Shown here: positions 1 through 64,000 of the stretch, in pieces | How the letters are laid out: each line of letters opens with the position of its first letter | How positions within the stretch are numbered: position 1 is the stretch's first letter | Assembly (NCBI GenBank): GCA_050295575.1 | Contig: JBNKPX010000002.1 | Location: 1,817 to 65,816, forward strand | Direction of reading: 5' to 3' | Length of the DNA: 64,000 nt | DNA from: Gammaproteobacteria bacterium | Lineage (GTDB): Bacteria; Pseudomonadota; Gammaproteobacteria; GCA-001735895 | Notes under the pieces: model-generated | The model's database searches: none | Told to the model about the DNA's origin: nothing | Seen by the model: the letters and a program-made list of their open reading frames with translations, nothing else | Position numbers and translations under genes: made by a program

Positions 1-171
1 ACCGACTCAGTTCAGTTACGCGCTTTTGGATGGAGCATGCCACTACAAATCACCGCCAGTCCACTGTGGATGACCCTGTTACTCGGTTTGCTGGCTGCAT
101 TAATCGCAAGCCTATATCCGGCCTGGCATGCAAGTCGTCATAATCCAGCTGGTCAGTTACGCGAGGATTAA
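1..171 (+). CDS. FtsX/MacB-type ABC transporter permease, C-terminal fragment (start outside window)
   Basis: Frame 1 is open from nt 1 to TAA 169-171. It reads ...PLWMTLLLGLLAALIASLYPAWHASRHNPAGQLRED, the usual last TM helix and tail of FtsX-family permeases. Confidence 0.6.
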   Translation, partial: TDSVQLRAFGWSMPLQITASPLWMTLLLGLLAALIASLYPAWHASRHNPAGQLRED

Positions 172-173
172 GA

Positions 174-1289
174 ATGAAAATTGCCACCGTCCTTTGCCTG
201 TTATTACTGATATCGGCCTGTGATTCATCCACACAACCAGACCAGCCTGGCGAGAGCTTAAGTGTCAGTCGCGCGATGCAGGCCTTACCTGATGCTGGCT
301 TTAAACGCGCTGAGACTATTCGTGAATTTAGTTTCCCCGCAGACCATGGCCCCCATGAAGAATTCGCTACAGAGTGGTGGTATTTTACAGGTAATTTAAA
401 TTCAGATGCAGGTGAAGCTGTAGGCTATCAACTGACCCTGTTTAGATTAGGCATGAAGTCTGCTTCAGTGAATGATATCTCACCCTGGCGTACTCACCAG
501 TTGTATATGGGCCATCTTGCCGTTAGTGATATCAACAATCGCAAGCATTACAGCGATGAACGCTTTAGCCGAGCAGCTGTAGGACTGGCTGGCGCAGAAA
601 CCTACCCGCTCAAGGTATGGTTAGGCCCCTGGACTATATCTGGCGCTCAGAATGGCTTATTCCCTATCAAACTAAACGCTGAAAATGATGATATTGCAAT
701 CGATTTAATCTTACAGGACTCGGGTAAGCCTGTTGTATTGCAAGGCAACAAAGGGCTCTCACAAAAGAGTGCCGCAGCAGGTAATGCCTCATATTATTAC
801 TCGTACACTCGCCTACCCACACAAGGAAGCGTACGTATAGCTAATCGAAACCTGAGCGTTACGGGAAGCTCCTGGTTTGACCGCGAATGGTCCAGCTCAG
901 CACTGGCAAAGGATCAACAGGGCTGGGACTGGTTTTCACTGCAACTGGATGATCAGCGCGAAATCATGTTCTATCAACTACGCGACAAACAGGGGCATAC
1001 ACAGAGATTCAGCGAGGGCGTTCTGATCAATAGCAACGGTCAATCACAAAAGCTCAATCTGGATAACACTCAACTAAAGCCATTGTCTACATGGCAAAAT
1101 CCACAGGGTGTGAGATATCCAGTTAGCTGGTCGCTTAAGATACCGGAGATAGATATCGACCTACGAGTAGAGGCAGCCTTTAATGATCAGGAAATGCGTC
1201 ATAGCGTGCATTACTGGGAAGGCGCCGTAGTGGTTAGTGGTAGCCACAGCGGGAAAGGATATCTGGAACTAAGTGGATACGAAAAATAA
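174..1289 (+). CDS. AttH/CrtC-like (hydroxyneurosporene-synthase fold) lipoprotein
   Basis: 371-aa ORF starting 2 nt after the permease stop. Lipobox LLISAC. FATEWWYFTGNL and WFDREWSS motifs are typical of the AttH/CrtC family that accompanies FtsX-type ABC systems. Confidence 0.7.
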   Translation: MKIATVLCLLLLISACDSSTQPDQPGESLSVSRAMQALPDAGFKRAETIREFSFPADHGPHEEFATEWWYFTGNLNSDAGEAVGYQLTLFRLGMKSASVNDISPWRTHQLYMGHLAVSDINNRKHYSDERFSRAAVGLAGAETYPLKVWLGPWTISGAQNGLFPIKLNAENDDIAIDLILQDSGKPVVLQGNKGLSQKSAAAGNASYYYSYTRLPTQGSVRIANRNLSVTGSSWFDREWSSSALAKDQQGWDWFSLQLDDQREIMFYQLRDKQGHTQRFSEGVLINSNGQSQKLNLDNTQLKPLSTWQNPQGVRYPVSWSLKIPEIDIDLRVEAAFNDQEMRHSVHYWEGAVVVSGSHSGKGYLELSGYEK

Positions 1290-1370
1290 AACACTGTGGT
1301 TTATTCACTGATAGTTAAAACAGCAATTTCACCTAAATCCGTAGTTTAAGGTTTAAAATAATTGATAAAA

Positions 1371-1451
1371 CGGGGAAGCAGCTTGCTTCCCCGTATTAAC
1401 TTAAGGAACCTCTGATTATTTCAGAGGTTCCTTCGGCACAGGGATGTGCCG
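1371..1451. other. three back-to-back perfect stem-loops in a convergent intergenic region
   Basis: CGGGGAAGC/GCTTCCCCG (1371-1393), AAGGAACCTCTGA/TCAGAGGTTCCTT (1403-1433) and CGGCACA/TGTGCCG (1434-1451). Weaker hairpins continue to about 1560. Confidence 0.6.
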
Positions 1452-1593
1452 CCAAAATCAATGACTGCAAGCCTTTGATTTTGAGAGAAAAGCGAAAATC
1501 GCATTTTTCGTTTTTCTCGCTCAAAGAATTCATGGATGAATTATTCAGAACTTCCTTAAGCTTGTAAGGCTGATAATCGTTTTCCATCTGAGA

Positions 1594-2295
1594 TTATTCT
1601 ATCTGGGCTAGCTGTGCCCCCTCTCTGGAAACATAGAGTACGAGGTTTAAAGGGTCATCTTCATCTGCATGAAAGAAGCCCTGACTGTCCCAGGGTACCA
1701 ATGTGGGAATATCTCCTAAAGCGGTATCGCGAATTTCGGTATTATCAAATTGAATTTGGAAACGACACATTGTTGATCGACAGTCATTAGCAATCACGTT
1801 GACACCTACATATTGTTTATTATTGATACTATTCAAAATCTCATTTTGTGCCCAGTAGCTCCAGCCAGGATCAGGTTCTTCATATTGAAGCTGCTGATCT
1901 AAAGTGTTTATCTGAGCTGAGATCATTTCCTGTTCAGCCATTTTTTGCTGGTAAGGTTGTAATTCAACATCTTGATCAGTATCTGTTGCACTAGTCTCCT
2001 GATAAGTCTGCTGGTTGTCATGTATTAGTTGAATGTTTTCTGCTTGATTGATCTGCGTTGTCTGTTGCAAGTCCTTTAATTGTATTTGAAGACTTTTTAG
2101 ATCTTGTTGTAGATAAGAAATCTCATCCCGAGATTGCTCCAGATCTGAGTTGTTAGTTGTGGTTTCTGTAGGTATTGATTTGAGGGCCAGTGATTTTACC
2201 TGACCAGAGTTTTCCTTATTTGTTACAACCCACAAAATTGCCAGTCCGCATATAAAGCCAATGATAGTTGCTGTAAATTTATGTTTAGTTTTCAT
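1594..2295 (-). CDS. membrane-anchored Gln-rich coiled-coil protein, function unknown
   Basis: 233-aa ORF with N-terminal TM helix ATIIGFICGLAILWVV, a Q-rich heptad-like middle and a Cys-containing C-terminal domain. No family recognised. Confidence 0.55.
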   Translation of the reverse strand: MKTKHKFTATIIGFICGLAILWVVTNKENSGQVKSLALKSIPTETTTNNSDLEQSRDEISYLQQDLKSLQIQLKDLQQTTQINQAENIQLIHDNQQTYQETSATDTDQDVELQPYQQKMAEQEMISAQINTLDQQLQYEEPDPGWSYWAQNEILNSINNKQYVGVNVIANDCRSTMCRFQIQFDNTEIRDTALGDIPTLVPWDSQGFFHADEDDPLNLVLYVSREGAQLAQIE

Positions 2296-2314
2296 ATTTT
2301 AGTTCCATAAAAGA

Positions 2315-2340
2315 GTGGCAGAGATAAACAGCTCTGCCAC
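2315..2340 (-). terminator. rho-independent terminator candidate after the 2426..2923 gene
   Basis: GTGGCAGAG-8 nt loop-CTCTGCCAC. On the minus strand the hairpin is followed by TCTTTTAT. Confidence 0.55.
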
Positions 2341-2425
2341 AAATCAACATCGCGATTAAGGATTGATTATTGATAATGTCTTAGCTTTTACCGGCATCAC
2401 TTATTAAGTGAAACCGTCAGCGAGA

Positions 2426-2923
2426 CTATTCGTCAACACGGTAGCTCACCAGAAAGGAGGGATTTCCATTATAACGTGGGGGCACTGTGCATCTGAATAC
2501 CGTGTAACCAGAATTCGCGTACATTGGCTGCGAGGGGTAACTCAGTTTTTGTGGTGTGGAGGAAGTACCAGTCGATGAACGAGTGGTGAACCAGCCCGAT
2601 GCTCCAGTACTTGTTGCACTCTGTGTCGCAAGTGTGCAACTAATATTGGCGAAGTAATGCATATCCTTGACATAAAAATGTCCATCCTGAAGAGATGTAT
2701 CAGCAACGGTTTCTTTTACAACGGGACAGTCCATATGCAGATCAACCAAGGAGCTGGCATTATTATAAGCGCGTCCATAAGAATACCTTGCGTTACCAGA
2801 TGAGTATGCATCGACACATTCCGCTGCCGCATATATTTTTCCATCAGCAGCGAAGGCGGGTGGGGTAAGTCCGAGGGCAAAAAGCAAGCCTACTACAGAT
2901 GAAGTCGTGATCGACTTTTTCAT
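2426..2923 (-). CDS. secreted cysteine-containing protein, function unknown
   Basis: ORF 2426..2953. The likely start is the internal MKKSITTSSVVGLLFALGLTPPAFA signal peptide (Met11). Several paired Cys. No family recognised. Confidence 0.55.
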   Translation of the reverse strand: MKKSITTSSVVGLLFALGLTPPAFAADGKIYAAAECVDAYSSGNARYSYGRAYNNASSLVDLHMDCPVVKETVADTSLQDGHFYVKDMHYFANISCTLATQSATSTGASGWFTTRSSTGTSSTPQKLSYPSQPMYANSGYTVFRCTVPPRYNGNPSFLVSYRVDE

Positions 2924-3337
2924 AGATTTTCTCCATTTAACATTTAGTTTCAACCTTGTACCAGTTCAAAACATCTCCATATTTCCATTAAGTGAACTGG
3001 TTTCAATAGAGCAACTACAAGTAAACTCAGGTTTGAGACTAGTTGCAAAATATCATCAGTTCTATGAAATAGCGCACAGATAATTGTGATATATTCACAT
3101 TTAAAATTCGTAAACTGACTGATGGTAGAATTTTTAGCTGAAGCTTAAAAGCTTTGGAACCTTTGATCTATACTCCGATAACATCAGCATTGGTTTATCT
3201 AATAAAAGGCTTATACTGTGATAAAATAAAATCATGAGAACTATGCAGATAACAAAAAGCAGGCAATCACGATATTTGCACTGTCACTTATCCCCTGTTG
3301 GCAACAGGAATTAATCTAAAAATAATCTGGAGATAAT

Positions 3338-3967
3338 ATGGATCTTATTCAAGGCTTATTGCTAATTACTTCAATTCATCTTTTAGCAGCCGCATCACCT
3401 GGACCTGATTTTGTACTTGTATCACAACAAACACTGATAAATGGTCGAAGAGCAGGTTTAATGTGTAGCCTTGGAATATCACTTGGTCTTTCAGTTCACA
3501 TTCTATATTCTGCTTTTGGTTTAGCAGCCGTAATTGCCAGCTCTATTTCAGCGCTATGGGCAATAAAAATATTTGGCGGTAGTTATTTGATTTACCTGGG
3601 CATCAAAGGAATCAGGTCCAAATCCTCAAATAATTCTGAACAGAATAATAATGTTAATATCAGTAAATCATCTTTAAAAATAGTTGCTGTTGGTTTTCTT
3701 TGTAATGTATTAAACCCAAAGGCACCTATCTACTTCATATCTCTATTTACTATTGTTTTATCTCCAGATATGCCTCTATATCATATTGCTATTTACGGCC
3801 TGTGGATGATGTGCATTCAGTTCATCTGGTTTTCTCTGGTGGCTATTTTATTATCAAAGCCGGTCATCAATAGAAAATTTAAGAGATTCAGCCACTGGAT
3901 TGACCGTGTATTAGGAGTAGCAATGATCGGACTTGGGTTAAAAATTATTGCAACACGTACCAACTAA
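3338..3967 (+). CDS. LysE/RhtB family amino-acid exporter
   Basis: 209-aa, about six-TM protein. N-terminal ...AAASPGPDFVLV and mid LNPKAPIYF motifs are characteristic of the LysE family. Confidence 0.85.
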   Translation: MDLIQGLLLITSIHLLAAASPGPDFVLVSQQTLINGRRAGLMCSLGISLGLSVHILYSAFGLAAVIASSISALWAIKIFGGSYLIYLGIKGIRSKSSNNSEQNNNVNISKSSLKIVAVGFLCNVLNPKAPIYFISLFTIVLSPDMPLYHIAIYGLWMMCIQFIWFSLVAILLSKPVINRKFKRFSHWIDRVLGVAMIGLGLKIIATRTN

Positions 3968-4076
3968 ATGTAACGATCAATTCAAATGTATTTTGACACG
4001 GAAAAATGGTTAGCCACTTCCAATGTGCTAATGATTTGAAACATTCATAAAAAATTAATTCCAGGGAGATTCAATC

Positions 4077-4925
4077 ATGACATGGGAAAGATTTGGATAT
4101 ATTTGCCGTAAGGCAAGCGTTGACTGTAAAGATCAGGAAGCTATGTCTGAATGCCTGAGTAGGATTGGTACTGAAAGTGTCTGCAATCTATATGGCAGCA
4201 GAATCATCGCTGGTAGTTGGCCTGGAGTCATACTCGACAAAATTGGGCGTATAACGGATAAGAGTGAGGCCCAGGATGCTATAAACACTTATAAAAATTT
4301 GGACCTGACCAGGCACTTTGAAGAGCCCATGAGGTTTAAGCGTGTAATTGCCTATCTGAGTTATGTCACCATCATCTTTTACATTGTCGTTGGAATCTAT
4401 CAGCTTTTTATTGCCCCATCATTTTTAGAGGCTATTGAAAACCTGGAAATATCTCCTCCAATACATTTAATGTTTTATCAAGACTACTGGGGCTACCTTG
4501 TGTTAGTAGTCTCGTTATTCCTGATTACTGCATTGCTAACAGGCTTTCAAATACGAAAATTATTCAAGTTCGAGACAGGAGTAGAAAATAGCCTGATCAT
4601 CAAATACCTGGTATCTCGGAATATCAGGCGTTCATATCTTAGGGTGATCGATATACTACAGTTTCCAATCCACCATTCTATACAATCAGAAAGCAGTGTT
4701 GCCAGCCCTATTACTGATCATCTTCAGCTGATTAAAAATTCAAAAATGAGCCTGGCGGTAGAAATGCAGGAACTGATTGAAATTGAAATGCGACGACTTC
4801 TGGAAAGTTGCGAGAAGCAAATGAAAGTTCTCTACACAGTAGTAGCGCTAATAGTAGTTGCTGCAGTATTCTTTTTCCTGGTCAGTGCCTACTCACCAAT
4901 TTTCATTCTAGGAGAAATCGTATGA
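4077..4925 (+). CDS. membrane protein with a single GspF/PilC-like platform domain (tentative)
   Basis: Three predicted TM helices. The C-terminus [42 protein letters not shown] mirrors the PilC/GspF C-terminal signature (LLEP...A.Y.PIF.LG..V). Its stop overlaps the pilin ATG (ATGA). Confidence 0.45.
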
Positions 4926-5401
4926 AAAATATTAAAGGATTTACTTTAATTGAGTTAATGGTAGTTGTTGCAATAATTGGGATATTGGCAGCAATTGCTT
5001 TACCTTCATATCAAGTCTATGTTCAAAGAAGTGAGGTGGTTGAGGCTTTAAGCATGGCGGGTACTATAAGAGAAAACATAACCAACTACTATGTTGAGCA
5101 ACTGGAATTTCCTGTAAACAATGAGATGGCTGGAGTACCGGAACCAAAATATTTAATAGGCAACAGGATTACAGGCGTTGTTATAGATTCTGGTGCGATC
5201 CACGTTACTATGGGAAATAAAGCCTCAAAGCCACTGCAAGGCAAGGTTTTATCCTTCCGGCCAGCAGTGGTCAAGGGAAGCCCGAAAAGCCCAATTGCCT
5301 GGCTTTGCGGATACGATGAACCTGTAACAGGTATGGAAGCGGTTGGAAGTAACAGGACTGATCTGGAAAGAGAATATCTGCCCTCTGCCTGTCGGGGTTA
5401 G
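4922..5401 (+). CDS. type IVa pilin (PilA/PilE family)
   Basis: [31 protein letters not shown] class III signal peptide with Glu+5. C-terminal Cys pair (WLCG...SACRG). The ORF-track start at 4808 is an upstream in-frame extension. Confidence 0.9.
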
Positions 5402-5485
5402 CAAAATATTTATACTTAACATTGTTGCCGACCGGGAACCCTCCCCTATTGTAGTTGATCGGGATTGTTTAATTTTGAGACAGAC

Positions 5486-5938
5486 ATGACTTACTCAATA
5501 ATTCGTAAAGTGGAGCCACAGGACATAGATCAGCTAGTCAATCTATGTAGCCTGCATGCTGAGCATGAAGGTACAACTTATGATAAAACGGGTAAAGAAA
5601 AAAAACTGAGACATGCTTTTTTTAGCGAGCCATCATCGGCACATTGTCTGGTGGCCGAAAGAGATGCGGAAATCCTTGGGTATGCTACTGCGACTAAAGA
5701 GTTTTCCACATGGGATGCAGATTATTACTTACATATGGATTGCTTATATATCCTTGAGAAAGCCCGAGGGGAAGGACTGGGCTCCAGGTTTATTAATACA
5801 CTCAAGAAACTCGCATATGATAATAAGTGCACTCAGATACAGTGGCAAACTCCTGTAGATAATGAAAAAGCCATACGTTTTTATCACAAGCATGGTGCTA
5901 TGAGTAAAGAGAAAAAGAGATTTTTCCTTGATATTTAA
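5486..5938 (+). CDS. GNAT family N-acetyltransferase
   Basis: About 150 aa. Acetyl-CoA pocket-like RGEGLGSRFI motif. The ATG at 5486 is preferred over the TTG at 5465. Confidence 0.8.
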   Translation: MTYSIIRKVEPQDIDQLVNLCSLHAEHEGTTYDKTGKEKKLRHAFFSEPSSAHCLVAERDAEILGYATATKEFSTWDADYYLHMDCLYILEKARGEGLGSRFINTLKKLAYDNKCTQIQWQTPVDNEKAIRFYHKHGAMSKEKKRFFLDI

Positions 5939-6013
5939 TTTATTTAACTACTGACTGCTTCGAAACGAGCTACCGATCCGTCCACTGAGACTGAACACTT
6001 ATTACAACACAAA

Positions 6014-6571
6014 ATGGAAATTACACTGCTAAGACACGGTAAACCAGATATTCCATCCTTAAACAAGTTGAACGCTTTTGCCTTCACCCAATGGATTCAG
6101 GATTACAATGCAGCTGTATTATCCGCGACATCAAAACCAACGCCTGAAGCACTCACTTGCGCTAGAGATAGTAAAGCCATCGTAAGTAGTAAACTACGGC
6201 GATCAATCGACTCAGCTACGGCACTAGATACTGGAAAATTGATTTTATCAAGTTCAATGTTTAATGAAGCAGGTCTCCCCTCTGCTAACTGGCATAGCTT
6301 GAAACTATCACCAAAGATTTGGGCTGTGTTTTTTAGAATTCTTTGGCTGTTTGGCTACTCAAAAAATTCAGAATCATTTACTGAGGCAAAAAACAGAGCA
6401 ACTGAAGCAGCCAAAGTACTTATAGAATTGGCTAATGAGCATGAAAAGGTTATCTTTGTAGGTCATGGCGTGTTCAACAGAATTATCGCAACCGAACTTG
6501 GAAAAAACGGCTGGGCTGGCCCCAAAAACCCAGGTTCACAACACTGGGAATTTAGGGTTTACAAAAAATAA
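6014..6571 (+). CDS. histidine phosphatase (phosphoglycerate mutase-like) family protein
   Basis: N-terminal LLRHGKP catalytic RHG motif and a distal VGHG histidine. Confidence 0.75.
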   Translation: MEITLLRHGKPDIPSLNKLNAFAFTQWIQDYNAAVLSATSKPTPEALTCARDSKAIVSSKLRRSIDSATALDTGKLILSSSMFNEAGLPSANWHSLKLSPKIWAVFFRILWLFGYSKNSESFTEAKNRATEAAKVLIELANEHEKVIFVGHGVFNRIIATELGKNGWAGPKNPGSQHWEFRVYKK

Positions 6572-6582
6572 CAAATAATCTC

Positions 6583-7101
6583 ATGAAAACATACATTATT
6601 TTATTAAGGGGCGTAAATGTTGGGGGTAAAAACTTACTTCCAATGAAAGAGCTCAGAACTCTGCTAGAAAGCAATGGCTTCCAAAATGTTAACACGTATA
6701 TTCAAAGTGGCAACATTGTTCTAACTGCAAGTCAGAGACCTGAAAATGAAATTGAAACATTAATTCAGAATGAATTTGGATTTACTCCAGTGATACTGAC
6801 TTTATCTAAAGAAGAGTTCAAGTCAGCAGTTGCGAACAACCCCTATAAAGAATATGAGGGTAAATTTGTACATTTTTACTTTTGTATGGATACTCCTGGA
6901 TTGAACACCACAAAACTGGAAGGTCTGGCTTCTGAAACAGAACGCTATAAGGTTGCTGATAAAGTCTTCTATCTACATGCGCCAGATGGCATAGGTCGAT
7001 CTAAGCTGGTTAAAAAGATAGAAGATTGTTTAGGTGTTAGTGCTACCGGACGCAATCTAAATACAGTAAAAAAGCTCGAAGAAATGATGAGCCTGAAATA
7101 G
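6583..7101 (+). CDS. DUF1697 domain protein
   Basis: YIILLRGVNVGGKNLLPMKELR N-terminus is the family signature. Confidence 0.8.
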   Translation: MKTYIILLRGVNVGGKNLLPMKELRTLLESNGFQNVNTYIQSGNIVLTASQRPENEIETLIQNEFGFTPVILTLSKEEFKSAVANNPYKEYEGKFVHFYFCMDTPGLNTTKLEGLASETERYKVADKVFYLHAPDGIGRSKLVKKIEDCLGVSATGRNLNTVKKLEEMMSLK

Positions 7102-7431
7102 CTATTAATATTGACTGGCAGTATACCGGTGTCAACAGTCATCCGGATTTTATAGAAGGTTAACTATATTGCAAATTTAATTATTTAAGTCAGGATGACT
7201 TTTGGCTGTTTAAAAGGCCTTGCTTATTTGCTCTGAAACCAGATATTCGTATTGTGTACAGCAATACGGCAAGTATGTGCGAGGAGCGGTCATTGATTAA
7301 TTTATCTATGAATGAGAATATAATACGACATAATTCAATATACGTGCGTACAACATAAGTCAATATTTGTGCGTATCTCATAATCAAGCTGTTCTAGCTA
7401 TTATACCCTTTAAGGGAAAACGAAATTTGAG

Positions 7432-8049
7432 ATGATTTCTATAGAGTTTTTACTCACCTCGCTAGTTGTGGTTCTAATTCCAGGAACAGGGGTTTTATAT
7501 ACCGTCGCAACAGGGCTCTTCGTAGGTAAACGTGCCAGTATATTTGCGGCATTCGGCTGCACCCTAGGCATAGTACCTGCTCTTTTAGCCAGCGCTCTTG
7601 GTCTTGCTGCTATCTTTCATACCAGTGCGCTCGCGTTTCAGGTTGTAAAATATGCTGGTGCTGTATACTTACTTTATCTTGCATGGCAAATGTGGCGATC
7701 TTCTGGTCCTCTCTCTTTGAAAAATAGTAAATCAGGCACGAAATACACAGACACTATTGTAAAAGGTTTTTTAATCAATATCCTAAACCCTAAACTTTCT
7801 ATATTCTTTCTGGCTTTCCTACCACAGTTTATCCCTGGCACAGCCGATAGCGTTCTAGTTAGTATGATGGTCCTTGGACTTGTTTTTATGCTTATGACCT
7901 TTGCTGTGTTTATTGTGTACGGTCTTCTTTCAAGCAGTTTTAGCGATTTTATTGTTAAGTCAAAAAGAGCCAGTACTGTCATGCAGAGAATTTTCGCTAC
8001 AAGTTTTGCTGCGCTCGGACTTAAGTTGGCTTTTAGTGATCGGGTATAA
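7432..8049 (+). CDS. LysE/RhtB family exporter (second paralogue)
   Basis: 205-aa multi-TM protein. VVLIPGTGVLY and LNPKLSIFFLAFLPQF motifs. Confidence 0.85.
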   Translation: MISIEFLLTSLVVVLIPGTGVLYTVATGLFVGKRASIFAAFGCTLGIVPALLASALGLAAIFHTSALAFQVVKYAGAVYLLYLAWQMWRSSGPLSLKNSKSGTKYTDTIVKGFLINILNPKLSIFFLAFLPQFIPGTADSVLVSMMVLGLVFMLMTFAVFIVYGLLSSSFSDFIVKSKRASTVMQRIFATSFAALGLKLAFSDRV

Positions 8050-8265
8050 TCGAGTAGCCGAGGGTCTCTAACCCTCAGCCCCCACAACACCTTGCATGCG
8101 GGTTCGCACAGGGCATTTCATTTGCCATTATGAAGCTTGATCCATCCATCAAACCCGGAATTGAAGGTTGGAAAAGGAGGAACAACGCCTTCCAACATTG
8201 ACTTGCCTTTGCCTTTGGCAATGTGCTTCTGTTGTTCATGTCGGATGGCGCTTTGCTCGGCTCTG

Positions 8266-8347
8266 GCGTCCTGCTTCGCCCTACCACCTACATCCATATA
8301 GGCGTCGGCAACTGCGTCCTGCGTTGCCCTCGACAATAGCGTCCTGC
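8266..8347. repeat. three copies of GCGTCCTGC inside a locally GC-rich non-coding patch (about 8060-8400)
   Basis: Exact 9-mers at 8266-8274, 8314-8322 and 8339-8347, each followed by (N)TTG/CGCCCT-like sequence. Only short, mutually overlapping ORFs occur on both strands. Confidence 0.6.
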
Positions 8348-8649
8348 ATTGTCCTACCTTCAACCTTCCATGGTCTCGTACTCTCTGCATCCCTGTCAGG
8401 ATTATCCGACCTACGACAAAAGTTTTTACAGAACTCTTTATATTGCATTAAAAGAACATACCTGGGATTTCAGGAGTGGCAAGTTTGGGTCGACACCGCG
8501 AAATCAGCTAGAATAATCGTCGATGTCCGTTTAGTTAAACACATTAAACCCGAAGTAGATAAATTCTATGAGTCATTTAGAGCTTTCTTCAAGCTGCTTA
8601 TTACACGGGGTTGTTATCCACATACTGGATAAGCTGCAATCATAGAGAT

Positions 8650-9030
8650 TCACTCCAGTAGTTTCTCAATATCAGACTCTTTTGAGGGATGAATAAAAAA
8701 ACCATGTAGCGGATAATCTAACGAATCCAGCACTTTAATATATTGCGCATCATCTTTATCCGAAAATACTATAACTCGTGTTTGTGGAGCATATTTTTTT
8801 AAACTCACTAACAAAACATCCAGATTAGATTTATGCACACCGCTATAGTTTGTGCTGTAGGCATAAAAAAATTCAGCTATTATATAGCGAGGTGTTTCTT
8901 TCCTGATCAGGTTTATAGCTTTACGAATACTATTAACCTTTACTTCATAAAGGCCTTTTCTGGCGTATAAGCCGGTATAATTCGGGTGCATGGAGGATTC
9001 CACAATTGAAATGATGTCTATTTTGGACAT
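8650..9030 (-). CDS. small cytoplasmic protein with receiver(CheY)-like pattern but non-canonical acceptor site (tentative)
   Basis: 126 aa with an alternating beta/alpha pattern. IIAEF replaces the xxxDl acceptor strand, VIVFSD sits at beta4, and GFFIHP replaces the KP of beta5. Confidence 0.4.
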   Translation of the reverse strand: MSKIDIISIVESSMHPNYTGLYARKGLYEVKVNSIRKAINLIRKETPRYIIAEFFYAYSTNYSGVHKSNLDVLLVSLKKYAPQTRVIVFSDKDDAQYIKVLDSLDYPLHGFFIHPSKESDIEKLLE

Positions 9031-9071
9031 GAGCGATCTTAATATTTTTTAACCTCTATGAATTGTAACTA

Positions 9072-11192
9072 ATGACTACCCCTCAACCCAAAAACCTGTT
9101 CTCCTATCGACCATACTGGGCCATCCGCTATGGCAATGCTCCTGTTTTACCGATGACCAGAGCTGAGATGGATCAACTTGGCTGGGATAGCTGCGACATT
9201 ATTTTAATCACAGGCGATGCCTATATCGATCATCCGAGTTTTGGCATGGCTGTGATTGGCCGTGTGCTTGAATCACAGGGGTTTCGTGTCGGTATTATTG
9301 CACAACCGGACTGGAATGACCTTTCCAGCTTCTCGCAGCTGGGCAAGCCCAATCTATTTTTTGGGGTCACAGCAGGAAATATGGATTCATTGGTTAATCA
9401 CTATACCTCAGACCGCAAAATACGCAGTGATGATGCTTATACCCCTCTAGGAGTAGCCGGTAAACGCCCAGACCGGGCCGTATTGGTATATAGCCAGAAG
9501 GTTCGCCAGGTTTATAGCGATGTACCCATTATTATCGGCGGTATCGAAGCCAGTTTGCGCCGTATAGCGCATTATGACTATTGGCAGGATAAGGTTCGAC
9601 AATCCGTACTGGTTGATTCTAGCGCCGACATCCTCTTATTTGGTAATGCAGAGCGCGCTATAGTGGAACTCGCTCATCGCCTGGCAGCTAATGAAAATAT
9701 CCAAGATATCAAGGATATACGCGGTACTGCCTACCTGGTAGATGAGATCCCCGAAAGCTGGTCCATCATCAATTCAACCGAGATAGATTCTCCCGGTATA
9801 GTTGAAAAAATCGTCAGCCCCTATCAGGAAATACCAGACTGTGAGGAAAAGTCACAAGTCAAAGTTAAAACCGACTTTAATATTCGCCCAAAACACATTG
9901 AGCGCAGCAATACCGTTATCAAAATGCCCAGCTTTGAACAGGTAAGTCAAAGCAAGCCACTATACGCACATGCATCCCGAGTTTTTCACCTGGAAACCAA
10001 TCCTGGCAATGCCAGATCCCTGGTGCAGGCGCATGGCAAGCACTATCTCTGGATCAACCCGCCTCCTTTTCCGCTGGAAACCAATGAGCTGGATAAGGTG
10101 TTTGAAATGCCCTATGCACGGCGCCCTCACCCTGCTTATGGCGATGATCGTATTCCCGCCTGGGAGATGATTCGTCATTCGGTAAATATCATGCGTGGTT
10201 GTTTTGGTGGATGTACCTTCTGCTCTATTACTGAACACGAAGGCAGAATCATCCAGAGTCGTTCTGAAGATTCCGTGATACGGGAGATCGAAGCCATACG
10301 CGATGGCGATGAAAAATTCACCGGACACATATCCGATGTTGGTGGCCCTACGGCAAATATGTATCAGTTGACCTGTAAGAGCAAGGAGATCGAACAATCC
10401 TGTCGCCGTCTATCCTGCGTGTATCCAGGTATCTGTAAGAATCTGAATACAGATCATGGCCCATTAATCCATCTATACCGACGAGCTCGTTCATTAAAAG
10501 GTATAAAAAGAGTCCATGTTGCGTCTGGCTTACGTTACGACCTGGCGGTTAAGTCACCTGAATACATCAAGGAACTAACCCAGCATCATGTAGGCGGTTA
10601 TCTAAAAATAGCACCGGAACATATCGAAGATGGGCCTCTGTCCAAGATGATGAAACCAGGTGTAGATAGCTATTACGAATTTAAGAAACTATTCGAACAA
10701 TATTCACGTGAAGTAGGAAAAGAACAGTATCTGATTCCTTACTTTATCAGCGCCCATCCTGGTACCAGTGATACAGACATGTTAAACCTGGCTCTATGGC
10801 TGAAACAGAATGACTTCAAGCCTGACCAGGTACAGGCATTTTTACCAACGCCGCTGGCTATTGCCTCTGCCATGTACCATAGCGGCAAGAATCCATTACG
10901 TAAAATCAATCATCGCTCGGAAAAAGTCCGTGTCATCAAAAGTGCAGAGCAACGCAAGCTTCACAAGGCATTTTTGCGCTACCACGACCCACTCAACTGG
11001 CCACTGATTAGAACAGCTTTAAAGAATATGGGGCGCAGTGATTTAATCGGTAATGGTAAGCAGCATCTGGTTCCTGCATGGCAGCCCAAAGATGAGAGAG
11101 TTAATAAGGCTCGCCCACAAAAAAAGCAGCATTCCAGGAACACTGCTTTTCAAAAATCATCAGCCAGACCGGCTAAAAGCCGTAGGCGATAA
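9072..11192 (+). CDS. ygiQ: YgiQ family radical SAM protein (UPF0313)
   Basis: 706 aa. Radical-SAM Cys motif [12 protein letters not shown]. Conserved YgiQ N-terminal domain ([33 protein letters not shown]) and a basic C-terminal tail. Confidence 0.9.
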
Positions 11193-11194
11193 TA

Positions 11195-11689
11195 TTATTT
11201 TTTCAGTTCATTTAATATATCCTGAGTGATATCAACCTTTTCAGCTGCAAATGCTACACCCTGTGTAAACACCAGGTCATAACCATGCTGTTTTGAGTAT
11301 TCATTGATAACAGCTGATATAGTTTTTCTTATTTTATCAATTTCCTGTTTACGACGCAGGTCTACATCTTCTTTTAATGATTGCGCATCAAAACGTAGTT
11401 TACGTTTCTTTTCCTGTATGGCTGCTTCCATTTTACCCTTTTGATCAGGGCTCATGATCGCTGCATCTTTCTGCAGATCTTTTTCTTCTTTTTGAATTTC
11501 TTCAGCTAATCCACGTATAGCATCTTCACGCCCCTTAAACTCTTTTTTCATCGCTTCAATTGACTGTTTAGCCTGAGGTGCTTCCTGCAGGATAATCGCG
11601 CTATTAATAAACGCAGCTTTCAATTCAGCATAGGCCGATGTAGTAAAAAGCGAAACTGCAATAACAAAAATGGATAATAGTTTTTTCAT
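11195..11689 (-). CDS. OmpH/Skp family periplasmic chaperone
   Basis: 164 aa. Signal peptide ending AYA. Charged coiled-coil arm with typical ...KLRFDAQSLKEDVDLRRKQE... content. Not in the bamA-skp-lpxD context. Confidence 0.8.
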   Translation of the reverse strand: MKKLLSIFVIAVSLFTTSAYAELKAAFINSAIILQEAPQAKQSIEAMKKEFKGREDAIRGLAEEIQKEEKDLQKDAAIMSPDQKGKMEAAIQEKKRKLRFDAQSLKEDVDLRRKQEIDKIRKTISAVINEYSKQHGYDLVFTQGVAFAAEKVDITQDILNELKK

Positions 11690-11701
11690 GTTTTTCCCTG
11701 G

Positions 11702-12208
11702 TTACTGGCCAATCATGGCCTCTTGTTGTTTCATACGATCATTTAACAATTTTTCAACGTTCTTAGCATCATTGAAAAGCTTCTCTATTCTGTCGGGAGA
11801 ATATGGATTCCCGATCTCAGAAGTCCCTTTGACCAGAGCTCCGTCATTTTGTTCAGAATCAGACTCACTAGCTTCAGGCTCTTCTTCGAGCTGTACTGAT
11901 TGTATCAGATTAGTCCTCGGGTCATAACCCTTGACAGTATATTCGATACCCTCAGGAGGTGGTTGCGAAGTAAAGTTCAAATTGCCTTCAGCATCGTGCC
12001 ATTGGTAAACAAGATCCTTATTAGCTGAATCAGCGCCTGGTAGCTTGGGTAACTTTGCATCACTGGCTCCCTTCGGTAGGCTAATATCGGGCATTTTCAA
12101 ATCACTAACACTCATCAAGGGTTGTCCATCTTTTCCCTTCAGCAGGGTAAAAGGCAATAGAACAGCTATAAATAATGCAGCAAAAATTAACTTAATAAAT
12201 AGTTTCAT
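11702..12208 (-). CDS. DUF4124 domain protein
   Basis: Signal/TM N-terminus. VYQWHDAEGNLNFTSQPP matches the DUF4124 core (Y.W.D..G...y.d.pP). Confidence 0.65.
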   Translation of the reverse strand: MKLFIKLIFAALFIAVLLPFTLLKGKDGQPLMSVSDLKMPDISLPKGASDAKLPKLPGADSANKDLVYQWHDAEGNLNFTSQPPPEGIEYTVKGYDPRTNLIQSVQLEEEPEASESDSEQNDGALVKGTSEIGNPYSPDRIEKLFNDAKNVEKLLNDRMKQQEAMIGQ

Positions 12209-12295
12209 CTTTAAATCCTTTTGCCAGGGCCTATTAGCACCAATAGACAGTTACCCAGGCATAATAAGTTCATCAGATCTGAGTTGAACTTAATA

Positions 12296-13582
<1,287 letters not shown>

Positions 13583-13586
13583 TTAA

Positions 13587-13967
13587 CTATCTCATGATAA
13601 AACGTGCGCCTAGATAACCGATCCAGACACCCAGTAAACTTCCGAAAACACTTAACAGCATATAGGCTGCTGCCTTCATCCAGGCCCCATTATGCAGCCA
13701 GTTTAACCCATCCAGAGCAAAGGTTGAAAAGGTCGTGTAAGAACCGAGAAAACCTACCAGAATCGCAAACCTAAGCTCTTCTGAAACGGTAATCTTCTCT
13801 GTTAATAACAGGGCCAGAAACCCCATCAACAGAGAACCAGTTATATTCACCATCAGCGTACCAAATGGAAAGTCTGCGCCTAACCAGGCATAGGTTGATG
13901 AGGAAACCCAGTATCGACTGACCGCACCCAGTGATCCGCCCAGCGCGATGGCTAAATAAACTGTCAT
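13587..13967 (-). CDS. crcB: fluoride channel CrcB/FluC
   Basis: 126-aa four-TM protein. GGSLGAVSRY and GFLGSYTTFSTF motifs. Confidence 0.9.
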   Translation of the reverse strand: MTVYLAIALGGSLGAVSRYWVSSSTYAWLGADFPFGTLMVNITGSLLMGFLALLLTEKITVSEELRFAILVGFLGSYTTFSTFALDGLNWLHNGAWMKAAAYMLLSVFGSLLGVWIGYLGARFIMR

Positions 13968-14043
13968 AAGGTACGTTTGTTTTCACTTGAAAAAGCGGTA
14001 TTGTACCGATCACGCTAAAACTTTCATCCATAAAGGCCGCTTA

Positions 14044-14658
14044 ATGCGTACTCAAATACTATTTTTAATCAGCTTTGCCAGTTTTTTTTCTTCCCAGCTA
14101 CTGGCTATAGACGAAAATGAAATACCTGAAAAACTAAAAACGATTTATGGCTTATATCTAACCCCGCACGAAGCCTATAATCTGAAGACTGCTCCGGGGG
14201 CAGACATACTATTGGTCGATATACGCTCTAGACCAGAGCTTAAATTCATCGGCGCATCAGATTTAATAGATGCCAACATCCCTTCCCGCTTCATCAATAC
14301 GCAATTCACCTGGTCAGATAAGGCGAATACGTATCGTACGGTCAAGAATACACACTTTGTTGCTGATTTTGAGAAATTGCTGAGCTTAAATGACAAAAAC
14401 AAAGACACCCCGATTATTTTGATTTGCCAATCTGGCAGTCGAGTTCCCAAAGCTGCGGATTTGTTATTCGAAGCTGGATTTAAGACGGTTTATTCTCTTT
14501 ATCAAGGCTTTGAGGGTATTAAGGCTAAAACAGGCGTTAATAAAGGGCAACGCAGAGTAAATGGCTGGAAAAATGCCGACCTGCCCTGGAGTTACAAACT
14601 AAATAAAGAAGCCATGTACTTCAATTTTGATGCTTCCCGTACCGAGGCTAGCGATTGA
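14044..14658 (+). CDS. periplasmic rhodanese-domain sulfurtransferase
   Basis: The ATG at 14044 gives signal peptide MRTQILFLISFASFFSSQLLA. Active-site loop ICQSGSRV. The upstream TTG at 13987 would overlap the crcB start region. Confidence 0.8.
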   Translation: MRTQILFLISFASFFSSQLLAIDENEIPEKLKTIYGLYLTPHEAYNLKTAPGADILLVDIRSRPELKFIGASDLIDANIPSRFINTQFTWSDKANTYRTVKNTHFVADFEKLLSLNDKNKDTPIILICQSGSRVPKAADLLFEAGFKTVYSLYQGFEGIKAKTGVNKGQRRVNGWKNADLPWSYKLNKEAMYFNFDASRTEASD

Positions 14659-15728
14659 ATTCAGTAAATCCCCCTCTTCTTAGCCTGCAGATTAAAGAAC
14701 TTGGGCAACAGCTGGGCTTTCAGGCAGTAGGTATCACCGACACCAAACTCGACACCCAGCATCATCATTATCGTGACTGGATAGCAAATAACTATCACGG
14801 TGAGATGGCATATATGCATCGTAACACCGAGAAAAGGCTGTACCCGGAGCAGATGCATCCAGGAACATTATCGGTCATATGCGTGCGTCTGGATTATCTT
14901 ACAGACGGTTCAGAGCCTCTGATTGATTTACTCGATCATCCTGATCGGGCCTATATATCCCGATATGCATTAGGTCGTGATTATCACAAGCTGATGCGTA
15001 AGCGACTGCAAAAGTTTGCTGGAGAGATCCAGTCTATTATCGGTGATTTCGGCTATCGTGTTTTTACCGATAGCGCCCCTGTGTTAGAAAAAGAACTAGC
15101 CGTAAAAGCCGGCCTGGGCTGGCGTGGAAAACACAGTAATATTCTACACCGCAGGCATGGCTCCTGGTTTTTCCTGGGTGAAATATATACTGATTTGAAT
15201 TTACCCAGCGATCAGCCGCTGGATCAACACTGTGGCGACTGTAGCAGCTGTATAGATAAATGCCCTACCCGGGCTATCGTTGCACCTTACGTGGTTGATG
15301 CGCGCAGATGTATATCCTATCTTACGATCGAGCATCATTCCGCGATAGCGGAGGAATACCGCGAGGCTATAGGAAATCGTATCTATGGCTGTGACGACTG
15401 TCAGCTATATTGCCCATGGAACCGGTTTGAAAAACTCACTAGTGAATCTGATTTCAATGCGCGTCATCACCTTGATGACATTAGCCTGCTAGAATGCTTT
15501 AGCTGGACTGAAACACAGTTTCTGGACCGCTTTGAAGGTTCACCTATACGACGTATTGGCTATCAGAAATGGTGTAGAAATTTGGCGATCGCACTTGGAA
15601 ACGCTGCTGGCAGCCCGCATATCTTAAATGCTTTAAAAAGTGCCCAAGCCACTGCAACACCTCTGGTAAACGAACATATCAACTGGGCCATAGCCCGGCA
15701 AAACCATAAACTGGATGTATCACAATGA
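14655..15728 (+). CDS. queG: tRNA epoxyqueuosine(34) reductase
   Basis: 357 aa. Two ferredoxin-type clusters, CGDCSSCIDKCP and CDDCQLYCPWNRF. Start overlaps the rhodanese gene stop by 4 nt. Confidence 0.92.
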   Translation: MNSVNPPLLSLQIKELGQQLGFQAVGITDTKLDTQHHHYRDWIANNYHGEMAYMHRNTEKRLYPEQMHPGTLSVICVRLDYLTDGSEPLIDLLDHPDRAYISRYALGRDYHKLMRKRLQKFAGEIQSIIGDFGYRVFTDSAPVLEKELAVKAGLGWRGKHSNILHRRHGSWFFLGEIYTDLNLPSDQPLDQHCGDCSSCIDKCPTRAIVAPYVVDARRCISYLTIEHHSAIAEEYREAIGNRIYGCDDCQLYCPWNRFEKLTSESDFNARHHLDDISLLECFSWTETQFLDRFEGSPIRRIGYQKWCRNLAIALGNAAGSPHILNALKSAQATATPLVNEHINWAIARQNHKLDVSQ

Positions 15729-16720
15729 ATAAATGGCAACAATTTACAGCGTCCCAACAACTGTTACCCGCACAGACAGGCAACACGCTATGTGCTCTAA
15801 GCGATACTGGCATATTGTATGTAGGAGGTGAGGATGCTCAGGAGTTTTTGCAAAACCAGCTGAGTAATGATATTTCCCATATCGATGCGAACAAGGCCCA
15901 GCTAAGCTCTTTTTCCAATGCAAAGGGACGTATGATCGCCATCTTCCGAGTAATCCAGATCGATGGTGGCTATCTGTTAATCATGCCAAAGTCGATTTTA
16001 CAGCAAGTGATGCAACAACTGCAGAAATACGTTATCCGTGCTCAGGTAGTCATGGCTGACATCACTGAATCTTTTGCCATGACAGGCATAAGCTCAAGCC
16101 CGGACCTTTTGCCTGTAGACGAAAGATTCCCTACTCAATTGAATGAGGTATATCAATCAGACTCCCTGATATCAGTGCATGTTAATAGTAGCGATGGACA
16201 ACAACGTTATCTGCTATTGAGCAATGATGAAGAGGAAGCTATTGAACTGGTATCAACACTGTCTGAAAAACTCCCTCTTTCTGTTGCAGACAGCTGGCGA
16301 TTACAGGAAATCCAGGCCGGCGTACCTACTCTGTACCCAAAAACCATGCTAGCCTTCGTATTACAGATGAGCAATCTACAGCATCTTGATGGCGTCAGCT
16401 TTAAAAAAGGCTGCTACCCCGGTCAGGAAGTTGTCGCACGTATGCAGTATCTGGGCAAGCTCAAACGCCGTATGTACCTTGTCCGGATCGATTCTGATCA
16501 CTGCCCTATGCCCGGCGATGAGCTCAAAAGTCGTGATGCCGAGGCTAAAGATGGTGCAGGAAAGGTTGTAGATGCAATCCCTGTGGACGATAATAGCTGT
16601 CTGATGTTGATTATTGCCCAGATCGAAAAGGCTGAAGCCGATAATCTGGTTTTGTGTGATCAGCCAGATTCTGCAATAAAACTGCAGACCTTACCCTATG
16701 ATGAAACAAGTAATAACTAA
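15725..16720 (+). CDS. ygfZ: YgfZ-type folate-binding tRNA-modification/Fe-S repair protein
   Basis: 331 aa. KGCYPGQE signature. GcvT-like fold pattern. 4-nt overlap with queG. Confidence 0.85.
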   Translation: MNKWQQFTASQQLLPAQTGNTLCALSDTGILYVGGEDAQEFLQNQLSNDISHIDANKAQLSSFSNAKGRMIAIFRVIQIDGGYLLIMPKSILQQVMQQLQKYVIRAQVVMADITESFAMTGISSSPDLLPVDERFPTQLNEVYQSDSLISVHVNSSDGQQRYLLLSNDEEEAIELVSTLSEKLPLSVADSWRLQEIQAGVPTLYPKTMLAFVLQMSNLQHLDGVSFKKGCYPGQEVVARMQYLGKLKRRMYLVRIDSDHCPMPGDELKSRDAEAKDGAGKVVDAIPVDDNSCLMLIIAQIEKAEADNLVLCDQPDSAIKLQTLPYDETSNN

Positions 16721-16825
16721 ATATTGTTCAGATTTAGCCATATAGTTTTGTTGAATCAATTTTTGCCATCTATAATCCGATTGAATAAAACATATACCAA
16801 TCGATTTAACTGTGGAAGATAATAA

Positions 16826-17641
16826 ATGAGTATCACCGAAGAAAGCATTCTTGAAGACCTGAAGAATGACCGACTCCCTTTACCTACCCTGCCTGAAGTT
16901 GCCATCAAGGTTCGAGAAACCGTGGATAATGACAACTCCACCATAAAGAACATATCGGAGATCATCGAAACAGATGCCGCCCTGTCTGCTCGAATTATTC
17001 AGGTTGCAAACTCGGCACTATATCGGGGACTCAGCTCTGCAGATAATGTGCATAACGCAGTAACTCGCATGGGCCTGATAACAGTTCGCAACCTGGCAAC
17101 CTCACTGGTTATGAAACAACTTTTTCAGGCCACAAATCCTGTGGTCGATAAATATCTGAGAAGGACCTGGAAGCTTAGTACCGATGTAGCTGCATTAAGC
17201 GCAATGCTGGCCAAAACCAGTACCAATCTGGATCCCAATAGCGCCTTGCTGGCAGGTCTTACCCATTGTATCGGAATTTCTCCGATTTTGGTGAAGGCTG
17301 AAGGTGATCCCGAATTACTTAACAATATCAGTCTCATGGATCAAATCATCAATGAACTCTACCCTGTGGTTGGTGAAGCCATCCTTAGAAAGTGGGATTT
17401 TCATGATGAAATGGTAACGGTCCCCGCAGAGCATCTTGATATTAATCGCGTGAATAATGGCCCAGCAGATTTTACCGATGTGGTGCAGGTCGCCCTGATT
17501 GAAACAGTAGCGGGTACTAGCCACCCTCTAGGAAATGTTGATACTTCTCAGATTGGCTCATTCGCCCGCGTTGGTATGGAGAGTTTCGAAGAGATCGATA
17601 TGTCAGGTGGCGTGGCAGAAATTGTAGAGGCCATCGCTTAA
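16826..17641 (+). CDS. HDOD domain signalling protein
   Basis: LPTLPEVAIKVRE...DAALSARIIQVANSALY N-terminal HDOD signature. Confidence 0.85.
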   Translation: MSITEESILEDLKNDRLPLPTLPEVAIKVRETVDNDNSTIKNISEIIETDAALSARIIQVANSALYRGLSSADNVHNAVTRMGLITVRNLATSLVMKQLFQATNPVVDKYLRRTWKLSTDVAALSAMLAKTSTNLDPNSALLAGLTHCIGISPILVKAEGDPELLNNISLMDQIINELYPVVGEAILRKWDFHDEMVTVPAEHLDINRVNNGPADFTDVVQVALIETVAGTSHPLGNVDTSQIGSFARVGMESFEEIDMSGGVAEIVEAIA

Positions 17642-17673
17642 ATCCAGACTGCTTCATTTTTGAAGGAAGCAGA

Positions 17674-17706
17674 CAAAAAAACGCCCACTTTTGTGGGCGT
17701 TTTTTA
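17674..17706. terminator. bidirectional rho-independent terminator between the HDOD gene and lysS
   Basis: AAAAAAA-ACGCCCAC-TTTT-GTGGGCGT-TTTTT. A-run and T-run flank a perfect 8-bp GC-rich stem between convergent genes. Confidence 0.85.
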
Positions 17707-17726
17707 TTACTGATGTAGAAAACTGT

Positions 17727-19217
17727 TTATTCAGGGCGCATATGCGGAAATAACAGCACATCACGAATACTCGAAGAATCAGTCAGAAACATAATCAGTC
17801 GATCTATACCTATGCCCTCACCTGCCGTTGGTGGCAAGCCATACTCCAGCGCCCGGATGTAGTCATCATCAAAATGCATCGCTTCCATATCTCCAGCATC
17901 CTTATCTGCCACTTGCTTATGGAAACGCTCAGCCTGATCTTCCGCATCATTTAATTCCGAAAATCCATTTGCCAGTTCTCGTCCAGCAATAAAGAACTCA
18001 AAACGATCAGTGACCTGGGGATCATCATCATTACGTCGTGCCAGCGGAGAAACCTCGGTGGGATACTGTGTAATAAAGGTTGGCTGGATGAGTTGATGCT
18101 CAACGGTTTTCTCAAAAATTTCGAGCTGAACCTTTCCAATCCCATAGCTATCCATCAAAGGGATACCCATGCCGCTAGCAATCGCCTTACACTGTTCGAG
18201 ATCATCAAGTGCTACGGGATCAATATCTGGATTGAAGTGGATGATGGATTCCTTAACCGACATACGGGCAAAAGGCTTAGCTAGATCAAACTCTTCTCCC
18301 TGATTCATGATAGTGGTGCTGCCAATAACCTCAAGCGCCAGATTACGCAGCAGGTCCTCAGTTAAATCCATCAACTGGATATAATCCGCATAGGCTTCGT
18401 AGAATTCAATCATGGTGAATTCGGGGTTATGTCGGGTAGAAAGACCTTCGTTGCGGAAACTACGGTTTATTTCAAATACCTTCTCGACACCACCAACGAC
18501 CAGACGTTTGAGGTATAACTCTGGTGCCACACGCAGGAATAGATCCATTCCTAAGGCATTGTGGTGAGTAACGAAAGGCCTTGCCGTGGCACCACCGGGG
18601 ATCACATGCATCATCGGGGTTTCAACTTCCATGTATCCTTTCTGGGTCAGGTACTGACGAATGAAATTGATCGCTTTACTACGCGTATGAAAAACCTTGC
18701 GCGATTCTTCATTCATGATCAGATCAAGGTAACGCTGACGATACTTTTGCTCGGTATCGGTCAGGCCATGGAATTTTTCCGGTAATGGACGCAACGACTT
18801 GGTTAACAGAATCAGACGAGTCACCTTAAGTGATAATTCACCAGTCTGTGTTTTAAATAAAGTCCCTTCGGCGCCAAAGATATCCCCGATATCGCTATGC
18901 TTGAAAGCTTCGTAGTTTTCCTCGCCAATCGCATCCTGACGTACATAGATCTGGAATTGCCCACTCATATCCTGCAAATTGGCAAAAGTGGTTTTTCCCT
19001 TACCACGTTTAAACATCATTCTTCCAGCAATACAGGCAGTTACAGCGAGTTCTTCAAGTTCTTCCTTACTCTTAAACTCATATTCAACAACCAGCTCTGC
19101 AGCCAGATCTTTGCGCCTGAAATGATTGGGGAAGGCCTGCCCCTGCTCGCGCAGGGCTGACAGCTTTTCACGTCGCTGTGCAATCAGTTTGTTTTCGTCC
19201 AAGGTGTTATCGCTCAT
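17727..19217 (-). CDS. lysS: lysine--tRNA ligase (class II)
   Basis: 496 aa. [19 protein letters not shown] and [15 protein letters not shown] motifs. Starts 3 nt after the prfB stop, the conserved prfB-lysS operon. Confidence 0.97.
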
Positions 19218-19220
19218 AAC

Positions 19221-20319
19221 TTACAATCCACTCTTTAGTGATGCTTCAATAAATTGGTCTAAAGAACCGTCTAATACCGCCTGGGTATTACCGGTCTCGA
19301 CATGGGTTCTTAAATCTTTTATACGTGATTGGTCCAGTACATACGAGCGAATCTGACTACCCCATCCGATATCAGATTTTGTGTCTTCCAGATTTTGTGC
19401 CGCTGCATTCTTCTTCTGAATTTCAAGTTCGTATAGTTTGGCTTTTAACTGCTTCATAGCCGTTGCCTTGTTCTTGTGTTGCGAACGATCATTCTGGCAT
19501 TGCACCACCACATTAGTGGGAATATGCGTAATACGTACCGCAGATTCCGTACGGTTAACATGCTGCCCACCAGCACCACTGGCCCGATACACATCAATAC
19601 GCAGATCGGAAGGATCGATTTCAATATCGATATCATCGTCTACCTCGGGTGAAACAAAGGCTGCCGCAAAAGAGGTATGACGACGGTTACCCGAATCAAA
19701 TGGCGATTTACGCACCAGACGATGCACACCCGTCTCCGTACGTAACCATCCAAAGGCGTATTCACCTTCAAAACGCACGGTGGCACTCTTGATACCTGCC
19801 ACATCACCCGCTGAAACCTCGATCAACTCGGTTTTAAAGCCTTTACGCTCTCCCCAACGTAGATACATGCGTAATATCATTTCCGCCCAGTCCTGAGCCT
19901 CTGTACCACCTGAGCCAGCCTGTATATCGAGGAATGCATTACAGGCATCCATTTCACCGGAAAACATGCGGCGAAATTCCAGCTCGGCAACTACAGCTTC
20001 AGATTTAGCCAGATCAGCCTGAATCGACTCTACGGTTGATTCATCCTGCTCCATCTCGGCCAGTTCAAGTAATTCAGCAGCATCGCTTACGGCATTAGCG
20101 GTATTATCAAGACCATCGATGATGGTTTCCAGACGTGAGCGCTCCTTACCCAGATGCTGAGCCTTTTCAGGGTCATTCCATACATCAGGGTCTTCCAGTT
20201 CGATACGAATTTCTTCTAGCTGCTCTTTCTTTTCGGCATAGTCAAAGATACCCCCTTAACGCTTCAATACGCGCTAACAGGTCTTCGATATGTAATGAGA
20301 TTGGGTTGGTTTCAAGCAT
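19221..20319 (-). CDS. prfB: peptide chain release factor 2, expressed through a programmed +1 frameshift
   Basis: The ATG at 20319 opens a 25-codon frame ([25 protein letters not shown]) ending at in-frame TGA 20244-20242. The +1 frame continues [11 protein letters not shown]... into the 277-aa ORF of the track. SPF and GGQ motifs are present. Total is 365 aa. Confidence 0.95.
20241..20256 (-). promoter_or_regulatory. prfB autoregulatory +1 frameshift site
   Basis: The minus strand reads AGG GGG TAT CTT TGA C, an internal Shine-Dalgarno-like AGGGGG followed by the slippery CTT-TGA-C. As I recall it is identical to the E. coli prfB site. Confidence 0.93.
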
Positions 20320-20464
20320 AAACAGTATGAAGTTGAAAAAGCGCTGAATTCTACCTGATGTGGATTGATTTGTAATCAGCAAAACCCATAACGAGGTAAC
20401 TTATCAATCCATTTTCGGGGCTTTCTAATGCATCCTGGACCATTTGTAAGCTTAAAAAACCTAT

Positions 20465-20608
20465 AACCACAGAGGACACAGAGAACACGGAGGTATTTTG
20501 TTTATTTAAAATTTTCATAACTAGTCTAAAATAAAATGATCGCTTGATTGTATTAAACATGAAAATAGGGCTGATCTTTTCTCTGTGCTCTCTGTGTCCT
20601 CTGTGGTT
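20465..20608. repeat. imperfect inverted repeat (about 28-nt arms, about 87-nt spacer) of an AACCAC-(ACAGAG)n type
   Basis: Left arm AACCACAGAGGACACAGAGAACACGGAGG (20465-20493). The reverse complement of the right arm (20581-20608) is AACCACAGAGGACACAGAGAGCACAGAG, with 26 of 28 positions matching. Confidence 0.8.
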
Positions 20609-20626
20609 AATCGCTTTTTTACAGGT

Positions 20627-20995
20627 TCAGCCTATGTGATAGTCAAACTGCTGAATCAATTCATTGCGGGTGTCGTAAATCTCCATTTCGTGGGCCATCT
20701 GCATTTGCTTCAATATGCCGGAAAAGCGTTCACACTCATCCAGCAGCAACTCGCGCTCTGTAGAATCTCCCACCAGAATATATTCATGATCAAAGCCACT
20801 ACGAATAGCCAAACTGGCCGGGCTAGCAAGCTCAAGCTCATCATCTTCGATCTCGGCATCCATTCCCAGGTCTCTTAATTGAGAGCAAAGTTGTTGTAGC
20901 GACTGATCACTGGTCAGGGTCCCTGCCAGCATATAAAAACCATTCATTGAAATACCTCTCCTAAACAATGCCAATAGATGATCGTATGACATCAT
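20627..20995 (-). CDS. small acidic protein, function unknown
   Basis: 122-aa ORF at the tail of the 23776->20627 gene string. Start uncertain (Met1, Met2 or Met17). No family recognised. Confidence 0.45.
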   Translation of the reverse strand: MMSYDHLLALFRRGISMNGFYMLAGTLTSDQSLQQLCSQLRDLGMDAEIEDDELELASPASLAIRSGFDHEYILVGDSTERELLLDECERFSGILKQMQMAHEMEIYDTRNELIQQFDYHIG

Positions 20996-21046
20996 CAGCT
21001 AATATTAATTTTTGTTGCGTAACTCTGCGGTTAAACCCAAAAAAAT

Positions 21047-21325
21047 TTAACCGTTCGATTCTTTGATCAAACCATTCTTCTGCAACGCCTTATATATTTT
21101 TCGCCCACTCCGCTCCAATTTAGACAGATCACGAAAATCCGGGATCTCATGTTGTTGTAAGCGGTATTCCCAGCTTTCCAGCTCACTGTCCAGGTATTCC
21201 AGTAATTTCACCGAACATCCACGACAGTCTTCACTACATACCCCCCTCAACTGAGTGTCAAAGGGTATAGTCTCTCTGATCTGCTGAATCAATAGATACA
21301 TCGCTTCAGTGGTTGAGGGCTTCAT
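21047..21325 (-). CDS. small Cys-motif protein, function unknown
   Basis: 92-aa ORF starting 3 nt after the upstream stop. CSEDCRGCS (C-x3-C-x2-C) motif. Confidence 0.5.
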   Translation of the reverse strand: MKPSTTEAMYLLIQQIRETIPFDTQLRGVCSEDCRGCSVKLLEYLDSELESWEYRLQQHEIPDFRDLSKLERSGRKIYKALQKNGLIKESNG

Positions 21326-21328
21326 TGT

Positions 21329-22336
21329 TTACTCGTGATAATCCGACATCAGATAGCATAGACAGTCCTGTCTAATGACATATTTATCCATGGTGATCAT
21401 AGCTGGCATAAGGATTTTATTCAGATACACCTTCCCCTCTTCAATACGCATGATGTCATCGGTGACGTCTTCCCCCTGTTGATTGGTAATCAGCATTGGT
21501 CGTTCAACGCGGGTATAGGCAAATACATCTCCTGGTTTAATTTCGGTAAAATTCTTCCGGTCAAAACCCTGTTCAAAAGTCAGGTCTGCCTGTGCAGACA
21601 AATTAAATTCAAAACTCACCTCGTCAGGGATATTCACGGTCACCTGCGATTGCACCAGTTGTAAGTCATGTGCTGGCACAGGCCGTTGTGGAAAATGGTC
21701 CAGATGTAACAGGGCATCGAGTAATTCAGCCGCATGCTGAATACCAAACTCCTCACCGGGCCGCCCACATTCAAGCGTGAGCGCTGGACATATGCCATTA
21801 AACGCCATAGTAGACACACCTTTGGGCATTTCAAAATACAGTGCTATATGGTTAAACATGGCCGCCATATACTGGTTTTCATCGGTGACATCGGTCATAC
21901 CGGCGTAATGCGGGTTGACGCCATTATTATTGTGCAGGTCTATCGCGGCAAACAGTGGCTTTTTGCCAAGCTCGTCAACTACAGTCCGCATCATGTCTGT
22001 CATCGCACTGGCTTCTAATTCGGTACCTGGCCAGCACCTGTTAAAGTCAGTCTGTCTCGGAAGTACACGCATATTGGCTTCTGCAGCTTCAACATTACCT
22101 ACAAAAAAACTCAGCGATCGCGGTAAATGATCAGGATACTTTTGTAACAGTAATTGCAGTGATTTGAGACCCGAATACTCATTACCATGCAGCAGGATAG
22201 AGACGAACAGGACATCCTGCTTATCACCTGTTAACTGCACCAACGTGGGCTTTGGAAATACACTTCGAATATTACTGATTTCAGCGTCAAAAAATCCATC
22301 AGGTAGATGGTCGATGATAGAAAAACTTTCACTCAT
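21329..22336 (-). CDS. succinylglutamate desuccinylase/aspartoacylase (AstE/AspA, M14-like) family hydrolase
   Basis: 335 aa. Zn-site pattern ILLHGNEYSG ... DLHNN typical of the family. Confidence 0.78.
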   Translation of the reverse strand: MSESFSIIDHLPDGFFDAEISNIRSVFPKPTLVQLTGDKQDVLFVSILLHGNEYSGLKSLQLLLQKYPDHLPRSLSFFVGNVEAAEANMRVLPRQTDFNRCWPGTELEASAMTDMMRTVVDELGKKPLFAAIDLHNNNGVNPHYAGMTDVTDENQYMAAMFNHIALYFEMPKGVSTMAFNGICPALTLECGRPGEEFGIQHAAELLDALLHLDHFPQRPVPAHDLQLVQSQVTVNIPDEVSFEFNLSAQADLTFEQGFDRKNFTEIKPGDVFAYTRVERPMLITNQQGEDVTDDIMRIEEGKVYLNKILMPAMITMDKYVIRQDCLCYLMSDYHE

Positions 22337-22357
22337 TAATACATTTACCAGTTATCT

Positions 22358-23776
22358 TCAAGATGCAGGCCACTGATGAACAGGAATATTCTTGCGCGCA
22401 TGTTCCATATACTGCTGGACCAATTTTGAAGTATCAGAATGTTTGCACCAGTAATCCTGCATCCATTTGGCACCAGTCTGACCTGTAATCGTTCGTTGTT
22501 GAATAATATCGATCCATTGATCCACCTGTTCAATACCCAAATTGATCAGGCCCTGATGAGCTATCGGAATCGCATACTTTAAAAGAATTTGCTGCATACT
22601 GCCCATTTTACCATTACACCAGGTCACCTCAGCATCCAGTCCCTCTCTGGCCACACGATAAAAATCCTTCTCCAGACTGGCATAGGGAATCTGGGTTAAT
22701 TGCTGTGACTGCATTCGTAAACCTTCGGTTAACCCTACATAGAATGCCATATTCGCCACTGTATCAATCAGTGTTGGTCCAGAAGGTGCAACTCGTAATT
22801 CCAGACGAAGGTGATAGTTATTGCTGGAATCACATCCTAAAATAGGACGGACCCAACGCCAGATAGTGCCATTATGTAGATTGAAGTGGTGCAGATCTTC
22901 AACAGGGCTCTCTATCACCTCAGGTAGAATTGGACTGTAATAGCCATTGTCTTCGAACAAATCCAGAAAGGAACTGATATAACCTTTTGATAGATGCACT
23001 CTGGGAACAATGCCTTCACGAATTTCCTGCGGGTTTCGTGTATCTACCGATTGCTTAAAGATAGCGATACGGGATTCCTGCCAGCAGGATTTACCCAATA
23101 CAAGCGGTGAGTTAGCACTCACCGCAAGCATCGCCATACTTGACCATAAAGCGGCATGGTAACTATCTACCGCTTCTTTATAAGGGACCTGTAGATGGAC
23201 TTGCAGCGATGTACCCAGTGCCTCTAGCATAACATCGCTGCGTTTTACCTGAAGATGATCTGCGCCATGTATCTGCAGTCGAACCTGCTGTCCTCGCATA
23301 CTCATCAATTGTTGATTCAATAGTCTATAGCGAAACATATCGGACATATAAAGTTCGCTATCCAGGTGTTCCTGAGCAAGGCTGGGTAACACACCAAACA
23401 ACCCTGGCTGAATATTCAAATCGTCAGTAACCTTAACGATCTGCCGATAGAGCTGATCAAGATCTTGCTGTATGTTTTGCAATACCAGCGCATCAACATC
23501 AAAAGCATGCCCATTAATTTCCAGGTTATAGCGCGCCAGCTCGTAGGTGAATAATGGGTTATCAGCCTGTTGTAATACCTGATGATTCAAACCAACTGGT
23601 TTACCCTGAAGGTCCAGCAGGCAGAGCTCCAGCTCGTAACCCAGCCGTCTGCTCGATTTATCAAAGCGCTGTTCGGTAAATAACTGACGTACAAAATCCA
23701 TTTCCTCAGCCAGCTTTTTTTCAAAGCGCTGATAGTCTCTAGTGCTGAAATGATCCTTGCTAACTTCATCGCCCAT
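22358..23776 (-). CDS. glutamate--cysteine ligase-family (carboxylate-amine ligase) protein
   Basis: About 472 aa from MGDEVSKDHF. Overall GshA-like pattern (YELELCLLD..., ...YNLEINGHAF..., RIAIFKQSVDTR). Assignment by resemblance only. Confidence 0.6.
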   Translation of the reverse strand: MGDEVSKDHFSTRDYQRFEKKLAEEMDFVRQLFTEQRFDKSSRRLGYELELCLLDLQGKPVGLNHQVLQQADNPLFTYELARYNLEINGHAFDVDALVLQNIQQDLDQLYRQIVKVTDDLNIQPGLFGVLPSLAQEHLDSELYMSDMFRYRLLNQQLMSMRGQQVRLQIHGADHLQVKRSDVMLEALGTSLQVHLQVPYKEAVDSYHAALWSSMAMLAVSANSPLVLGKSCWQESRIAIFKQSVDTRNPQEIREGIVPRVHLSKGYISSFLDLFEDNGYYSPILPEVIESPVEDLHHFNLHNGTIWRWVRPILGCDSSNNYHLRLELRVAPSGPTLIDTVANMAFYVGLTEGLRMQSQQLTQIPYASLEKDFYRVAREGLDAEVTWCNGKMGSMQQILLKYAIPIAHQGLINLGIEQVDQWIDIIQQRTITGQTGAKWMQDYWCKHSDTSKLVQQYMEHARKNIPVHQWPAS

Positions 23777-24191
23777 AATGCACACCCAAAAATCGTGCAG
23801 ATCGATGCTGCAATTTACATGCAAAGATAGTTAATGTTAAGAAAATCATAAACGCCATCTTTAAAACCCTCATCCCCCCAGGCCAGATTCCTTTATGCTG
23901 CATACGATTTGACTTAGGCTTAAATATTTATGTCATTGATGGCTATGATATACCCATTTTCCATATTTCTTCTACATGCCTTTAGAGATCCTTTATCCCA
24001 AGCGAGGGATTAAGGTGGCATAAAAGGGTTAATTTAACGAATTGCCTGGTGACTTTAAACAATTACTAGCCCTGGCATGATTACCATAGCTTTATTATCT
24101 ATGCTTGCAATACCTGCCCGCCTAACTGATTTGGATAAAGCGAGAACAGACTTTTTAATAGATATCTGAGTCATTTATCGTAGGTGGAATT

Positions 24192-24252
24192 AACCACGAA
24201 GGGTACGAAGATTAATAGATTATTTCTTCATGCTCTTCGTGTGCTTCGTGGT
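24192..24252. repeat. compact hairpin copy of the AACCAC-type repeat family
   Basis: AACCACGAAGGGTACGAAGA (24192-24211) faces TCTTCGTGTGCTTCGTGGTT (24233-24252). Same AACCAC...GTGGTT termini and short internal tandem units as the element at 20465-20608. Confidence 0.7.
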
Positions 24253-24283
24253 TATATTAAATACCCCTTGAGTGCACTACAGG

Positions 24284-25603
24284 TTAACGTTGCAGGAGTT
24301 TAATGAAATCAGTTTCAGTTATAGGTCTGGAAAAGTAGAATCCCTGTCCGTAGGTTGCCTTATATTCATGTAAGATATCAACTTCACTCTTGAGCTCAAT
24401 ACCTTCTGCCACCACACTCATGCCCAGATCACGCGACATGTTAATCATCGACTTTACGATCTGTGTACTCTTATTACCACGCGCCATAGAACTAACAAAT
24501 GCCCGGTCTATTTTAAGTTTATCAAACGGTAGTAGATGCAGGTTACTGAAACTTGAATATCCTGTACCAAAATCATCTATCGCCAGGCCTACTCCAGACT
24601 CTTTCAACTCTCGCAATGCTCTTGAAATATACTCAGGATTCTCTATCAATACACTTTCAGTTACCTCAAACTCGATTCGATTCGGCCTGGCAGCCGTTCT
24701 TTGCATGATATCGGTGAGTTTCGGAATCAGCTTGGGATCATCAAATTGTTTTCCAGAAAGGTTTATGGCTACAAAAAAATTGTAACGAAACTGCTCGTAA
24801 ATACGATTCTGGAATCGGCATGCCTGCTCGGCTATCCAGTACCCCAAATCTATAATCAAATTATTTTTTTCTACCTGATTCATAAACTGTGAGGGCAGCA
24901 CTAATTCTCCAGATGGGTGATTCCAGCGTATCAGGGCTTCGCAGCCGACTATCCTGTTTCGAGCCAGTTCGATTATCGGTTGATAGTGCATCATGAACTC
25001 CCCATTCTCCACCGCCGACCTTAACAGCTTCTCCTCACTTAGCATGACCCTGGCAAATTCCATAGTGCCTTCGCTGACTGACGAGCTATTATTCAGTTGA
25101 GGGGGACTTTTAATAGCTGAATCGATACTATTTTGTAGATGGATATACTGCGCTGTCACATTTTGAAGTTCCATGGTCGGCGATGAATGCGCTTCAAACA
25201 GACCCTGGTCACTGACAGAAGCTAAGCTGGTGACAACTGTTCCCAGGCGGGTAGTCAAATCACGATAGCGTGTCATGACATGACGCAGGAACATTCTAAT
25301 GGTTGGATCCGACTGTTCAATCTTCTGGCGAAAGTAGTCGAAAGGAATTTCGGTAACCTCGGTAGTTACCATAGCACGTGCCGAGACGGTTCTAGGAAGT
25401 CGATCAATTAGAGATAATTCACCAAAAATATCTCCCTTGCTCAAGGCTGCAATAACCACCTCGTCACCATCACGGTCAAGCAGTAGCTCCACCATACCGG
25501 ACTCAATGATGTACGCACAATGACCAGGATCACCATCCTTGAAGATGTACTCCTGCGCAGTGAACCTGGTATGGGGGGCAAGTAAATCCATTGCTATATT
25601 CAT
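24284..25603 (-). CDS. cyclic-nucleotide-binding domain + EAL domain protein (putative c-di-GMP phosphodiesterase)
   Basis: N-terminal cNMP-binding pattern (GDIFGELSLID...PRTVSARA). C-terminal EAL domain with EALIRW, DDFGTGYSS and KIDRAF motifs. Start chosen at MNIAMDLL (25603). Confidence 0.9.
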   Translation of the reverse strand: MNIAMDLLAPHTRFTAQEYIFKDGDPGHCAYIIESGMVELLLDRDGDEVVIAALSKGDIFGELSLIDRLPRTVSARAMVTTEVTEIPFDYFRQKIEQSDPTIRMFLRHVMTRYRDLTTRLGTVVTSLASVSDQGLFEAHSSPTMELQNVTAQYIHLQNSIDSAIKSPPQLNNSSSVSEGTMEFARVMLSEEKLLRSAVENGEFMMHYQPIIELARNRIVGCEALIRWNHPSGELVLPSQFMNQVEKNNLIIDLGYWIAEQACRFQNRIYEQFRYNFFVAINLSGKQFDDPKLIPKLTDIMQRTAARPNRIEFEVTESVLIENPEYISRALRELKESGVGLAIDDFGTGYSSFSNLHLLPFDKLKIDRAFVSSMARGNKSTQIVKSMINMSRDLGMSVVAEGIELKSEVDILHEYKATYGQGFYFSRPITETDFIKLLQR

Positions 25604-25831
25604 CAAATTTCTTTGATCCCGTTTTCTAATGGGGCAGTAACCCCGCCACAATAATCTTTAAAATGCAAAATATTTAGTCGGCAGAATTCTCGACTACTAA
25701 AACACCAGACTAATATAACGTTTTTTTTTCGATACAACTAGATTTTGCTCATAGACAAGGCAATTAGAGAAACATTCAGCAATGGGGTATAGCTGCAAGT
25801 AATCTCGCAGCTAATTCATGCTGGGTAGATA

Positions 25832-26818
25832 TCAAGAAGGCAAAAACTCGATTGGATAGGTCACCGTTACCGGTTTGACATCCTTGCTACCAAAGTTGAA
25901 TGCCTTAATACGTTTGGCCAGACCGGACTCCAGACTTTTATCATTCAGGGCACTGGACACAATCACCAGATCAGTAACCTTACCACTGGCTGCGATGGTT
26001 ATGCGAAATATGATTTTACCCTTTAGCCCCGGGTTCTTACGTCTGGCACGATTATACAGACGCGTTAACTGTCCTTTATTCTGATCAAGGATCAGACTGA
26101 TTTCTTCCTCTGCACGTATTTGCCCGACAGCTGATTTTGTGGAGGTTTTTGCGCTAGCAAGCTTTGTTTTCTTACCTTTTGGAGTTTCCTGAGCAACCAG
26201 AGATTGTTTCACCTGGCTGATTTCTCGCTGTGATAGCCTGGTTGTACCACGGGCTTGAATTAATTGTTGATCAGCAACTCCCTGACTACCCTTGCCTGCA
26301 TCGGCAAGTAATAAGTCACGTGTTTTCTTTTTGGTGTCTACAACTGCTGCTCGGGACCCACCAGCCTGAACGGCTGCACCGACCATACTGCTAATAGAAT
26401 CCGTATCCATTAAATCTGATAGTTCATTGCTGAGTGCCAGCAGGCCACTATCAGCCGCCTTTTCACGCGCATTTTTTTGTGTTTGTGTTAAAGGCTTGTC
26501 GATCTTTTTGTCCTGAATCTTCTTAACGACAGGCTTAGGTTTTGGCTTTGGCTTAGGCTTGGGTTTTGGTTTGGGCTTAGGCTTGGGTTTTACAATTTTC
26601 GGCTGCGTCTTTTTTTTTTCGAGCAGGAAATTAGCGATACGAGGTGGTATTTTTACGTGAGCTTTTCGTTCAACAGGAGGCAGGTTGATCGAGGATAGAA
26701 TAAATGCAGCTGAAAACATCAGCACTACAACAACTACTGTAATGAGATGAAACCGACGATCAGCTGGACTTTGTAGTGACCAGTTTAATGCTAGTTCATG
26801 GTAACGATTCAAAGTCAT
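25832..26818 (-). CDS. TonB-like energy transducer with (KP)10 spacer and AgmX/PglI-type C-terminal domain
   Basis: 328 aa with an N-terminal TM anchor FHLITVVVVVLMFSAAFILSSI and a (KP)10 rigid linker. The C-terminal roughly 80 aa (GKIIFRITIAASGKVTDLVIVSSALND...VTVTYPIEF) has a TonB_C-like pattern. 4-nt overlap with upstream exbD. Confidence 0.8.
   Translation of the reverse strand: MTLNRYHELALNWSLQSPADRRFHLITVVVVVLMFSAAFILSSINLPPVERKAHVKIPPRIANFLLEKKKTQPKIVKPKPKPKPKPKPKPKPKPKPVVKKIQDKKIDKPLTQTQKNAREKAADSGLLALSNELSDLMDTDSISSMVGAAVQAGGSRAAVVDTKKKTRDLLLADAGKGSQGVADQQLIQARGTTRLSQREISQVKQSLVAQETPKGKKTKLASAKTSTKSAVGQIRAEEEISLILDQNKGQLTRLYNRARRKNPGLKGKIIFRITIAASGKVTDLVIVSSALNDKSLESGLAKRIKAFNFGSKDVKPVTVTYPIEFLPS
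26531..26590 (-). repeat. 60-nt hexanucleotide tandem repeat encoding (Lys-Pro)x10
   Basis: aggctt/aggttt/tggctt... units read directly. An A10 homopolymer (T10 on the plus strand, 26610-26619) lies 19 nt upstream in the same CDS. Confidence 0.95.
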
Positions 26819-27333
26819 CCTGCCTGACCTCGAGATGCTGCTTTCTGCATAGTTGCAAAAGCGATATGGGTGTAATTAACCTCACGACATGAGGCTAATA
26901 TCTTTCTTAACAATTGATAGGAGATTTCTTCATCACCCATAACAGTAATAGCTTTGCCAGTATCGGCCTGCTGTGTACCTTCAATAATAGTGGTTCTTGA
27001 CGACTGAAATGTTAACTCATCGACCAGCCCTTTGATGAGAATATCTTCTTTATCAATTTCATCGGCGATATTGGCGACTTCCCTGCCCTGTAAGAGGATC
27101 TTTTCCTTGTTGACAAATATTACCAGGGTTTCTTTTGGAGCCTGAGTTGCCACAGAGGTCGGTAAACGAATATCTTTTTTACTGGGTAGCTGTTGAACAT
27201 TAGATGAACTCACCAGCAGGAAGAAGACCAGAATAGTGAAAATATCCATCAAGGAAACGAGATTAAGCGCAGGTCTTTTACGCTGTTCGTGGTGCCTCTC
27301 CATGCGTTTTGCACGCTTTGACATCTTCATCAT
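26815..27333 (-). CDS. exbD: ExbD/TolR family protein (second copy)
   Basis: 172 aa. Basic N-terminus then LNLVSLMDIFTILVFFLLV TM, with a periplasmic ExbD-like domain. 4-nt overlaps on both sides. Confidence 0.85.
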   Translation of the reverse strand: MMKMSKRAKRMERHHEQRKRPALNLVSLMDIFTILVFFLLVSSSNVQQLPSKKDIRLPTSVATQAPKETLVIFVNKEKILLQGREVANIADEIDKEDILIKGLVDELTFQSSRTTIIEGTQQADTGKAITVMGDEEISYQLLRKILASCREVNYTHIAFATMQKAASRGQAG

Positions 27334-27863
27334 TGCTTAACTTCCTCAGTAGCCCCTGTATCCTCAGTCGCCTGAATATCAGGGGCATCACCTATAGAGA
27401 TATTTGGGAACAACTCTACAGTTTCCACATCAGTGACGTTTACCACATCAGCACTACGAACTCTATCCATAACCTGAATCAGTGTCCTGTAACTCACCTT
27501 GCGATCCAGCAACAGGGTTATATTCTGTTCATCTGGAAATCGAGATTTGATCTCAACCAGAATGTCGGTAAAGGCTTTCCAGTTTGTTTTATCATTATCA
27601 CGCGCCAGATACTTGATACGCCCCAGATTAGCATCTCGAATTTCAAAGCTATCAGGTGTTATCAATAATTCTAGCTGTAACTTTATCTGCTCCTGTTGGG
27701 CTGCTTTACTATTTTTGGATGGTAAATTGAGTTCCAGGATAGTAATGCGTGAAAAAACCGCAGTGATCAGTAGAAAAGGAACCAGTATCACCATTAAATT
27801 AAGAAATGCTGTGATATTGAGCTCCACAGTTTCCTTAACCATTTTTCTTCTGACCAACTTCAT
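27330..27863 (-). CDS. exbD: ExbD/TolR family protein (first copy)
   Basis: 177 aa. ELNITAFLNLMVILVPFLLI TM signature and a periplasmic domain. Confidence 0.85.
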   Translation of the reverse strand: MKLVRRKMVKETVELNITAFLNLMVILVPFLLITAVFSRITILELNLPSKNSKAAQQEQIKLQLELLITPDSFEIRDANLGRIKYLARDNDKTNWKAFTDILVEIKSRFPDEQNITLLLDRKVSYRTLIQVMDRVRSADVVNVTDVETVELFPNISIGDAPDIQATEDTGATEEVKQ

Positions 27864-27879
27864 CGTGCAATTAACCTGT

Positions 27880-28497
27880 CTATTCTTCGGATATCAGATT
27901 CAGGCATTTCACTGCCGCCATCTCGATGTTATCAACCAGACGGGCTGTTTTAGTGACTAGAAAAGAATGGATCAGAATAAGAGGGATTGCAGCAACCAGC
28001 CCAAATGCGGTGGTATTCATAGCTACTGAAATACTCGATGACAACAGGTCCGCTTTTTCAGCTGGATCGGCACCGGCAACTGCGGTAAATGCCTGGATCA
28101 GGCCAATGATGGTCCCAAGTAGACCTAACAGTGTAGCAATATTGGCAAAGGTGGCGAGATAGTGTGTACGTTCTTCCAGGTCAGGAAGCACTTCCATCAT
28201 TCCCTCTTCCATTGCCGACTCTATCACCTCTCTAGAGGCGTTGGCAGATTTACGTGCAAAGCCATAGTTCAGCATCACCGCTAGTGGTGTTTTTACAGTC
28301 TCAGTTAATTTAAGCGCACGATCATAATCCTGAGCTTTTAACATAGGTACAATCTGGCCCCATATTTTCTTGGTTTTACCCTGAGTTTGCATAATGAAAA
28401 TAAAGCGTTCGATAGCTATCGCCAGACCAAGCGCAAGAACCAACAGGATGGGATACATGAATGTACCACCTGTTTGAAAAAATTTAACTAGTTCCAT
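27880..28497 (-). CDS. exbB: MotA/TolQ/ExbB proton-channel protein
   Basis: 205 aa, three TM helices. C-terminal LLGLLGTIIGLIQAF...AMNTTAFGL motif of the ExbB/TolQ family. Confidence 0.9.
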   Translation of the reverse strand: MELVKFFQTGGTFMYPILLVLALGLAIAIERFIFIMQTQGKTKKIWGQIVPMLKAQDYDRALKLTETVKTPLAVMLNYGFARKSANASREVIESAMEEGMMEVLPDLEERTHYLATFANIATLLGLLGTIIGLIQAFTAVAGADPAEKADLLSSSISVAMNTTAFGLVAAIPLILIHSFLVTKTARLVDNIEMAAVKCLNLISEE

Positions 28498-28632
28498 GAA
28501 ACATCCTCGTGTTCAATCAAGTTACATAAAGGGGTGATAATTAATAAGATGGGGTGGAGTTTATTCATAAATTCTCTAAAGTCCATGTACGGAGCATAAA
28601 TGGCTTAAATATCAACGTATTAGTGCGTGATA

Positions 28633-28857
28633 TTATTCGTTATCCTGATTTCGAAGAAAAGTGATAGTCTGCATAAAAAGTGAATTTTTTTCATCTTCCT
28701 CACCGGTATCACCCTTTGCCTTAATGCCATTCATTTGAAGATCGATATTGTCCAGAATTTCTTTTCTTTGCCTACGATAATCTTCGAATCCTATATGATT
28801 CTGATAATAATCAATAGATAAATCTCTTAACACAGCAGAAATGCCTTTATCATCCAT
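28633..28857 (-). CDS. small cytoplasmic protein, function unknown
   Basis: 74-aa ORF starting 8 nt after the kinase stop, with a charged C-terminal half. No family recognised. Confidence 0.5.
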   Translation of the reverse strand: MDDKGISAVLRDLSIDYYQNHIGFEDYRRQRKEILDNIDLQMNGIKAKGDTGEEDEKNSLFMQTITFLRNQDNE

Positions 28858-28865
28858 ACTAAACC

Positions 28866-31787
28866 CTATATCTCTCTCAGTACTCTAAAACCGGTAGATG
28901 TATCTGCCTTGCCATTGTGAGCTTTTGAAGTGCTTATTGTACAGCTTTCCATAGGATCGAGGAAGGAGCCGCCTACCGCTTCCAGTTTTCGACCGCTTTG
29001 GTACACCCATTCCTGTACATTACCCACATAGTTAACAAGCCCCCAGTCATTTTGGCTGCCTACCGTATAGTAGACCAAATCTCCACCTTTTTGAAACCCT
29101 CTGGTGCTGAGTTCGCAGTTTCTATTGGGATCTAGTTTTTTACTACGAGATTTCGCTGCATGAAGCCATTCCTTTTTACTCGGCAAGCGATACTTTTTAC
29201 CTGATTGGCTGCTAAGCCAGGAAAGATAAGCCTCGACCTGGCCAATTGATACCCCCGAGACTGGAAGCTGGTCATTTTTCGATAGCTTGCTGCAGATACC
29301 CTTTGCCTCACAAAACTGATTATATTCTCCTATCGAAATTTCATACTTGGTAATAGCGAAGGGCTTAATATTGTTGCTTCCAGGAATAACAACCATTTCC
29401 GGGCCATAACTGGCATTCTTTAGCTTATCCTTACACATTGCTCTTTTGCCACGTCTACCAAGTCCAGCCAGAGATATGTCACATGGATCTCTGGATTGAA
29501 TATTGATTTGTGACAATAATGGCGAGCTAAATAGCTTTAGACTGTATTTTTTTGCATCTAAAGCCCGCTCGGGGAATGATTTACCTATTTGAATAATACA
29601 TCCAGCCAATGAGCGAACGATAGTATTCTCAATCTTTGAATATCGTCCGGGATCCAGTTGTTTAAGCTTTTTTATACCAATTTCAAAGTTGCGCATATTG
29701 ATGCGTCCCTGACATTCAAGCAGATTATTTACATTGTCTAGTGCGATATTGAACTGATCGGTAACCTGCTGGCTTTTTTCTGCATTTACTGTTGCTTTTT
29801 GCTGTGCCAGTTTTTGTTGCTGTAATCGCTGTCTTCTTTCCTGCTCAAGCTTTTTCTTACGCTCAAGCTCTAGTTTTGCCTGTTCGATCCGCTTCTGCTG
29901 CGCAATTTCACGAGCCCTGGCTATGCTCGTAGTAAATTGATCAAGTAATGTTGTTTGAACCGCATAGCGCTTTGCTGCAACAATCAACTGCTCGGCCTGG
30001 GTATACTTTTTCTCACTGACTGCTGCTTTTATGTGTGAGACATAGAGATTAAAGATAGCCGCCATTTTTTCCTCAATCCACGGATCTGAATCACCCGTTA
30101 ATTTTTTCAGGTCAGAGATATCCTTCCAGATAGAGTCCTGCCAGAGATCAGAAAAATTGGCATTCATTATGAGCTTTACAATATTCTCCTTGTAGAAGTC
30201 AATTCTGACCTTTAACTCCAACTCATTCCTGATATCGAACTCTGAATAGGCTGGAGGTTCGGGCTCTTTGACAAAAAACAGAAAATAACTACTGATTGCT
30301 GCGGCAAAGACCAGTGCTAAAGCAGTTACCATCCAGCTCGAAGACTTAAGCTTAGGCGTTATGTCTTCTTCAAAATTACTGATAGATTCCTGTCTGTCTT
30401 CACGATCAAAAGCGATTGCCCTTTCAATAGCCTGCCACTCAAATTTCTTGATATGAGCAATTCGTTTGGGCTTTAATCCCTGTCTTTTCGCCTCGTCGGC
30501 GGGGACTTTGTTATAGGGGTGTTTACCAGTCAATACTTCGTAAGCTACACAGCCTAATGCATAAACATCATCGCGTACGTCAGGTTCCTTCCCTTCCAGC
30601 ATCTCCAGACTAGCATAGGCAGGGGTAAGCGCACCGAGATTACCTGCGTCAAAAACGGTATGGTCCTGAGGGCTCCCTTCAAGATGCTCTACCTGGGCAA
30701 CTGCACGTGCTATACCAAAATCAAATACCTTGGTCAGACCTTTTTTGGTAACGAAAACATTGCCTGGCTTAAAATCAGAATGAATAATATTGCCCGCATG
30801 AGCATGTTTTAACGCAGCGGTCATACCCCGGATGATTTCCCAGGCATCATCGGTCGGCAAACCGGTGGACTTATAACGACGGATTAACTGATCAAGTGGA
30901 TCTCCATCAAGGAATTCCATGGTCATAAATACGGTATCACCATCACGATCAAAATCATGCACATTCACAATATTCGGGTGTGCTATGCGTTGTGATTTTC
31001 TTGACTCGCGCTGTAGTGAAATAAAGGCTTCCGGGTGAGATTTGAATTCTTCACTCAATACCTTGATCGCCACATAAGGGTCACGATCTTTGGCTTCAAC
31101 CTTTAATAAATCTTTTGCCTTATAAACTATCCCCATACCGCCGGCACCAAGAACCCGCTCAAGAACAAAACGCTTCTTCAGCAGATGCTGATCAGTATAG
31201 TCAGTCCGTTTTTCTCCTGAGTCAGCCGCTCCAGCACGCTGCTCCAATGTGACAGTATGCTGCAAGCGAGTATCATCATCTATCAGGGTTTGGCTTTCAG
31301 ATGATGCTAATACTCTGGTGCGCTGAAACTGAGTTGAATCGCTTTCTCCCTGCTGCGATCGATTTTTATGTTCGCCAGTTGGGCCTGCACTTTCCTGCTC
31401 AGGCTCAAACTCTGCTGGCACTGTTATCGGGAAATCTGTTTCATCCATCGCACCCGGGGCCGTTGCAGGTTTTTTGTGCACATTGTTTGCTTTCTGAACA
31501 GCCCTGCCTGCCGGAGCAGTGTGCTTTTTAATTGCTATTCGAGTAGCATCCTGATGATTTGGTGGCTGTTGAGCTTTCGGTTTTCTGGGCGCTATACGAG
31601 TAGCATCCTTGCCTGCTCCAGTCTGTGGAGCAGCAGGTTTTCTGACTACGGTGCGGTTAGCATCCTCAGTCGTGCGAGCAGGTACTGCTGCCGGTTTTCT
31701 CACCGCAACACGCGTTTTATCAGTCGACTCCAGCCCCGGGTTTTGTGGTCTAATTACCCGTGCTTTTCCCTGTTCGTTATCCTTCAT
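28866..31787 (-). CDS. T6SS-associated Hanks-type Ser/Thr kinase (PpkA-like) with C-terminal FGE-sulfatase domain
   Basis: 973 aa. Kinase motifs GAGGMGIVYKA, VAIKVL, HSDFKPGNV, DFGIAR. TM WMVTALALVFAAAISSYFLFFV, then a periplasmic coiled coil. The C-terminal FGE/SUMF1 pattern is MVVIPG...YEISIGEYNQF...YRLPSKKEW...GNVQEWV...GGSF...GFRVLREI. ATGA overlap with pppA. Confidence 0.9.
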   Translation of the reverse strand: MKDNEQGKARVIRPQNPGLESTDKTRVAVRKPAAVPARTTEDANRTVVRKPAAPQTGAGKDATRIAPRKPKAQQPPNHQDATRIAIKKHTAPAGRAVQKANNVHKKPATAPGAMDETDFPITVPAEFEPEQESAGPTGEHKNRSQQGESDSTQFQRTRVLASSESQTLIDDDTRLQHTVTLEQRAGAADSGEKRTDYTDQHLLKKRFVLERVLGAGGMGIVYKAKDLLKVEAKDRDPYVAIKVLSEEFKSHPEAFISLQRESRKSQRIAHPNIVNVHDFDRDGDTVFMTMEFLDGDPLDQLIRRYKSTGLPTDDAWEIIRGMTAALKHAHAGNIIHSDFKPGNVFVTKKGLTKVFDFGIARAVAQVEHLEGSPQDHTVFDAGNLGALTPAYASLEMLEGKEPDVRDDVYALGCVAYEVLTGKHPYNKVPADEAKRQGLKPKRIAHIKKFEWQAIERAIAFDREDRQESISNFEEDITPKLKSSSWMVTALALVFAAAISSYFLFFVKEPEPPAYSEFDIRNELELKVRIDFYKENIVKLIMNANFSDLWQDSIWKDISDLKKLTGDSDPWIEEKMAAIFNLYVSHIKAAVSEKKYTQAEQLIVAAKRYAVQTTLLDQFTTSIARAREIAQQKRIEQAKLELERKKKLEQERRQRLQQQKLAQQKATVNAEKSQQVTDQFNIALDNVNNLLECQGRINMRNFEIGIKKLKQLDPGRYSKIENTIVRSLAGCIIQIGKSFPERALDAKKYSLKLFSSPLLSQINIQSRDPCDISLAGLGRRGKRAMCKDKLKNASYGPEMVVIPGSNNIKPFAITKYEISIGEYNQFCEAKGICSKLSKNDQLPVSGVSIGQVEAYLSWLSSQSGKKYRLPSKKEWLHAAKSRSKKLDPNRNCELSTRGFQKGGDLVYYTVGSQNDWGLVNYVGNVQEWVYQSGRKLEAVGGSFLDPMESCTISTSKAHNGKADTSTGFRVLREI

Positions 31788-32572
31788 AAATCAGTGGATT
31801 CCGGTGCCTGAGGCTTTCGCGTAGTCCCACTCTGCTCTCCTTTAACGAGTATAACTGAAACATTATCATCTGCTCCTTTATCGAGTGCCTGTTGAATCAG
31901 GCTATCTACCGCCTCCTGCAGTGGAAACTCCAGTAAGGTATCGGTAATTTCCTGAGTGCTTACCATGTTATATAAACCATCACTACATAACAGGAAAATA
32001 TCTCCCAACTGAGTACTAAAAACATTTATATCAAGATAGAGATCAGGCTGAGCACCTACCGCACGGGTGATCACGTTGGCGTCAGGATGATTTTCAGCCT
32101 CATCAGGTGTTAAGTATCCCTGCTGTATCTGTTCCTGAACCTGACTATGATCACGTGAGAGCTGTTGTAATTGGCGATTTCTAAAGCGATATAATCGAGA
32201 ATCTCCGGCCCATATACAAACACCCACGCGTCCCTGTATAAGTAAAGACACGATTGTACTACCGAGCATTCTGCCTTCGAGCATGATATCTGAATACTCA
32301 AGAATTCTATCATTGACATCGATAAGTCGATCTTCAATGGTAGTCACTACTTCATTCAAGGTTTCAAAAGTAGGCAGATCTTCCAGACAGGAGACGACCA
32401 TATCACTGGCAACATTACCAGCCTCATAGCCGCCCATGCCATCGGCCACGGCCCAGAACTTCGATTCAGGTAATGCCAGCACGGAGTCTTCGTTCACTTC
32501 CCTGACCTTACCTACATTGGTATCAAGTGCCGAATTCCATAATATAGGGCGCTGTATGGTGATATCTATCAT
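31784..32572 (-). CDS. pppA: PP2C-family Ser/Thr phosphatase (PppA-like)
   Basis: 262 aa. NEDS...ADGMGGYEAGNVAS...LLCSDGL...GADDNVSVILV motifs. Confidence 0.9.
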   Translation of the reverse strand: MIDITIQRPILWNSALDTNVGKVREVNEDSVLALPESKFWAVADGMGGYEAGNVASDMVVSCLEDLPTFETLNEVVTTIEDRLIDVNDRILEYSDIMLEGRMLGSTIVSLLIQGRVGVCIWAGDSRLYRFRNRQLQQLSRDHSQVQEQIQQGYLTPDEAENHPDANVITRAVGAQPDLYLDINVFSTQLGDIFLLCSDGLYNMVSTQEITDTLLEFPLQEAVDSLIQQALDKGADDNVSVILVKGEQSGTTRKPQAPESTDL

Positions 32573-32581
32573 TAATAAATC

Positions 32582-33307
32582 TTACATTTTCAGGTTGTAG
32601 GGTATCTTCCAGTTTCTTTTCTGCCACTGACCATCCAGCATAGCAGCGATACCTGAAACCGGTGGTAAGCCCTGAGTACAGAAAATAAGTGGTCCTATCA
32701 GTTCAGAACCTTCGGTCTGCCACAGGCTAAAACTGGAGCCTTCTGTGTTCAGGCTAGCGTCCAATAAATACGGTAGTGCATTATTAATTTCGGTCTCGGG
32801 TGTTTCATCAAGCCCGATAATATACGGACCACTCTCACCAAGATTCGAAGTGGCCTGATAGGCTTCTCGATTATCCTGCTGCAAGAGGTTGATTGATGAA
32901 TCCAGGCCATCGACATCCATTTTTCCATCCAGAGCTGACAGGCAATAGGACTCTACCTGTTGATACCATTCCTGCTGAGAAAACAAAAAACTCACCACAC
33001 TGTGATGGGATGCTATCGGTTTAATGATACTAACCGGAAAAAACCGCCCAACTCGATCAACACTGGGCATGATGACACCTGCCCAGATTTTTTCATCAAT
33101 CACACCAGAAGATAATACGAAGCGCCATATCGGACTGGTAAGATAAATATCTAGCCAGTCTTCGCCTATCTGCTCTCTGGAGGCTGACACATACAGTTGC
33201 AGCCATTCATCCCATTGATTGATAAAGGCAGGGGTTAAATTACGAAATATAAAGTCACCATGTGCGGGTAACTTTCCATATATACCGGTGAGCTTAGGAG
33301 TCTGCAT
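32582..33307 (-). CDS. tagF: type VI secretion-associated protein TagF (DUF2094)
   Basis: GIYGKLPAHGDFIFRNL...WDEWLQ...SPIWRFVL...PSVDRVGRFFPVSI is the TagF signature. Starts immediately after the tssM stop. Confidence 0.87.
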   Translation of the reverse strand: MQTPKLTGIYGKLPAHGDFIFRNLTPAFINQWDEWLQLYVSASREQIGEDWLDIYLTSPIWRFVLSSGVIDEKIWAGVIMPSVDRVGRFFPVSIIKPIASHHSVVSFLFSQQEWYQQVESYCLSALDGKMDVDGLDSSINLLQQDNREAYQATSNLGESGPYIIGLDETPETEINNALPYLLDASLNTEGSSFSLWQTEGSELIGPLIFCTQGLPPVSGIAAMLDGQWQKRNWKIPYNLKM

Positions 33308-36300
33308 TCAGATAGACCCTGGACAATTAAAAGAACCCAATAAATTGGTATTAAACGGATTATTGATACTATCCGCCTTGATAAGATATTCCATCTTGTG
33401 CTTAATATTTTTAGCACCATTAGCCGGTTTTTCAATGACATTATATTCAATCAAATAAACATTGGCCTTTTTAGTGCGCGTGATTTTTGAGACGTCCTGC
33501 ATATGTAGCCAGGCCCAGGGACCTTCGAAAGATCTTTCGTTATGCTCGCCATTAAGATCTTCAAAAACAATTCGAACCCGGCTGTTTTCATCCTTTGCGG
33601 ACCAGGTTAGTTTTTTCCAGAACTTGGGACCATGATTATAGCTAATACGCTGGGCACCCACATCCAGCCAGAAACGGGCGTCAATCTTATTTAATCGATA
33701 GGGTTTTAACTGAAAGGATAGTCCAGGTGCTTCCGGACTGGCTCTAAAGAAAATACTTTTGATATTCTGTGCTCGATGAATCTGCGTCAGGGTACCAGAA
33801 TTCAAGCCTAAAGAACGATTGTCGACGACCCTATTCTTCCAGCGAGTGCCCGTTTTTACAAAGGGTTTAATATATTTCAGAAAAAATTTATCCATTTTCC
33901 CTTCAGGTTTGAAGAAATCAGTAAAATCGAGCTGGGCTAACTCATTTTTAGATTTCCTTGACAAGGGATAGCGACCAGATAATGCGTCTTTATAGAAAGT
34001 GTACACCTGGTTCTTCCACTCATTGTTCACATGCTGGTGCGCAGCGGCTAAAACCACCCGCCAGCTTTGATCAGATAATTTCTCTAACCACCTTTTAACT
34101 GGTTCAGGCTTATTTGCTGCAAACTGAGTTAATGAGGTAATGGCATTGCCAGCCCCCTGAGTGAATCGCGCGGAAGCAACCTGAAAAGACTTCTTGGCCG
34201 GGTCAGGAGACACTGCAATTTCACCAATGAAATCTTTTAACTGTTCAATCTTTTGAATGATAGATTTTATCGGTGCAGGTCTTTGCTTACTTTCCCGAAG
34301 TAATTGATTCACAGGTCTAAAGTGCTGATCGACCTCAGTCCCTTTAAAATTCTCAGCCAGTAGCGCAGTCACTTTACCTGTTTTACCTTCGCTATTATCA
34401 TCACTCATGTTTTGTAATAACTGATTAGATAACTGGGTATTTTCGGCAGTAACCTGTAATACCGCCAATAGTGGTGAATAAACCGGGTCGATAAACCTTG
34501 AAAGCACCTCCATCGCCTTATCCAGAGAATTGAACTCAGCAAGATCAAGCGACTCCAGAACCTTAGCCCACTGTTGAGTGAACTCAGATAGATAAAGCTG
34601 TGTTACCTTTTCGCTGATTTCACCAAGATCGTCCTTGATAAAGTCAACCTTACCACTCTCATCGTCGGATAGAACCCAACGATCGCGCACGAGGTCTGCA
34701 ATCACCGGAGATTTTGTGGAAAGATCTATACTGTCGTAGCCTTCTTTGGTAAACATGAAGGGTATCTGTAGTCGACTGGCCACATCATCTGAGACCTGGT
34801 AAGTTTCACGCACCGATTCGCCGAATAAATTCAGCAAATCTACTTTTTGTCGATACTCAGCCTGATTTCTGATTCGACTATAAATTCTCTGATGCACAGG
34901 CACTCTTAATAAAACCTGCCGGGTCTGCTGCACAAGCTGTGGGTTTAATTTATAAGGTTCAGGACTGAGTTTGAGTAATTCCTGCAGGTGTTTTTCGAGA
35001 GCCTGTCGATGTGTAGCCTCACCTGTCATAGTCTCTTTCCAGTCAGTTTTAAACCACTCTACAACCAGCGGAATATCCATATGCTCAGTCTTCTGAAACA
35101 TCAGGTAGGTACGAAAATTATGATATAAATCCCCTCCCTGATGCCCCATAGCAATCTTCTTTTCAAGATAGCTAATCAGTCGTGGTAATAGTAATCGTTT
35201 TAGCTGAGAGTGATAGGCGTTATCAGCAGATTCATCAACCTGGCCATCATACATGCCCATTCCCGATAGCCAGGGATGCTGTTCCTGATCATACACTATG
35301 CTGGCGTTAGCCAGCGCATTCAATGACGGTATTACAGCACGTACATCCTTATTCCAGTCTTTAACCGCACCCTGACTACGTTCAAACTCTGTGACATATC
35401 CAGCTACTTCAAGCATGTAATCGTCATGTTTACTAATACTGCTGGACCAGGAGGCCAACAGACCTATAGCAATGATTACCAGAGAGAAATAGGCCGTACG
35501 ACGAGACCATTTGATAAATAATTCAAACTTACGATTCGAACCTACCAGTTCGGATTCGGGGAAAATAACCTCCCGAAAAAGATTGCCTAAAAAGAAACTC
35601 TTACCCTGACCATGTTGATATTGAGCCTGTTCGCGTTGAAAACCAAAGTTTGCTGAAACTGAGCTCATCATACGGTCAATTGGAGTACCATCCTGAGTAC
35701 CACTGGTAAAATAGACGCCTCGAAGGTAGGGTTGTTTTTCGTAGCGATTTTTTACAAAAGTCTGGTGTACAAATTCACTGATAATGGTTCGAATATTTTC
35801 AACCTGAAGTGGGAAGCCCTGAATTAACCCGCGACGTTTGATATCTCTTTCCTGATGTACCCTGGCTAACTCCCGGTCATACAGACGTTTGATGAGACGA
35901 TCCATCTCTAACTCAAAATTCTCAAAATCCGGACTTTGAGAGGAATCAGGTGCATTTGCCAAACTTACCCCCCAAACCTGCTCGCGATCTTCTTTTGATA
36001 AATCTTCAAAGTATTCAGAAAATCCTGAAATCAGATCAGCCTTGGTAAACATCAAATAGATGGGGAATCGAATTTCTAGCTTCTGCATCAATTCATCGAT
36101 TCGTGTTCTGATTATTTTAGCCTGCTGCGCTCTCTCCTGCTCCGTCATCACCAGCAGGTCCTGAATGCTAATCGATACTATGGCCCCGTTTATGGGTCTG
36201 CGTCGACGATTTCTTTTCAGCAGCGATAAAAAGGCCTCCCAGGCATTGCTATCAACCACCTTATGACTATCCTGGGTTGTATATCGCCCGGCTGTATCAA

Positions 36301-36865
36301 TCAACACAGCGTCATTAGTAAACCACCAGTCGCAATTACGGGTCCCACCTACGCCTTGCAAGGCACCCTTGCCGAATTGATCAGCTAAAGGGAATTCCAG
36401 GCTGGAATTAATAAGTGCCGTGGTCTTACCGGACCCAGGAGGCCCTATGATGATGTACCAGGGTAACTGGTATAATGCTTTTGATTTATTTCCTCCCTTA
36501 AACCTTAATTTCGACAGTGTGGATAATGCATCGGAAAATCTCTGGTTGAGCAGGTGAGACTCTTCAGATGACTGGTCATTGGCGCTGTCATTAAGGCTGA
36601 TTTCTTCCTGATTCTGCTCAAGATCGCCGAGCAAATCCTTATTGTTCTTTTTAGTGGTTAATTGAATTCTCAGGTTATTCAGCCCCCATAGCAACATCAG
36701 AATAATGATTGCGATGAGCCTTGATACTTCACTGGATAGTGGTGCAGAATTATTCTCACCAAATTTAATCATGGGTCCAACAAACCAGATCACGACCGAT
36801 AGCGCGATTAAACCGATGATTGAAATGACGATTTTATTGGTAAAAAATTGCAGAATCTTTTTCAT
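33308..36865 (-). CDS. tssM: T6SS membrane complex protein TssM (IcmF)
   Basis: 1185 aa. N-terminal TM helices, Walker A GPPGSGKTTAL and a long IcmF-related periplasmic region. Confidence 0.95.
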   Translation of the reverse strand: MKKILQFFTNKIVISIIGLIALSVVIWFVGPMIKFGENNSAPLSSEVSRLIAIIILMLLWGLNNLRIQLTTKKNNKDLLGDLEQNQEEISLNDSANDQSSEESHLLNQRFSDALSTLSKLRFKGGNKSKALYQLPWYIIIGPPGSGKTTALINSSLEFPLADQFGKGALQGVGGTRNCDWWFTNDAVLIDTAGRYTTQDSHKVVDSNAWEAFLSLLKRNRRRRPINGAIVSISIQDLLVMTEQERAQQAKIIRTRIDELMQKLEIRFPIYLMFTKADLISGFSEYFEDLSKEDREQVWGVSLANAPDSSQSPDFENFELEMDRLIKRLYDRELARVHQERDIKRRGLIQGFPLQVENIRTIISEFVHQTFVKNRYEKQPYLRGVYFTSGTQDGTPIDRMMSSVSANFGFQREQAQYQHGQGKSFFLGNLFREVIFPESELVGSNRKFELFIKWSRRTAYFSLVIIAIGLLASWSSSISKHDDYMLEVAGYVTEFERSQGAVKDWNKDVRAVIPSLNALANASIVYDQEQHPWLSGMGMYDGQVDESADNAYHSQLKRLLLPRLISYLEKKIAMGHQGGDLYHNFRTYLMFQKTEHMDIPLVVEWFKTDWKETMTGEATHRQALEKHLQELLKLSPEPYKLNPQLVQQTRQVLLRVPVHQRIYSRIRNQAEYRQKVDLLNLFGESVRETYQVSDDVASRLQIPFMFTKEGYDSIDLSTKSPVIADLVRDRWVLSDDESGKVDFIKDDLGEISEKVTQLYLSEFTQQWAKVLESLDLAEFNSLDKAMEVLSRFIDPVYSPLLAVLQVTAENTQLSNQLLQNMSDDNSEGKTGKVTALLAENFKGTEVDQHFRPVNQLLRESKQRPAPIKSIIQKIEQLKDFIGEIAVSPDPAKKSFQVASARFTQGAGNAITSLTQFAANKPEPVKRWLEKLSDQSWRVVLAAAHQHVNNEWKNQVYTFYKDALSGRYPLSRKSKNELAQLDFTDFFKPEGKMDKFFLKYIKPFVKTGTRWKNRVVDNRSLGLNSGTLTQIHRAQNIKSIFFRASPEAPGLSFQLKPYRLNKIDARFWLDVGAQRISYNHGPKFWKKLTWSAKDENSRVRIVFEDLNGEHNERSFEGPWAWLHMQDVSKITRTKKANVYLIEYNVIEKPANGAKNIKHKMEYLIKADSINNPFNTNLLGSFNCPGSI

Positions 36866-36906
36866 TATATTTTGCTGTCTATCCCTTGGATAATTTCGAG
36901 TGAGCC

Positions 36907-37854
36907 TTAATTGCTATTTTCTTCAGATAAGGGTTTATAGCTTGCTGTGATAGCATCAAGTTGGGCAACAACAGGCTCTGATGTATCAAACAGCCAAACC
37001 CTGAAACCCGTGTAACTTAGTAATAACACAGCGCACAAAATGCTCGCCACCACCCACAGTGGAATATAGCTTGTTAGAGAATTACGTATTCTGCCAAGCC
37101 CTTGCCAATTTGGTGACAATGATCGCTCATAGTCACCTCGTTGTCGCCTGATAATACTGAATAATTCATCCCTTAATTGCTCAATACGATCTCGGCCTCG
37201 ATGAATAACACGGTATTTGCCTTCAAAACCAAGACTTAGCAAGATGTACATGAATTCCAGAATATCTATATTATCGGAAGGATATTCGAGCATTCTATCC
37301 AGGATAAGAAAAAACTTTTCACCGCCTGCGGTTTCATTATGAAAAACACTCAGTAATGACCTCTGGGGCCAGGCTGACTCGGAGCCCCAGGGCGTGTTCA
37401 ATACGGCTTCATCCAGTGCTGTACAAATCGCGTATCGCACCGATAGTACTATTTCTGGCTTGGTACCCAGTTCTTTCAGTTTATTTTCAAACTGACGAAT
37501 CTCATTGACTAACCTTTTATGCAGCCCACCCACATCAGGGTGCGTCATTGACTGTCGGGTTTTTTCAAACACTGTAATTAATGTCGTCGCATTATTGACG
37601 ATTGGATTTATGCCACTATTGCTTTCAAATGACAGAAGTTTCGAATCCGGTTGCTGATTACTCTCAACGCCTGACTGATATAAATTCGCATTGCGTTGTG
37701 CTGGTTTCTGGCGTGGTGTCGGTGCAGCTGCTGCAGTGGGAGGAACATTTCTCGAAGCAGCACCTCGCCCTCCGGGAGCTGGTCGTATAACCGTTCTATC
37801 AGGATTCATTGGTTGTTGTTTGAAGACGGTTTTATCGCGATTATCAGGTGACAT
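36907..37854 (-). CDS. tssL: T6SS membrane complex protein TssL (DotU), short form without peptidoglycan-binding domain
   Basis: DotU cytoplasmic domain plus a single C-terminal TM (LWVVASILCAVLLLSY). N-terminal DRTVIRPAPGGRG motif. ATG 37854 is preferred; the ORF-track start at 37926 would overlap tssK by 29 nt. Confidence 0.85.
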   Translation of the reverse strand: MSPDNRDKTVFKQQPMNPDRTVIRPAPGGRGAASRNVPPTAAAAPTPRQKPAQRNANLYQSGVESNQQPDSKLLSFESNSGINPIVNNATTLITVFEKTRQSMTHPDVGGLHKRLVNEIRQFENKLKELGTKPEIVLSVRYAICTALDEAVLNTPWGSESAWPQRSLLSVFHNETAGGEKFFLILDRMLEYPSDNIDILEFMYILLSLGFEGKYRVIHRGRDRIEQLRDELFSIIRRQRGDYERSLSPNWQGLGRIRNSLTSYIPLWVVASILCAVLLLSYTGFRVWLFDTSEPVVAQLDAITASYKPLSEENSN

Positions 37855-37897
37855 AAAGCTTTCCAATAGTTGATCTGGATGATGGCCCTTGCATGTT

Positions 37898-39235
37898 TTA
37901 AGATTGCCGGATAGCCCAGAATTCAAAAGTCAAGCCGGGAAAATCTCCACCTACGTGAATTGCGAATCCACCAGAGTGTTTTAACTCGTTCCAGAACTCA
38001 CTTTTCGGTTCAAGTTGAAAATAACAAAAGCCAGAATGATAGGGAATCTGTCTCGGCGCAACCGGCAGAGGCTTTAATCCTATACCAGGCATTGCAGCAT
38101 TAACCAGTTGCCTGATACGCTCAACGGGACCAATCTTTATCTGCGCTGGCAAGTGCATCCTTAACTGCTCTTCAGGAATATCAGCTTTTGCAGACAAGAT
38201 AAATACTGCACTACCTATCATTGAGCGGTCTCTAATTTCAGCAACACGGATGCCGTATTTTTTCTCCACCAGCTCAAGGGCGACGGCCTGCTGTTCCTGA
38301 ACTGTACTAAAACTATTTCTTAAAGCAGCCATCGAGGGTTCAAAACTGGCCTGTAAATCATCGTGCAGATACCCGGGGAATACCGGTGCACGCTTGTTTT
38401 TACTAACAAAAGTCGATAATTCACCCACCATCTGAACCATTTGGGCATACAGGTCGACTGGGTGTAAACCTTTAATATTTGACATATGTATCGCCAGAGG
38501 CTCAAACCGATTGAGCAATTGCAGCAACATATAGTCAGCTACTTCAGCGGTACCACCCCGGTTTGGGTCAGCCAGCCGAACTGCTATAGCTTCTGCACGA
38601 CTATGCAGCAAGCCTGTTAGCTCAGTGAGATAACTCTTTAACCTGGGAGAATATCTACAATCCAGAACGGGGGGAATATAGCTATCATCCAGCAATATAT
38701 TCTTATCATCACGTATCTCAGCAATACGAATTAAGCCTATGCAAACATAACCGCTTAGGTCATCACTGCCTAACAACAACCGAAGATTCAACTTTCCAAT
38801 ATCTATAGTTACAGATTCACCCGTATCAGTTGAAACATCCCTGATTTCATGCTCCATACTGCTAAAGCGCGCAAGGCTTTGAGCATTCTCATCAGAGGCG
38901 ACTTCCAGAGCCCCCTGACGTTTAACCGGTAATCCCAGATAAATAATAGTGTTATGCGTATTCTCAGGAATATCGATAACAGCCGGGGCAGCATCAATCG
39001 AAGGAAAGTTAAATGGCGTACCATCTGGTAGAACACCACGCCCGGAGAGCATTGAAACCTTGCCCAATTTCAGCATTTGCTGGTCAATTTCAAAGTCTTT
39101 CATGCCCCAGCTATAGGCATCAAGGGAAGAAAACTTACCGTCAATCAACGCCTCAAGATAACGTTCCTGCTGTTGAAAATGCTGTGGATTCAGAAACATT
39201 CCTTCTGACCAGACTACTTTATTATTTAATGACAT
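37898..39235 (-). CDS. tssK: T6SS baseplate protein TssK
   Basis: 445 aa. N-terminal KVVWSEGMFLNPQHFQQQERY signature. Confidence 0.92.
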   Translation of the reverse strand: MSLNNKVVWSEGMFLNPQHFQQQERYLEALIDGKFSSLDAYSWGMKDFEIDQQMLKLGKVSMLSGRGVLPDGTPFNFPSIDAAPAVIDIPENTHNTIIYLGLPVKRQGALEVASDENAQSLARFSSMEHEIRDVSTDTGESVTIDIGKLNLRLLLGSDDLSGYVCIGLIRIAEIRDDKNILLDDSYIPPVLDCRYSPRLKSYLTELTGLLHSRAEAIAVRLADPNRGGTAEVADYMLLQLLNRFEPLAIHMSNIKGLHPVDLYAQMVQMVGELSTFVSKNKRAPVFPGYLHDDLQASFEPSMAALRNSFSTVQEQQAVALELVEKKYGIRVAEIRDRSMIGSAVFILSAKADIPEEQLRMHLPAQIKIGPVERIRQLVNAAMPGIGLKPLPVAPRQIPYHSGFCYFQLEPKSEFWNELKHSGGFAIHVGGDFPGLTFEFWAIRQS

Positions 39236-39265
39236 TTGAAAGTCTTCTTATATTTAACAGTGAAC

Positions 39266-39793
39266 TTAGTTTGTAGAATTATGCTGCGGATCATCGGCAG
39301 GCGAATTAAACAATAGCTGGTTTCCAGAAACACGAATCTTGATAGAGTTTCTAAATACATTATTCGCAACCACTGGAAAGATCAGTTTAAATCTGGATTC
39401 TTTGAAATCAAAAAACTCAGCATACAGAGCAACATACTGGGTATCTTTATCTAGAACAAAGCTTTCTATTCTATTCTGCCCCGGTGTGAAGCGTTTTAGT
39501 TTGTGTGCCTCACCCACCATATCGGCCCCCAGAGCTTCTTTATCTTTTTCATAGATATCGATAAAGTCAGCCTTCTTCATCATTTTTTCAGATTTGAGTT
39601 CATACAAACGAATAAATAACGGTGAAGCGATACCTAATTCATCCTGATTAATATCAGAATCTACAATGAACTCAATTTTAAGATCGGTGTCCAGATCAAA
39701 GTACTCACCAACCAGACTTTTATTGCTCTGACACGCTGATAAGGTCGTAAGTAGTAATAAAACAACTACAGCCTGAGGTAATTTACTCCACAT
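39266..39793 (-). CDS. tssJ: T6SS outer-membrane lipoprotein TssJ
   Basis: The start at MWSKLPQAVVVLLLLTTLSAC gives a lipobox. About 175 aa, positioned between tagH and tssK. The longer ORF-track start (39994) would overlap tagH by about 190 nt. Confidence 0.72.
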   Translation of the reverse strand: MWSKLPQAVVVLLLLTTLSACQSNKSLVGEYFDLDTDLKIEFIVDSDINQDELGIASPLFIRLYELKSEKMMKKADFIDIYEKDKEALGADMVGEAHKLKRFTPGQNRIESFVLDKDTQYVALYAEFFDFKESRFKLIFPVVANNVFRNSIKIRVSGNQLLFNSPADDPQHNSTN

Positions 39794-39803
39794 ATTTTGC
39801 CCT

Positions 39804-41372
39804 TTAATTTTCATTAGTAAACTTTTTAGCTTTTCTACTGATTGATAGTTTATGTAACTGTTCTTCGTAAGCTCGAACAAATTTGTCGCCAAACAGATAC
39901 TGGAAAGAACTATCAATATCGCCCACCATTTCTTTGTAATATGCGACATAAGCGTCCCATTTTTTGGCTTTCTGGCTGCCAGGTAACAGGCCACCCTTTG
40001 TTTGTTGATTAAAACGCTCTTCTAATTGCTCTGGGTCAAATCGTTCGATTAACGAAGTAAATGCCTCTCGAATACCCGCCAAAACTGCCAGTTGATGTTC
40101 TGCAACGCCTTTAAAACCCTCTTCAACGGCTTCTACAGGCTTTTTAAAGGCATTACCTTTTTTGATAAACATATTCTCCAATGCATCATCAGTATTGGCA
40201 GAAAACTTAAGAGGATTATTCTCAACAGGCTGAATTGTAGTCACATTCATGCGAAATTCATTTTTTATAGCGCTTCTGGAACCCAGCACTTTCATCAGCC
40301 CTCCTACCATTTCACGCAACACTTCCCCGCCGAGTTTATTGATTTGAAAAATCTCATCATCTGTCAGTTTTTCAAAATTCAACCCTAGAGACTCAATAAA
40401 TGAAGTATCGACGGCTACTGAAGAGAAAGATGGCTGCTGAGAAGCCTGAGCAGCCTTTTTCTTTAACTCATTCAATTCTGCCTGGATTTTTGCATTCGCT
40501 TTTTCCAGCGATTTCTGGCGCTCGGAAACAGATTCTACTTCAGCAGTAGGTGTTGGGGGGAGTTCTCTGGAGGCAGATTGCCTTCTTCCAGCCGGATTTG
40601 GTTTAGCTTCAGAGGGCTCAACAGGTGGTAAAGGCTGTTGTAGAGAGTCATTCCCGCTCGCAGCAAAGTCATCATCCCAGTCATCAGGTATTCCACCTAC
40701 AACCGGAGTCTCCGGTTCTAGCACTGGGGACGGCCAGTCAATCTGCTGATTCATGGGGTCAGATCCATCAGAATATGAGGCTGAAGCGAATGGGTCATAA
40801 CTATCTTCGGGAATATCCGCCACAGGGCTGTCTGGAGCAATTGAAGCCTTATCCAGTGCCGCAAGTGGGTCAACACCACCTTCTTCTTCAATAAACAATG
40901 ACTCTTTTGTAAAAACCTGCCCCGATGGAAATGGATGGGAGTCAAAATCATCAAACCCGGCACTGGAAGATGATGCAAAAGGATCATCCGAGCTATCACC
41001 AAATGGGCCAGGTGAAGCGATATCATCCATATTATCAAACGCTACAGGGCTGGCTTCCAGTTGAATTGAAAATTCGTAGTCACCAATAACAAACGTATCA
41101 TGATCCTTGACAGATAAGCGGGTGCCTTTACCCATCGGATCCATAGAACCATTGTAAAAGGTTCCGTTAGTACTTTGATCTATAAGATAAAACTGTCCAT
41201 TCTCGCAAATAAACTGGCAATGAACCGATGACAGATAACGCTCTGGGTCTTCTAGAACCAGGTCATTATTATCCCCTCGCCCAATAGAACCGCCCTGATT
41301 GCCGAACGATATCGAAGACTGTGACATCTCTACCGTTTCAGGGGCTTTTAACATTTTGATTACTAAAGACAT
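39804..41372 (-). CDS. tagH: T6SS FHA-domain protein (Fha/TagH)
   Basis: N-terminal FHA domain (GRGDNNDLVLEDPERYLSSVHCQF...NGTFYNG). Acidic/Pro-rich linker. C-terminal TagH-type domain. Confidence 0.9.
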   Translation of the reverse strand: MSLVIKMLKAPETVEMSQSSISFGNQGGSIGRGDNNDLVLEDPERYLSSVHCQFICENGQFYLIDQSTNGTFYNGSMDPMGKGTRLSVKDHDTFVIGDYEFSIQLEASPVAFDNMDDIASPGPFGDSSDDPFASSSSAGFDDFDSHPFPSGQVFTKESLFIEEEGGVDPLAALDKASIAPDSPVADIPEDSYDPFASASYSDGSDPMNQQIDWPSPVLEPETPVVGGIPDDWDDDFAASGNDSLQQPLPPVEPSEAKPNPAGRRQSASRELPPTPTAEVESVSERQKSLEKANAKIQAELNELKKKAAQASQQPSFSSVAVDTSFIESLGLNFEKLTDDEIFQINKLGGEVLREMVGGLMKVLGSRSAIKNEFRMNVTTIQPVENNPLKFSANTDDALENMFIKKGNAFKKPVEAVEEGFKGVAEHQLAVLAGIREAFTSLIERFDPEQLEERFNQQTKGGLLPGSQKAKKWDAYVAYYKEMVGDIDSSFQYLFGDKFVRAYEEQLHKLSISRKAKKFTNEN

Positions 41373-41662
41373 TAATCGATCATCCTGATTATTATTTACA
41401 CCTGTTTTTCCTTATTCTTTTAATTCAGACTTCAAATTAACTTTTGATTAGTCAGGTTAAAATAGCTAAGTTAAACTAAATAGCGCATACATATAAAGAG
41501 TACCGCTTAACTCTTCAAGGGTTAAATATACTTATTCAAACCGTTGATAATGATAGTTTAATACAGCGCAACAGCTATATTCCATAACTATATTTTAAGA
41601 TCATTACCTAAGATCCAAAATCCAGTAAACTTTTAACACCTGCTTGATATAATTATTCAATC

Positions 41663-41684
41663 TGGCAATTCTTATAGCTTGCCA
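41663..41684. promoter_or_regulatory. dyad-symmetric candidate operator TGGCAA-N10-TTGCCA in the divergent T6SS promoter region
   Basis: Perfect 6-bp inverted half-sites at 41663-41668 and 41679-41684, about 130 bp upstream of tssA, inside the 440-bp AT-rich tagH/tssA intergenic region. Confidence 0.3.
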
Positions 41685-41812
41685 AAGCTGAATAATATCA
41701 TCATGCTTTACATGTTGAATACAATACCTTATAAATAAGCTAAATTGAATGATCAACCGTTCTACATATCCACTATTCATGGTTAGACAAAACCCTGAAG
41801 GAACAGAAATTA

Positions 41813-42928
41813 ATGTCATCCGAACAAATTATACCACTTGAACAACTGCTTGAACCTATCTCTGCTGACAATCCAGTTGGCAGTGATATACGTGATAATC
41901 CATCACCTACTTCACCCTATTACTCCATCAAAGATGCTCGTAATGCTGCCAGAGCAGCTGAACGTAATAACATGTTTGATAGCGATAGTACTGAAGCTGA
42001 CACGCATTGGCGCAAAATACTGGAGCTTGCTCCCGACATTCTTCATGATCAGTCTAAAGACCTTGAAATAGCCAGTTGGTATGTTGAAGCTCTGGTGCGT
42101 CGCTATGGTTTTCAGGGCTTACGTGATGGATTTAAACTCATTCATGGGCTGATAGAGAATTTCTGGAATGATCTCTACCCCCTGCCCGATGAAGATGGAA
42201 TAGAGACTCGAGTCGCACCGCTTACCGGGCTTAATGGTGAAGGTGCAGAAGGTGTTCTAATAGCCCCCATACGCAACATTGACATAACTCAGGGGGCTTC
42301 TTGCGGTCCCTACAATTACTGGATGTATCAACAGGCTCTTGACGTCGAAAAAATACTTGATGAAGAGAGCAAACGCGAAAAAGCCTCCAAACTTGGCTTC
42401 AGTAATGAAGATGTTGAACGCGCAGTATCTGAATCCAGTGAACAGTTTTATATTGATCTGATCGAAGATACTGAACAGGCCATTGAAACATATCGCGAAA
42501 TAAGTCGAACTCTGGATGAGTTTTGCGGCCTCAATGATTCCCCCCCGACCAGTAACATTATCAATATACTCACTGACTGCCTGGGCGCAATCAAACATAT
42601 AGGCAAGTATAAAATCCCGCAAGACACTGAAGAAGAAGAGGACGATACCCCCTCAGATATGGATACGGAGACATCAACGGGACAACAGGCCGTAACTCAA
42701 CAATCCTCTAAAGGAGTCCAGTCTCGTGCGGATGCTTTCAAAAAACTCATTGAAATATCTGATTTTTTCCGTAAAACTGAGCCCCATTCTCCTATCCCTT
42801 ACATTCTTGAACGGGCCGTTAGATGGGGAGATATGCCGCTTGACGAACTAATCAGAGAATTGATACCTGATTCATCTGCCAGAGATTTCTATGGTTCTTT
42901 AACCGGAATTAGAACCGATGATGATTAA
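41813..42928 (+). CDS. tssA: T6SS protein TssA (ImpA N-terminal family)
   Basis: LLEPISADNPVGSDIRDNP...YYSIKDARNAAR ImpA_N signature. C-terminal PHSPIPYILERAVRWGDMPL. Confidence 0.88.
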   Translation: MSSEQIIPLEQLLEPISADNPVGSDIRDNPSPTSPYYSIKDARNAARAAERNNMFDSDSTEADTHWRKILELAPDILHDQSKDLEIASWYVEALVRRYGFQGLRDGFKLIHGLIENFWNDLYPLPDEDGIETRVAPLTGLNGEGAEGVLIAPIRNIDITQGASCGPYNYWMYQQALDVEKILDEESKREKASKLGFSNEDVERAVSESSEQFYIDLIEDTEQAIETYREISRTLDEFCGLNDSPPTSNIINILTDCLGAIKHIGKYKIPQDTEEEEDDTPSDMDTETSTGQQAVTQQSSKGVQSRADAFKKLIEISDFFRKTEPHSPIPYILERAVRWGDMPLDELIRELIPDSSARDFYGSLTGIRTDDD

Positions 42929-42972
42929 ACACACTGTAACCAATTTAAACCCGATCATAACGAGGAAAAACC

Positions 42973-43494
42973 ATGTCTGATAGTATTCATGACAAACTTA
43001 AAAGAGTCAGAAAACCCCGCGTACACATCACCTATGATGTGGAAACTAATGGAGCATTACAAGAGAAAGAATTGCCTTTTGTTATGGGTGTAATGGGTGA
43101 CTACTCCGGCGACAATACAGAAAACAAAAAGGCTCTTAAGGATCGTAAATTTTCTCAGATCGATCGTGATAACTTTAATGAAGTGATGAATAATGTTTCA
43201 CCAACGGTTGACATGAAGGTTGAAAACACACTAGAAGCTGATGGCAGTGAAATACCGGTTAGCCTCGACTTCAAAAGTATGGAAGACTTTGAGCCGCAAA
43301 ACATCGTCAACAAAGTTGACCCACTTAAAAAGCTGATGGAGACCCGAAATAAATTACGCGATCTTCTCACAAAAGCAGATCGCTCTGAAGAACTGGAAAA
43401 TATTCTCGAAGAAGTACTCAGCAGTACAGATGCTCTGGCTTCTTTGCAGGGTGAACTAGGTACAGATGAAGAAAAAAAAGAGGGTGATGAATAA
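42973..43494 (+). CDS. tssB: T6SS contractile sheath small subunit TssB (VipA)
   Basis: [32 protein letters not shown] signature. Confidence 0.95.
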
Positions 43495-44984
43495 TGAGTG
43501 AAACAGAAAGTCAAGCGGCCGAGCAGGATGCTGAAGTTGTAGAGCAGGCCAGTTTTCTGGAACAGGCTATCTCAGCTACCAAACAGACTTCTCGCGATGA
43601 AACCGAAGAGCTGCTGAAAACGTTAACCCGTGAAGCAATGGATGGCACGGTAAAATGGGATAAAAACCTGTCGGTAACCATCAACAATGCAATTTCAAAA
43701 ATTGATCAGGTATTGTCCAAACAGTTATCCGCCATCATGCAACATGAAAAATTTCAGAAACTGGAAGGCTCATGGCGCGGTTTACATCATTTGATATCGA
43801 ATTCTGAGACCAGTAGCGGTCTGAAAATTCGCATGCTAAATATCAGTAAAAAAGAACTTACCAAGGACCTGGAAAAGGCTGTTGAGTTTGATCAAAGTCA
43901 AATCTTTAAAAAGATTTACGAAAGTGAGTTCGGCACAGCGGGTGGTGAACCCTATGCTGCATTGATCGGAGACTATGAATTTACCAATCATCCTGACGAC
44001 CTGGATATGCTGACCAGCATGTCAAATGTTGCCGCCGCTGGTTTCTGCCCGTTTATTTCAGCAGCTGACCCTAAGATGTTTGGTTTTGACAGCTTCACCG
44101 AGCTATCCAAGCCTCGTGATCTTGAAAAAATATTTGACTCTGCTGAATACGTTAAATGGCGTAGCTTCCGTGACAGCGAAGACTCCCGCTTCGTAACCTT
44201 AACCATGCCTCGTGTACTGGCACGTCTGCCTTACGGTACTGACACCAAACCTGTAGAGGAATTCAATTTTGAAGAAGCAAGGCTGGATGAATCCGGTCGC
44301 CAGCTTGAAAGTGAGCACGACGAATATTGCTGGATGAATGCCGCGTATGCCATGGGCACCACATTAACCCAGTCTTATGCAGAATACGGCTGGTGCACCA
44401 GTATTCGAGGCGCTGAAGGTGGCGGTAAGGTCCAGGGTTTACCCAGTCATACCTTTATCAGTGACGATGGTGATAGTGACCAGAAATGTCCAACAGAGAT
44501 TGGCATCACCGATCGTCGTGAAGCTGAATTAAGCAAACTAGGGTTCCTGCCTCTATGTCATTACAAAAATACCGACTATGCGGTGTTTTTTGGCGCGCAG
44601 ACCACGCAAAAACCTAAAAAGTTTAATGACCCTGCTGCAACAGCAAACGCAGAAATTTCTGCACGCCTGCCCTACATCATGGCTACATCACGTATTGCTC
44701 ATTTCCTCAAGGTTATGGCTCGCGATAAGATCGGTTCCTTCATGGAAGCCAGCGATGCGGAAGAATGGTTAAACAACTGGATTGCCGGCTATGTCAATGC
44801 AAGCCCAGGTGCCAGCGCCGAGATGAAAGCCAGGTTCCCACTTGCTGAGGCCAGCATAGAGGTTAAAGAAGTACCAGGCCAACCTGGTGTTTTCAGTGCC
44901 ATCGCTTATATGCGTCCATGGCTGCAAATGGAAGAACTCAGTGCTTCCATGCGTATGGTAGCCAGTATTCCCAAAGCAGGGTAA
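43494..44984 (+). CDS. tssC: T6SS contractile sheath large subunit TssC (VipB)
   Basis: 496 aa. [26 protein letters not shown] and [14 protein letters not shown] motifs. 1-nt overlap with the tssB stop. Confidence 0.96.
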
Positions 44985-44999
44985 ATAAACTTGTTTAAA

Positions 45000-45028
45000 C
45001 CACCTCTTACCACAAGAGGTGGTTTTTT
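45000..45028 (+). terminator. strong intrinsic terminator/attenuator between tssC and its paralogue
   Basis: CCACCTCTT-ACCAC-AAGAGGTGG perfect 9-bp stem followed by TTTTTT and preceded by AAA. Lies 16 nt after the tssC stop. Confidence 0.75.
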
Positions 45029-45045
45029 ACCCAAGTTCGAGAAAA

Positions 45046-46536
45046 ATGCAGTCTACTACTATCGACTCAATTAACCTGGATGAGCTCTATTCAAGATCGC
45101 CCTATATTACTGGAGTTAATCCATTTTTAGAGGAACAGGATCCAGTTAAGGCACTCGCTTTCTGGTTAACCGAGTTTGTACCTGCTCAGTGTGTACATGA
45201 TGTAGAAGATATAATTCCATCCATCCAGAGATCAATTGCTGACCTGGACGAAATGATCAATGATCAGGTGAATGAAATCATTCACCACCCCAAATTTCAA
45301 AAACTGGAAGCCTCCTGGCGAGGATTATGGTATCTGGCCGTACAGGCGGATGGCGCTAAACAGATTAAACTGAAAGTACTGGATATAAACTGGAGAGAGG
45401 TGTCGCGCGACATTTCCAGAGCGCTTGAATTTGATCAAAGCCAGTTATTTAAGAAAATATACAGTGAAGAGTATGGCACTCCCGGCGGCGAACCCTATGG
45501 CGTCATTATAGGTGATTATGAGATCAGCCATAAAACCTCACACAGCCATCGCTATAACGACCTGGAAACGCTGGATGGTCTTGCGCAGGTTGCAGCCGCT
45601 TCATTTGCCCCTTTTATCACCGGCGCAGCCCCTGAGTTATTTGGCCTGGACGATTTTTCCACTCTGGGAAACCCGATAAACCTACATGCCGTCTTTGCAC
45701 AAAAAGAATACATAAAATGGCGCGCCCTACGCGATAAAGCTGATTCACAATTTGTTGGCCTTACCTTACCCCATATTCTGATGCGCCTGCCTTATCGAAA
45801 AACACCGGGTAGCTATAAAGGGCTGTTTTTTTACGAAAAATTCGCCAGCAAGGGCCGAGAAAATTACTGCTGGGGCAACGCCGCTTATGGTTTCGCTGGC
45901 ATACTGCTACGTGAATTCATCAATGTAGGATGGTTCGGACATATTCGAGGCGTCCCACGCAATCAAATCGGTGGCGGCCTGATATCATCCCTGCCCTGTG
46001 ACTGCTTTGAAACGGATGCAGAGGATATTGCGCATAAACCACTAACCGATGTCATCATAACGGATACCAGAGAAAGAGAGTTAAGTGAGCTTGGGCTGAT
46101 ATCACTTTGTCAATGCTACGATCTTCCCTTAGCCGCTTTTTACAGCAATCAATCGTTGCACAGGCCTGCGAGATCAAGCACCAAAGAAGGCAATATCAAT
46201 GCACGCCTGTCAGCAATGTTACAACACGTATTATGCGGATCACGGATTGCACACTATATTAAGGTCATTATCCGCGATAAGGTCGGCTCCTTTATTACGG
46301 CTGAAGAATGTGAAGACTTATTGCGTGAATGGTTATTTAAATATACCACCGGACGCGAAGACCTGGATTGGGAAGAACAGGCGCGCTACCCACTTCGAGA
46401 AGCTGCAGTCGAAGTAAAAGATCACCCTGAAAAACCCGGTGATTACGTCTGCATTATGCAATTACGCCCGCACTATCAGCTAGACCATATGGTCTCTGAA
46501 CTGGAGCTGGTTACCGAACTGGCACAATCAGCCTGA
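45046..46536 (+). CDS. tssC: second TssC-family sheath protein (ImpD/TssC40-like paralogue)
   Basis: Same conserved blocks as the upstream TssC (KFQKLEASWRGLWYL, FDQSQLFKKIY, GGEPYGVIIGDYEI) but clearly divergent. The ATG at 45046 is preferred because the track start 45019 lies inside the terminator hairpin. Confidence 0.9.
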   Translation: MQSTTIDSINLDELYSRSPYITGVNPFLEEQDPVKALAFWLTEFVPAQCVHDVEDIIPSIQRSIADLDEMINDQVNEIIHHPKFQKLEASWRGLWYLAVQADGAKQIKLKVLDINWREVSRDISRALEFDQSQLFKKIYSEEYGTPGGEPYGVIIGDYEISHKTSHSHRYNDLETLDGLAQVAAASFAPFITGAAPELFGLDDFSTLGNPINLHAVFAQKEYIKWRALRDKADSQFVGLTLPHILMRLPYRKTPGSYKGLFFYEKFASKGRENYCWGNAAYGFAGILLREFINVGWFGHIRGVPRNQIGGGLISSLPCDCFETDAEDIAHKPLTDVIITDTRERELSELGLISLCQCYDLPLAAFYSNQSLHRPARSSTKEGNINARLSAMLQHVLCGSRIAHYIKVIIRDKVGSFITAEECEDLLREWLFKYTTGREDLDWEEQARYPLREAAVEVKDHPEKPGDYVCIMQLRPHYQLDHMVSELELVTELAQSA

Positions 46537-46553
46537 ACTATCACAATACGGAT

Positions 46554-47051
46554 ATGGCAAGAATCGACAAAAAGAAAAAACTACGCCCTTCGATACTGGA
46601 TCGCTTGCTTGATAATGACCCGGGTAATGCTCTGGAAGTAGATAGCGGCCAACATCAAAAGCTGAAGGAACTCAGAAATAGTGTCAGGCGAGATCTGGAG
46701 AACCTGTTGAATACCCGCCTGCGCATCCTGGAGCCAGATGATGAATTCACCGAATTGAAAAAGTCCCTACTTATCTATGGATTACCAGACCTTGCTACAG
46801 TAAATATCATCGACAAGGTGAGCAGAAAAAAATTTGTTACCCAACTGGAAAACCTGTTGATCGAATTTGAGCCCCGGTTTAAATCAGTAAACGTCAATTA
46901 TCTGGAAAACTCAAACGCACTTGACCGCACCCTGCGTTTCAGGATTGATGCCCTGTTATACGCAGACCCCTCACCCGAAGTCATCATATTCGATTCAGTG
47001 CTTGAACCCGTTTCACGCACGGTAAATGTTGAGGAGGCTAACCATGCCTGA
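46554..47051 (+). CDS. tssE: T6SS baseplate protein TssE (gp25-like)
   Basis: 165 aa. SILDRLLDNDP...VRRDLENLLNTR GPW/gp25 signature. Confidence 0.9.
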   Translation: MARIDKKKKLRPSILDRLLDNDPGNALEVDSGQHQKLKELRNSVRRDLENLLNTRLRILEPDDEFTELKKSLLIYGLPDLATVNIIDKVSRKKFVTQLENLLIEFEPRFKSVNVNYLENSNALDRTLRFRIDALLYADPSPEVIIFDSVLEPVSRTVNVEEANHA

Positions 47052-48879
47052 TGAATTACTCCCCTATTACGAAAAAGAGCTAGCATTCATTCGACAAATG
47101 GGAGCTGAATTTGCTAATGAACACCCCAAGATAGCTGGTCGTCTGGGTATCAGTGCCGACACCATAGAAGACCCTCACGTCTCTCGTTTAATAGAAAGCT
47201 TCGCCTATTTAAACGCACGCATTCAGCATAAACTGGATGACGACTTTCCTGAGCTAAGCGATGCTCTGCTGGAAGTACTCTTTCCGCATTATCAACGGCC
47301 TATTCCTTCAACCAGCATCATTCAATTTGTAGCCGATCCAGAAAAACTCGAATCGACCTACAAGATTGATAAAAACACCATACTTGATACTGAATCATTC
47401 AATGGTGAAACCTGCCGTTTTAGTACCGCATTCGAGACTCTAATACACCCTCTAAAGGTTGCAGAAGCTCGCGTCATGGGTCGCCCATTTACCACACCTG
47501 GCTCCAGTCAATTTAAAGGTGCTGAAGCAGTCGTCAGGCTATCTCTACAAACCTTGACAGAAGATATTAATTTAGCTGAACAGAAACCCGGAGCAATTCG
47601 ATTTTATCTAAAAGGTCAGCCACAGCATATTAATCCCCTGTATGAACTGTTAATGGGTAAATGCCTGGCAATCTATATGGCTTCATCAGAAAGCGACTCC
47701 AGCCCGGTGAGACTGCCTGTCACCTGCCTGAAGCCAGTAGGCTTTGGTATTGATGAAGGGCTATTACCTTATCCAGACACCTCATTTATGGGCTACCGCC
47801 TGTTAACAGAGTACTTTGCCTTCCCAGAAAAATTTATGTTTTTCGAACTCGACGATTTCGCACATAAGATTTCAGCTGAATATAGCAATACACTGGAATT
47901 TTATATCTATCTTAATGACAGCGACGTAGAACTTGAACATAATATCTCTGCGGAAACATTTCAGCTGGGATGCGTTCCCACTGTTAACCTGTTTCCACAT
48001 CGAGCCGACCCGATAAAACTGAAGCATACAGCTAGCGAATATCAAATCATACCTGATGCCCGTCGCCCAAAAGGCTATGAGGTGTATGCCTTGAACAAGG
48101 TTACAGCGACAACTTCAGCAGGAGATAGCGAAACCTATCTACCTTTGTACGGGATAAATCATGAACAGCAGAATCAGGAAAACTATGCCTACTGGTTCAG
48201 CACACGTAGACATGCAAAATTAGGCCTGGAACAACGCGACGAGGCAAGTGATGTATTTCTGAGCCTGGTTGACCTGAACTTTAACCCTAACATCCCTGAT
48301 GACCGAACACTAATTCTGGAAACCATTTGCAGTAACCGTGATCAGCCAGCAAAACTTCCATTTTCAAGTGAACAACCAAAACTGCAAGCGGTTGATGCTG
48401 CTCCTCCCTGTTCACGCATACGTTGTGTAACTCAGCCCTCCCCGGCGATTCGACCTTCGATGCGTAATAATGCACGCTGGCGATTAATATCTCACCTGAG
48501 CCTAAATCACCTGTCGATCAGCGGGGGGGATGATGCCGTCACTGCATTAAAAGAAATTCTCAGACTTTACGATTTCAAAGACTCGTCAGCAAATCGTGCT
48601 CAGATTGAATCTATAAACAGGGTATCGACACGACCGATTACGGCACCCTTAAATATCGATGGTCGTACGGCACTATGCAGAGGTATTGAGATAGAAATTG
48701 AACTGGATAGCGCTCAAATGACGGGTAATAGCAGCTTTATGTTTGCGACCATACTAGAACACTTTTTTGCGCTTTATAGCTCCATCAATTCATTCACCAG
48801 AGTACTGGTTAAATTAAAAAATAAAGAAGGTTATCTTAAGAAATGCCCACCAAGAGCTGGCGAAAAAATATTCCTGTAA
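47044..48879 (+). CDS. tssF: T6SS baseplate protein TssF
   Basis: MPDELLPYYEKELAFIRQMGAEFANEHPKIAGRL signature. GAGGAGG RBS lies before ATG 47044. 8-nt overlap with tssE. Confidence 0.93.
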   Translation: MPDELLPYYEKELAFIRQMGAEFANEHPKIAGRLGISADTIEDPHVSRLIESFAYLNARIQHKLDDDFPELSDALLEVLFPHYQRPIPSTSIIQFVADPEKLESTYKIDKNTILDTESFNGETCRFSTAFETLIHPLKVAEARVMGRPFTTPGSSQFKGAEAVVRLSLQTLTEDINLAEQKPGAIRFYLKGQPQHINPLYELLMGKCLAIYMASSESDSSPVRLPVTCLKPVGFGIDEGLLPYPDTSFMGYRLLTEYFAFPEKFMFFELDDFAHKISAEYSNTLEFYIYLNDSDVELEHNISAETFQLGCVPTVNLFPHRADPIKLKHTASEYQIIPDARRPKGYEVYALNKVTATTSAGDSETYLPLYGINHEQQNQENYAYWFSTRRHAKLGLEQRDEASDVFLSLVDLNFNPNIPDDRTLILETICSNRDQPAKLPFSSEQPKLQAVDAAPPCSRIRCVTQPSPAIRPSMRNNARWRLISHLSLNHLSISGGDDAVTALKEILRLYDFKDSSANRAQIESINRVSTRPITAPLNIDGRTALCRGIEIEIELDSAQMTGNSSFMFATILEHFFALYSSINSFTRVLVKLKNKEGYLKKCPPRAGEKIFL

Positions 48880-49958
48880 TCGATACGCTGACACAGTCGG
48901 CTTATGATTACTCTTTCCAGCAATCAGTTCGATTGCTGGAACGCTCAGCTGTATACGATAAAAAACTATCTAATGCTCAGGTTGCCACCAGTCCTGTTTC
49001 AAGCTTTTCACCACCAGCCAATGAAGCCATTCGCTTTAAAACGCATCAATCTCTGGCTTTCCCATCTGGTGAAATCAAAAGCATCCAGAAATACAGCTCT
49101 AAAAATCATACGGATAAGCAATGGCAGCTGATCATTAATTTCCTTGGCATCAGTGGTGTTCAAGGGGTATTGCCCTATCATTACAGTGAGCTCATTCTGA
49201 AAAGACAAAAGGTGAAGGATGAAACGCTGGAACATTTTCTCAATCTTTTCAATCATCGTACGATCTCCCTGTTCTACAAGGCGTCGGTAAAATACAGATT
49301 ACCAGTACAGTATGAAAGAAACCTGCTGCATAGCTCTTCACGTAAAAAAACCGATCAGCATTCACAGGCCCTGTTATCACTGATAGGCCTCGGAACAGCG
49401 GGTCTGGATAACCGACTTTATACCCGTGATGAATCGCTAATTTATTATGCGGGCCTGTTTAATCAGAAAATTCGCAATACCAGCAACCTGAAACAGATTC
49501 TTAAAACCCATTTCAATATACCGGTCCAGGTGGAACAGTTTATAGGTCAATGGAAAGAACTGATTGATGATGTGAGATCTAAATTACCCGACTTTAATAA
49601 TCCAATGGGACGCAATGCACAATTGGGTCGATCGTTAATGATTGGAAAAAAAGGCTGGTTTGCACAGGGAAAAATACGCATAATCCTTGGCCCATTAGAT
49701 AAAGCTCAATTAGACCGTTTCGCACCGGGTACTGTCACCCTTAAAGCCTTAAACGAACTGGTCAGGATGTATGTAGGCATGGAAAATGATTATGAATTTC
49801 GTATACGAATTTACAAACGAGATAAACCTGAGAGAATCAGTCTTAGTGCAAAAACACCCTCAATAATTGGCTGGGATACCTGGCTTACCAGTAAACCGGG
49901 GCGCTACACAGAAGATGAAACTCAGGATATATCGATAAGTTCAAGTAGATTCAGGTAA
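48843..49958 (+). CDS. tssG: T6SS baseplate protein TssG
   Basis: 371 aa. N-terminal YDYSFQQSVRLLER motif. Overlaps the tssF end. Confidence 0.9.
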   Translation: MPTKSWRKNIPVIDTLTQSAYDYSFQQSVRLLERSAVYDKKLSNAQVATSPVSSFSPPANEAIRFKTHQSLAFPSGEIKSIQKYSSKNHTDKQWQLIINFLGISGVQGVLPYHYSELILKRQKVKDETLEHFLNLFNHRTISLFYKASVKYRLPVQYERNLLHSSSRKKTDQHSQALLSLIGLGTAGLDNRLYTRDESLIYYAGLFNQKIRNTSNLKQILKTHFNIPVQVEQFIGQWKELIDDVRSKLPDFNNPMGRNAQLGRSLMIGKKGWFAQGKIRIILGPLDKAQLDRFAPGTVTLKALNELVRMYVGMENDYEFRIRIYKRDKPERISLSAKTPSIIGWDTWLTSKPGRYTEDETQDISISSSRFR

Positions 49959-50068
49959 GACCTAAGTATGAAAAAAACAGGCTCAGGGAAGTAAAATAAT
50001 TCCCCCGTATTCAGTTAAAACATTCAACCAAATAACAATGATGTCACTACTCATTAAAGGATCAAAGC

Positions 50069-52756
50069 ATGATAACAATTGACTTAAAATCACTAGTTGG
50101 AAAACTCAATGAAAACTGCCGAGCAGGGCTCGAAGGGGCAGCAGGACTTTGTCTGGCACGCACGCATTATAATGTTGAAATTGAGCACTGGATTCTAAAA
50201 TTACTGGAAACACCTGATAGCGATATTGTTGCACTGGTTGAAAAGTTCGAGTTAGACCAGGGTAAGTTGATGGCTGATCTTAATAAAGAACTTGATCGAT
50301 TAAAATCAGGCAATACACGCGCACCAGCCCTCTCGCCTAATGTCGTAGAGCTGAGTAAAAATGCCTGGATGCTGGCATCGGTAGAATACAGTCATCCACA
50401 AACTACATCTGCACATATACTGGCGGCACTATTGCTGGATGATAGCCTGCGTCGCTCGACTGAAATAACATCAGGAGAGCTTAAGAAAATTGCTCCCGAA
50501 TCATTACGTGCCGTGTTACCCAGTATTGTCGGCAGCACCAGTGAATCAGTTTCAGTAGCTATTGGAGATACCTCGGATTCACAAAAATCTACTTCAGCGA
50601 CACCAACCAGCACCCCTTCGCTGGACAAATTCACCATCAACCTGACCCAGGATGCTAAAAACGGCAAGATAGACCCTGTACTGGGGCGTGACGAGGAAAT
50701 CCGACAGATTGTCGATATACTGATCCGCCGCCGTCAGAACAACCCTATCCTCACTGGTGAAGCCGGTGTGGGTAAAACTGCCGTAGTTGAAGGCTTTGCC
50801 TTACGTATTGCTTCTGGTGACGTGCCTGCACCACTTAGAGGTGTGACCGTGCTAAGTCTCGATCTGGGCCTGTTACAGGCAGGAGCCAGCGTCAAGGGTG
50901 AGTTTGAAAACCGTCTGAAATCAGTCATTGCAGAAGTCAAGGCTTCACCAGACCCAATCATCATGTTCATCGATGAAGCCCACACCATGATAGGTGCTGG
51001 TGGCAAAGAGGGACAGGGAGATGCCGCCAACCTGCTCAAGCCAGCGCTTGCTCGCGGTGAGTTAAGAACTATTGCCGCTACTACCTGGGCAGAATATAAA
51101 AAATACTTCGAACGCGATCCTGCTTTGACTCGACGCTTTCAGGTGGTAAAGATTGAGGAACCCGACGAATCTAAAGCCATCGATATGATGCGTGCCATCT
51201 CAACCATGTTATCCATCCACCATGGCGTACGCATTATGGATGAAGCCATCGTCGCATCGGTTAAACTCTCCAGTCGTTATATCACCGCACGACAATTGCC
51301 CGATAAATCGGTCAGCCTGCTGGATACCGCCTGTGCACGCGTCGCACTCAGCCAGAGTGCTACACCCGCAGCCGTCGAAGACACGCAGAGACGCATCACT
51401 CAAACCGAAGCCAATATTATTTCCCTGCAACGTGAGAATGCCACGCTGGGCAATTGCGATGATCGCATTGCAGAATTAGAGCAGGAAACAATAGCGCTAA
51501 AAGAAGAACTGGAAACACAAAAAGAGCAGTGGGAAAAGGAAAAAGAAATTGTTTCTCAGATACACAAGTTACAGAGCAGCATAGAAGATGATTTTCATGC
51601 TCAGGGCCTATCCAAAGAAGAAATGGCTGAGCCTGATGCGCTGCAACAGCTACCCGAAGAAGACCGCGAACGCATTAAAGCCGAGTTACATCAATTGATG
51701 CAGCAATTAACCGAGGTGCAATCTGGCAACCCAATGATACAGGTTAATGTAGACGGTCAGGCTATAGCCGAAGTGGTGGCCAACTGGACAGGTATACCCG
51801 TAGGTAAAATGGTATCCGACGAAATTCATTCAATCCTTGATCTTGCCGATAGGCTTAATGAGCGAGTGATCGGCCAGAGACATGCACTTGAATCAATCGC
51901 CAAAAGCATCCGTACCTCACGTGCAGGACTAACCGACCCACGCAAACCGATTGGCGTGTTCTTTATGGCTGGCCCCAGTGGCGTCGGAAAAACCGAAACC
52001 GCTCTGGCACTGGCCGAGGTGCTATACGGCGGCGAACACAATGTCACAACCATCAACATGTCCGAATTCAAGGAAGAACACAAAGTCTCTATGTTGCTGG
52101 GTTCACCTCCTGGTTATGTCGGATTTGGCGAAGGCGGTGTACTTACCGAAGCGGTAAGGCGTAAGCCCTATAGTATTGTTTTACTGGATGAAATGGAAAA
52201 AGCCCACCCCGGCGTGCAGGATATTTTTTACAATGTTTTTGATAAAGGCACCATCAAGGATGGTGAAGGCAGAGATATAGACTTTAAAAATACCATCATC
52301 ATCATGACCTCCAATGCCGGAGAGGAACACATCCGAGCCATCTGTGCACAGGCTGAAGAGCTACCTGATCCAGAGGTATTACTGGATAATTTCCGTCCAC
52401 AGCTGCTGCATTATTTTAAGCCCGCTTTCCTGGGTCGGACTACGCTAATCCCTTATTACCCCTTAGGTGATGAAGACCTGCTAAAAATCACCAAAATCAA
52501 TATGAACAGGATTGCGAAACGCGTTAAAGATCACTACAACGCTGAATTCAGTTATAACGAAGATGTCATGCTGCATATAGTCGCACGCAGTCAGGAAGTG
52601 GATACTGGCGCCAGAAATATAGAAAACATTCTAACCCGTACCATGCTGCCTGAAATGGCTACCGAATGTTTGTCACGTATGGCAAATAATGAATCCATTG
52701 AAAAAATTCATGTTGATGTGGATGACGATGGTAAATTCAGCTACAGCATTTCCTGA
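50069..52756 (+). CDS. tssH: T6SS AAA+ ATPase ClpV (TssH)
   Basis: 895 aa. Clp N-domain. Two Walker A boxes (GEAGVGKT, GPSGVGKT) and a middle coiled coil. Confidence 0.95.
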   Translation: MITIDLKSLVGKLNENCRAGLEGAAGLCLARTHYNVEIEHWILKLLETPDSDIVALVEKFELDQGKLMADLNKELDRLKSGNTRAPALSPNVVELSKNAWMLASVEYSHPQTTSAHILAALLLDDSLRRSTEITSGELKKIAPESLRAVLPSIVGSTSESVSVAIGDTSDSQKSTSATPTSTPSLDKFTINLTQDAKNGKIDPVLGRDEEIRQIVDILIRRRQNNPILTGEAGVGKTAVVEGFALRIASGDVPAPLRGVTVLSLDLGLLQAGASVKGEFENRLKSVIAEVKASPDPIIMFIDEAHTMIGAGGKEGQGDAANLLKPALARGELRTIAATTWAEYKKYFERDPALTRRFQVVKIEEPDESKAIDMMRAISTMLSIHHGVRIMDEAIVASVKLSSRYITARQLPDKSVSLLDTACARVALSQSATPAAVEDTQRRITQTEANIISLQRENATLGNCDDRIAELEQETIALKEELETQKEQWEKEKEIVSQIHKLQSSIEDDFHAQGLSKEEMAEPDALQQLPEEDRERIKAELHQLMQQLTEVQSGNPMIQVNVDGQAIAEVVANWTGIPVGKMVSDEIHSILDLADRLNERVIGQRHALESIAKSIRTSRAGLTDPRKPIGVFFMAGPSGVGKTETALALAEVLYGGEHNVTTINMSEFKEEHKVSMLLGSPPGYVGFGEGGVLTEAVRRKPYSIVLLDEMEKAHPGVQDIFYNVFDKGTIKDGEGRDIDFKNTIIIMTSNAGEEHIRAICAQAEELPDPEVLLDNFRPQLLHYFKPAFLGRTTLIPYYPLGDEDLLKITKINMNRIAKRVKDHYNAEFSYNEDVMLHIVARSQEVDTGARNIENILTRTMLPEMATECLSRMANNESIEKIHVDVDDDGKFSYSIS

Positions 52757-52850
52757 TATGAATGATTCAGTAATGGCTCTGCATTCCAATACAAGCGACC
52801 TCTGGCAAACAGCACCTTAGCTGCTGTCGCGTCGTAAGGAGAGTATTGGT

Positions 52851-54257
52851 ATGATCAAAAATCGTAGTTATGTGCAGAGCTTACTCGTTTCTGTTTTGCT
52901 GTTCACTGGATTGCTGCTTACATCCACTGTATCAGCAAAACAGCATGAGTTACTCAGCACTATTGAAAAGCTGGATAAAAAATTTCAAAACTTATCCATA
53001 GAATATTTTCGTACTAATACAGCCCAGGCTGAAAAAATTCACGATATAGATAAACTAGCTACAGCTGTTAAAAATTTGCAGCAACAGCAAAATATCAATG
53101 CAGCAATTCAACTTATATTTACCAATATAGACACGCTAGAGCAAAATGCATTTCACCCTTCTTTAGTCGACTTCTTTAGATTCTTACTCGAACAAAATCA
53201 ATGGTTGATGGCTAATCAAATCCAGCAGATTATTCAAAAATCAGCTGACGATCTAAACCTGATGAAGTCAAATCTCTATCTCGCTGCCTTCTATGCTGAT
53301 CATCTAAAATGGTCAAAAACCTTAACGACACTGGGAGAAAACTTTGACCAGTTAGCTGATACCGATGCAGCCTATGCCCATTTATTACAGGGCACAGCGT
53401 TGCAACACCTCAAACAACATCGTAAAGCCATCAAATGTTATGAAAAAATCCCTCTAACCTCCGGTTATACAATATATGCTCAGTTAAATACCGCAATTGC
53501 TGATATTCGTCTGGGCTGGCTCAGTGATGCGCGCAAAAAGATTAAAGCCATGATAGAAAATCCTGATATTGATACCGATGAGGAAACCAGACATCGGCTG
53601 TATCTAATTTTAGGTTATGCATTGCTGCAAAAAGAATACTACCGTGATGCACGCACGGCTTTTCGCCATATCAGCCTCGATAGTCGCTACACCAGTAAGG
53701 CCTTACTGGGTATAGCACTGAGCGCCACCAATCAGGGCGATTATATTGGTGGACTGAGTGCATTAGCAAAATTAAAACAATTCAAAACCAACGATCTGCC
53801 CTACGATGAAGCCTTTCTGGTTCAGCCTCTGTTGTACCAGAAACTGAAGCAACCGCTATCGGTAGCATCCACCTATTCAGAAGCTGTCGATCACTATACC
53901 CAGCGACTGGCCGAGGTCGAGGCCTTAATCTCAGCAAAACTGAAGCCTGACAATTTACATTTAGATACTAAAACTGGTGATGTCACCATACAGCAGTTAA
54001 GACTTGAATATAGTCAGCTATACCCTGCTTCCTTTTTTACCAATCGCAGCAGTTTAATCAAGCAATTGAAAAACACATCGCAAAGTGCACTGAAAAAGAA
54101 AATTCAAACCCTACTGCATGAATACAATAAAGCCAGCAAAACGGTTCTGGACAATTTATTACAACAACGTCAGAAATTTTTAGCCAGTTACCTGAATCAG
54201 GCTCGTTACGGTCTTGCCCGCCACTACGACAACCAGCAACGGAGTGAGCAAAAATGA
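52851..54257 (+). CDS. secreted helical-repeat (TPR-like) protein, function unknown
   Basis: 468 aa. Signal peptide ...LLLTSTVSA/KQ and a TPR-like helical-pair pattern. AAGGAGAG RBS. Its stop overlaps the next gene's start by 4 nt. Confidence 0.6.
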   Translation: MIKNRSYVQSLLVSVLLFTGLLLTSTVSAKQHELLSTIEKLDKKFQNLSIEYFRTNTAQAEKIHDIDKLATAVKNLQQQQNINAAIQLIFTNIDTLEQNAFHPSLVDFFRFLLEQNQWLMANQIQQIIQKSADDLNLMKSNLYLAAFYADHLKWSKTLTTLGENFDQLADTDAAYAHLLQGTALQHLKQHRKAIKCYEKIPLTSGYTIYAQLNTAIADIRLGWLSDARKKIKAMIENPDIDTDEETRHRLYLILGYALLQKEYYRDARTAFRHISLDSRYTSKALLGIALSATNQGDYIGGLSALAKLKQFKTNDLPYDEAFLVQPLLYQKLKQPLSVASTYSEAVDHYTQRLAEVEALISAKLKPDNLHLDTKTGDVTIQQLRLEYSQLYPASFFTNRSSLIKQLKNTSQSALKKKIQTLLHEYNKASKTVLDNLLQQRQKFLASYLNQARYGLARHYDNQQRSEQK

Positions 54258-57064
54258 CTAGCCTGACACGCCTGTTGAAAACGATCATCCCGTTCATCAT
54301 CATAACTTTGCTGAGTGCCTGCCTGGCGGTACCGGATAGATCTACACAACCGAAAACCCTTAGCGAAATTGATAGAAAAGCCCCCAACAGCAAGGTTTTT
54401 GTTAAACATAAATCAGAAGAAGAGATCAGAAAGGCTTACACCGAATATTTAAATAACTCGGTAATAGACGATAAATCTCGTCTGGATGCCTTAACTCGAC
54501 TAGCAGAACTGGAATATAGCTCCAGTAACAAACTGATTAATGCTGACGGTGACATTGACAAGGTTAATCCAGTTGAAGAACAGCTCTACTATCAACGACT
54601 GGAAAGAACTATCGACCTGTTAAAAACATCGATCAGAGATTACCCTAAAGCCAAAGAAAACGGGATCCTGCTATATCAATTAGCCAAAGCTCAATCACAG
54701 AATAATCAACATAATGAATCCATAAAATCTTTAATCACGCTGGCTGAAAAATTTCCGAAGAGCCCTTTCTACATTGAAGCCCAATTCCGTATAGCCGAAG
54801 ACGCTTTTTCAAGACAGAGTTATAGTGAAGCAGAATATGCCTATAGTGAAGTCATCAATGCCCCTGGAAACGCCGTATTTTATGAAAAAGCACTGTTCAA
54901 GCGCGGCTGGGCACGCTTCAAGCAGCAATACTATTCAGACGCCAACGATGACTTTATCGAAGCCATAACAAACCATAATTTTAAAGCCCAGGACAAGCTC
55001 GACACCGCTGAAAAAGAACAGTTTGATGAGTACTTTCGTTCTATCGCACTTTCTTTTTCTTATTTAAACGATCCGCAACAACTGGCTAGCTATTTCCAGA
55101 ATCTTCCTGACTTCAGGTATACCTATCACACCTATGAAGTCATCAGCGAACTATTCCAGAAGCAGGAGCGTTATTCGGATGCAGTAAGAACCCATCGCCA
55201 GTTCATTAAAGATTTTCCAAAATCAGATAACATCCCCTACTCTTATCTGAAGATCATCGAAATCTGGAAAAACAGTGGTTTTAATCAGAAAATTTACCAG
55301 GCTATCGAAGCCTTTTACGTCAACTATAACCCCGACAGTAAGTACTGGATAAACCAGAATGAAGATTCAAAGGTTAATCGCCACATCAGACGCGCTTTAA
55401 GAGAGTACGTCGTATTGATGAGCGCCTATTACCATAACCGTTATCAATCCACTGCTGCAAAAGTCGATGTAGCCAATGCACAATTATGGTACCAGAGGTA
55501 TCTATCCCACTACGCTGCCTATGCACAGCAGGATAATATCTACTTTTTATATGCCGAGTTACTCACTCAACTTAAACAGGATGAAAAAGCCTTCAGTTAT
55601 TATGAGCAGGCCGCATTTGATAATGACCTGATCCTGAATAAAGAAGCAGCCTATGCATCGGTTATCAGTAGTGACAAGTTATTTCGCAAGCTGAAGCAGC
55701 AAGCCTATCTGGACAAACTTATTGATTACTCGCACAAGTTTGCGCAGCAGTTTACAGATGACAAACGGGCCCATCAGGTATCACTACATGCTGCAGAACT
55801 GGCCTATCAGTCACATAAATACAAAGAGACCATCGAACTGGCTGACCTTGCAGCGCCCAAAAGCCCTCCAAAATCACTGGCTTATATTAACAATCTAAAA
55901 GCTGCATCATACTTCAGCCTGAATGAGTTTGAGACTGCAGAAGAGATTTATGGCAAGCTGCTAAAATCAACAAAAGCCAGCGACAAGCAATACGCAAACT
56001 TCAAGAACAAACTAGCCTTAAGCATCTACCGACAGGGTGAAGCCAGTCAAAAAGCCGAGGATATCAACCGCTCTATCTATCATTACGCGCGAATCTCCGA
56101 AATCGTCCCCACTACGTCGACGGCAGCCACCGGCCTGTATGATGCCATTGCACTCAATATTCAACACAAGCAATGGAATTCATCGGTGAATCTAATCAAA
56201 CGATTCCAGAAACTTTACCCCAGGCATAAACGGGCTGCTGACGTATCCAAAAAACTTTCCCTGGCCTACCTGGGATCTAATCAGGGTATAAAAGCGGCAC
56301 AGGAATTTGAGAAGATTGCACAGGTAGATAATAACCGTGAAGTTCAGGCGGCAGCACTCTGGCAGGCTGCTGAACTGTATCAGGAAAAGAATAAAACCGA
56401 TGAAGCGATTAAAGCCTACAAAAAATACACTGAACAACCCAATATTCCGCATACACAACGCCTTGAAGCCAGTCAAAAGATTGCTCAGCTGTATGCGAAA
56501 AAAGGTAACCTCAAATACAGTAACATCTGGCTATACAGAATCCTCAAGGCTGATGGCAAGGCACTGAATAATGTGAAAACCGATCAAAGTCGTCAGATTA
56601 CCTCAGAGTCTTATCTGGCTCTGGCCCGCTTTGAGAAAAATCGCTTTGAAAACATCAAGCTGGTTAAACCACTGAAGAAAAACCTGCGTAATAAAAAACA
56701 GGCCATGCAAAGTTCTGTAGAATTATTTGCCAAGGCATCACTCAATAAAATTTATCCCATCGCCACAGAATCAACCTTCTCGATAGGGAAAATTTACCGC
56801 GACTTCAGTAAATCACTGTTAAATTCAGAACGTCCCGATAATCTGAATGCTGAAGAACTTGATCAGTATGAAATATTACTGGAAGATCAGGCTTTCCCAT
56901 TTGAGGATAAGGCCATTGAATTTTTTGAAATCAATTTAGCGCGCATTAAAGACGGCCTGTACAACGAGTGGATCCAGCAAAGTCATAAACAATTGATTTC
57001 ATTATTCCCGGTTCGCTATGACCGCAAACCTCGGGTCGATGATTACGTGAAGGAAATCAAATAA
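54254..57064 (+). CDS. large TPR-repeat lipoprotein
   Basis: 936 aa. Lipobox ITLLSAC. Many YbgF/BamD-type TPR units (e.g. PKSPFYIEAQFRIAEDAF, ALFKRGWARFKQQYYSDA). Confidence 0.8.
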   Translation: MTSLTRLLKTIIPFIIITLLSACLAVPDRSTQPKTLSEIDRKAPNSKVFVKHKSEEEIRKAYTEYLNNSVIDDKSRLDALTRLAELEYSSSNKLINADGDIDKVNPVEEQLYYQRLERTIDLLKTSIRDYPKAKENGILLYQLAKAQSQNNQHNESIKSLITLAEKFPKSPFYIEAQFRIAEDAFSRQSYSEAEYAYSEVINAPGNAVFYEKALFKRGWARFKQQYYSDANDDFIEAITNHNFKAQDKLDTAEKEQFDEYFRSIALSFSYLNDPQQLASYFQNLPDFRYTYHTYEVISELFQKQERYSDAVRTHRQFIKDFPKSDNIPYSYLKIIEIWKNSGFNQKIYQAIEAFYVNYNPDSKYWINQNEDSKVNRHIRRALREYVVLMSAYYHNRYQSTAAKVDVANAQLWYQRYLSHYAAYAQQDNIYFLYAELLTQLKQDEKAFSYYEQAAFDNDLILNKEAAYASVISSDKLFRKLKQQAYLDKLIDYSHKFAQQFTDDKRAHQVSLHAAELAYQSHKYKETIELADLAAPKSPPKSLAYINNLKAASYFSLNEFETAEEIYGKLLKSTKASDKQYANFKNKLALSIYRQGEASQKAEDINRSIYHYARISEIVPTTSTAATGLYDAIALNIQHKQWNSSVNLIKRFQKLYPRHKRAADVSKKLSLAYLGSNQGIKAAQEFEKIAQVDNNREVQAAALWQAAELYQEKNKTDEAIKAYKKYTEQPNIPHTQRLEASQKIAQLYAKKGNLKYSNIWLYRILKADGKALNNVKTDQSRQITSESYLALARFEKNRFENIKLVKPLKKNLRNKKQAMQSSVELFAKASLNKIYPIATESTFSIGKIYRDFSKSLLNSERPDNLNAEELDQYEILLEDQAFPFEDKAIEFFEINLARIKDGLYNEWIQQSHKQLISLFPVRYDRKPRVDDYVKEIK

Positions 57065-57080
57065 CAGGGTTAAGCGCATA

Positions 57081-57731
57081 ATGAAGACATCATCTACATA
57101 CACATCATCCCTGTTCTGCTCGAAAAGCATACGAGTTATTGCTGCATTTTTGGTACTACAACTATTCACTGCCTGTAGCCAGAAATCGCCACCGCCTCCA
57201 ACAGTGGAAACCGCACCGGTAAAAGTTCAGCCACAGACTCCGGTGATTGAAGATAAAGTAATAGATAGTGAAATGTATCAACAGGGTCTGGATGCATTAG
57301 CACTGAATGACTTCAGCAACGCAAAAAAAATATTTCAGCAATTCATCAAGGATAATCCCACTCTCTCGGGTGCCTACAGCAATCTGGCATTGATAGAATA
57401 TAAGCAGAAAAATTATGACCAGGCCTTGAAGTTAATAGAAATTGCAATCTCTATAAATCCACAGCAGGCGGCAGCCTTTCACTTAAGAGCTCTACTCTAT
57501 CTACAACAGGGCAAGATAAAACTCGCCCGTGATGATTATCAAATGGCTATCAAGTTTAAGCCAGATTACACTAACGCACACTATAACCTGGCCCTGCTTT
57601 ATGATATTTATCTACAGGAAATCGCGCTGGCGATAGAGCACTATAATATTTACCTGTCGCTCACCACGGAAAAAGATACCGCAACACGCGAGTGGGTTAA
57701 CCATCTGAAAAACACGCTGAAAAATGGCTAG
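57081..57731 (+). CDS. small TPR-repeat lipoprotein
   Basis: 216 aa. Lipobox QLFTAC. Canonical TPRs (AYSNLALIEYKQKNYDQALKLIEIAISINP...). Confidence 0.8.
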   Translation: MKTSSTYTSSLFCSKSIRVIAAFLVLQLFTACSQKSPPPPTVETAPVKVQPQTPVIEDKVIDSEMYQQGLDALALNDFSNAKKIFQQFIKDNPTLSGAYSNLALIEYKQKNYDQALKLIEIAISINPQQAAAFHLRALLYLQQGKIKLARDDYQMAIKFKPDYTNAHYNLALLYDIYLQEIALAIEHYNIYLSLTTEKDTATREWVNHLKNTLKNG

Positions 57732-57960
57732 AATCTTTATACTGATCCTGTTTCTGGGCTTACAGCCTGCACCATTACTGGCGCAGGATAATGATGAAAT
57801 CGAGCTACGCATTACCACTATCAAGAGCAATAAAGAATTACCTAAAATACTTTATATCGTCCCCTGGAAGGATGTAAAAGCGACCCCAAAACCGCAGAGA
57901 CAACTGGTTCTACACAGTCTGTTTGGTGACTTATTCGAGCCAATTCTACCCAGACCTTAA
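57724..57960 (+). CDS. small secreted protein, function unknown
   Basis: 78 aa. Signal peptide MARIFILILFLGLQPAPLLA/QD. 8-nt overlap with the upstream TPR gene suggests translational coupling. Confidence 0.55.
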   Translation: MARIFILILFLGLQPAPLLAQDNDEIELRITTIKSNKELPKILYIVPWKDVKATPKPQRQLVLHSLFGDLFEPILPRP

Positions 57961-59675
57961 GGCAGCACTGATGTGGTCAGATGCTCAAGCATTGTTTCCG
58001 CTTTTATCAGGCTTTCACTTATCGAACGCGAAAACTCAAGCTTCCCTGTCATTTTACGAAGCCCTGCTCTTCTAAGTTTTAAAATCATTCTGGGTTCCAG
58101 ATTGTTGATAATCAAACCTACATTGGCATCACCTAGATTATTAATAATGGTTTCCATCGCCACAATCGCACTCATATCGATCATATTCACTTCAGTCATA
58201 TCAAGAATAATAATCCTGACTTCGGGCGTAATATTGGTAATGCTCTGTAGTGCTTTTTGTGCCGAGCCAAAAAACAGCGAACCATTGATATCATAGATAG
58301 CGATCTTGCTTGATAACTCACCATAGTCTTCATGTGAATGTTCAACTTTGGTGGTCGTGCTTAAAGAGATACTTTTCCGAATAAACAGGATTGCAGCCAG
58401 GCTCATGCCCACACCCACCGCAATCGTCATATCAAAGAATACAGTAAGCAGAAAACAAAGCACTAGCACCACAACATCATCCAAAGGCGCGACCTTAAGC
58501 GTGCGAATAAAATGTCTGGCTTCGCTCATATTCCAGGACACCATCAACAGCAGTGCAGCCATCGAAGCCATCGGGATGTAAGATAATAAAGGGGCCAGCA
58601 CAAAGATAGCCGCCAGAATAAAAAAGCCATGCACGACCGAAGCCAGAGGAGAACGGCTGCCTGCTTTTATACTGGCAGCCGTGCGAGCGATTGCCGCCGT
58701 AGCGGGTATGCCGCCAAACAGAGGCGCAACGACGTTGCCTATACCCTGCCCGATTAACTCATCATTGGGGTTATGCTTTTTGCCCGACATACCGTCAGCA
58801 ATCACAGCACATAATAAGGATTCCAGTGAGCCTAATATGGCTATAGCGATAGCACTGGGTAGCAGTTGATTAATCAGTTGCCAGCTAATACCAATGGCTT
58901 TGCCACTTTGGTCGGGTAGGTTCCATGGCCAGTCAAAATTCGGCAAGATGGGCGGAATACCATTGCCAGTAATGCCGTTAATATCGAATTGAAAGCGACT
59001 TCCGATGGTCGCTACCGAAAAATCAGAAGACATTTGATGCGCTAACCAGGCCACCACCGAACCTAATAGCAATGCCACCAGATGTCCAGGAATCCTGGAT
59101 CGAAACTTTGGCCACAGCACCAGCACCGCCAGCGTCAGTCCACCGATAAAAACTTCATGCAATTGAATAGATGGAAATGCCTTGATAATCGCAAACAGCT
59201 TATGTACATAATGACCTTCCATCGCCTCGACACTAAGGCCGAGGAAATCCTTAATTTGAAAGGTGGCAATCACCACACCGATGCCTGAGGTAAAACCAAT
59301 GGTTACCGGATAAGGCACAACCTCAATTAATTTTCCCAACTTGGCCACGCCCATCGCGAGTAAGATAAAGCCAGCCATAAAACCACTGAGCAGTAATCCT
59401 CCTAAACCAAACTGTTGCACAATAGGTAATAGAACCACTACAAAAGCGGCAGTAGGCCCGGAAATATTGACCTTTGAACCACCTGAAATTGCAATAATAA
59501 TTCCAGCGACAATGGCGGTATACAAACCTCGCTCGGGTGATACGCCACTGGCGATAGCCAACGCCATAGACAGGGGTAGCGCGATAACGCCAACGGTTAG
59601 GCCTGCAAGAATATCCGCCTGAATATCTGAGTATGAGGGGCGATTCCTTATCGATTTGGTTACTGCTGAAAACAT
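57957..59675 (-). CDS. SulP family inorganic anion transporter with C-terminal STAS domain
   Basis: 572 aa. N-terminal ILAGLTVGVIALPLSMALA SulP signature, multi-TM core and a STAS-like tail. Confidence 0.9.
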   Translation of the reverse strand: MFSAVTKSIRNRPSYSDIQADILAGLTVGVIALPLSMALAIASGVSPERGLYTAIVAGIIIAISGGSKVNISGPTAAFVVVLLPIVQQFGLGGLLLSGFMAGFILLAMGVAKLGKLIEVVPYPVTIGFTSGIGVVIATFQIKDFLGLSVEAMEGHYVHKLFAIIKAFPSIQLHEVFIGGLTLAVLVLWPKFRSRIPGHLVALLLGSVVAWLAHQMSSDFSVATIGSRFQFDINGITGNGIPPILPNFDWPWNLPDQSGKAIGISWQLINQLLPSAIAIAILGSLESLLCAVIADGMSGKKHNPNDELIGQGIGNVVAPLFGGIPATAAIARTAASIKAGSRSPLASVVHGFFILAAIFVLAPLLSYIPMASMAALLLMVSWNMSEARHFIRTLKVAPLDDVVVLVLCFLLTVFFDMTIAVGVGMSLAAILFIRKSISLSTTTKVEHSHEDYGELSSKIAIYDINGSLFFGSAQKALQSITNITPEVRIIILDMTEVNMIDMSAIVAMETIINNLGDANVGLIINNLEPRMILKLRRAGLRKMTGKLEFSRSISESLIKAETMLEHLTTSVLP

Positions 59676-59915
59676 TTTTTACCCATATAAAAGCGCGAGG
59701 TCCGACTGTAGTACAAAATTCCTGAGGATGAGAAAACTGCTCTAAAGCTAAGGCTCTGCTGCAAAAAAGTACACAATCTACTCTTATTTTCTACACTTGT
59801 TAATACCCTTGGTATGATTACAAGGCTATTCCTGCTCATTACATTAGTTTATGCTTGCGCCGAATCACTTTTCATACTGAAACAATCACTTAAGCTCCTC
59901 GGTCTTTTAAACTTT

Positions 59916-62180
59916 ATGCACACAACACAGGCACCCATAGTCAAGGATCTGGTACTGATTGGTGGCGGACATGCGCATGTTACCGTACTAAAACGTTTTG
60001 CCATGAACCCTCTGCCCGGTCTGCGCATCACGCTTATCACGCGCGATATCCACACCCCCTATTCCGGTATGCTTCCTGGTCACATAGCCGGATTCTATAG
60101 CTATGATGACTGCCATATAGACCTGGGCAAACTCGCCAGATTTGCCAATGCCCGTCTCTACCATGCCAGTGTCAGGCAGCTGGATGTAGAAAACAAACTG
60201 GTTCATGTTGCAGGCCGTCCCGCTATCCGCTATGACCTGCTCTCCATCAATACAGGATCTCGCCCTGACAGTCGCAATATCCTGGGTGTCGATCAATTTG
60301 CATTATCAGCTAAACCCATAGACCGTTTTCTGGATCAATGGAATGCCCTGATTGAACGAGTACAGAATACCAGCCAATCCCTGCGCATCGTAGTGGTTGG
60401 TGGTGGTGCGGGCGGTATAGAACTTGCGCTCTCGACCCAGCTGCGCCTGCAAAACACCCTGAAGCAAGCCGGTAAAAATCCTGAGTTATTGCACTACACC
60501 CTGCTATGCGCCAGTGAGCATATCATGCACCAGCATAATGAAGGCGTACAAAAACGTTTTGTACGCATACTCAAACAACGCCATATCACCCTGCACTGTT
60601 CAAAACAGGTCAGCGCAGTGAAAGAAGACCAGGTCATCACCATTGATGGTTCCTGCTATGCTGCCGATGTCGTTATCTGGGCCACCAGTGCGTCCACTGC
60701 CGACTGGCCGGGCAAAGCCGGTCTGGGCGTCGATGAGAAAGGTTTTATCCATGTACATGACACACTGCAATCCACCTCACATCCGGATATTTTTGCTGCC
60801 GGCGATGTTGCTGCATTACCCAGTCCCAGACCTAAATCCGGTGTTTTCGCGGTTCGGCAGGGGCCGATACTGGCAGATAACCTGCGCGCCGCAGCCACTC
60901 AAAAACCCTTACGCGCCTATCGCGCTCAAAGGAATTTTCTTGGCCTGATTAGCACCGGAGATCAATATGCCGTTGCATCGCGTGCTAACTGGTCTTATGA
61001 ATCGGCCTGGTTATGGAATATTAAGGACTGGATTGATCGCAGGTTTATGCTTAAGTTTAATCAGTTACCAGAAATGAAGATTGATCATCCACCTCAGCTA
61101 GCAGCCGGTATCACCGATGCTGACACGATGGAAAAACTGGCCAGTCAACCAATGCGCTGTGGAGGCTGTGGTGCGAAGGTTGGATCTAGCGTTCTATCTC
61201 GCGTGATGCAACGCTTACCCACTGAGTCACGTACAGACGTCCTGATCGGACGAGAAAGGCCAGACGACTGCGCCATGTTCACCATCCCTGCTGGCAAGGC
61301 CATGGTACAAAGCGTGGATTACTTTCGTTCCTTTATAAATGACAGCTTCACGTTTGGAGCCATCGCCGCCAATCATGCTCTGGGTGATCTATATGCGATG
61401 GGTGCCGAACCCCAGTCTGCGCTCGCTATAGCCACGGTACCTTACGCCAGTGAAAAAATTGTCGAGGAAAACCTGTTCGACCTGCTGTCCGGCGCGATGT
61501 CGATGCTACAGCCTGGCGGGGCGGTACTGGCGGGTGGCCACTCCAGCGAAGGAAGCGAACTCGCCTTTGGCCTAACGGTAAATGGACTCATCGATCCCGC
61601 ACTGGTGATGAAGAAACAGGGTCTACAGCCAGGCGATAAAATCATTCTCACCAAGGCCATTGGCACAGGCACCCTGTTTGCCGCTGAGATGCGCACCAAA
61701 GCCAAAGGACGCTGGATAGATGCAGCAATTCAATCCATGCTTGTCTCCAGCCAGGCAGCATCACTTTGCCTGCAAAACCATGCGGTATCCGCCTGCACCG
61801 ACCTGACCGGGTTTGGATTGATTGGGCATTTATTCGAGATGATGACAGCGTCAAATGTAGATACAGAGATTCTACTGGATGCACTCCCGCTACTGGATGG
61901 CGCACAGCAATGTGTTAGTAGCGGCATTCTATCGTCCCTGCAACCGCAAAATCTGCGTCTAAGACGAGCTATCAAGAATTTTGAACAGTGTGCGCAGCAC
62001 CCTCGCTACCCCCTACTTTTTGACCCGCAAACCGCAGGAGGACTATTAGCAGGAATACCTGAAAAACAGGCGGATGACTGTTTGCAGCAATTGCATAGCC
62101 AGGGCTATCTGGACGCGGCGATTATCGGTCAGGTAGTTGAAAAATCTATGCAACAGCCGACGATAACCATTCAACAATAG
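59916..62180 (+). CDS. selD: fusion protein: FAD/NAD(P)-dependent pyridine nucleotide-disulfide oxidoreductase :: selenide,water dikinase SelD
   Basis: The N-terminal half has Rossmann motifs LVLIGGGHAH and VVVGGGAGGIE plus AAGD. The C-terminal half begins MRCGGCGAKVG (Cys-type SelD glycine-rich active-site loop) and has an AIR-synthase-like fold pattern. Start chosen at MHTTQ (59916). Confidence 0.85.
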   Translation: MHTTQAPIVKDLVLIGGGHAHVTVLKRFAMNPLPGLRITLITRDIHTPYSGMLPGHIAGFYSYDDCHIDLGKLARFANARLYHASVRQLDVENKLVHVAGRPAIRYDLLSINTGSRPDSRNILGVDQFALSAKPIDRFLDQWNALIERVQNTSQSLRIVVVGGGAGGIELALSTQLRLQNTLKQAGKNPELLHYTLLCASEHIMHQHNEGVQKRFVRILKQRHITLHCSKQVSAVKEDQVITIDGSCYAADVVIWATSASTADWPGKAGLGVDEKGFIHVHDTLQSTSHPDIFAAGDVAALPSPRPKSGVFAVRQGPILADNLRAAATQKPLRAYRAQRNFLGLISTGDQYAVASRANWSYESAWLWNIKDWIDRRFMLKFNQLPEMKIDHPPQLAAGITDADTMEKLASQPMRCGGCGAKVGSSVLSRVMQRLPTESRTDVLIGRERPDDCAMFTIPAGKAMVQSVDYFRSFINDSFTFGAIAANHALGDLYAMGAEPQSALAIATVPYASEKIVEENLFDLLSGAMSMLQPGGAVLAGGHSSEGSELAFGLTVNGLIDPALVMKKQGLQPGDKIILTKAIGTGTLFAAEMRTKAKGRWIDAAIQSMLVSSQAASLCLQNHAVSACTDLTGFGLIGHLFEMMTASNVDTEILLDALPLLDGAQQCVSSGILSSLQPQNLRLRRAIKNFEQCAQHPRYPLLFDPQTAGGLLAGIPEKQADDCLQQLHSQGYLDAAIIGQVVEKSMQQPTITIQQ

Positions 62181-62216
62181 CCTGGCGCTAATATGACCGG
62201 GACAGGTGATCATGTT

Positions 62217-63221
62217 ATGAATATTATAGTGACAGGCGGCGCTGGATTTATTGGTTCAGCACTAGTCAGGTATTTGATTCTCAATACCAAACATCAGGTT
62301 CTAAATATAGACAGCCTCAACTATGCTGCAAATTTGCAGGCATTGGATGCTGTAGCTCACAGCCCTCAATATCATTTTGAACAGGTTAATATCTGTGACA
62401 GGGGTAAAATTAAACAGATCATCAATCAATTTCAGCCCGATGCAATTATGCATCTTGCTGCTGAAACTCATGTTGATCGTTCAATTGACGATCCCGATAT
62501 TTTTGTAAGCTCTAATATCGTCGGTACCCAGGTTTTACTGGAGTCAGCTAGAAGCTATTGGCAAAACCTCTCCCTGGATAAAAAATCCCGCTTCCGTTTT
62601 CTATATATCTCAACCGATGAGGTTTATGGGAGTCGAATCGCTGATGAAACAGTTGATGAAGAAGCCGCTTACCGGCCCAATTCGCCCTACGCCGCCAGTA
62701 AGGCCGCTGCAACCCATCTGGTTCGAGGTTATTTCATGACTTACCACTTTCCAGTGCTCACCAGCTATAGCTCGAATACCTTTGGGCCATGGCAGTTCGC
62801 AGAGAAGTTAATACCGAGCACCATTCAAAATGCCCTCCATCTTAAGCCAATAACAGTCTATGGGCGTGGTGAACAAAGTAGAGACTGGCTTTATGTCGAT
62901 GATCACATCTCGGCATTAGCTATTGTTTTGCAAAAAGGCCAACCTGGAGAGGGCTATAATATTAACGGTGGTTATGAAGTCAGCAATCTACAACTGGTAC
63001 AAACTATCTGTCAGCAACTGGATGTTCTACGCCCTGCCCCGAGTGGCATTCAATATCAGCAACTCATTACCTTTGTTGATGATAGACCAGGGCATGATAA
63101 ACGTTATGGACTTAACGATAATAAGATCCGCCAGCAACTTGGATGGCTACCACAACATAGCTTTGAGCAAGGTATCCGTAAAACCCTGGACTGGTATTTA
63201 CAGCAATTTGATAATAATTAG
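62217..63221 (+). CDS. rfbB: dTDP-glucose 4,6-dehydratase
   Basis: MNIIVTGGAGFIGS Rossmann start. STDEVYG and YAASKAA (YxxxK) catalytic motifs. Confidence 0.88.
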   Translation: MNIIVTGGAGFIGSALVRYLILNTKHQVLNIDSLNYAANLQALDAVAHSPQYHFEQVNICDRGKIKQIINQFQPDAIMHLAAETHVDRSIDDPDIFVSSNIVGTQVLLESARSYWQNLSLDKKSRFRFLYISTDEVYGSRIADETVDEEAAYRPNSPYAASKAAATHLVRGYFMTYHFPVLTSYSSNTFGPWQFAEKLIPSTIQNALHLKPITVYGRGEQSRDWLYVDDHISALAIVLQKGQPGEGYNINGGYEVSNLQLVQTICQQLDVLRPAPSGIQYQQLITFVDDRPGHDKRYGLNDNKIRQQLGWLPQHSFEQGIRKTLDWYLQQFDNN

Positions 63222-63307
63222 CTCAGATACCCGGTTATTTGGGTGACATTTAGAAACCTGCCTCAGGTTTAACGAATAATTTACAATGGTTTAACTATAT
63301 TCAGCTT

Positions 63308-63988
63308 ATGAAGATTCTTGTCATTGAAGATGATGCTGATATTGCATCCAATATAGGCCTGTACTTTGAACAGAAAGGCCATCAACTGGACTTTGCCTAC
63401 AATGGCAATCTGGGGCTTAAGCTCGCACTGGAAAACACATTCGACCTCATCATTCTGGATCTTATGCTTCCCGGTAAGGATGGCATTAGTGTCTGTCATG
63501 AATTCAAATCCTCTAAACAAACCTACACGCCCATTTTAATGCTGACTGCCAGAGATACGGTAGAAGACAAGGTAGAAGGCTTCGAAGCGGGCGCTGACGA
63601 TTATCTGGTCAAGCCTTTTTCATTACGGGAGCTTGAAGTTCGGGTAAACGCTCTGACCCGACGCCATCAGGTGAGTGCTGATTCATATTATCAAATCGGA
63701 GATTTAAACCTGGACCTTAAAACACGAAAGGTACATCGTGGAGATACAACAATCAGCCTCAAACCAAAAGCTTTTTCAATTCTGGAATACCTGATGAAAC
63801 ATCAGGACCGGGTAGTAACCAGACAGGAATTGCTCGACTATATCTGGCACGATGACACCCCTGAGGGGGACCCTTTACGCGTACATATCCATCATCTACG
63901 CCAGCAGGTAGACCAGCCTTTTACTCAGCGATTAATCCATACCGTACATGGCGTGGGATATCGTATCTATCAGGAAAAGCAGTCTTGA
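63308..63988 (+). CDS. OmpR/PhoB-family two-component response regulator
   Basis: MKILVIEDD...DLIILDLMLPGKDG receiver with acceptor Asp. C-terminal winged-helix (RVHIHHLRQQV...IHTVHGVGYRI). Confidence 0.92.
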   Translation: MKILVIEDDADIASNIGLYFEQKGHQLDFAYNGNLGLKLALENTFDLIILDLMLPGKDGISVCHEFKSSKQTYTPILMLTARDTVEDKVEGFEAGADDYLVKPFSLRELEVRVNALTRRHQVSADSYYQIGDLNLDLKTRKVHRGDTTISLKPKAFSILEYLMKHQDRVVTRQELLDYIWHDDTPEGDPLRVHIHHLRQQVDQPFTQRLIHTVHGVGYRIYQEKQS

Positions 63989-64000
63989 ACCCATTGATTG

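Follow-up and report, generated by a model that had tools for sequence, protein, structure and literature searches.

Why would a type VI secretion system (T6SS) locus carry, at its two outer ends, the halves of a predicted proton-driven envelope motor set? This arrangement occurs in the stretch of DNA analysed here (the window, 64 kb), where eight flanking genes form a motor half on the minus strand and a TPR half on the plus strand, with the T6SS between them. A preliminary description had read these genes as an Agl/Glt core set split in two around the T6SS and had proposed that the two form a hybrid machine. ORF and profile checks of the locus confirmed the genes (25/25), the spacing at their junctions and the families assigned to them. 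The gene order, the 8-nt, 135-nt and 94-nt gaps and the overlaps given in that description all match the ORF coordinates, and the ORF layout bears out the split. The T6SS genes are as follows:

28866..31787, minus strand: PpkA-type Ser/Thr kinase (STK), 973 aa; Pfam Pkinase 1.2e-37, FGE-sulfatase 1.6e-14
31784..32572, minus strand: PppA-type PP2C phosphatase; NF033484, E 6.2e-65
32582..33307, minus strand: TagF; TIGR03373, 141.9 bits
33308..36865, minus strand: TssM; TIGR03348, 1114.9 bits, end-to-end alignment
36907..37926, minus strand: TssL, 'ancestral' type; DotU domain (108-311) alone found, TM helix 283-301
37898..39235, minus strand: TssK; TIGR03353, 472 bits
39266..39793, minus strand: TssJ lipoprotein (start re-set; longer ORF to 39994); TIGR03352, 95.4 bits
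39804..41372, minus strand: TagH/Fha; TIGR03354, 328 bits; Pfam FHA and T6SS_FHA_C
41813..42928, plus strand: TssA; TIGR03363, 293 bits
42973..43494, plus strand: TssB, sheath subunit; TIGR03358, 198 bits
43494..44984, plus strand: TssC, sheath subunit; TIGR03355, 705 bits
45019..46536, plus strand: TssC' (TssC2), divergent second sheath large-subunit paralogue; TIGR03355, 470 bits; Pfam VipB and VipB_2
46554..49958, plus strand: TssE, TssF and TssG, baseplate subunits; each above its cut-off
50069..52756, plus strand: ClpV/TssH; TIGR03345, 1273 bits

This is an HSI-I-like T6SS with a threonine-phosphorylation switch (PpkA-type kinase, PppA, TagH/Fha and TagF). Families were called at the NCBIfam cut-offs, which are passed by TagH, TssJ, TssK, TssL, TssM, TagF, TssA, TssB, TssC, TssC', TssE, TssF, TssG and ClpV; the kinase and phosphatase match generic NCBIfam models only. 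TssC2 is a marker of this T6SS lineage and was found in every related locus recovered. One gene of the preliminary description had to be revised, TssJ, whose longer ORF overlaps tagH: the TIGR03352 match spans residues 75-222 of that ORF, and translation probably begins at the Met codon at 39793, immediately ahead of an LSAC lipobox. The kinase combines a repeat-rich N-terminus, a kinase domain (208-452) and a TM segment (484-502) with a periplasmic region carrying an FGE-sulfatase domain (804-930), which is TagR-like and belongs to COG1262, the family given for TagR in PMC13584744. TagQ, TagS and TagT are absent at the locus, and Hcp, VgrG and PAAR genes were not found anywhere in the 64-kb window.

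The motor half, the small gene next to it and the TPR half comprise:

25832..26818, minus strand: TonB-like/GltG-like protein, 328 aa; NF033768, 69.7 bits (cut-off 40)
26815..27333, minus strand: ExbD/TolR-like protein 2, AglS position, 172 aa; Pfam ExbD, E 4.4e-17
27330..27863, minus strand: ExbD/TolR-like protein 1, AglQ position, 177 aa; Pfam ExbD, E 7.9e-18
27880..28497, minus strand: ExbB/TolQ/AglR-like predicted proton-channel subunit, 205 aa, three TM segments; Pfam MotA_ExbB, E 6.7e-28
28633..28857, minus strand: orf74, small acidic cytoplasmic protein between kinase and exbB; no family match
52851..54257, plus strand: p468, secreted helical-repeat protein, GltC position; signal peptide, weak TPR matches
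54254..57064, plus strand: p936, GltD-like lipoprotein; LSAC lipobox, TPR and CpoB/YbgF-like matches
57081..57731, plus strand: p216, GltE-like TPR lipoprotein; FTAC lipobox, strong TPR matches
57724..57960, plus strand: p78, small secreted protein; signal peptide

On the minus strand, gaps of 8 nt (STK/orf74), 135 nt (orf74/ExbB) and 16 nt (ExbB/ExbD) are followed by 4-nt overlaps at ExbD/ExbD and at ExbD/TonB-like; on the plus strand, p468 begins 94 nt after ClpV, p468 and p936 overlap by 4 nt, p936 and p216 are 16 nt apart, and p216 and p78 overlap by 8 nt. The coding strand of both junction gaps is free of terminator-like and promoter-like sites, and the sequence does not contradict joint transcription of the motor and TPR halves with the T6SS operons.

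Judged by sequence, each flanking group is one half of the core complex described by Luciano et al. 2011, whose order is GltC-GltD-GltE-small gene-AglR-AglQ-AglS-GltG. The Agl/Glt identity proposed in the preliminary description therefore stands on three observations: gene order and sizes agree with Luciano Table S3, the TonB-like protein matches the C-terminal domain of GltG/AgmX, and all eight genes form one contiguous, T6SS-free operon in 15 more distant species. Such a complex is predicted to be a TolQRA/ExbBD-TonB-like, proton-motive-force-driven, envelope-spanning set. Homologues of p468 are the first gene of the contiguous operons (21-35% identity), and its position and size class agree with GltC homologues in Table S3. 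p936 aligns over its full length with the second gene (27-36% identity), GltD homologues being 922-1016 aa in that table (PMC3169522), and is modelled as an all-alpha TPR solenoid of roughly 880 residues (AF2 mean pLDDT 86). p216 scores 23.6 bits against the GltE model (cut-off 225), and its position agrees with GltE homologues of 162-263 aa (Table S3). Profile comparison demonstrated no direct similarity of p936, p216 and p468 to Myxococcus GltD, GltE and GltC. As for p78, it shares 39-66% identity with the gene between the GltE-like gene and ExbB in contiguous operons and with its counterparts in other TPR halves, and Table S3 omits one locus tag at the equivalent position; it is the 'additional gene' of gammaproteobacterial core operons, not GltF. 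The full set of seven core genes claimed earlier is thus present, with the small secreted peptide rejected as a GltF-like seventh member and the 468-aa GltC-position protein taking its place.

Within the motor half, the ExbB-like protein falls far under the TolQ and ExbB equivalog cut-offs and is 62-95% identical to its T6SS-linked homologues. The transmembrane Asp of ExbD2 is retained and conserved in 72/72 homologues, so the stator is probably proton-competent; in ExbD1 it is replaced by Asn, as in 49/49 T6SS-linked homologues, and the contiguous-core homologues have Asp there in 6/11. In the TonB-like protein, a TM helix at the N-terminus is followed by a (KP)n linker and a C-terminal domain of AgmX/PglI type. 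That type had been named in the preliminary description, and profile comparison favours it over TonB_C, which falls slightly under its cut-off; the GltG model matches over positions 337-645 of 650 (E 3.6e-15). In an AF2 model (pLDDT about 80-86), the best Foldseek matches of this domain are the C-terminal domains of TonB, HasB and FusB. orf74 has no hydrophobic segment; tblastn finds it in the majority of closer T6SS-linked loci, at 35-78% identity, and in 0 contiguous-core loci, suggesting that it is specific to the T6SS-linked arrangement.

Is the pairing peculiar to this genome? Two short peptide patterns recovered 80 genome loci, a sampling that does not make the proportions below unbiased. 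In 47 species, TssM-TagF-PppA is directly followed by STK-(orf74)-ExbB-ExbD-ExbD-TonB-like; in 4 further species the motor is convergent with ClpV (three) or STK-motor lies at a contig end (one). The kinase is directly upstream of the motor in 47/47 fully informative T6SS-linked loci and also in L060, where it heads a motor operon facing the TPR half and no other T6SS gene lies within 10 kb. No second locus of this kind accompanies L060, whose genome may carry a T6SS at another site. Of the 30 informative loci in a TssC2-anchored survey, 18 have the TPR half next after ClpV and 7 more have an insert gene there (for example L006, with the TPR half 6.5 kb later). In L007, L089 and L090, the TPR half is a separate operon convergent with VgrG/Hcp/PAAR clusters; in L042, L056 and L139, the motor half lies between kinase and tssA, in a single direction throughout. 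Linked loci span many families and varied flanking genes, with 36-88% identity in the TonB-like protein and 43-91% in TssM, and the linkage survives at least five gene orders. All T6SS-linked motors form one clade, split from the basal contiguous sets with a bootstrap of 98/100. Among the carriers that can be grown in culture are Teredinibacter turnerae, Aliikangiella marina, Colwellia echini and Cellvibrio sp. ARAG 10.3.

The linkage of the motor/TPR set with the T6SS is thus conserved across about 50 species, and its recurrence in about fifty other gammaproteobacterial species suggests that the motor set serves the T6SS. The proposed association is not refuted by relatives, where it is kept in 47 species through several rearrangements, or by contiguous, unlinked sets, which exist but mostly form a separate basal clade. 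No mention of the motor-T6SS link turned up in the literature searched, among it a 2026 review of T6SS accessory genes, in line with the earlier remark that it was not known to be described.

We tentatively favour the reading that an HSI-I-like T6SS acquired an entire Agl/Glt core that now serves it as a dedicated module, with a sensory input replacing TagQRST as the favoured role of this module, and give this a probability of roughly 0.42. TagQRST senses membrane damage and acts upstream of PpkA. In HSI-I (PA0070-PA0074), tagTSRQ sit after ppkA; here the motor genes occupy that place, and TagQ/S/T are missing. The same role is favoured by the invariant position of the kinase next to the motor, by L060 with its kinase, motor and TPR half, by the apparent TagR-family domain of the kinase and by the invariant Asp of a probably proton-competent stator. 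Kinase-(orf74)-motor is the most tightly conserved unit, which indicates signalling at least as much as a mechanical function.

In such a mechanism, the inner-membrane ExbB/ExbD stator would tap the proton gradient through the proton-binding Asp kept by one ExbD and cycle the TonB-like arm across the periplasm, extending it to the outer-membrane-tethered p936 and p216 with periplasmic p468 and p78. Outer-membrane damage, deformation or cell contact would alter this contact, the change would be sensed by the TagR-like periplasmic domain of the kinase, and the kinase would phosphorylate Fha, possibly TssL too, licensing T6SS assembly at that site. As TssL lacks a peptidoglycan anchor here, the scaffold may also help hold the membrane complex in place. 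Against a sensory role, an operon-end position can reflect insertion tolerance instead of function, and a few motors of the T6SS-associated clade (L047/L048, L031 and L037) have no T6SS gene within 10 kb; moreover, the TPR half reads in the same direction as the genes for sheath, baseplate and ClpV rather than that of the kinase, so a structural role fits equally well.

That structural role belongs to a possible, if doubtful, alternative that has the motor set working on the T6SS membrane complex itself. TssJLM would be tied to both peptidoglycan and the outer membrane by the ExbD/TolR-like periplasmic domains and the scaffold of TPR lipoproteins, as TagL or an 'evolved' TssL does, or proton-motive force would assist its assembly across the wall or its opening for firing. 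TssL stops 38 residues past its TM helix, and a peptidoglycan-binding extension is missing in 25/25 related loci. According to the 2026 review of T6SS accessory genes, an ancestral TssL is normally compensated for by a peptidoglycan-binding TAG from the same locus; none is present here, some component must fill the role, and the motor/TPR module is a candidate. The 94-nt, terminator-free junction of the TPR half with tssA...clpV and the modelled length of p936 as a lipid-tethered scaffold point the same way, as do, by analogy, the force-transmitting envelope machines of Myxococcus and the proton-driven motors that power T9SS, another secretion system (PMC8986121). A profile search found an OmpA/MotB-type peptidoglycan-binding domain in no protein of this locus, so any anchoring would have to come from the ExbD/TolR-like domains or the TPR scaffold, and peptidoglycan binding by the ExbD-like proteins is an assumption. 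Moreover, the motor's invariant partner is the kinase rather than TssL, TssM or TssJ; L060 has no structural T6SS genes nearby; and the TPR half is sometimes far from the core T6SS genes. The physical or energetic coupling implied by the earlier 'hybrid machine' proposal is hypothetical.

An improbable account is that T6SS genes inserted into, or were rearranged around, a core operon that performs its own envelope job, and that both now co-travel in a shared genomic island. The T6SS-free operons of 15 species would fit, as would the few members of the T6SS-associated clade (L047/L048, L031 and L037) with no T6SS gene within 10 kb. However, the linkage persists through the divergence, flanks and gene orders described above, its junctions are tight (8 nt, 4-nt overlaps), orf74 is restricted to the linked form, linked motors form a single clade, and TPR halves detached from ClpV adjoin VgrG/Hcp/PAAR genes.

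TseM/TseF-type systems import a metal-binding T6SS effector through an outer-membrane receptor. A Ton-like energiser for such uptake, or for Tol-like repair guarding the envelope after firing or attack, is very unlikely here: the modelled TonB fold, which docks on TonB boxes, the retained Asp and the CpoB-like TPR units of p936 would suit it, but no TonB-dependent receptor, TolB or Pal gene occurs in the window or inspected related loci (siderophore and Tol-Pal genes were likewise missing among the large ORFs and scanned flanks, as first described), equivalog cut-offs for ExbB, ExbD, TonB, TolQ and TolR are missed by far, and the set is a member of the Agl/Glt core family, not of Ton or Tol.

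How does the locus compare with known systems? Peptidoglycan-anchoring T6SS accessories (TagL, TagN, TagP, TagW and 'evolved' TssL) occur with an anchorless TssL, as here. The GldLM motor of T9SS (PMC8986121) is alike in concept alone, as an inner-membrane motor that runs on protons and is devoted to secretion; its proteins are of unrelated families, it serves a different secretion system, and a secretion-powering role of the present motor would be an analogy. The gammaproteobacterial and betaproteobacterial core complexes of Luciano et al. (PMC3169522; for example Mpe_A1224-1231, CJA_3312-3319) share all eight genes and their internal order, at similar sizes (GltD-like about 930-1000 aa, GltE-like about 200 aa, GltG-like about 320-330 aa), whereas here the set is split between the outer T6SS ends, the motor is preceded by a kinase and orf74, ExbB has 205 aa rather than 217-245 aa, and p468 falls short of the 550-690 aa typical of GltC homologues. 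That study (PMC3169522) found the core genes always in a single region, never mentioned T6SS and listed the T6SS-adjacent copy of T. turnerae, TERTU_1670-1672, merely as an orphan AglRQS set.

The Agl-Glt gliding and Agl-Nfs spore-coat machineries of Myxococcus xanthus, which turn proton-motive force into work across the envelope, share the TolQR-type stator, two ExbD-like subunits, the TonB-like arm with an AgmX/PglI C-terminal domain and periplasmic or outer-membrane TPR partners; this locus lacks GltA/B/H/K outer-membrane barrels, GltF/I/J, MglA/AglZ and CglB, and its TonB-like protein is half as long as GltG (GltG model score 55.6, cut-off 650). To our knowledge, gliding is not known in the source organism. 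Tol-Pal with CpoB (YbgF) likewise pairs TolQ-like and TolR-like subunits and a TolA/TonB-like arm with CpoB-type TPR partners, the tol_pal_ybgF model scoring p936 at 54.8 bits and a homologue at 94.8 bits; here, by contrast, TolB and Pal are missing, there are two TolR-like subunits and equivalog cut-offs are all missed (TolQ 62 against 221; TolR 35.8 against 127). The TagQRST-PpkA-Fha-PppA-TagF pathway of the Pseudomonas aeruginosa H1-T6SS, compared through the established HSI-I gene order, has kinase, phosphatase, Fha and TagF in the same order beside tssM, a COG1262/FGE-sulfatase (TagR-type) periplasmic domain and an envelope-spanning accessory set with outer-membrane lipoproteins encoded right after the kinase. 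TagQ and the TagS/TagT ABC-type pair are missing from the present locus, whose kinase carries the TagR-like domain as a fusion and whose accessory set is a predicted proton-driven ExbB/ExbD/TonB-like motor with TPR proteins.

The T6SS genes of the window are bounded on both sides by one half of a second gene set. Our ORF map places TagH, TssJ, TssK, TssL, TssM, TagF, a PppA-type phosphatase and a Ser/Thr kinase on the minus strand, followed by a motor half in which the kinase gene is separated by 8 nt from orf74, orf74 by 135 nt from an ExbB-like gene and the latter by 16 nt from an ExbD-like gene, which overlaps a second ExbD-like gene by 4 nt, as the second does a TonB-like gene. On the plus strand, TssA, B, C, C' (a divergent TssC paralogue, also called TssC2), E, F, G and ClpV lead after 94 nt into a TPR half of four genes, named here by protein length: p468 overlaps p936 by 4 nt, and p216 follows after 16 nt and overlaps p78 by 8 nt. 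The two halves lie on opposite strands, 24 kb apart, with 16 T6SS genes in between. This map reproduces the gene list and every junction distance of the preliminary description, which was also right that no receptor or Tol-Pal system is nearby: TonB-dependent receptor, Tol-Pal and siderophore genes were absent from the window's large ORFs and from the scanned flanks. Because the coding strand of the two junction gaps revealed no terminator-like or promoter-like site, co-transcription over both junctions is possible.

The genes flanking the region are housekeeping or signalling genes. On its own strand, the TonB-like gene is followed at a distance of 180 nt by a gene with cNMP-binding and EAL (c-di-GMP phosphodiesterase) domains (24284-25651, minus strand); this gene recurs in an 85%-identical relative (L001), and another homologous locus (L005) has a GGDEF gene in its place, which hints at a possible second-messenger link. 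Just beyond the region, at 59814-62180 on the plus strand, is a 788-aa fusion of a pyridine-nucleotide-disulphide oxidoreductase with AIRS/AIRS_C (SelD-like) domains. Within the 135-nt spacer between orf74 and exbB (28498-28632), several blocks are kept in close relatives, for example GGACTTTAGAGAA and TTGATTGAACACGAGGATGTTTCATG, and the motor genes could use these as a promoter within the operon or as a signal for translation. An Rfam search of the window returned no RNA family.

Read together, the two halves correspond to the Agl/Glt core complex, which was defined as aglR, aglQ, aglS, gltC, gltD, gltE and gltG with one extra gene (PMC3169522). Outside the Deltaproteobacteria, its genes were always contiguous and its function was given as unknown in that 2011 paper (PMC3169522); a 2020 preprint still called the original function unknown. 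The window genes follow the order of Table S3 of the 2011 paper, which includes core operons such as Mpe_A1224-1231 and CJA_3312-3319 (PMC3169522), and they fit its sizes too, except for a shorter first gene (p468) and a shorter ExbB.

Genes of the two halves in the window, with their counterparts in Table S3 of PMC3169522, in the order of that table
Position 1: 52851-54257, plus strand, p468 (468 aa); GltC-like, 550-690 aa in Table S3
Position 2: 54254-57064, plus strand, p936 (936 aa); GltD-like, 922-1016 aa in Table S3
Position 3: 57081-57731, plus strand, p216 (216 aa); GltE-like, 162-263 aa in Table S3
Position 4: 57724-57960, plus strand, p78 (78 aa); skipped locus tag in Table S3, size not listed
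Position 5: between orf74 and ExbD1, minus strand, ExbB-like (205 aa); AglR, 217-245 aa in Table S3
Position 6: 27330-27863, minus strand, ExbD1 (177 aa); AglQ, about 170-188 aa in Table S3
Position 7: 26815-27333, minus strand, ExbD2 (172 aa); AglS, 162-185 aa in Table S3
Position 8: 25832-26818, minus strand, TonB-like (328 aa); GltG-like, 321-371 aa in Table S3

The same genes form a single uninterrupted operon, p468-p936-p216-(p78)-ExbB-ExbD-ExbD-TonB-like, in 15 species, with no T6SS gene within 10 kb. Because these species carry all the genes as one operon, we infer that the ends of the window's locus are the two halves of one ancestral operon. The published core complex has all its genes in one cluster, whereas in the window they are split in two, and this is the point of difference. 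For Hahella chejuensis, Table S3 also lists a complete core operon (HCH_02626-02634) and, some 23 locus tags ahead of it, a copy of the TPR half alone (HCH_02601-02603) (PMC3169522). A locus from Polyangiaceae recovered in our scans (L086) is not a glt locus and has only a protein with an AgmX tail amid unrelated genes.

The preliminary description had called the flanking genes a split Agl/Glt-core-like set, and gene order, sizes and the 15 intact operons bear this out; in profile searches, the TonB-like protein matched the AgmX/PglI and GltG models, GltD and GltC models gave no match and the GltE model a weak one. One MotA/TolQ/ExbB-type and two ExbD/TolR-type genes stand in tandem (Pfam MotA_ExbB, 6.7e-28; ExbD, 7.9e-18 and 4.4e-17), an order identical to AglR, AglQ and AglS in Table S3 (PMC3169522). 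The TonB-like protein has an N-terminal transmembrane segment and a proline-rich (KP)n linker. It scores 69.7 bits against the AgmX/PglI C-terminal model NF033768 (cut-off 40) and aligns to positions 337-645 of the 650 of the GltG model (E 3.6e-15), with TonB models weaker (6e-7). Its C-terminal domain is predicted to adopt the TonB CTD fold, the top 16 Foldseek matches of the model being TonB, HasB or FusB CTDs (TM 0.57-0.64 on target, rmsd 2-3 Å, about 70 residues); a PDB sequence search with the protein gave no match. Its closest relatives, at 85-88% identity, are in gammaproteobacterial MAGs. The transmembrane Asp of ExbD2 is invariant in 72 of 72 homologues, and at the same site ExbD1 has Asn in all 49 T6SS-linked sets and Asp in 6 of the 11 contiguous-core sets. 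The orf74 product has no hydrophobic segment.

In the TPR half, p936 and p216 carry lipoboxes and p468 and p78 signal peptides. The structure model of p936 suggests a TPR solenoid that is tethered by lipid and spans about 880 residues, for which Foldseek retrieved generic TPR scaffolds only, and PDB sequence searches with p936 and p468 found no match. The GltE model reached just 23.6 bits on this half against a cut-off of 225, a TPR-level match. When p936, p468 and their contiguous-core homologues were searched against NCBIfam at E<=1, no GltD or GltC match appeared, and the only matches were CpoB-, BamD- and PorW-like TPR families.

A scan anchored on the TonB-like protein, with one genome per GTDB species and loci taken from the TonB-like alignment, yielded 80 loci onto which all 25 window proteins were mapped. 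Because the genome scan relied on two short peptide patterns and metagenome loci are not independent species, proportions drawn from these scans are indicative only. With that proviso, TssM-TagF-PppA-kinase-(orf74)-ExbB-ExbD-ExbD-TonB-like occurs in the window's order in 47 species, at 36-88% identity for the TonB-like protein and 43-91% for TssM. These include Kangiellaceae, Aliikangiella, Colwellia echini, Psychromonas, Agarilytica, Teredinibacter, Cellvibrio and Agaribacterium, as well as Thiotrichaceae, Thiohalomonadaceae, Candidatus Tenderia and a tubeworm symbiont. Beyond the TonB-like gene, neighbours vary from locus to locus. The linkage also persists in other gene orders: the kinase-motor block leads directly into tssA-tssB-tssC, all co-directional, in three loci (L042, L056 and L139), the motor is convergent with clpV in three others (L016, L018 and L026), and L123 has its TPR half in inverted orientation behind clpV. 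We therefore reject chance adjacency of motor set and T6SS, since the linkage is conserved through such rearrangements.

A second scan, anchored on TssC', sampled T6SS loci irrespective of the motor and gave 30 loci with enough sequence after clpV. Here p468/p936 directly follow clpV in 18, seven first have the same gene that precedes the TPR half by 6.5 kb in the related locus L006, and five have unrelated genes, so that the synteny on which the preliminary description had staked its proposal is kept on the motor side in the 47 species and on the TPR side in these 18. In L007, L089 and L090, the TPR half is an operon of its own, tail-to-tail with a VgrG/PAAR or Hcp/VgrG/PAAR cluster. The interval between clpV and the TPR half in L006 (2460-8378) holds genes of 689, 309, 351 and 581 aa with no Pfam match, and one to four such genes also occupy this place in L093, L097, L100, L103, L104, L109 and L114; from their position, they are candidate cargo or further accessory genes. 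In L088 (1042-13671), the operon begins at TssC' and runs TssC'-TssE-F-G-ClpV-p467-p933-p219-p78; because the genes upstream of TssC' are unrelated, its tssA, tssB and tssC must be located elsewhere.

L060 (OZ246012.1, 1101356-1122318) carries kinase-ExbB-ExbD-ExbD-TonB-like and, upstream of it and in divergent orientation, the TPR half; the 10 kb around them hold no further T6SS gene. The next ORF after the kinase-motor operon exceeds 3161 aa and has no Pfam match. In a neighbour-joining distance tree of concatenated ExbB, both ExbDs and TonB-like protein, built without a Myxococcus outgroup, all T6SS-linked sets fall in one clade, which is either the sister of contiguous core sets or lies among them, and a few non-linked sets are nested within it. 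With a bootstrap of 98/100, this clade separates from eleven basal sets, which comprise eight contiguous core operons, a lone motor and two truncated loci.

In the T6SS itself, the core genes tssA-C, E-H and J-M all pass NCBIfam cut-offs, and PpkA, PppA, Fha and TagF are all present. The T6SS is otherwise complete, but a tblastn search of the 64 kb with Hcp, VgrG, PAAR and adaptors from related loci detected no homologue of Hcp, VgrG, PAAR, DUF2169 or DUF6484; hcp and vgrG are presumably encoded elsewhere, as in L090. In the relatives L006, L007, L089 and L090, Hcp/VgrG/PAAR genes stand tail-to-tail with the TPR half. TssC' (45019-46536, plus strand), a divergent second sheath large subunit with VipB and VipB_2 domains, is kept in essentially all related loci at 55-80% identity. 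The longest ORF of TssJ (39266-39994, minus strand) overlaps tagH by 191 nt; a Met at 39793 that precedes the lipobox LLLLTTLSAC is its likely true start and would leave a 10-nt gap after tagH.

Two absences bear on how this T6SS might be controlled and anchored. The locus encodes neither TagQ nor ABC-type TagS/TagT, and its only TagQRST-type element is a TagR-type FGE-sulfatase domain, periplasmic and fused to the kinase, which has one TM helix; the TagR family is COG1262, the same family as this domain (PMC13584744). In addition, TssL lacks a peptidoglycan-binding extension in the window and in 25 of 25 related loci, and the locus encodes no TagL/TagN-type protein. The kinase N-terminus (28866-31787, minus strand; residues about 20-100) carries four repeats of D-x-T/N-R-[VI]-[AV]-x-[RK]-K-[PH], and that of TssL (36907-37926, minus strand; residues about 28-50) two similar motifs, DKTVFKQ and DRTVIRP, all of which may be phospho-threonine or FHA-docking sites. 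Phosphorylation of TssL is known in Agrobacterium.

We favour a reading in which the module is a sensory input upstream of the kinase, with a probability of about 0.4. Among the motor's neighbours, only the kinase is invariant (47/47 loci); in L060 it is the first gene of the motor operon and stands opposite the TPR half, with other T6SS genes absent from the surrounding 10 kb; and the motor sits in place of TagQRST, which passes outer-membrane damage on to PpkA (PMC13584744). A proton-driven stator would move the TonB-like arm in cycles against TPR proteins that are anchored by lipid; a disturbed contact between arm and TPR proteins would then signal to the TagR-like domain of the kinase, which would in turn switch on Fha-dependent assembly.

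In the main rival, possible if on the unlikely side, the module would act structurally or mechanically at the membrane complex, as suggested by the lack of a peptidoglycan anchor and by the position of the TPR half after structural genes; the sensory and structural roles are not mutually exclusive. More tentatively, we can imagine that in this lineage the T6SS relies on a Tol/Ton-type motor driven by protons, an AglRQS/GltG-like stator and arm that would work against a lipid-anchored TPR scaffold and place a physical gate on assembly or firing of the contractile machine, or set where these happen. The T6SS would then draw energy or control from proton-motive force and, if the reading is extended, the core complex would have served ancestrally in envelope mechanosensing or actuation for other envelope machines. 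An independent function with mere co-location seems improbable, given a linkage conserved through rearrangements. A Ton-like uptake or repair role is more improbable still, as no receptor, TolB or Pal gene was found in the window or in the related loci inspected.

Returning to the sensory reading and its structural rival, the module is probably a new way to trigger or root the machine, because the lineage has neither TagQRST nor a known peptidoglycan anchor. On genomic grounds, we regard the locus as a T6SS with a new type of candidate accessory module, and its T6SS link as the first functional context for the core complex. The module would be a nine-gene set missing from the current TAG catalogue and the first in it based on a proton-driven Tol/Ton-type motor. 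The conserved partnership offers a concrete, testable handle on core-complex function outside gliding bacteria, and culturable candidates are Teredinibacter (T. turnerae T7901), Aliikangiella (A. marina GYP-15), Colwellia echini (A3), Psychromonas, Agaribacterium and Cellvibrio sp. (ARAG 10.3). The lineage occurs commonly among gammaproteobacteria of marine sediment and vents and among symbiotic ones, animal symbionts included, and the regulation of their T6SS therefore carries ecological weight.

Like the preliminary description, which knew of no account of the pairing, we found none of a motor-T6SS link in the open-access literature searched; a report in a subscription journal is possible. 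Type VI is never mentioned in the 2011 core-complex paper (PMC3169522), nor ExbB or TolQ in the T. turnerae genome paper, nor ExbB, TolQ, TonB, proton, TPR or gliding in a review of T6SS accessory genes from 2026. For T. turnerae, the genome paper describes an HSI-I-like T6SS (TERTU_1639-1668) that includes PpkA and Fha and shares 17 of 22 genes, and TERTU_1670-1672 (205, 173 and 165 aa) were listed as an orphan AglRQS copy (Table S3, PMC3169522). T. turnerae shows the same motor-T6SS arrangement as the window, these three genes lying two locus tags past the published T6SS boundary, a connection made in neither paper.

Compared with canonical Ton, the window's TonB-like protein is predicted to share the TonB-CTD fold, and equivalog scores stay below their cut-offs for ExbB (47/206), ExbD (27/153) and TonB (29.5/315, a match confined to the proline-rich region). 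No TonB-dependent receptor partner was found in the window's large ORFs, the scanned flanks or annotated related loci, though one elsewhere in the genome is possible. An ordinary Ton iron-uptake system is rejected, as receptor and siderophore genes are lacking in the regions searched, the scores are far too low and the family assignment favours Agl/Glt. Against Tol-Pal, TolQ (62/221) and TolR (35.8/127) likewise miss their cut-offs, and the window has no TolB or Pal gene.

The best-known relative is HSI-I, which is ordered tagQRST-ppkA-pppA-tagF-tssM...fha on one side and tssA-B-C-hcp-tagJ-tssE-F-G-clpV-vgrG on the other. HSI-I has hcp and vgrG in its cluster; the 64 kb of the window yielded neither of these, nor a PAAR gene. 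Gene for gene, the place of tagTSRQ in HSI-I is occupied in the window by orf74 and the motor half, that of hcp/tagJ by TssC' and that of vgrG by the TPR half.

Follow-up and report, generated by a model that had tools for sequence, protein, structure and literature searches.

A four-gene block appended to the clpV operon

The window, a stretch of 64,000 nucleotides from a gammaproteobacterial contig (JBNKPX010000002.1), carries a type VI secretion system (T6SS) cluster in which clpV is followed by four genes on the same strand, here called T468, T936, T216 and T78 (Table 1). The initial annotation had described four ORFs of these lengths, with overlaps at 54254-54257 and 57724-57731, and all of them are present in the sequence. 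The clpV TGA is followed by a 94-nt gap and the T468 ATG at 52851, with AAGGAG 8 nt before the ATG. T468 and T936 overlap by ATGA, with GGAG 9 nt upstream, T216 follows after a 16-nt gap ahead of 57081, and the T216 TAG (57729-57731) lies within the 8-nt overlap begun by the T78 ATG (57724). No terminator-like site was found on the + strand from clpV to 58088. As the initial annotation had it, the four genes are appended to the clpV operon. At its end, the T78 TAA (57958-57960) and the SulP stop (reverse complement of 57957-57959) have the palindrome TTAA in common. The operon had been said to end at this overlap; it does so in the present genome, but the arrangement is not conserved elsewhere, even in G011. 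In 62 of 80 related loci all four genes are conserved side by side.

Table 1. Features of the TPR half, the motor half and their flanks in the window
Feature	Coordinates	Strand	Assignment
T468 (468 aa)	52851..54257	+	ORF; secreted, type-I signal peptide; TPR-like solenoid (predicted); GltC position, shortened
T936 (936 aa)	54254..57064	+	ORF; large TPR lipoprotein, lipobox LLSAC; GltD position
T216 (216 aa)	57081..57731	+	ORF; small TPR lipoprotein, lipobox LFTAC; GltE position
T78 (78 aa)	57724..57960	+	ORF; secreted peptide, mature ~57 aa; core's unnamed eighth gene
TssH/ClpV	50069..52756	+	TIGR03345, 1273 bits vs cut-off 885; last T6SS gene before TPR half
PpkA-like Ser/Thr kinase	28866..31787	-	Pkinase 208-452, periplasmic FGE-sulfatase (TagR-like) 804-930; directly upstream of motor half
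orf74, small cytoplasmic ORF	28633..28857	-	Between kinase and ExbB
ExbB/TolQ/AglR-like proton channel, 205 aa	27880..28497	-	PF01618, 97 bits
ExbD/TolR-like 1, 177 aa	27330..27863	-	PF02472; Asn at transmembrane Asp position
ExbD/TolR-like 2, 172 aa	26815..27333	-	PF02472; transmembrane Asp kept
GltG-like TonB-type transducer	25832..26818	-	NF033768, 69.7 bits vs cut-off 40; GltG model E = 3.6e-15

The signal peptides and lipoboxes attributed to the four proteins were recovered as well. T468 would be cleaved between TSTVSA and KQ, and T78 between PLLA and QD. Alignment A1 has the lipobox Cys of T936 in every sequence, and 68 of 74 homologues have it; for T216 the figure is 62 of 76, and Asp is never found at +2 in either. 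In homologues of T468 (6/70) and T78 (1/64) a lipobox Cys is rare. This contrast speaks for export signals that are more than chance occurrences.

Relationship of the four proteins to the Agl/Glt core complex

As proposed earlier, none of the four is a known Tss or Tag component: Pfam, NCBIfam and PADLOC yielded generic TPR matches, below all family cut-offs. Most genomes of the family contain a contiguous paralogous eight-gene cluster, a co-directional operon in the order (620-772 aa TPR)-(~940 aa TPR)-(~200 aa TPR)-(~100 aa)-ExbB-ExbD-ExbD-GltG-like (seen in G004, G011, G012, G019, G007, G003, G027, G059, G044 and G061). In gene order and sizes this stand-alone cluster matches the Agl/Glt core complex in Table S3 of Luciano et al. 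(2011, PLoS Genet, PMC3169522), for example Maqu_1595-1602. That complex consists of the Group B genes gltC, gltD, gltE, gltG, aglR, aglQ and aglS with one extra gene, and its hosts are Gammaproteobacteria, Geobacter and Fibrobacter (PMC3169522).

Each of the four proteins has a counterpart in the stand-alone clusters. A profile of 69 T468 homologues matched the first gene from 11 clusters by hhalign (99.8%, E = 6e-29, 270 columns). The AF2 model of T468 (pLDDT 90.8, pTM 0.83) has a helical solenoid at 66-361, a beta-hairpin at 378-385 and long helices at 394-467, and its only Foldseek matches were generic TPR superhelices. The protein had been described by its signal peptide; beyond this it has a predicted TPR-like solenoid and stands at the GltC position. 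Along its whole length T936 shares 30-35% identity with the 939-aa gene, and its position and size agree with the GltD homologues of Table S3 (933-1016 aa). T216 is 27-37% identical to the ~200-aa gene after the GltD-like gene and has TPR_1/2/16 matches above Pfam cut-offs. It scored 23.6 bits against the GltE equivalog model, under the cut-off of 225 and with Tgl or PilW scoring no worse, which places the module below the Myxococcus equivalog family level.

T78 matched the extra gene of the stand-alone clusters by hhalign (99.3%, E = 8e-21). Its homologues have the conserved motif I-K-G-N-x-E-L-P-x-x-L-Y-x-V-P-W ... L-H-S-L-x-G-x-x-F-x-P, with P40, P47, W48 and P73 invariant among 54 sequences. 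AF2 (pLDDT 67) gave no secondary structure for the mature part, predicting disorder when alone. The parallel to GltD, GltE and GltF first drawn for this locus is upheld for T936 and T216, full-length paralogues of the genes at the GltD and GltE positions. It is not borne out for T78, which corresponds instead to the core's unnamed eighth gene: the likeness to GltF is one of position, size and predicted disorder only. The eighth core gene has no Myxococcales homologue, and GltF is restricted to Myxococcales and Bdellovibrionales (PMC3169522).

Alternatively, these genes might be housekeeping TPR accessories, for instance a Tol-Pal/YbgF(CpoB) or BamD set. The best curated matches of T936 are indeed YbgF (54.8 bits) and BamD (38.3 bits), and CpoB is the only specific PDB sequence match (E = 5e-4). 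Both curated scores, however, are under the cut-offs (90.1 and 81.4) and are due to generic TPR_6 repeats. T936 has 936 aa against 263 aa for YbgF/CpoB, TolB, Pal and TolA are absent among the annotated T6SS-cluster and module genes, and the partners of the contiguous paralogue are ExbB, two ExbDs and a GltG-like protein. The resemblance amounts to TPR_6-type repeats and to envelope TPR proteins working with a TolQR-type motor; size and partners differ. Family cut-offs and gene context contradict this identity, and with the co-variation of the copies with T6SS described below they make it extremely improbable.

We conclude that T468, T936, T216 and T78 are very probably the periplasmic and outer-membrane half (TPR half) of an Agl/Glt core-complex copy. 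The Glt link runs through Luciano's assignment of architecture-identical gammaproteobacterial clusters and through the GltG tail model.

A predicted motor half beside a PpkA-like kinase

The ExbB, ExbD and GltG-like genes lie across the T6SS cluster from the TPR half, at its other end (Table 1). The GltG-like protein carries His in its N-terminal TM helix, and a (KP)10 linker leads to its C-terminal AgmX/PglI domain. The ExbD1 Asn is conserved in both cluster types, SLMDIFTILVFFLL of ExbD2 is almost invariant, and the TM segments of the motor are nearly invariant with the ExbD2 Asp retained. Judged from these residues, the motor half looks functional. Its ExbB matches in length TERTU_1670, an AglR homologue according to Luciano, whose table gives TERTU_1670-72 as AglR/Q/S homologues (PMC3169522). 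In the ExbB tree, the module ExbB and the stand-alone core ExbBs form one clade against canonical TolQ/ExbB (96/99). By tblastn, orf74 occupies the same position in 12 loci, at identities from 78% down to 29%; the sandwich-type module probably has it as a conserved ninth gene.

In all 17 T6SS-type loci examined, the kinase gene is the one immediately ahead of ExbB. In Teredinibacter turnerae, TERTU_1670-72 adjoin the T6SS. Locus tags of T. turnerae T7901 suggest that the kinase (TERTU_1640) and these ExbB-like genes may sit at opposite ends, a layout that would break the kinase-ExbB adjacency.

The T6SS-linked copy and the Agl/Glt core have in common the eight gene families, the export signals, the TonB-like GltG tail, a two-ExbD stator with Asn/Asp asymmetry and the protein sizes, except that the GltC-like subunit is ~150-300 aa shorter in the T6SS-linked copy. 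That copy differs further in its split operon, whose halves end two divergent T6SS operons, in forming its own clade, in its pairing with a PpkA-like kinase in the loci examined and, often, in the small extra gene orf74. The published core is one contiguous cluster and T6SS is unmentioned (PMC3169522); we found no publication stating a link of an Agl/Glt-like module with T6SS.

Linkage and co-inheritance with the T6SS

Linkage was counted in 56 loci, each with at least 3.5 kb upstream. T6SS-cluster genes are touched in 47 of these. In 40, the T468 homologue comes immediately after ClpV on the same strand (gap below 1.1 kb in 38); in four, T6SS genes lie directly downstream of the TPR half, and in three the kinase and motor half lie divergently upstream of it. 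The full split layout also occurs in G011, G004 and the Galathealinum endosymbiont G061; in G019 its two arms are on separate contigs. ExbB and T936 are 26-28 kb apart in Agarilytica, Bs31, Aliikangiella marina, Colwellia 75C3, Teredinibacter waterburyi, Psychromonas and Saccharophagus K07. Since the TPR half is movable away from the T6SS (G012; 9/56 loci), physical coupling in cis is not obligatory. Seven of eight genomes with a lone TPR half still have T6SS-type ExbB and TssC2 elsewhere.

The trees separate the two kinds of copy. For T936, 74 T6SS-type and 12 stand-alone copies are divided by a branch of ~0.9 substitutions per site (SH-aLRT 100). The T6SS-type ExbBs are monophyletic (99/96) in the rooted tree of that protein, with an unsplit cluster in G337 as sister (97/98). 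In a class sample of 400 genomes, each of the six with a TssC2 orthologue also has T6SS-type T936, located on the same contig. Thirteen others, with TssC2-like matches at only 43-49% identity, are without it, and most of these have two adjacent TssC genes. The split copy of the Agl/Glt core is co-inherited with one T6SS lineage as well as with the kinase. The co-occurrence check proposed in the initial annotation found strong co-variation in the 56-locus linkage, the 400-genome sample and the lone TPR halves; the genes are neither a Tol-Pal/YbgF/Bam set nor independent of T6SS loci.

The split copy might still be an independent envelope system that travels as an island passenger without a T6SS role. 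Unrelated cargo is common in genomic islands, stand-alone copies work without any T6SS, and the TPR half is sometimes unlinked. Against this, linkage persists down to 26-40% T468 identity and across Cellvibrionaceae, Kangiellaceae, Colwelliaceae, Psychromonadaceae, Thioalkalispiraceae, Ectothiorhodospiraceae and others, and adjacency is kept through several rearrangements. Each half closes a T6SS operon at its 3' end, the gaps being short and free of terminators, and the unlinked TPR halves co-occur with T6SS and motor half as counted above. A separate stand-alone copy is also kept beside the split copy (G001, G004, G011, G012, G013, G019, G061), and therefore specialisation rather than redundancy is indicated. 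We regard a passenger as very unlikely, and a function tied to the T6SS as likely.

Proposed role of the module

As a whole, the module is best explained, with fair confidence, as a T6SS-dedicated, proton-driven trans-envelope device of the Agl/Glt type. Its co-inheritance with one T6SS lineage hints at a task for what was an orphan machine, and at a T6SS accessory of a new type. An ancestral contiguous eight-gene operon would have been split, each half moving to the 3' end of one of two divergent T6SS operons. We infer the physical assembly, energy coupling and signalling role as follows. An ExbB5/ExbD2-type stator (ExbB, Asn-type ExbD, Asp-type ExbD) would use proton-motive force to pull or rotate the GltG-like transducer, whose proline-lysine linker would span the peptidoglycan and whose TonB-like C-terminal domain would engage the T936/T216 lipoprotein scaffold below the outer membrane. 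Adaptor roles would fall to T468 and to T78, the disordered peptide.

The Agl-Glt gliding and Nfs spore-coat machineries of M. xanthus share with the module an AglRQS-type proton motor, a GltG transducer, GltD/GltE lipoprotein TPR proteins, a GltC TPR connector and a small disordered subunit after gltE in the operon (GltF in Myxococcus). In the AF model of the M. xanthus complex, GltD and GltE begin at Cys1 as lipoproteins, the GltG TonB-like domain docks on GltD, and the disordered small subunit bridges GltC and GltG; by analogy, these features match those predicted for the module. Its GltG-like protein, however, is without the cytoplasmic FHA domain, and gliding is not expected. No homologues of GltA, GltB, GltH, GltK, GltI, GltJ or CglB were found by Pfam/NCBIfam among the annotated genes of part of the window.

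The kinase points to a comparison with the TagQRST-PpkA-Fha1-PppA pathway of the P. aeruginosa H1-T6SS. Common to both are Fha/TagH, a PpkA-like kinase, a PP2C phosphatase and TagF in the cluster, a periplasmic FGE-sulfatase domain such as TagR has (here on the kinase), and outer-membrane lipoproteins with an energy-using inner-membrane complex beside the kinase, as in TagQ/TagST. By contrast, a TagQ homologue and the TagS/TagT ABC transporter are absent among the annotated cluster genes, and energy here would be proton-motive force via an ExbBD-type stator, not ATP. From this we infer a functional analogy: the TagR-like domain of the kinase would read the state of the trans-envelope device, which would be to the kinase what TagQRST is to PpkA. 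An envelope-side input or positioning device for the kinase is the reading we favour, tentatively. By operon position the TPR half belongs with clpV and the genes for sheath and baseplate rather than with that for the kinase, and this fits a structural as well as a signalling role.

With the same identity, the module might have a mechanical role in place of signalling. Motor and TPR scaffold would anchor TssJLM to the wall and outer membrane, help it to pass through or reshape the peptidoglycan, or supply energy for outer-membrane passage. Connecting wall and outer membrane is a classical task of ExbD/TolR-type proteins and TPR lipoproteins (Tol-Pal), the TPR half shares an operon with tssBC, baseplate and clpV genes in 40 of the 56 loci, and the Myxococcus model puts GltD as a mechanical shaft beneath the outer membrane. 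The model for this reading is the type IX secretion system, where GldLM is an earlier example of secretion powered by a proton motor (PMC8986121). GldLM likewise pairs a proton-driven inner-membrane motor of 5:2 type with a transducer that spans the periplasm, and is dedicated to a secretion apparatus (as proposed for the module), but the families are unrelated (GldL/GldM vs ExbB/ExbD/GltG) and the secretion system is different (PMC8986121). The kinase-ExbB adjacency in the 17 loci speaks against a mechanical role, which we consider rather unlikely. So does the arrangement in G422, one of four loci (with L102, L106 and L126) where the unit is kinase-motor and TPR half alone: there it lies ~15 kb from a T6SS of another subtype having PP2C and TagF (TssM 30% identical), and the module stays with the kinase, not with the TssJLM genes.

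Four coupled envelope genes follow clpV

Downstream of clpV we recovered four plus-strand ORFs at exactly the coordinates proposed in the initial annotation. Their products are named here by length in residues (T468, T936, T216 and T78) and are together termed the TPR half. clpV and T468 are separated by 94 nt, with AAGGAG lying 8 nt ahead of the T468 ATG. T468 and T936 share an ATGA overlap (54254-54257), T936 and T216 are 16 nt apart, and T216 overlaps T78 by 8 nt (57724-57731); both overlaps, already claimed earlier, can be read directly in the sequence. The stop codons of T78 and the SulP gene have a palindrome, TTAA, in common (57957-57960). No terminator-like site was seen on the plus strand from clpV to the end of T78. 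The lipobox was kept in 68/74 T936 homologues and 62/76 T216 homologues, never with Asp at +2, and was absent from homologues of T468 and T78.

Features of the T6SS locus and its two flanking halves
Feature	Coordinates	Strand	Description	Agl/Glt core counterpart
tagH-tssJ-K-L-M-tagF-PP2C-STK		-	T6SS operon	
ExbD2	26815-27333	-	Canonical transmembrane Asp kept	
ExbD1	27330-27863	-	Conserved Asn at transmembrane Asp position	
orf74	28633-28857	-	74 aa; no signal peptide; between kinase and ExbB	
PpkA-like kinase	28866-31787	-	Pkinase 208-452, one TM helix, periplasmic coiled coil, FGE-sulfatase (TagR-type) 804-930 (Pfam)	
tssA-B-C-C'-E-F-G-clpV		+	T6SS operon	
Two adjacent TssC paralogues	43494-46536	+	Mutually ~40% identical	
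TssH/ClpV	50069-52756	+	TIGR03345, 1273 bits; upstream of all four ORFs	
T468	52851-54257	+	468 aa; type-I signal peptide	GltC position, shortened (hhalign 99.8%, E = 6e-29)
T936	54254-57064	+	936 aa; lipobox LLSAC	GltD position (30-35% identity, full length, to stand-alone gene)
T216	57081-57731	+	216 aa; lipobox LFTAC	GltE position (27-37% identity to stand-alone gene)
T78	57724-57960	+	78 aa; type-I signal peptide	Unnamed eighth gene (hhalign 99.3%, E = 8e-21; common motif IxGNKELPKxLYxVPW)

Against Pfam, NCBIfam and PADLOC the four proteins gave only generic TPR matches, all under family cut-offs. T78 had no match in these curated libraries, and the PADLOC scan indicated no defence-system link for any of the four. 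None matched a T6SS model in NCBIfam or Pfam, bearing out the earlier view that they are not known Tss or Tag components; in the same searches the neighbouring genes matched TssA-M, TagF and TagH strongly.

Tol-Pal and Bam identities were excluded on cut-offs, protein size and gene context. T936 scored 54.8 bits with the YbgF/CpoB model TIGR02795 (cut-off 90.1) and is 936 aa long compared with ~260 aa, and neither TolB nor Pal occurs among the annotated neighbouring genes. With the BamD/YfiO model TIGR03302 (cut-off 81.4), T936 reached 38.3 bits and T216 29.1 bits. A PDB profile search with the T936 alignment returned only a marginal match to the CpoB TPR. In the AF2 model of T468, built with 42 homologues (pLDDT 90.8, pTM 0.83), residues 66-361 were predicted to form a TPR-like solenoid, followed by a small beta-hairpin (378-385) and a pair of long helices at the C-terminus. 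Foldseek matched this model only to generic TPR superhelices and peptide-binding TPR receptors.

The T6SS is flanked by two halves of an Agl/Glt core paralogue

Whole-genome searches with T936 separated its relatives into two tiers: orthologues of 55-89% identity in a few relatives, and a paralogue of ~30-35% identity in almost all genomes of the family. In all cases examined the paralogue lay in a single contiguous, co-directional operon, with the order TPR protein (620-772 aa), TPR lipoprotein (~940 aa), TPR protein (~200 aa), small protein (~100 aa), ExbB, ExbD, ExbD and GltG-like protein. This stand-alone operon is the Agl/Glt core complex described for Gammaproteobacteria by Luciano et al. 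2011 (PMC3169522), whose Table S3 gives the same gene order and sizes. The Marinobacter entry there reads GltG (321 aa), AglS (162), AglQ (176), AglR (221), one skipped gene, GltE (162), GltD (939) and GltC (550-648).

The TPR half contains TPR proteins in the GltC, GltD and GltE positions together with the extra small gene, in the sizes and order of Table S3. The parallel drawn in the initial annotation with GltD and GltE was therefore right, as the matches of T936 and T216 to the core positions indicate. The GltF label given to T78 is unsupported by sequence, because the GltF (MXAN_4868) family is confined to Myxococcales and Bdellovibrionales and the core's extra gene has no Myxococcales homologue (Luciano et al. 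2011, PMC3169522). What T78 has in common with GltF is operon position after gltE, small size, secretion and predicted disorder. Modelled alone, T78 was disordered in AF2, and the model is thus uninformative on its fold. The name Glt comes from PSI-BLAST and phylogeny of architecture-identical clusters (PMC3169522); it is through those clusters that a likeness to Myxococcus xanthus GltC (MXAN_2541), GltD (MXAN_4870) and GltE (MXAN_4869) is suggested. T216 scored 23.6 bits with the gliding_GltE equivalog NF033758 (cut-off 225), and the stand-alone homologue reached 44.3 bits, no better than Tgl or MamA. In the NCBIfam scan the GltE model had no discriminating power on stand-alone homologues, for which no GltC or GltD model was returned.

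The remaining core genes lie at the other end of the T6SS. The window carries a complete T6SS as two divergent operons, and the minus-strand operon runs on past the kinase through orf74, an ExbB/TolQ-like gene, two ExbD/TolR-like genes and a TonB-like gene. The T6SS is therefore flanked by this motor half on the left and by the TPR half on the right. The ExbB matched PF01618 (97 bits) and the two ExbD proteins PF02472 (65 and 63 bits), providing the ExbB/TolQ-type channel and two ExbD/TolR-type proteins of the core (AglR, AglQ, AglS). The TonB-like protein has an AgmX/PglI (GltG) C-terminal domain, matching the tail model NF033768 at 69.7 bits (cut-off 40), and scored E = 3.6e-15 with the GltG model. 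The Asn/Asp asymmetry of ExbD1 and ExbD2 recurred in T6SS-linked and stand-alone clusters alike, genome G059 excepted, and the transmembrane segments were almost invariant. At the sequence level this fits a functional heteromeric stator like that of AglR with AglQ and AglS. orf74 occupied the same position in 12 loci with the motor half, T6SS and TPR half in sandwich order, at identities from 78% down to 29%. It was not detected in loci where the kinase and motor half stand back to back with the TPR half (divergons). The ORF is probably genuine and a ninth member of the module.

The published core is a single contiguous cluster. Here 24 kb separates the halves, which lie on opposite strands at either end of the T6SS, and this split is the feature that distinguishes the T6SS-linked variant. 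The parts of the module are individually of known kinds, and the stand-alone core has been published (Luciano et al. 2011, PMC3169522); the T6SS-adjacent genes TERTU_1670-72 were already entered in the same table as AglRQS homologues (PMC3169522). A literature search covering a minority of subscription journals turned up no description of a split core copy as a conserved T6SS accessory, nor any paper that connects T6SS with the Agl/Glt core or with ExbBD/TPR accessory genes, so a prior description is possible.

The TPR half is linked to one T6SS lineage

A profile of T6SS-type T936 searched against 185,579 species genomes returned 172 relatives, of which 80 loci were kept. These came from Cellvibrionaceae (Teredinibacter waterburyi, Saccharophagus sp. 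K07, Agarilytica, Cellvibrio, Marinagarivorans), Kangiellaceae, Aliikangiella marina, Colwellia, Psychromonas, Thioalkalispiraceae, Ectothiorhodospiraceae, Woeseiaceae, Candidatus Tenderia and many MAGs. Context was counted in the 56 loci whose upstream flank reached 3.5 kb or more. ClpV lay directly upstream on the same strand in 40 of them (gap <1.1 kb in 38), T6SS genes lay immediately downstream in four, the kinase and motor half were divergently upstream in three, and the flank held no T6SS gene in nine. For eight loci with the TPR half alone, the search was extended to whole genomes. Seven of these genomes encoded a T6SS-type ExbB (73-84% identity) and the subtype-specific second TssC, TssC2 (64-77%), elsewhere, mostly on one contig and ~17 kb apart; in the eighth, a 2.1-Mb MAG, the genome-wide search found neither.

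Co-occurrence was assessed in 400 genomes drawn evenly from the class. A GltD-like protein was present in 78 and T6SS-type T936 in eight, or in nine if the intermediate copy of genome G337 (37% identity) is included. All six genomes with a TssC2 orthologue carried T6SS-type T936 on the same contig. Thirteen others, most with two adjacent TssC genes, had TssC2-like matches of only 43-49% and no T6SS-type T936. With at least 59% identity across loci, the second TssC is a good marker of the Glt-linked T6SS lineage. The initial annotation had allowed that the genes might belong to an unrelated pathway and not co-vary with T6SS; this was not the case, as 47/56 loci adjoin T6SS-cluster genes and the association held in 6/6 TssC2 genomes. 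That the module merely hitch-hikes with the T6SS, as the nine flanks without T6SS genes might suggest, seems very improbable.

The full sandwich was also found in genomes G011 and G004 and in the Galathealinum endosymbiont G061, and in G019 with its two arms on separate contigs. ExbB and T936 were 26-28 kb apart in seven further genomes. In the endosymbiont locus (L040), four genes without a Pfam match (689, 309, 351 and 581 aa; 2460-8378) lie between clpV and the T468 homologue, and a convergent block encoding VgrG, DUF2169, PAAR and a Tle1-like effector follows the TPR half. In G012, of the same genus as the window, a lone TPR half (L059/L041, contig C119) lies beside GCS2, AstE, RF-2 and a class-II aminoacyl-tRNA synthetase, which by ORF size and order appear the same as the genes at 17727-23824 of the window, left of the T6SS. 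Its T6SS and motor half are on contig C150 (L043/L044/L136), where ClpV is not followed by a TPR half; the layout looks like a relocation of the ~28-kb block of T6SS and motor half. A contig labelled uncultured Lentimicrobiaceae (Bacteroidota; L073) carries a T6SS-type T936 nested among gammaproteobacterial sequences (47% identity) and is probably mis-binned, not a Bacteroidota occurrence.

A constant kinase neighbour and possible roles of the module

The kinase, which looks like a PpkA::TagR-like fusion, was directly ahead of ExbB in 17/17 loci examined. Teredinibacter turnerae T7901 is a possible exception: by published locus tags its PpkA is TERTU_1640 and its ExbB-like genes are TERTU_1670-72, at opposite sides of a T6SS spanning TERTU_1639-1668. 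The closed genome G422 (L137-L139, 1.076-1.122 Mb) has a self-contained nine-gene divergon made up of kinase, motor half and TPR half, with a T6SS of another subtype (ClpV 50%, TssM 30%) ~15 kb away. That T6SS has its own PP2C and TagF, and no kinase was found in the part of it that was examined; annotation covered the divergon and this part of the T6SS.

If the module works like ExbBD-TonB, TolQRA and the AlphaFold-based model of Agl-Glt, proton flow through the stator would exert force on the GltG-like transducer. Its (KP)10 linker would span the wall, and its TonB-like domain would dock on a T936/T216 lipoprotein scaffold beneath the outer membrane, with adaptor roles for T468 and the T78 peptide. 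The near-invariant LYxVPW stretch of T78 might add a beta-strand to the TonB-like domain, the arrangement predicted for GltF and GltG.

We tentatively prefer the reading that the module is an input or positioning device for the phosphorylation checkpoint. Three points favour it: the kinase is a constant neighbour, kinase and module form a portable unit in G422, and no annotated cluster gene resembles TagQ, TagS or TagT. Next in rank, and possible if doubtful, is that the module acts mechanically on the membrane complex or anchors it. Rather unlikely is a bolder version in which this T6SS lineage would aim secretion mechanically, with a dedicated envelope motor that is proton-powered and resembles a focal adhesion. 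In Myxococcus, Agl-Glt complexes move within the envelope and come to a halt at points of contact. By analogy, the split module would survey or probe the envelope, halt wherever there is contact or damage and switch on the PpkA-like kinase via its periplasmic TagR-like domain, so that the T6SS would be built and fired there. If true, the ancestral job of the orphan core would be that of a general envelope mechanosensor or transporter.

Known since 2011, the Agl/Glt core complex is widespread and conserved in Gammaproteobacteria, a machine of no known function (Luciano et al. 2011, PMC3169522), and its T6SS-wired paralogue provides a concrete, testable cellular context. For T6SS biology, the module would be a proton-motive-force-driven trans-envelope transducer and a new accessory class. 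It would either provide input to the threonine-phosphorylation checkpoint in place of TagQRST or exert a mechanical effect on the membrane complex. Genetics is feasible, since carriers of the module have been cultured (Teredinibacter, Saccharophagus sp. K07, Aliikangiella marina GYP-15, Colwellia sp. 75C3 and Psychromonas).

Origin of the split copy

All stand-alone copies were divided from all T6SS-type copies by a single branch (SH-aLRT 100, ~0.9 substitutions per site) in the tree of 86 T936 homologues. In an ExbB tree rooted on canonical TolQ/ExbB paralogues, the core-type ExbBs, including that of the window, formed a clade (96/99), within which T6SS-type ExbBs were monophyletic (99/96). 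Their sister (97/98) was the ExbB of G337, 68% identical and encoded in an unsplit contiguous cluster (L140 5689-13797) with no T6SS or kinase nearby. This cluster is a candidate ancestral form of the T6SS-linked copy.

A single insertion of a T6SS into a contiguous core operon was rejected: the halves are on opposite strands and each forms the 3' end of a T6SS operon, which calls for at least two rearrangements. The divergon forms (G422, L102/106/126) fell outside the sandwich subclade of the window in the ExbB tree (87/80, moderate support), the branching order between them being an open polytomy. These data are consistent with a possible series from contiguous operon to kinase-attached divergon to T6SS arms between the halves, an order that the tree does not establish. 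Such a series would be an example of an operon broken in two and joined to another machine.

Genomes G001, G004, G011, G012, G013, G019 and G061 also kept a stand-alone copy, which points to specialisation. The window's own assembly, 74% complete, had the T6SS copy only. A lone trio of GltC/D/E-like genes is recorded in Hahella chejuensis (HCH_02601-02603; 640, 963 and 203 aa), ~22 genes from the full core cluster HCH_02626-34 (Luciano et al. 2011, Table S3, PMC3169522).
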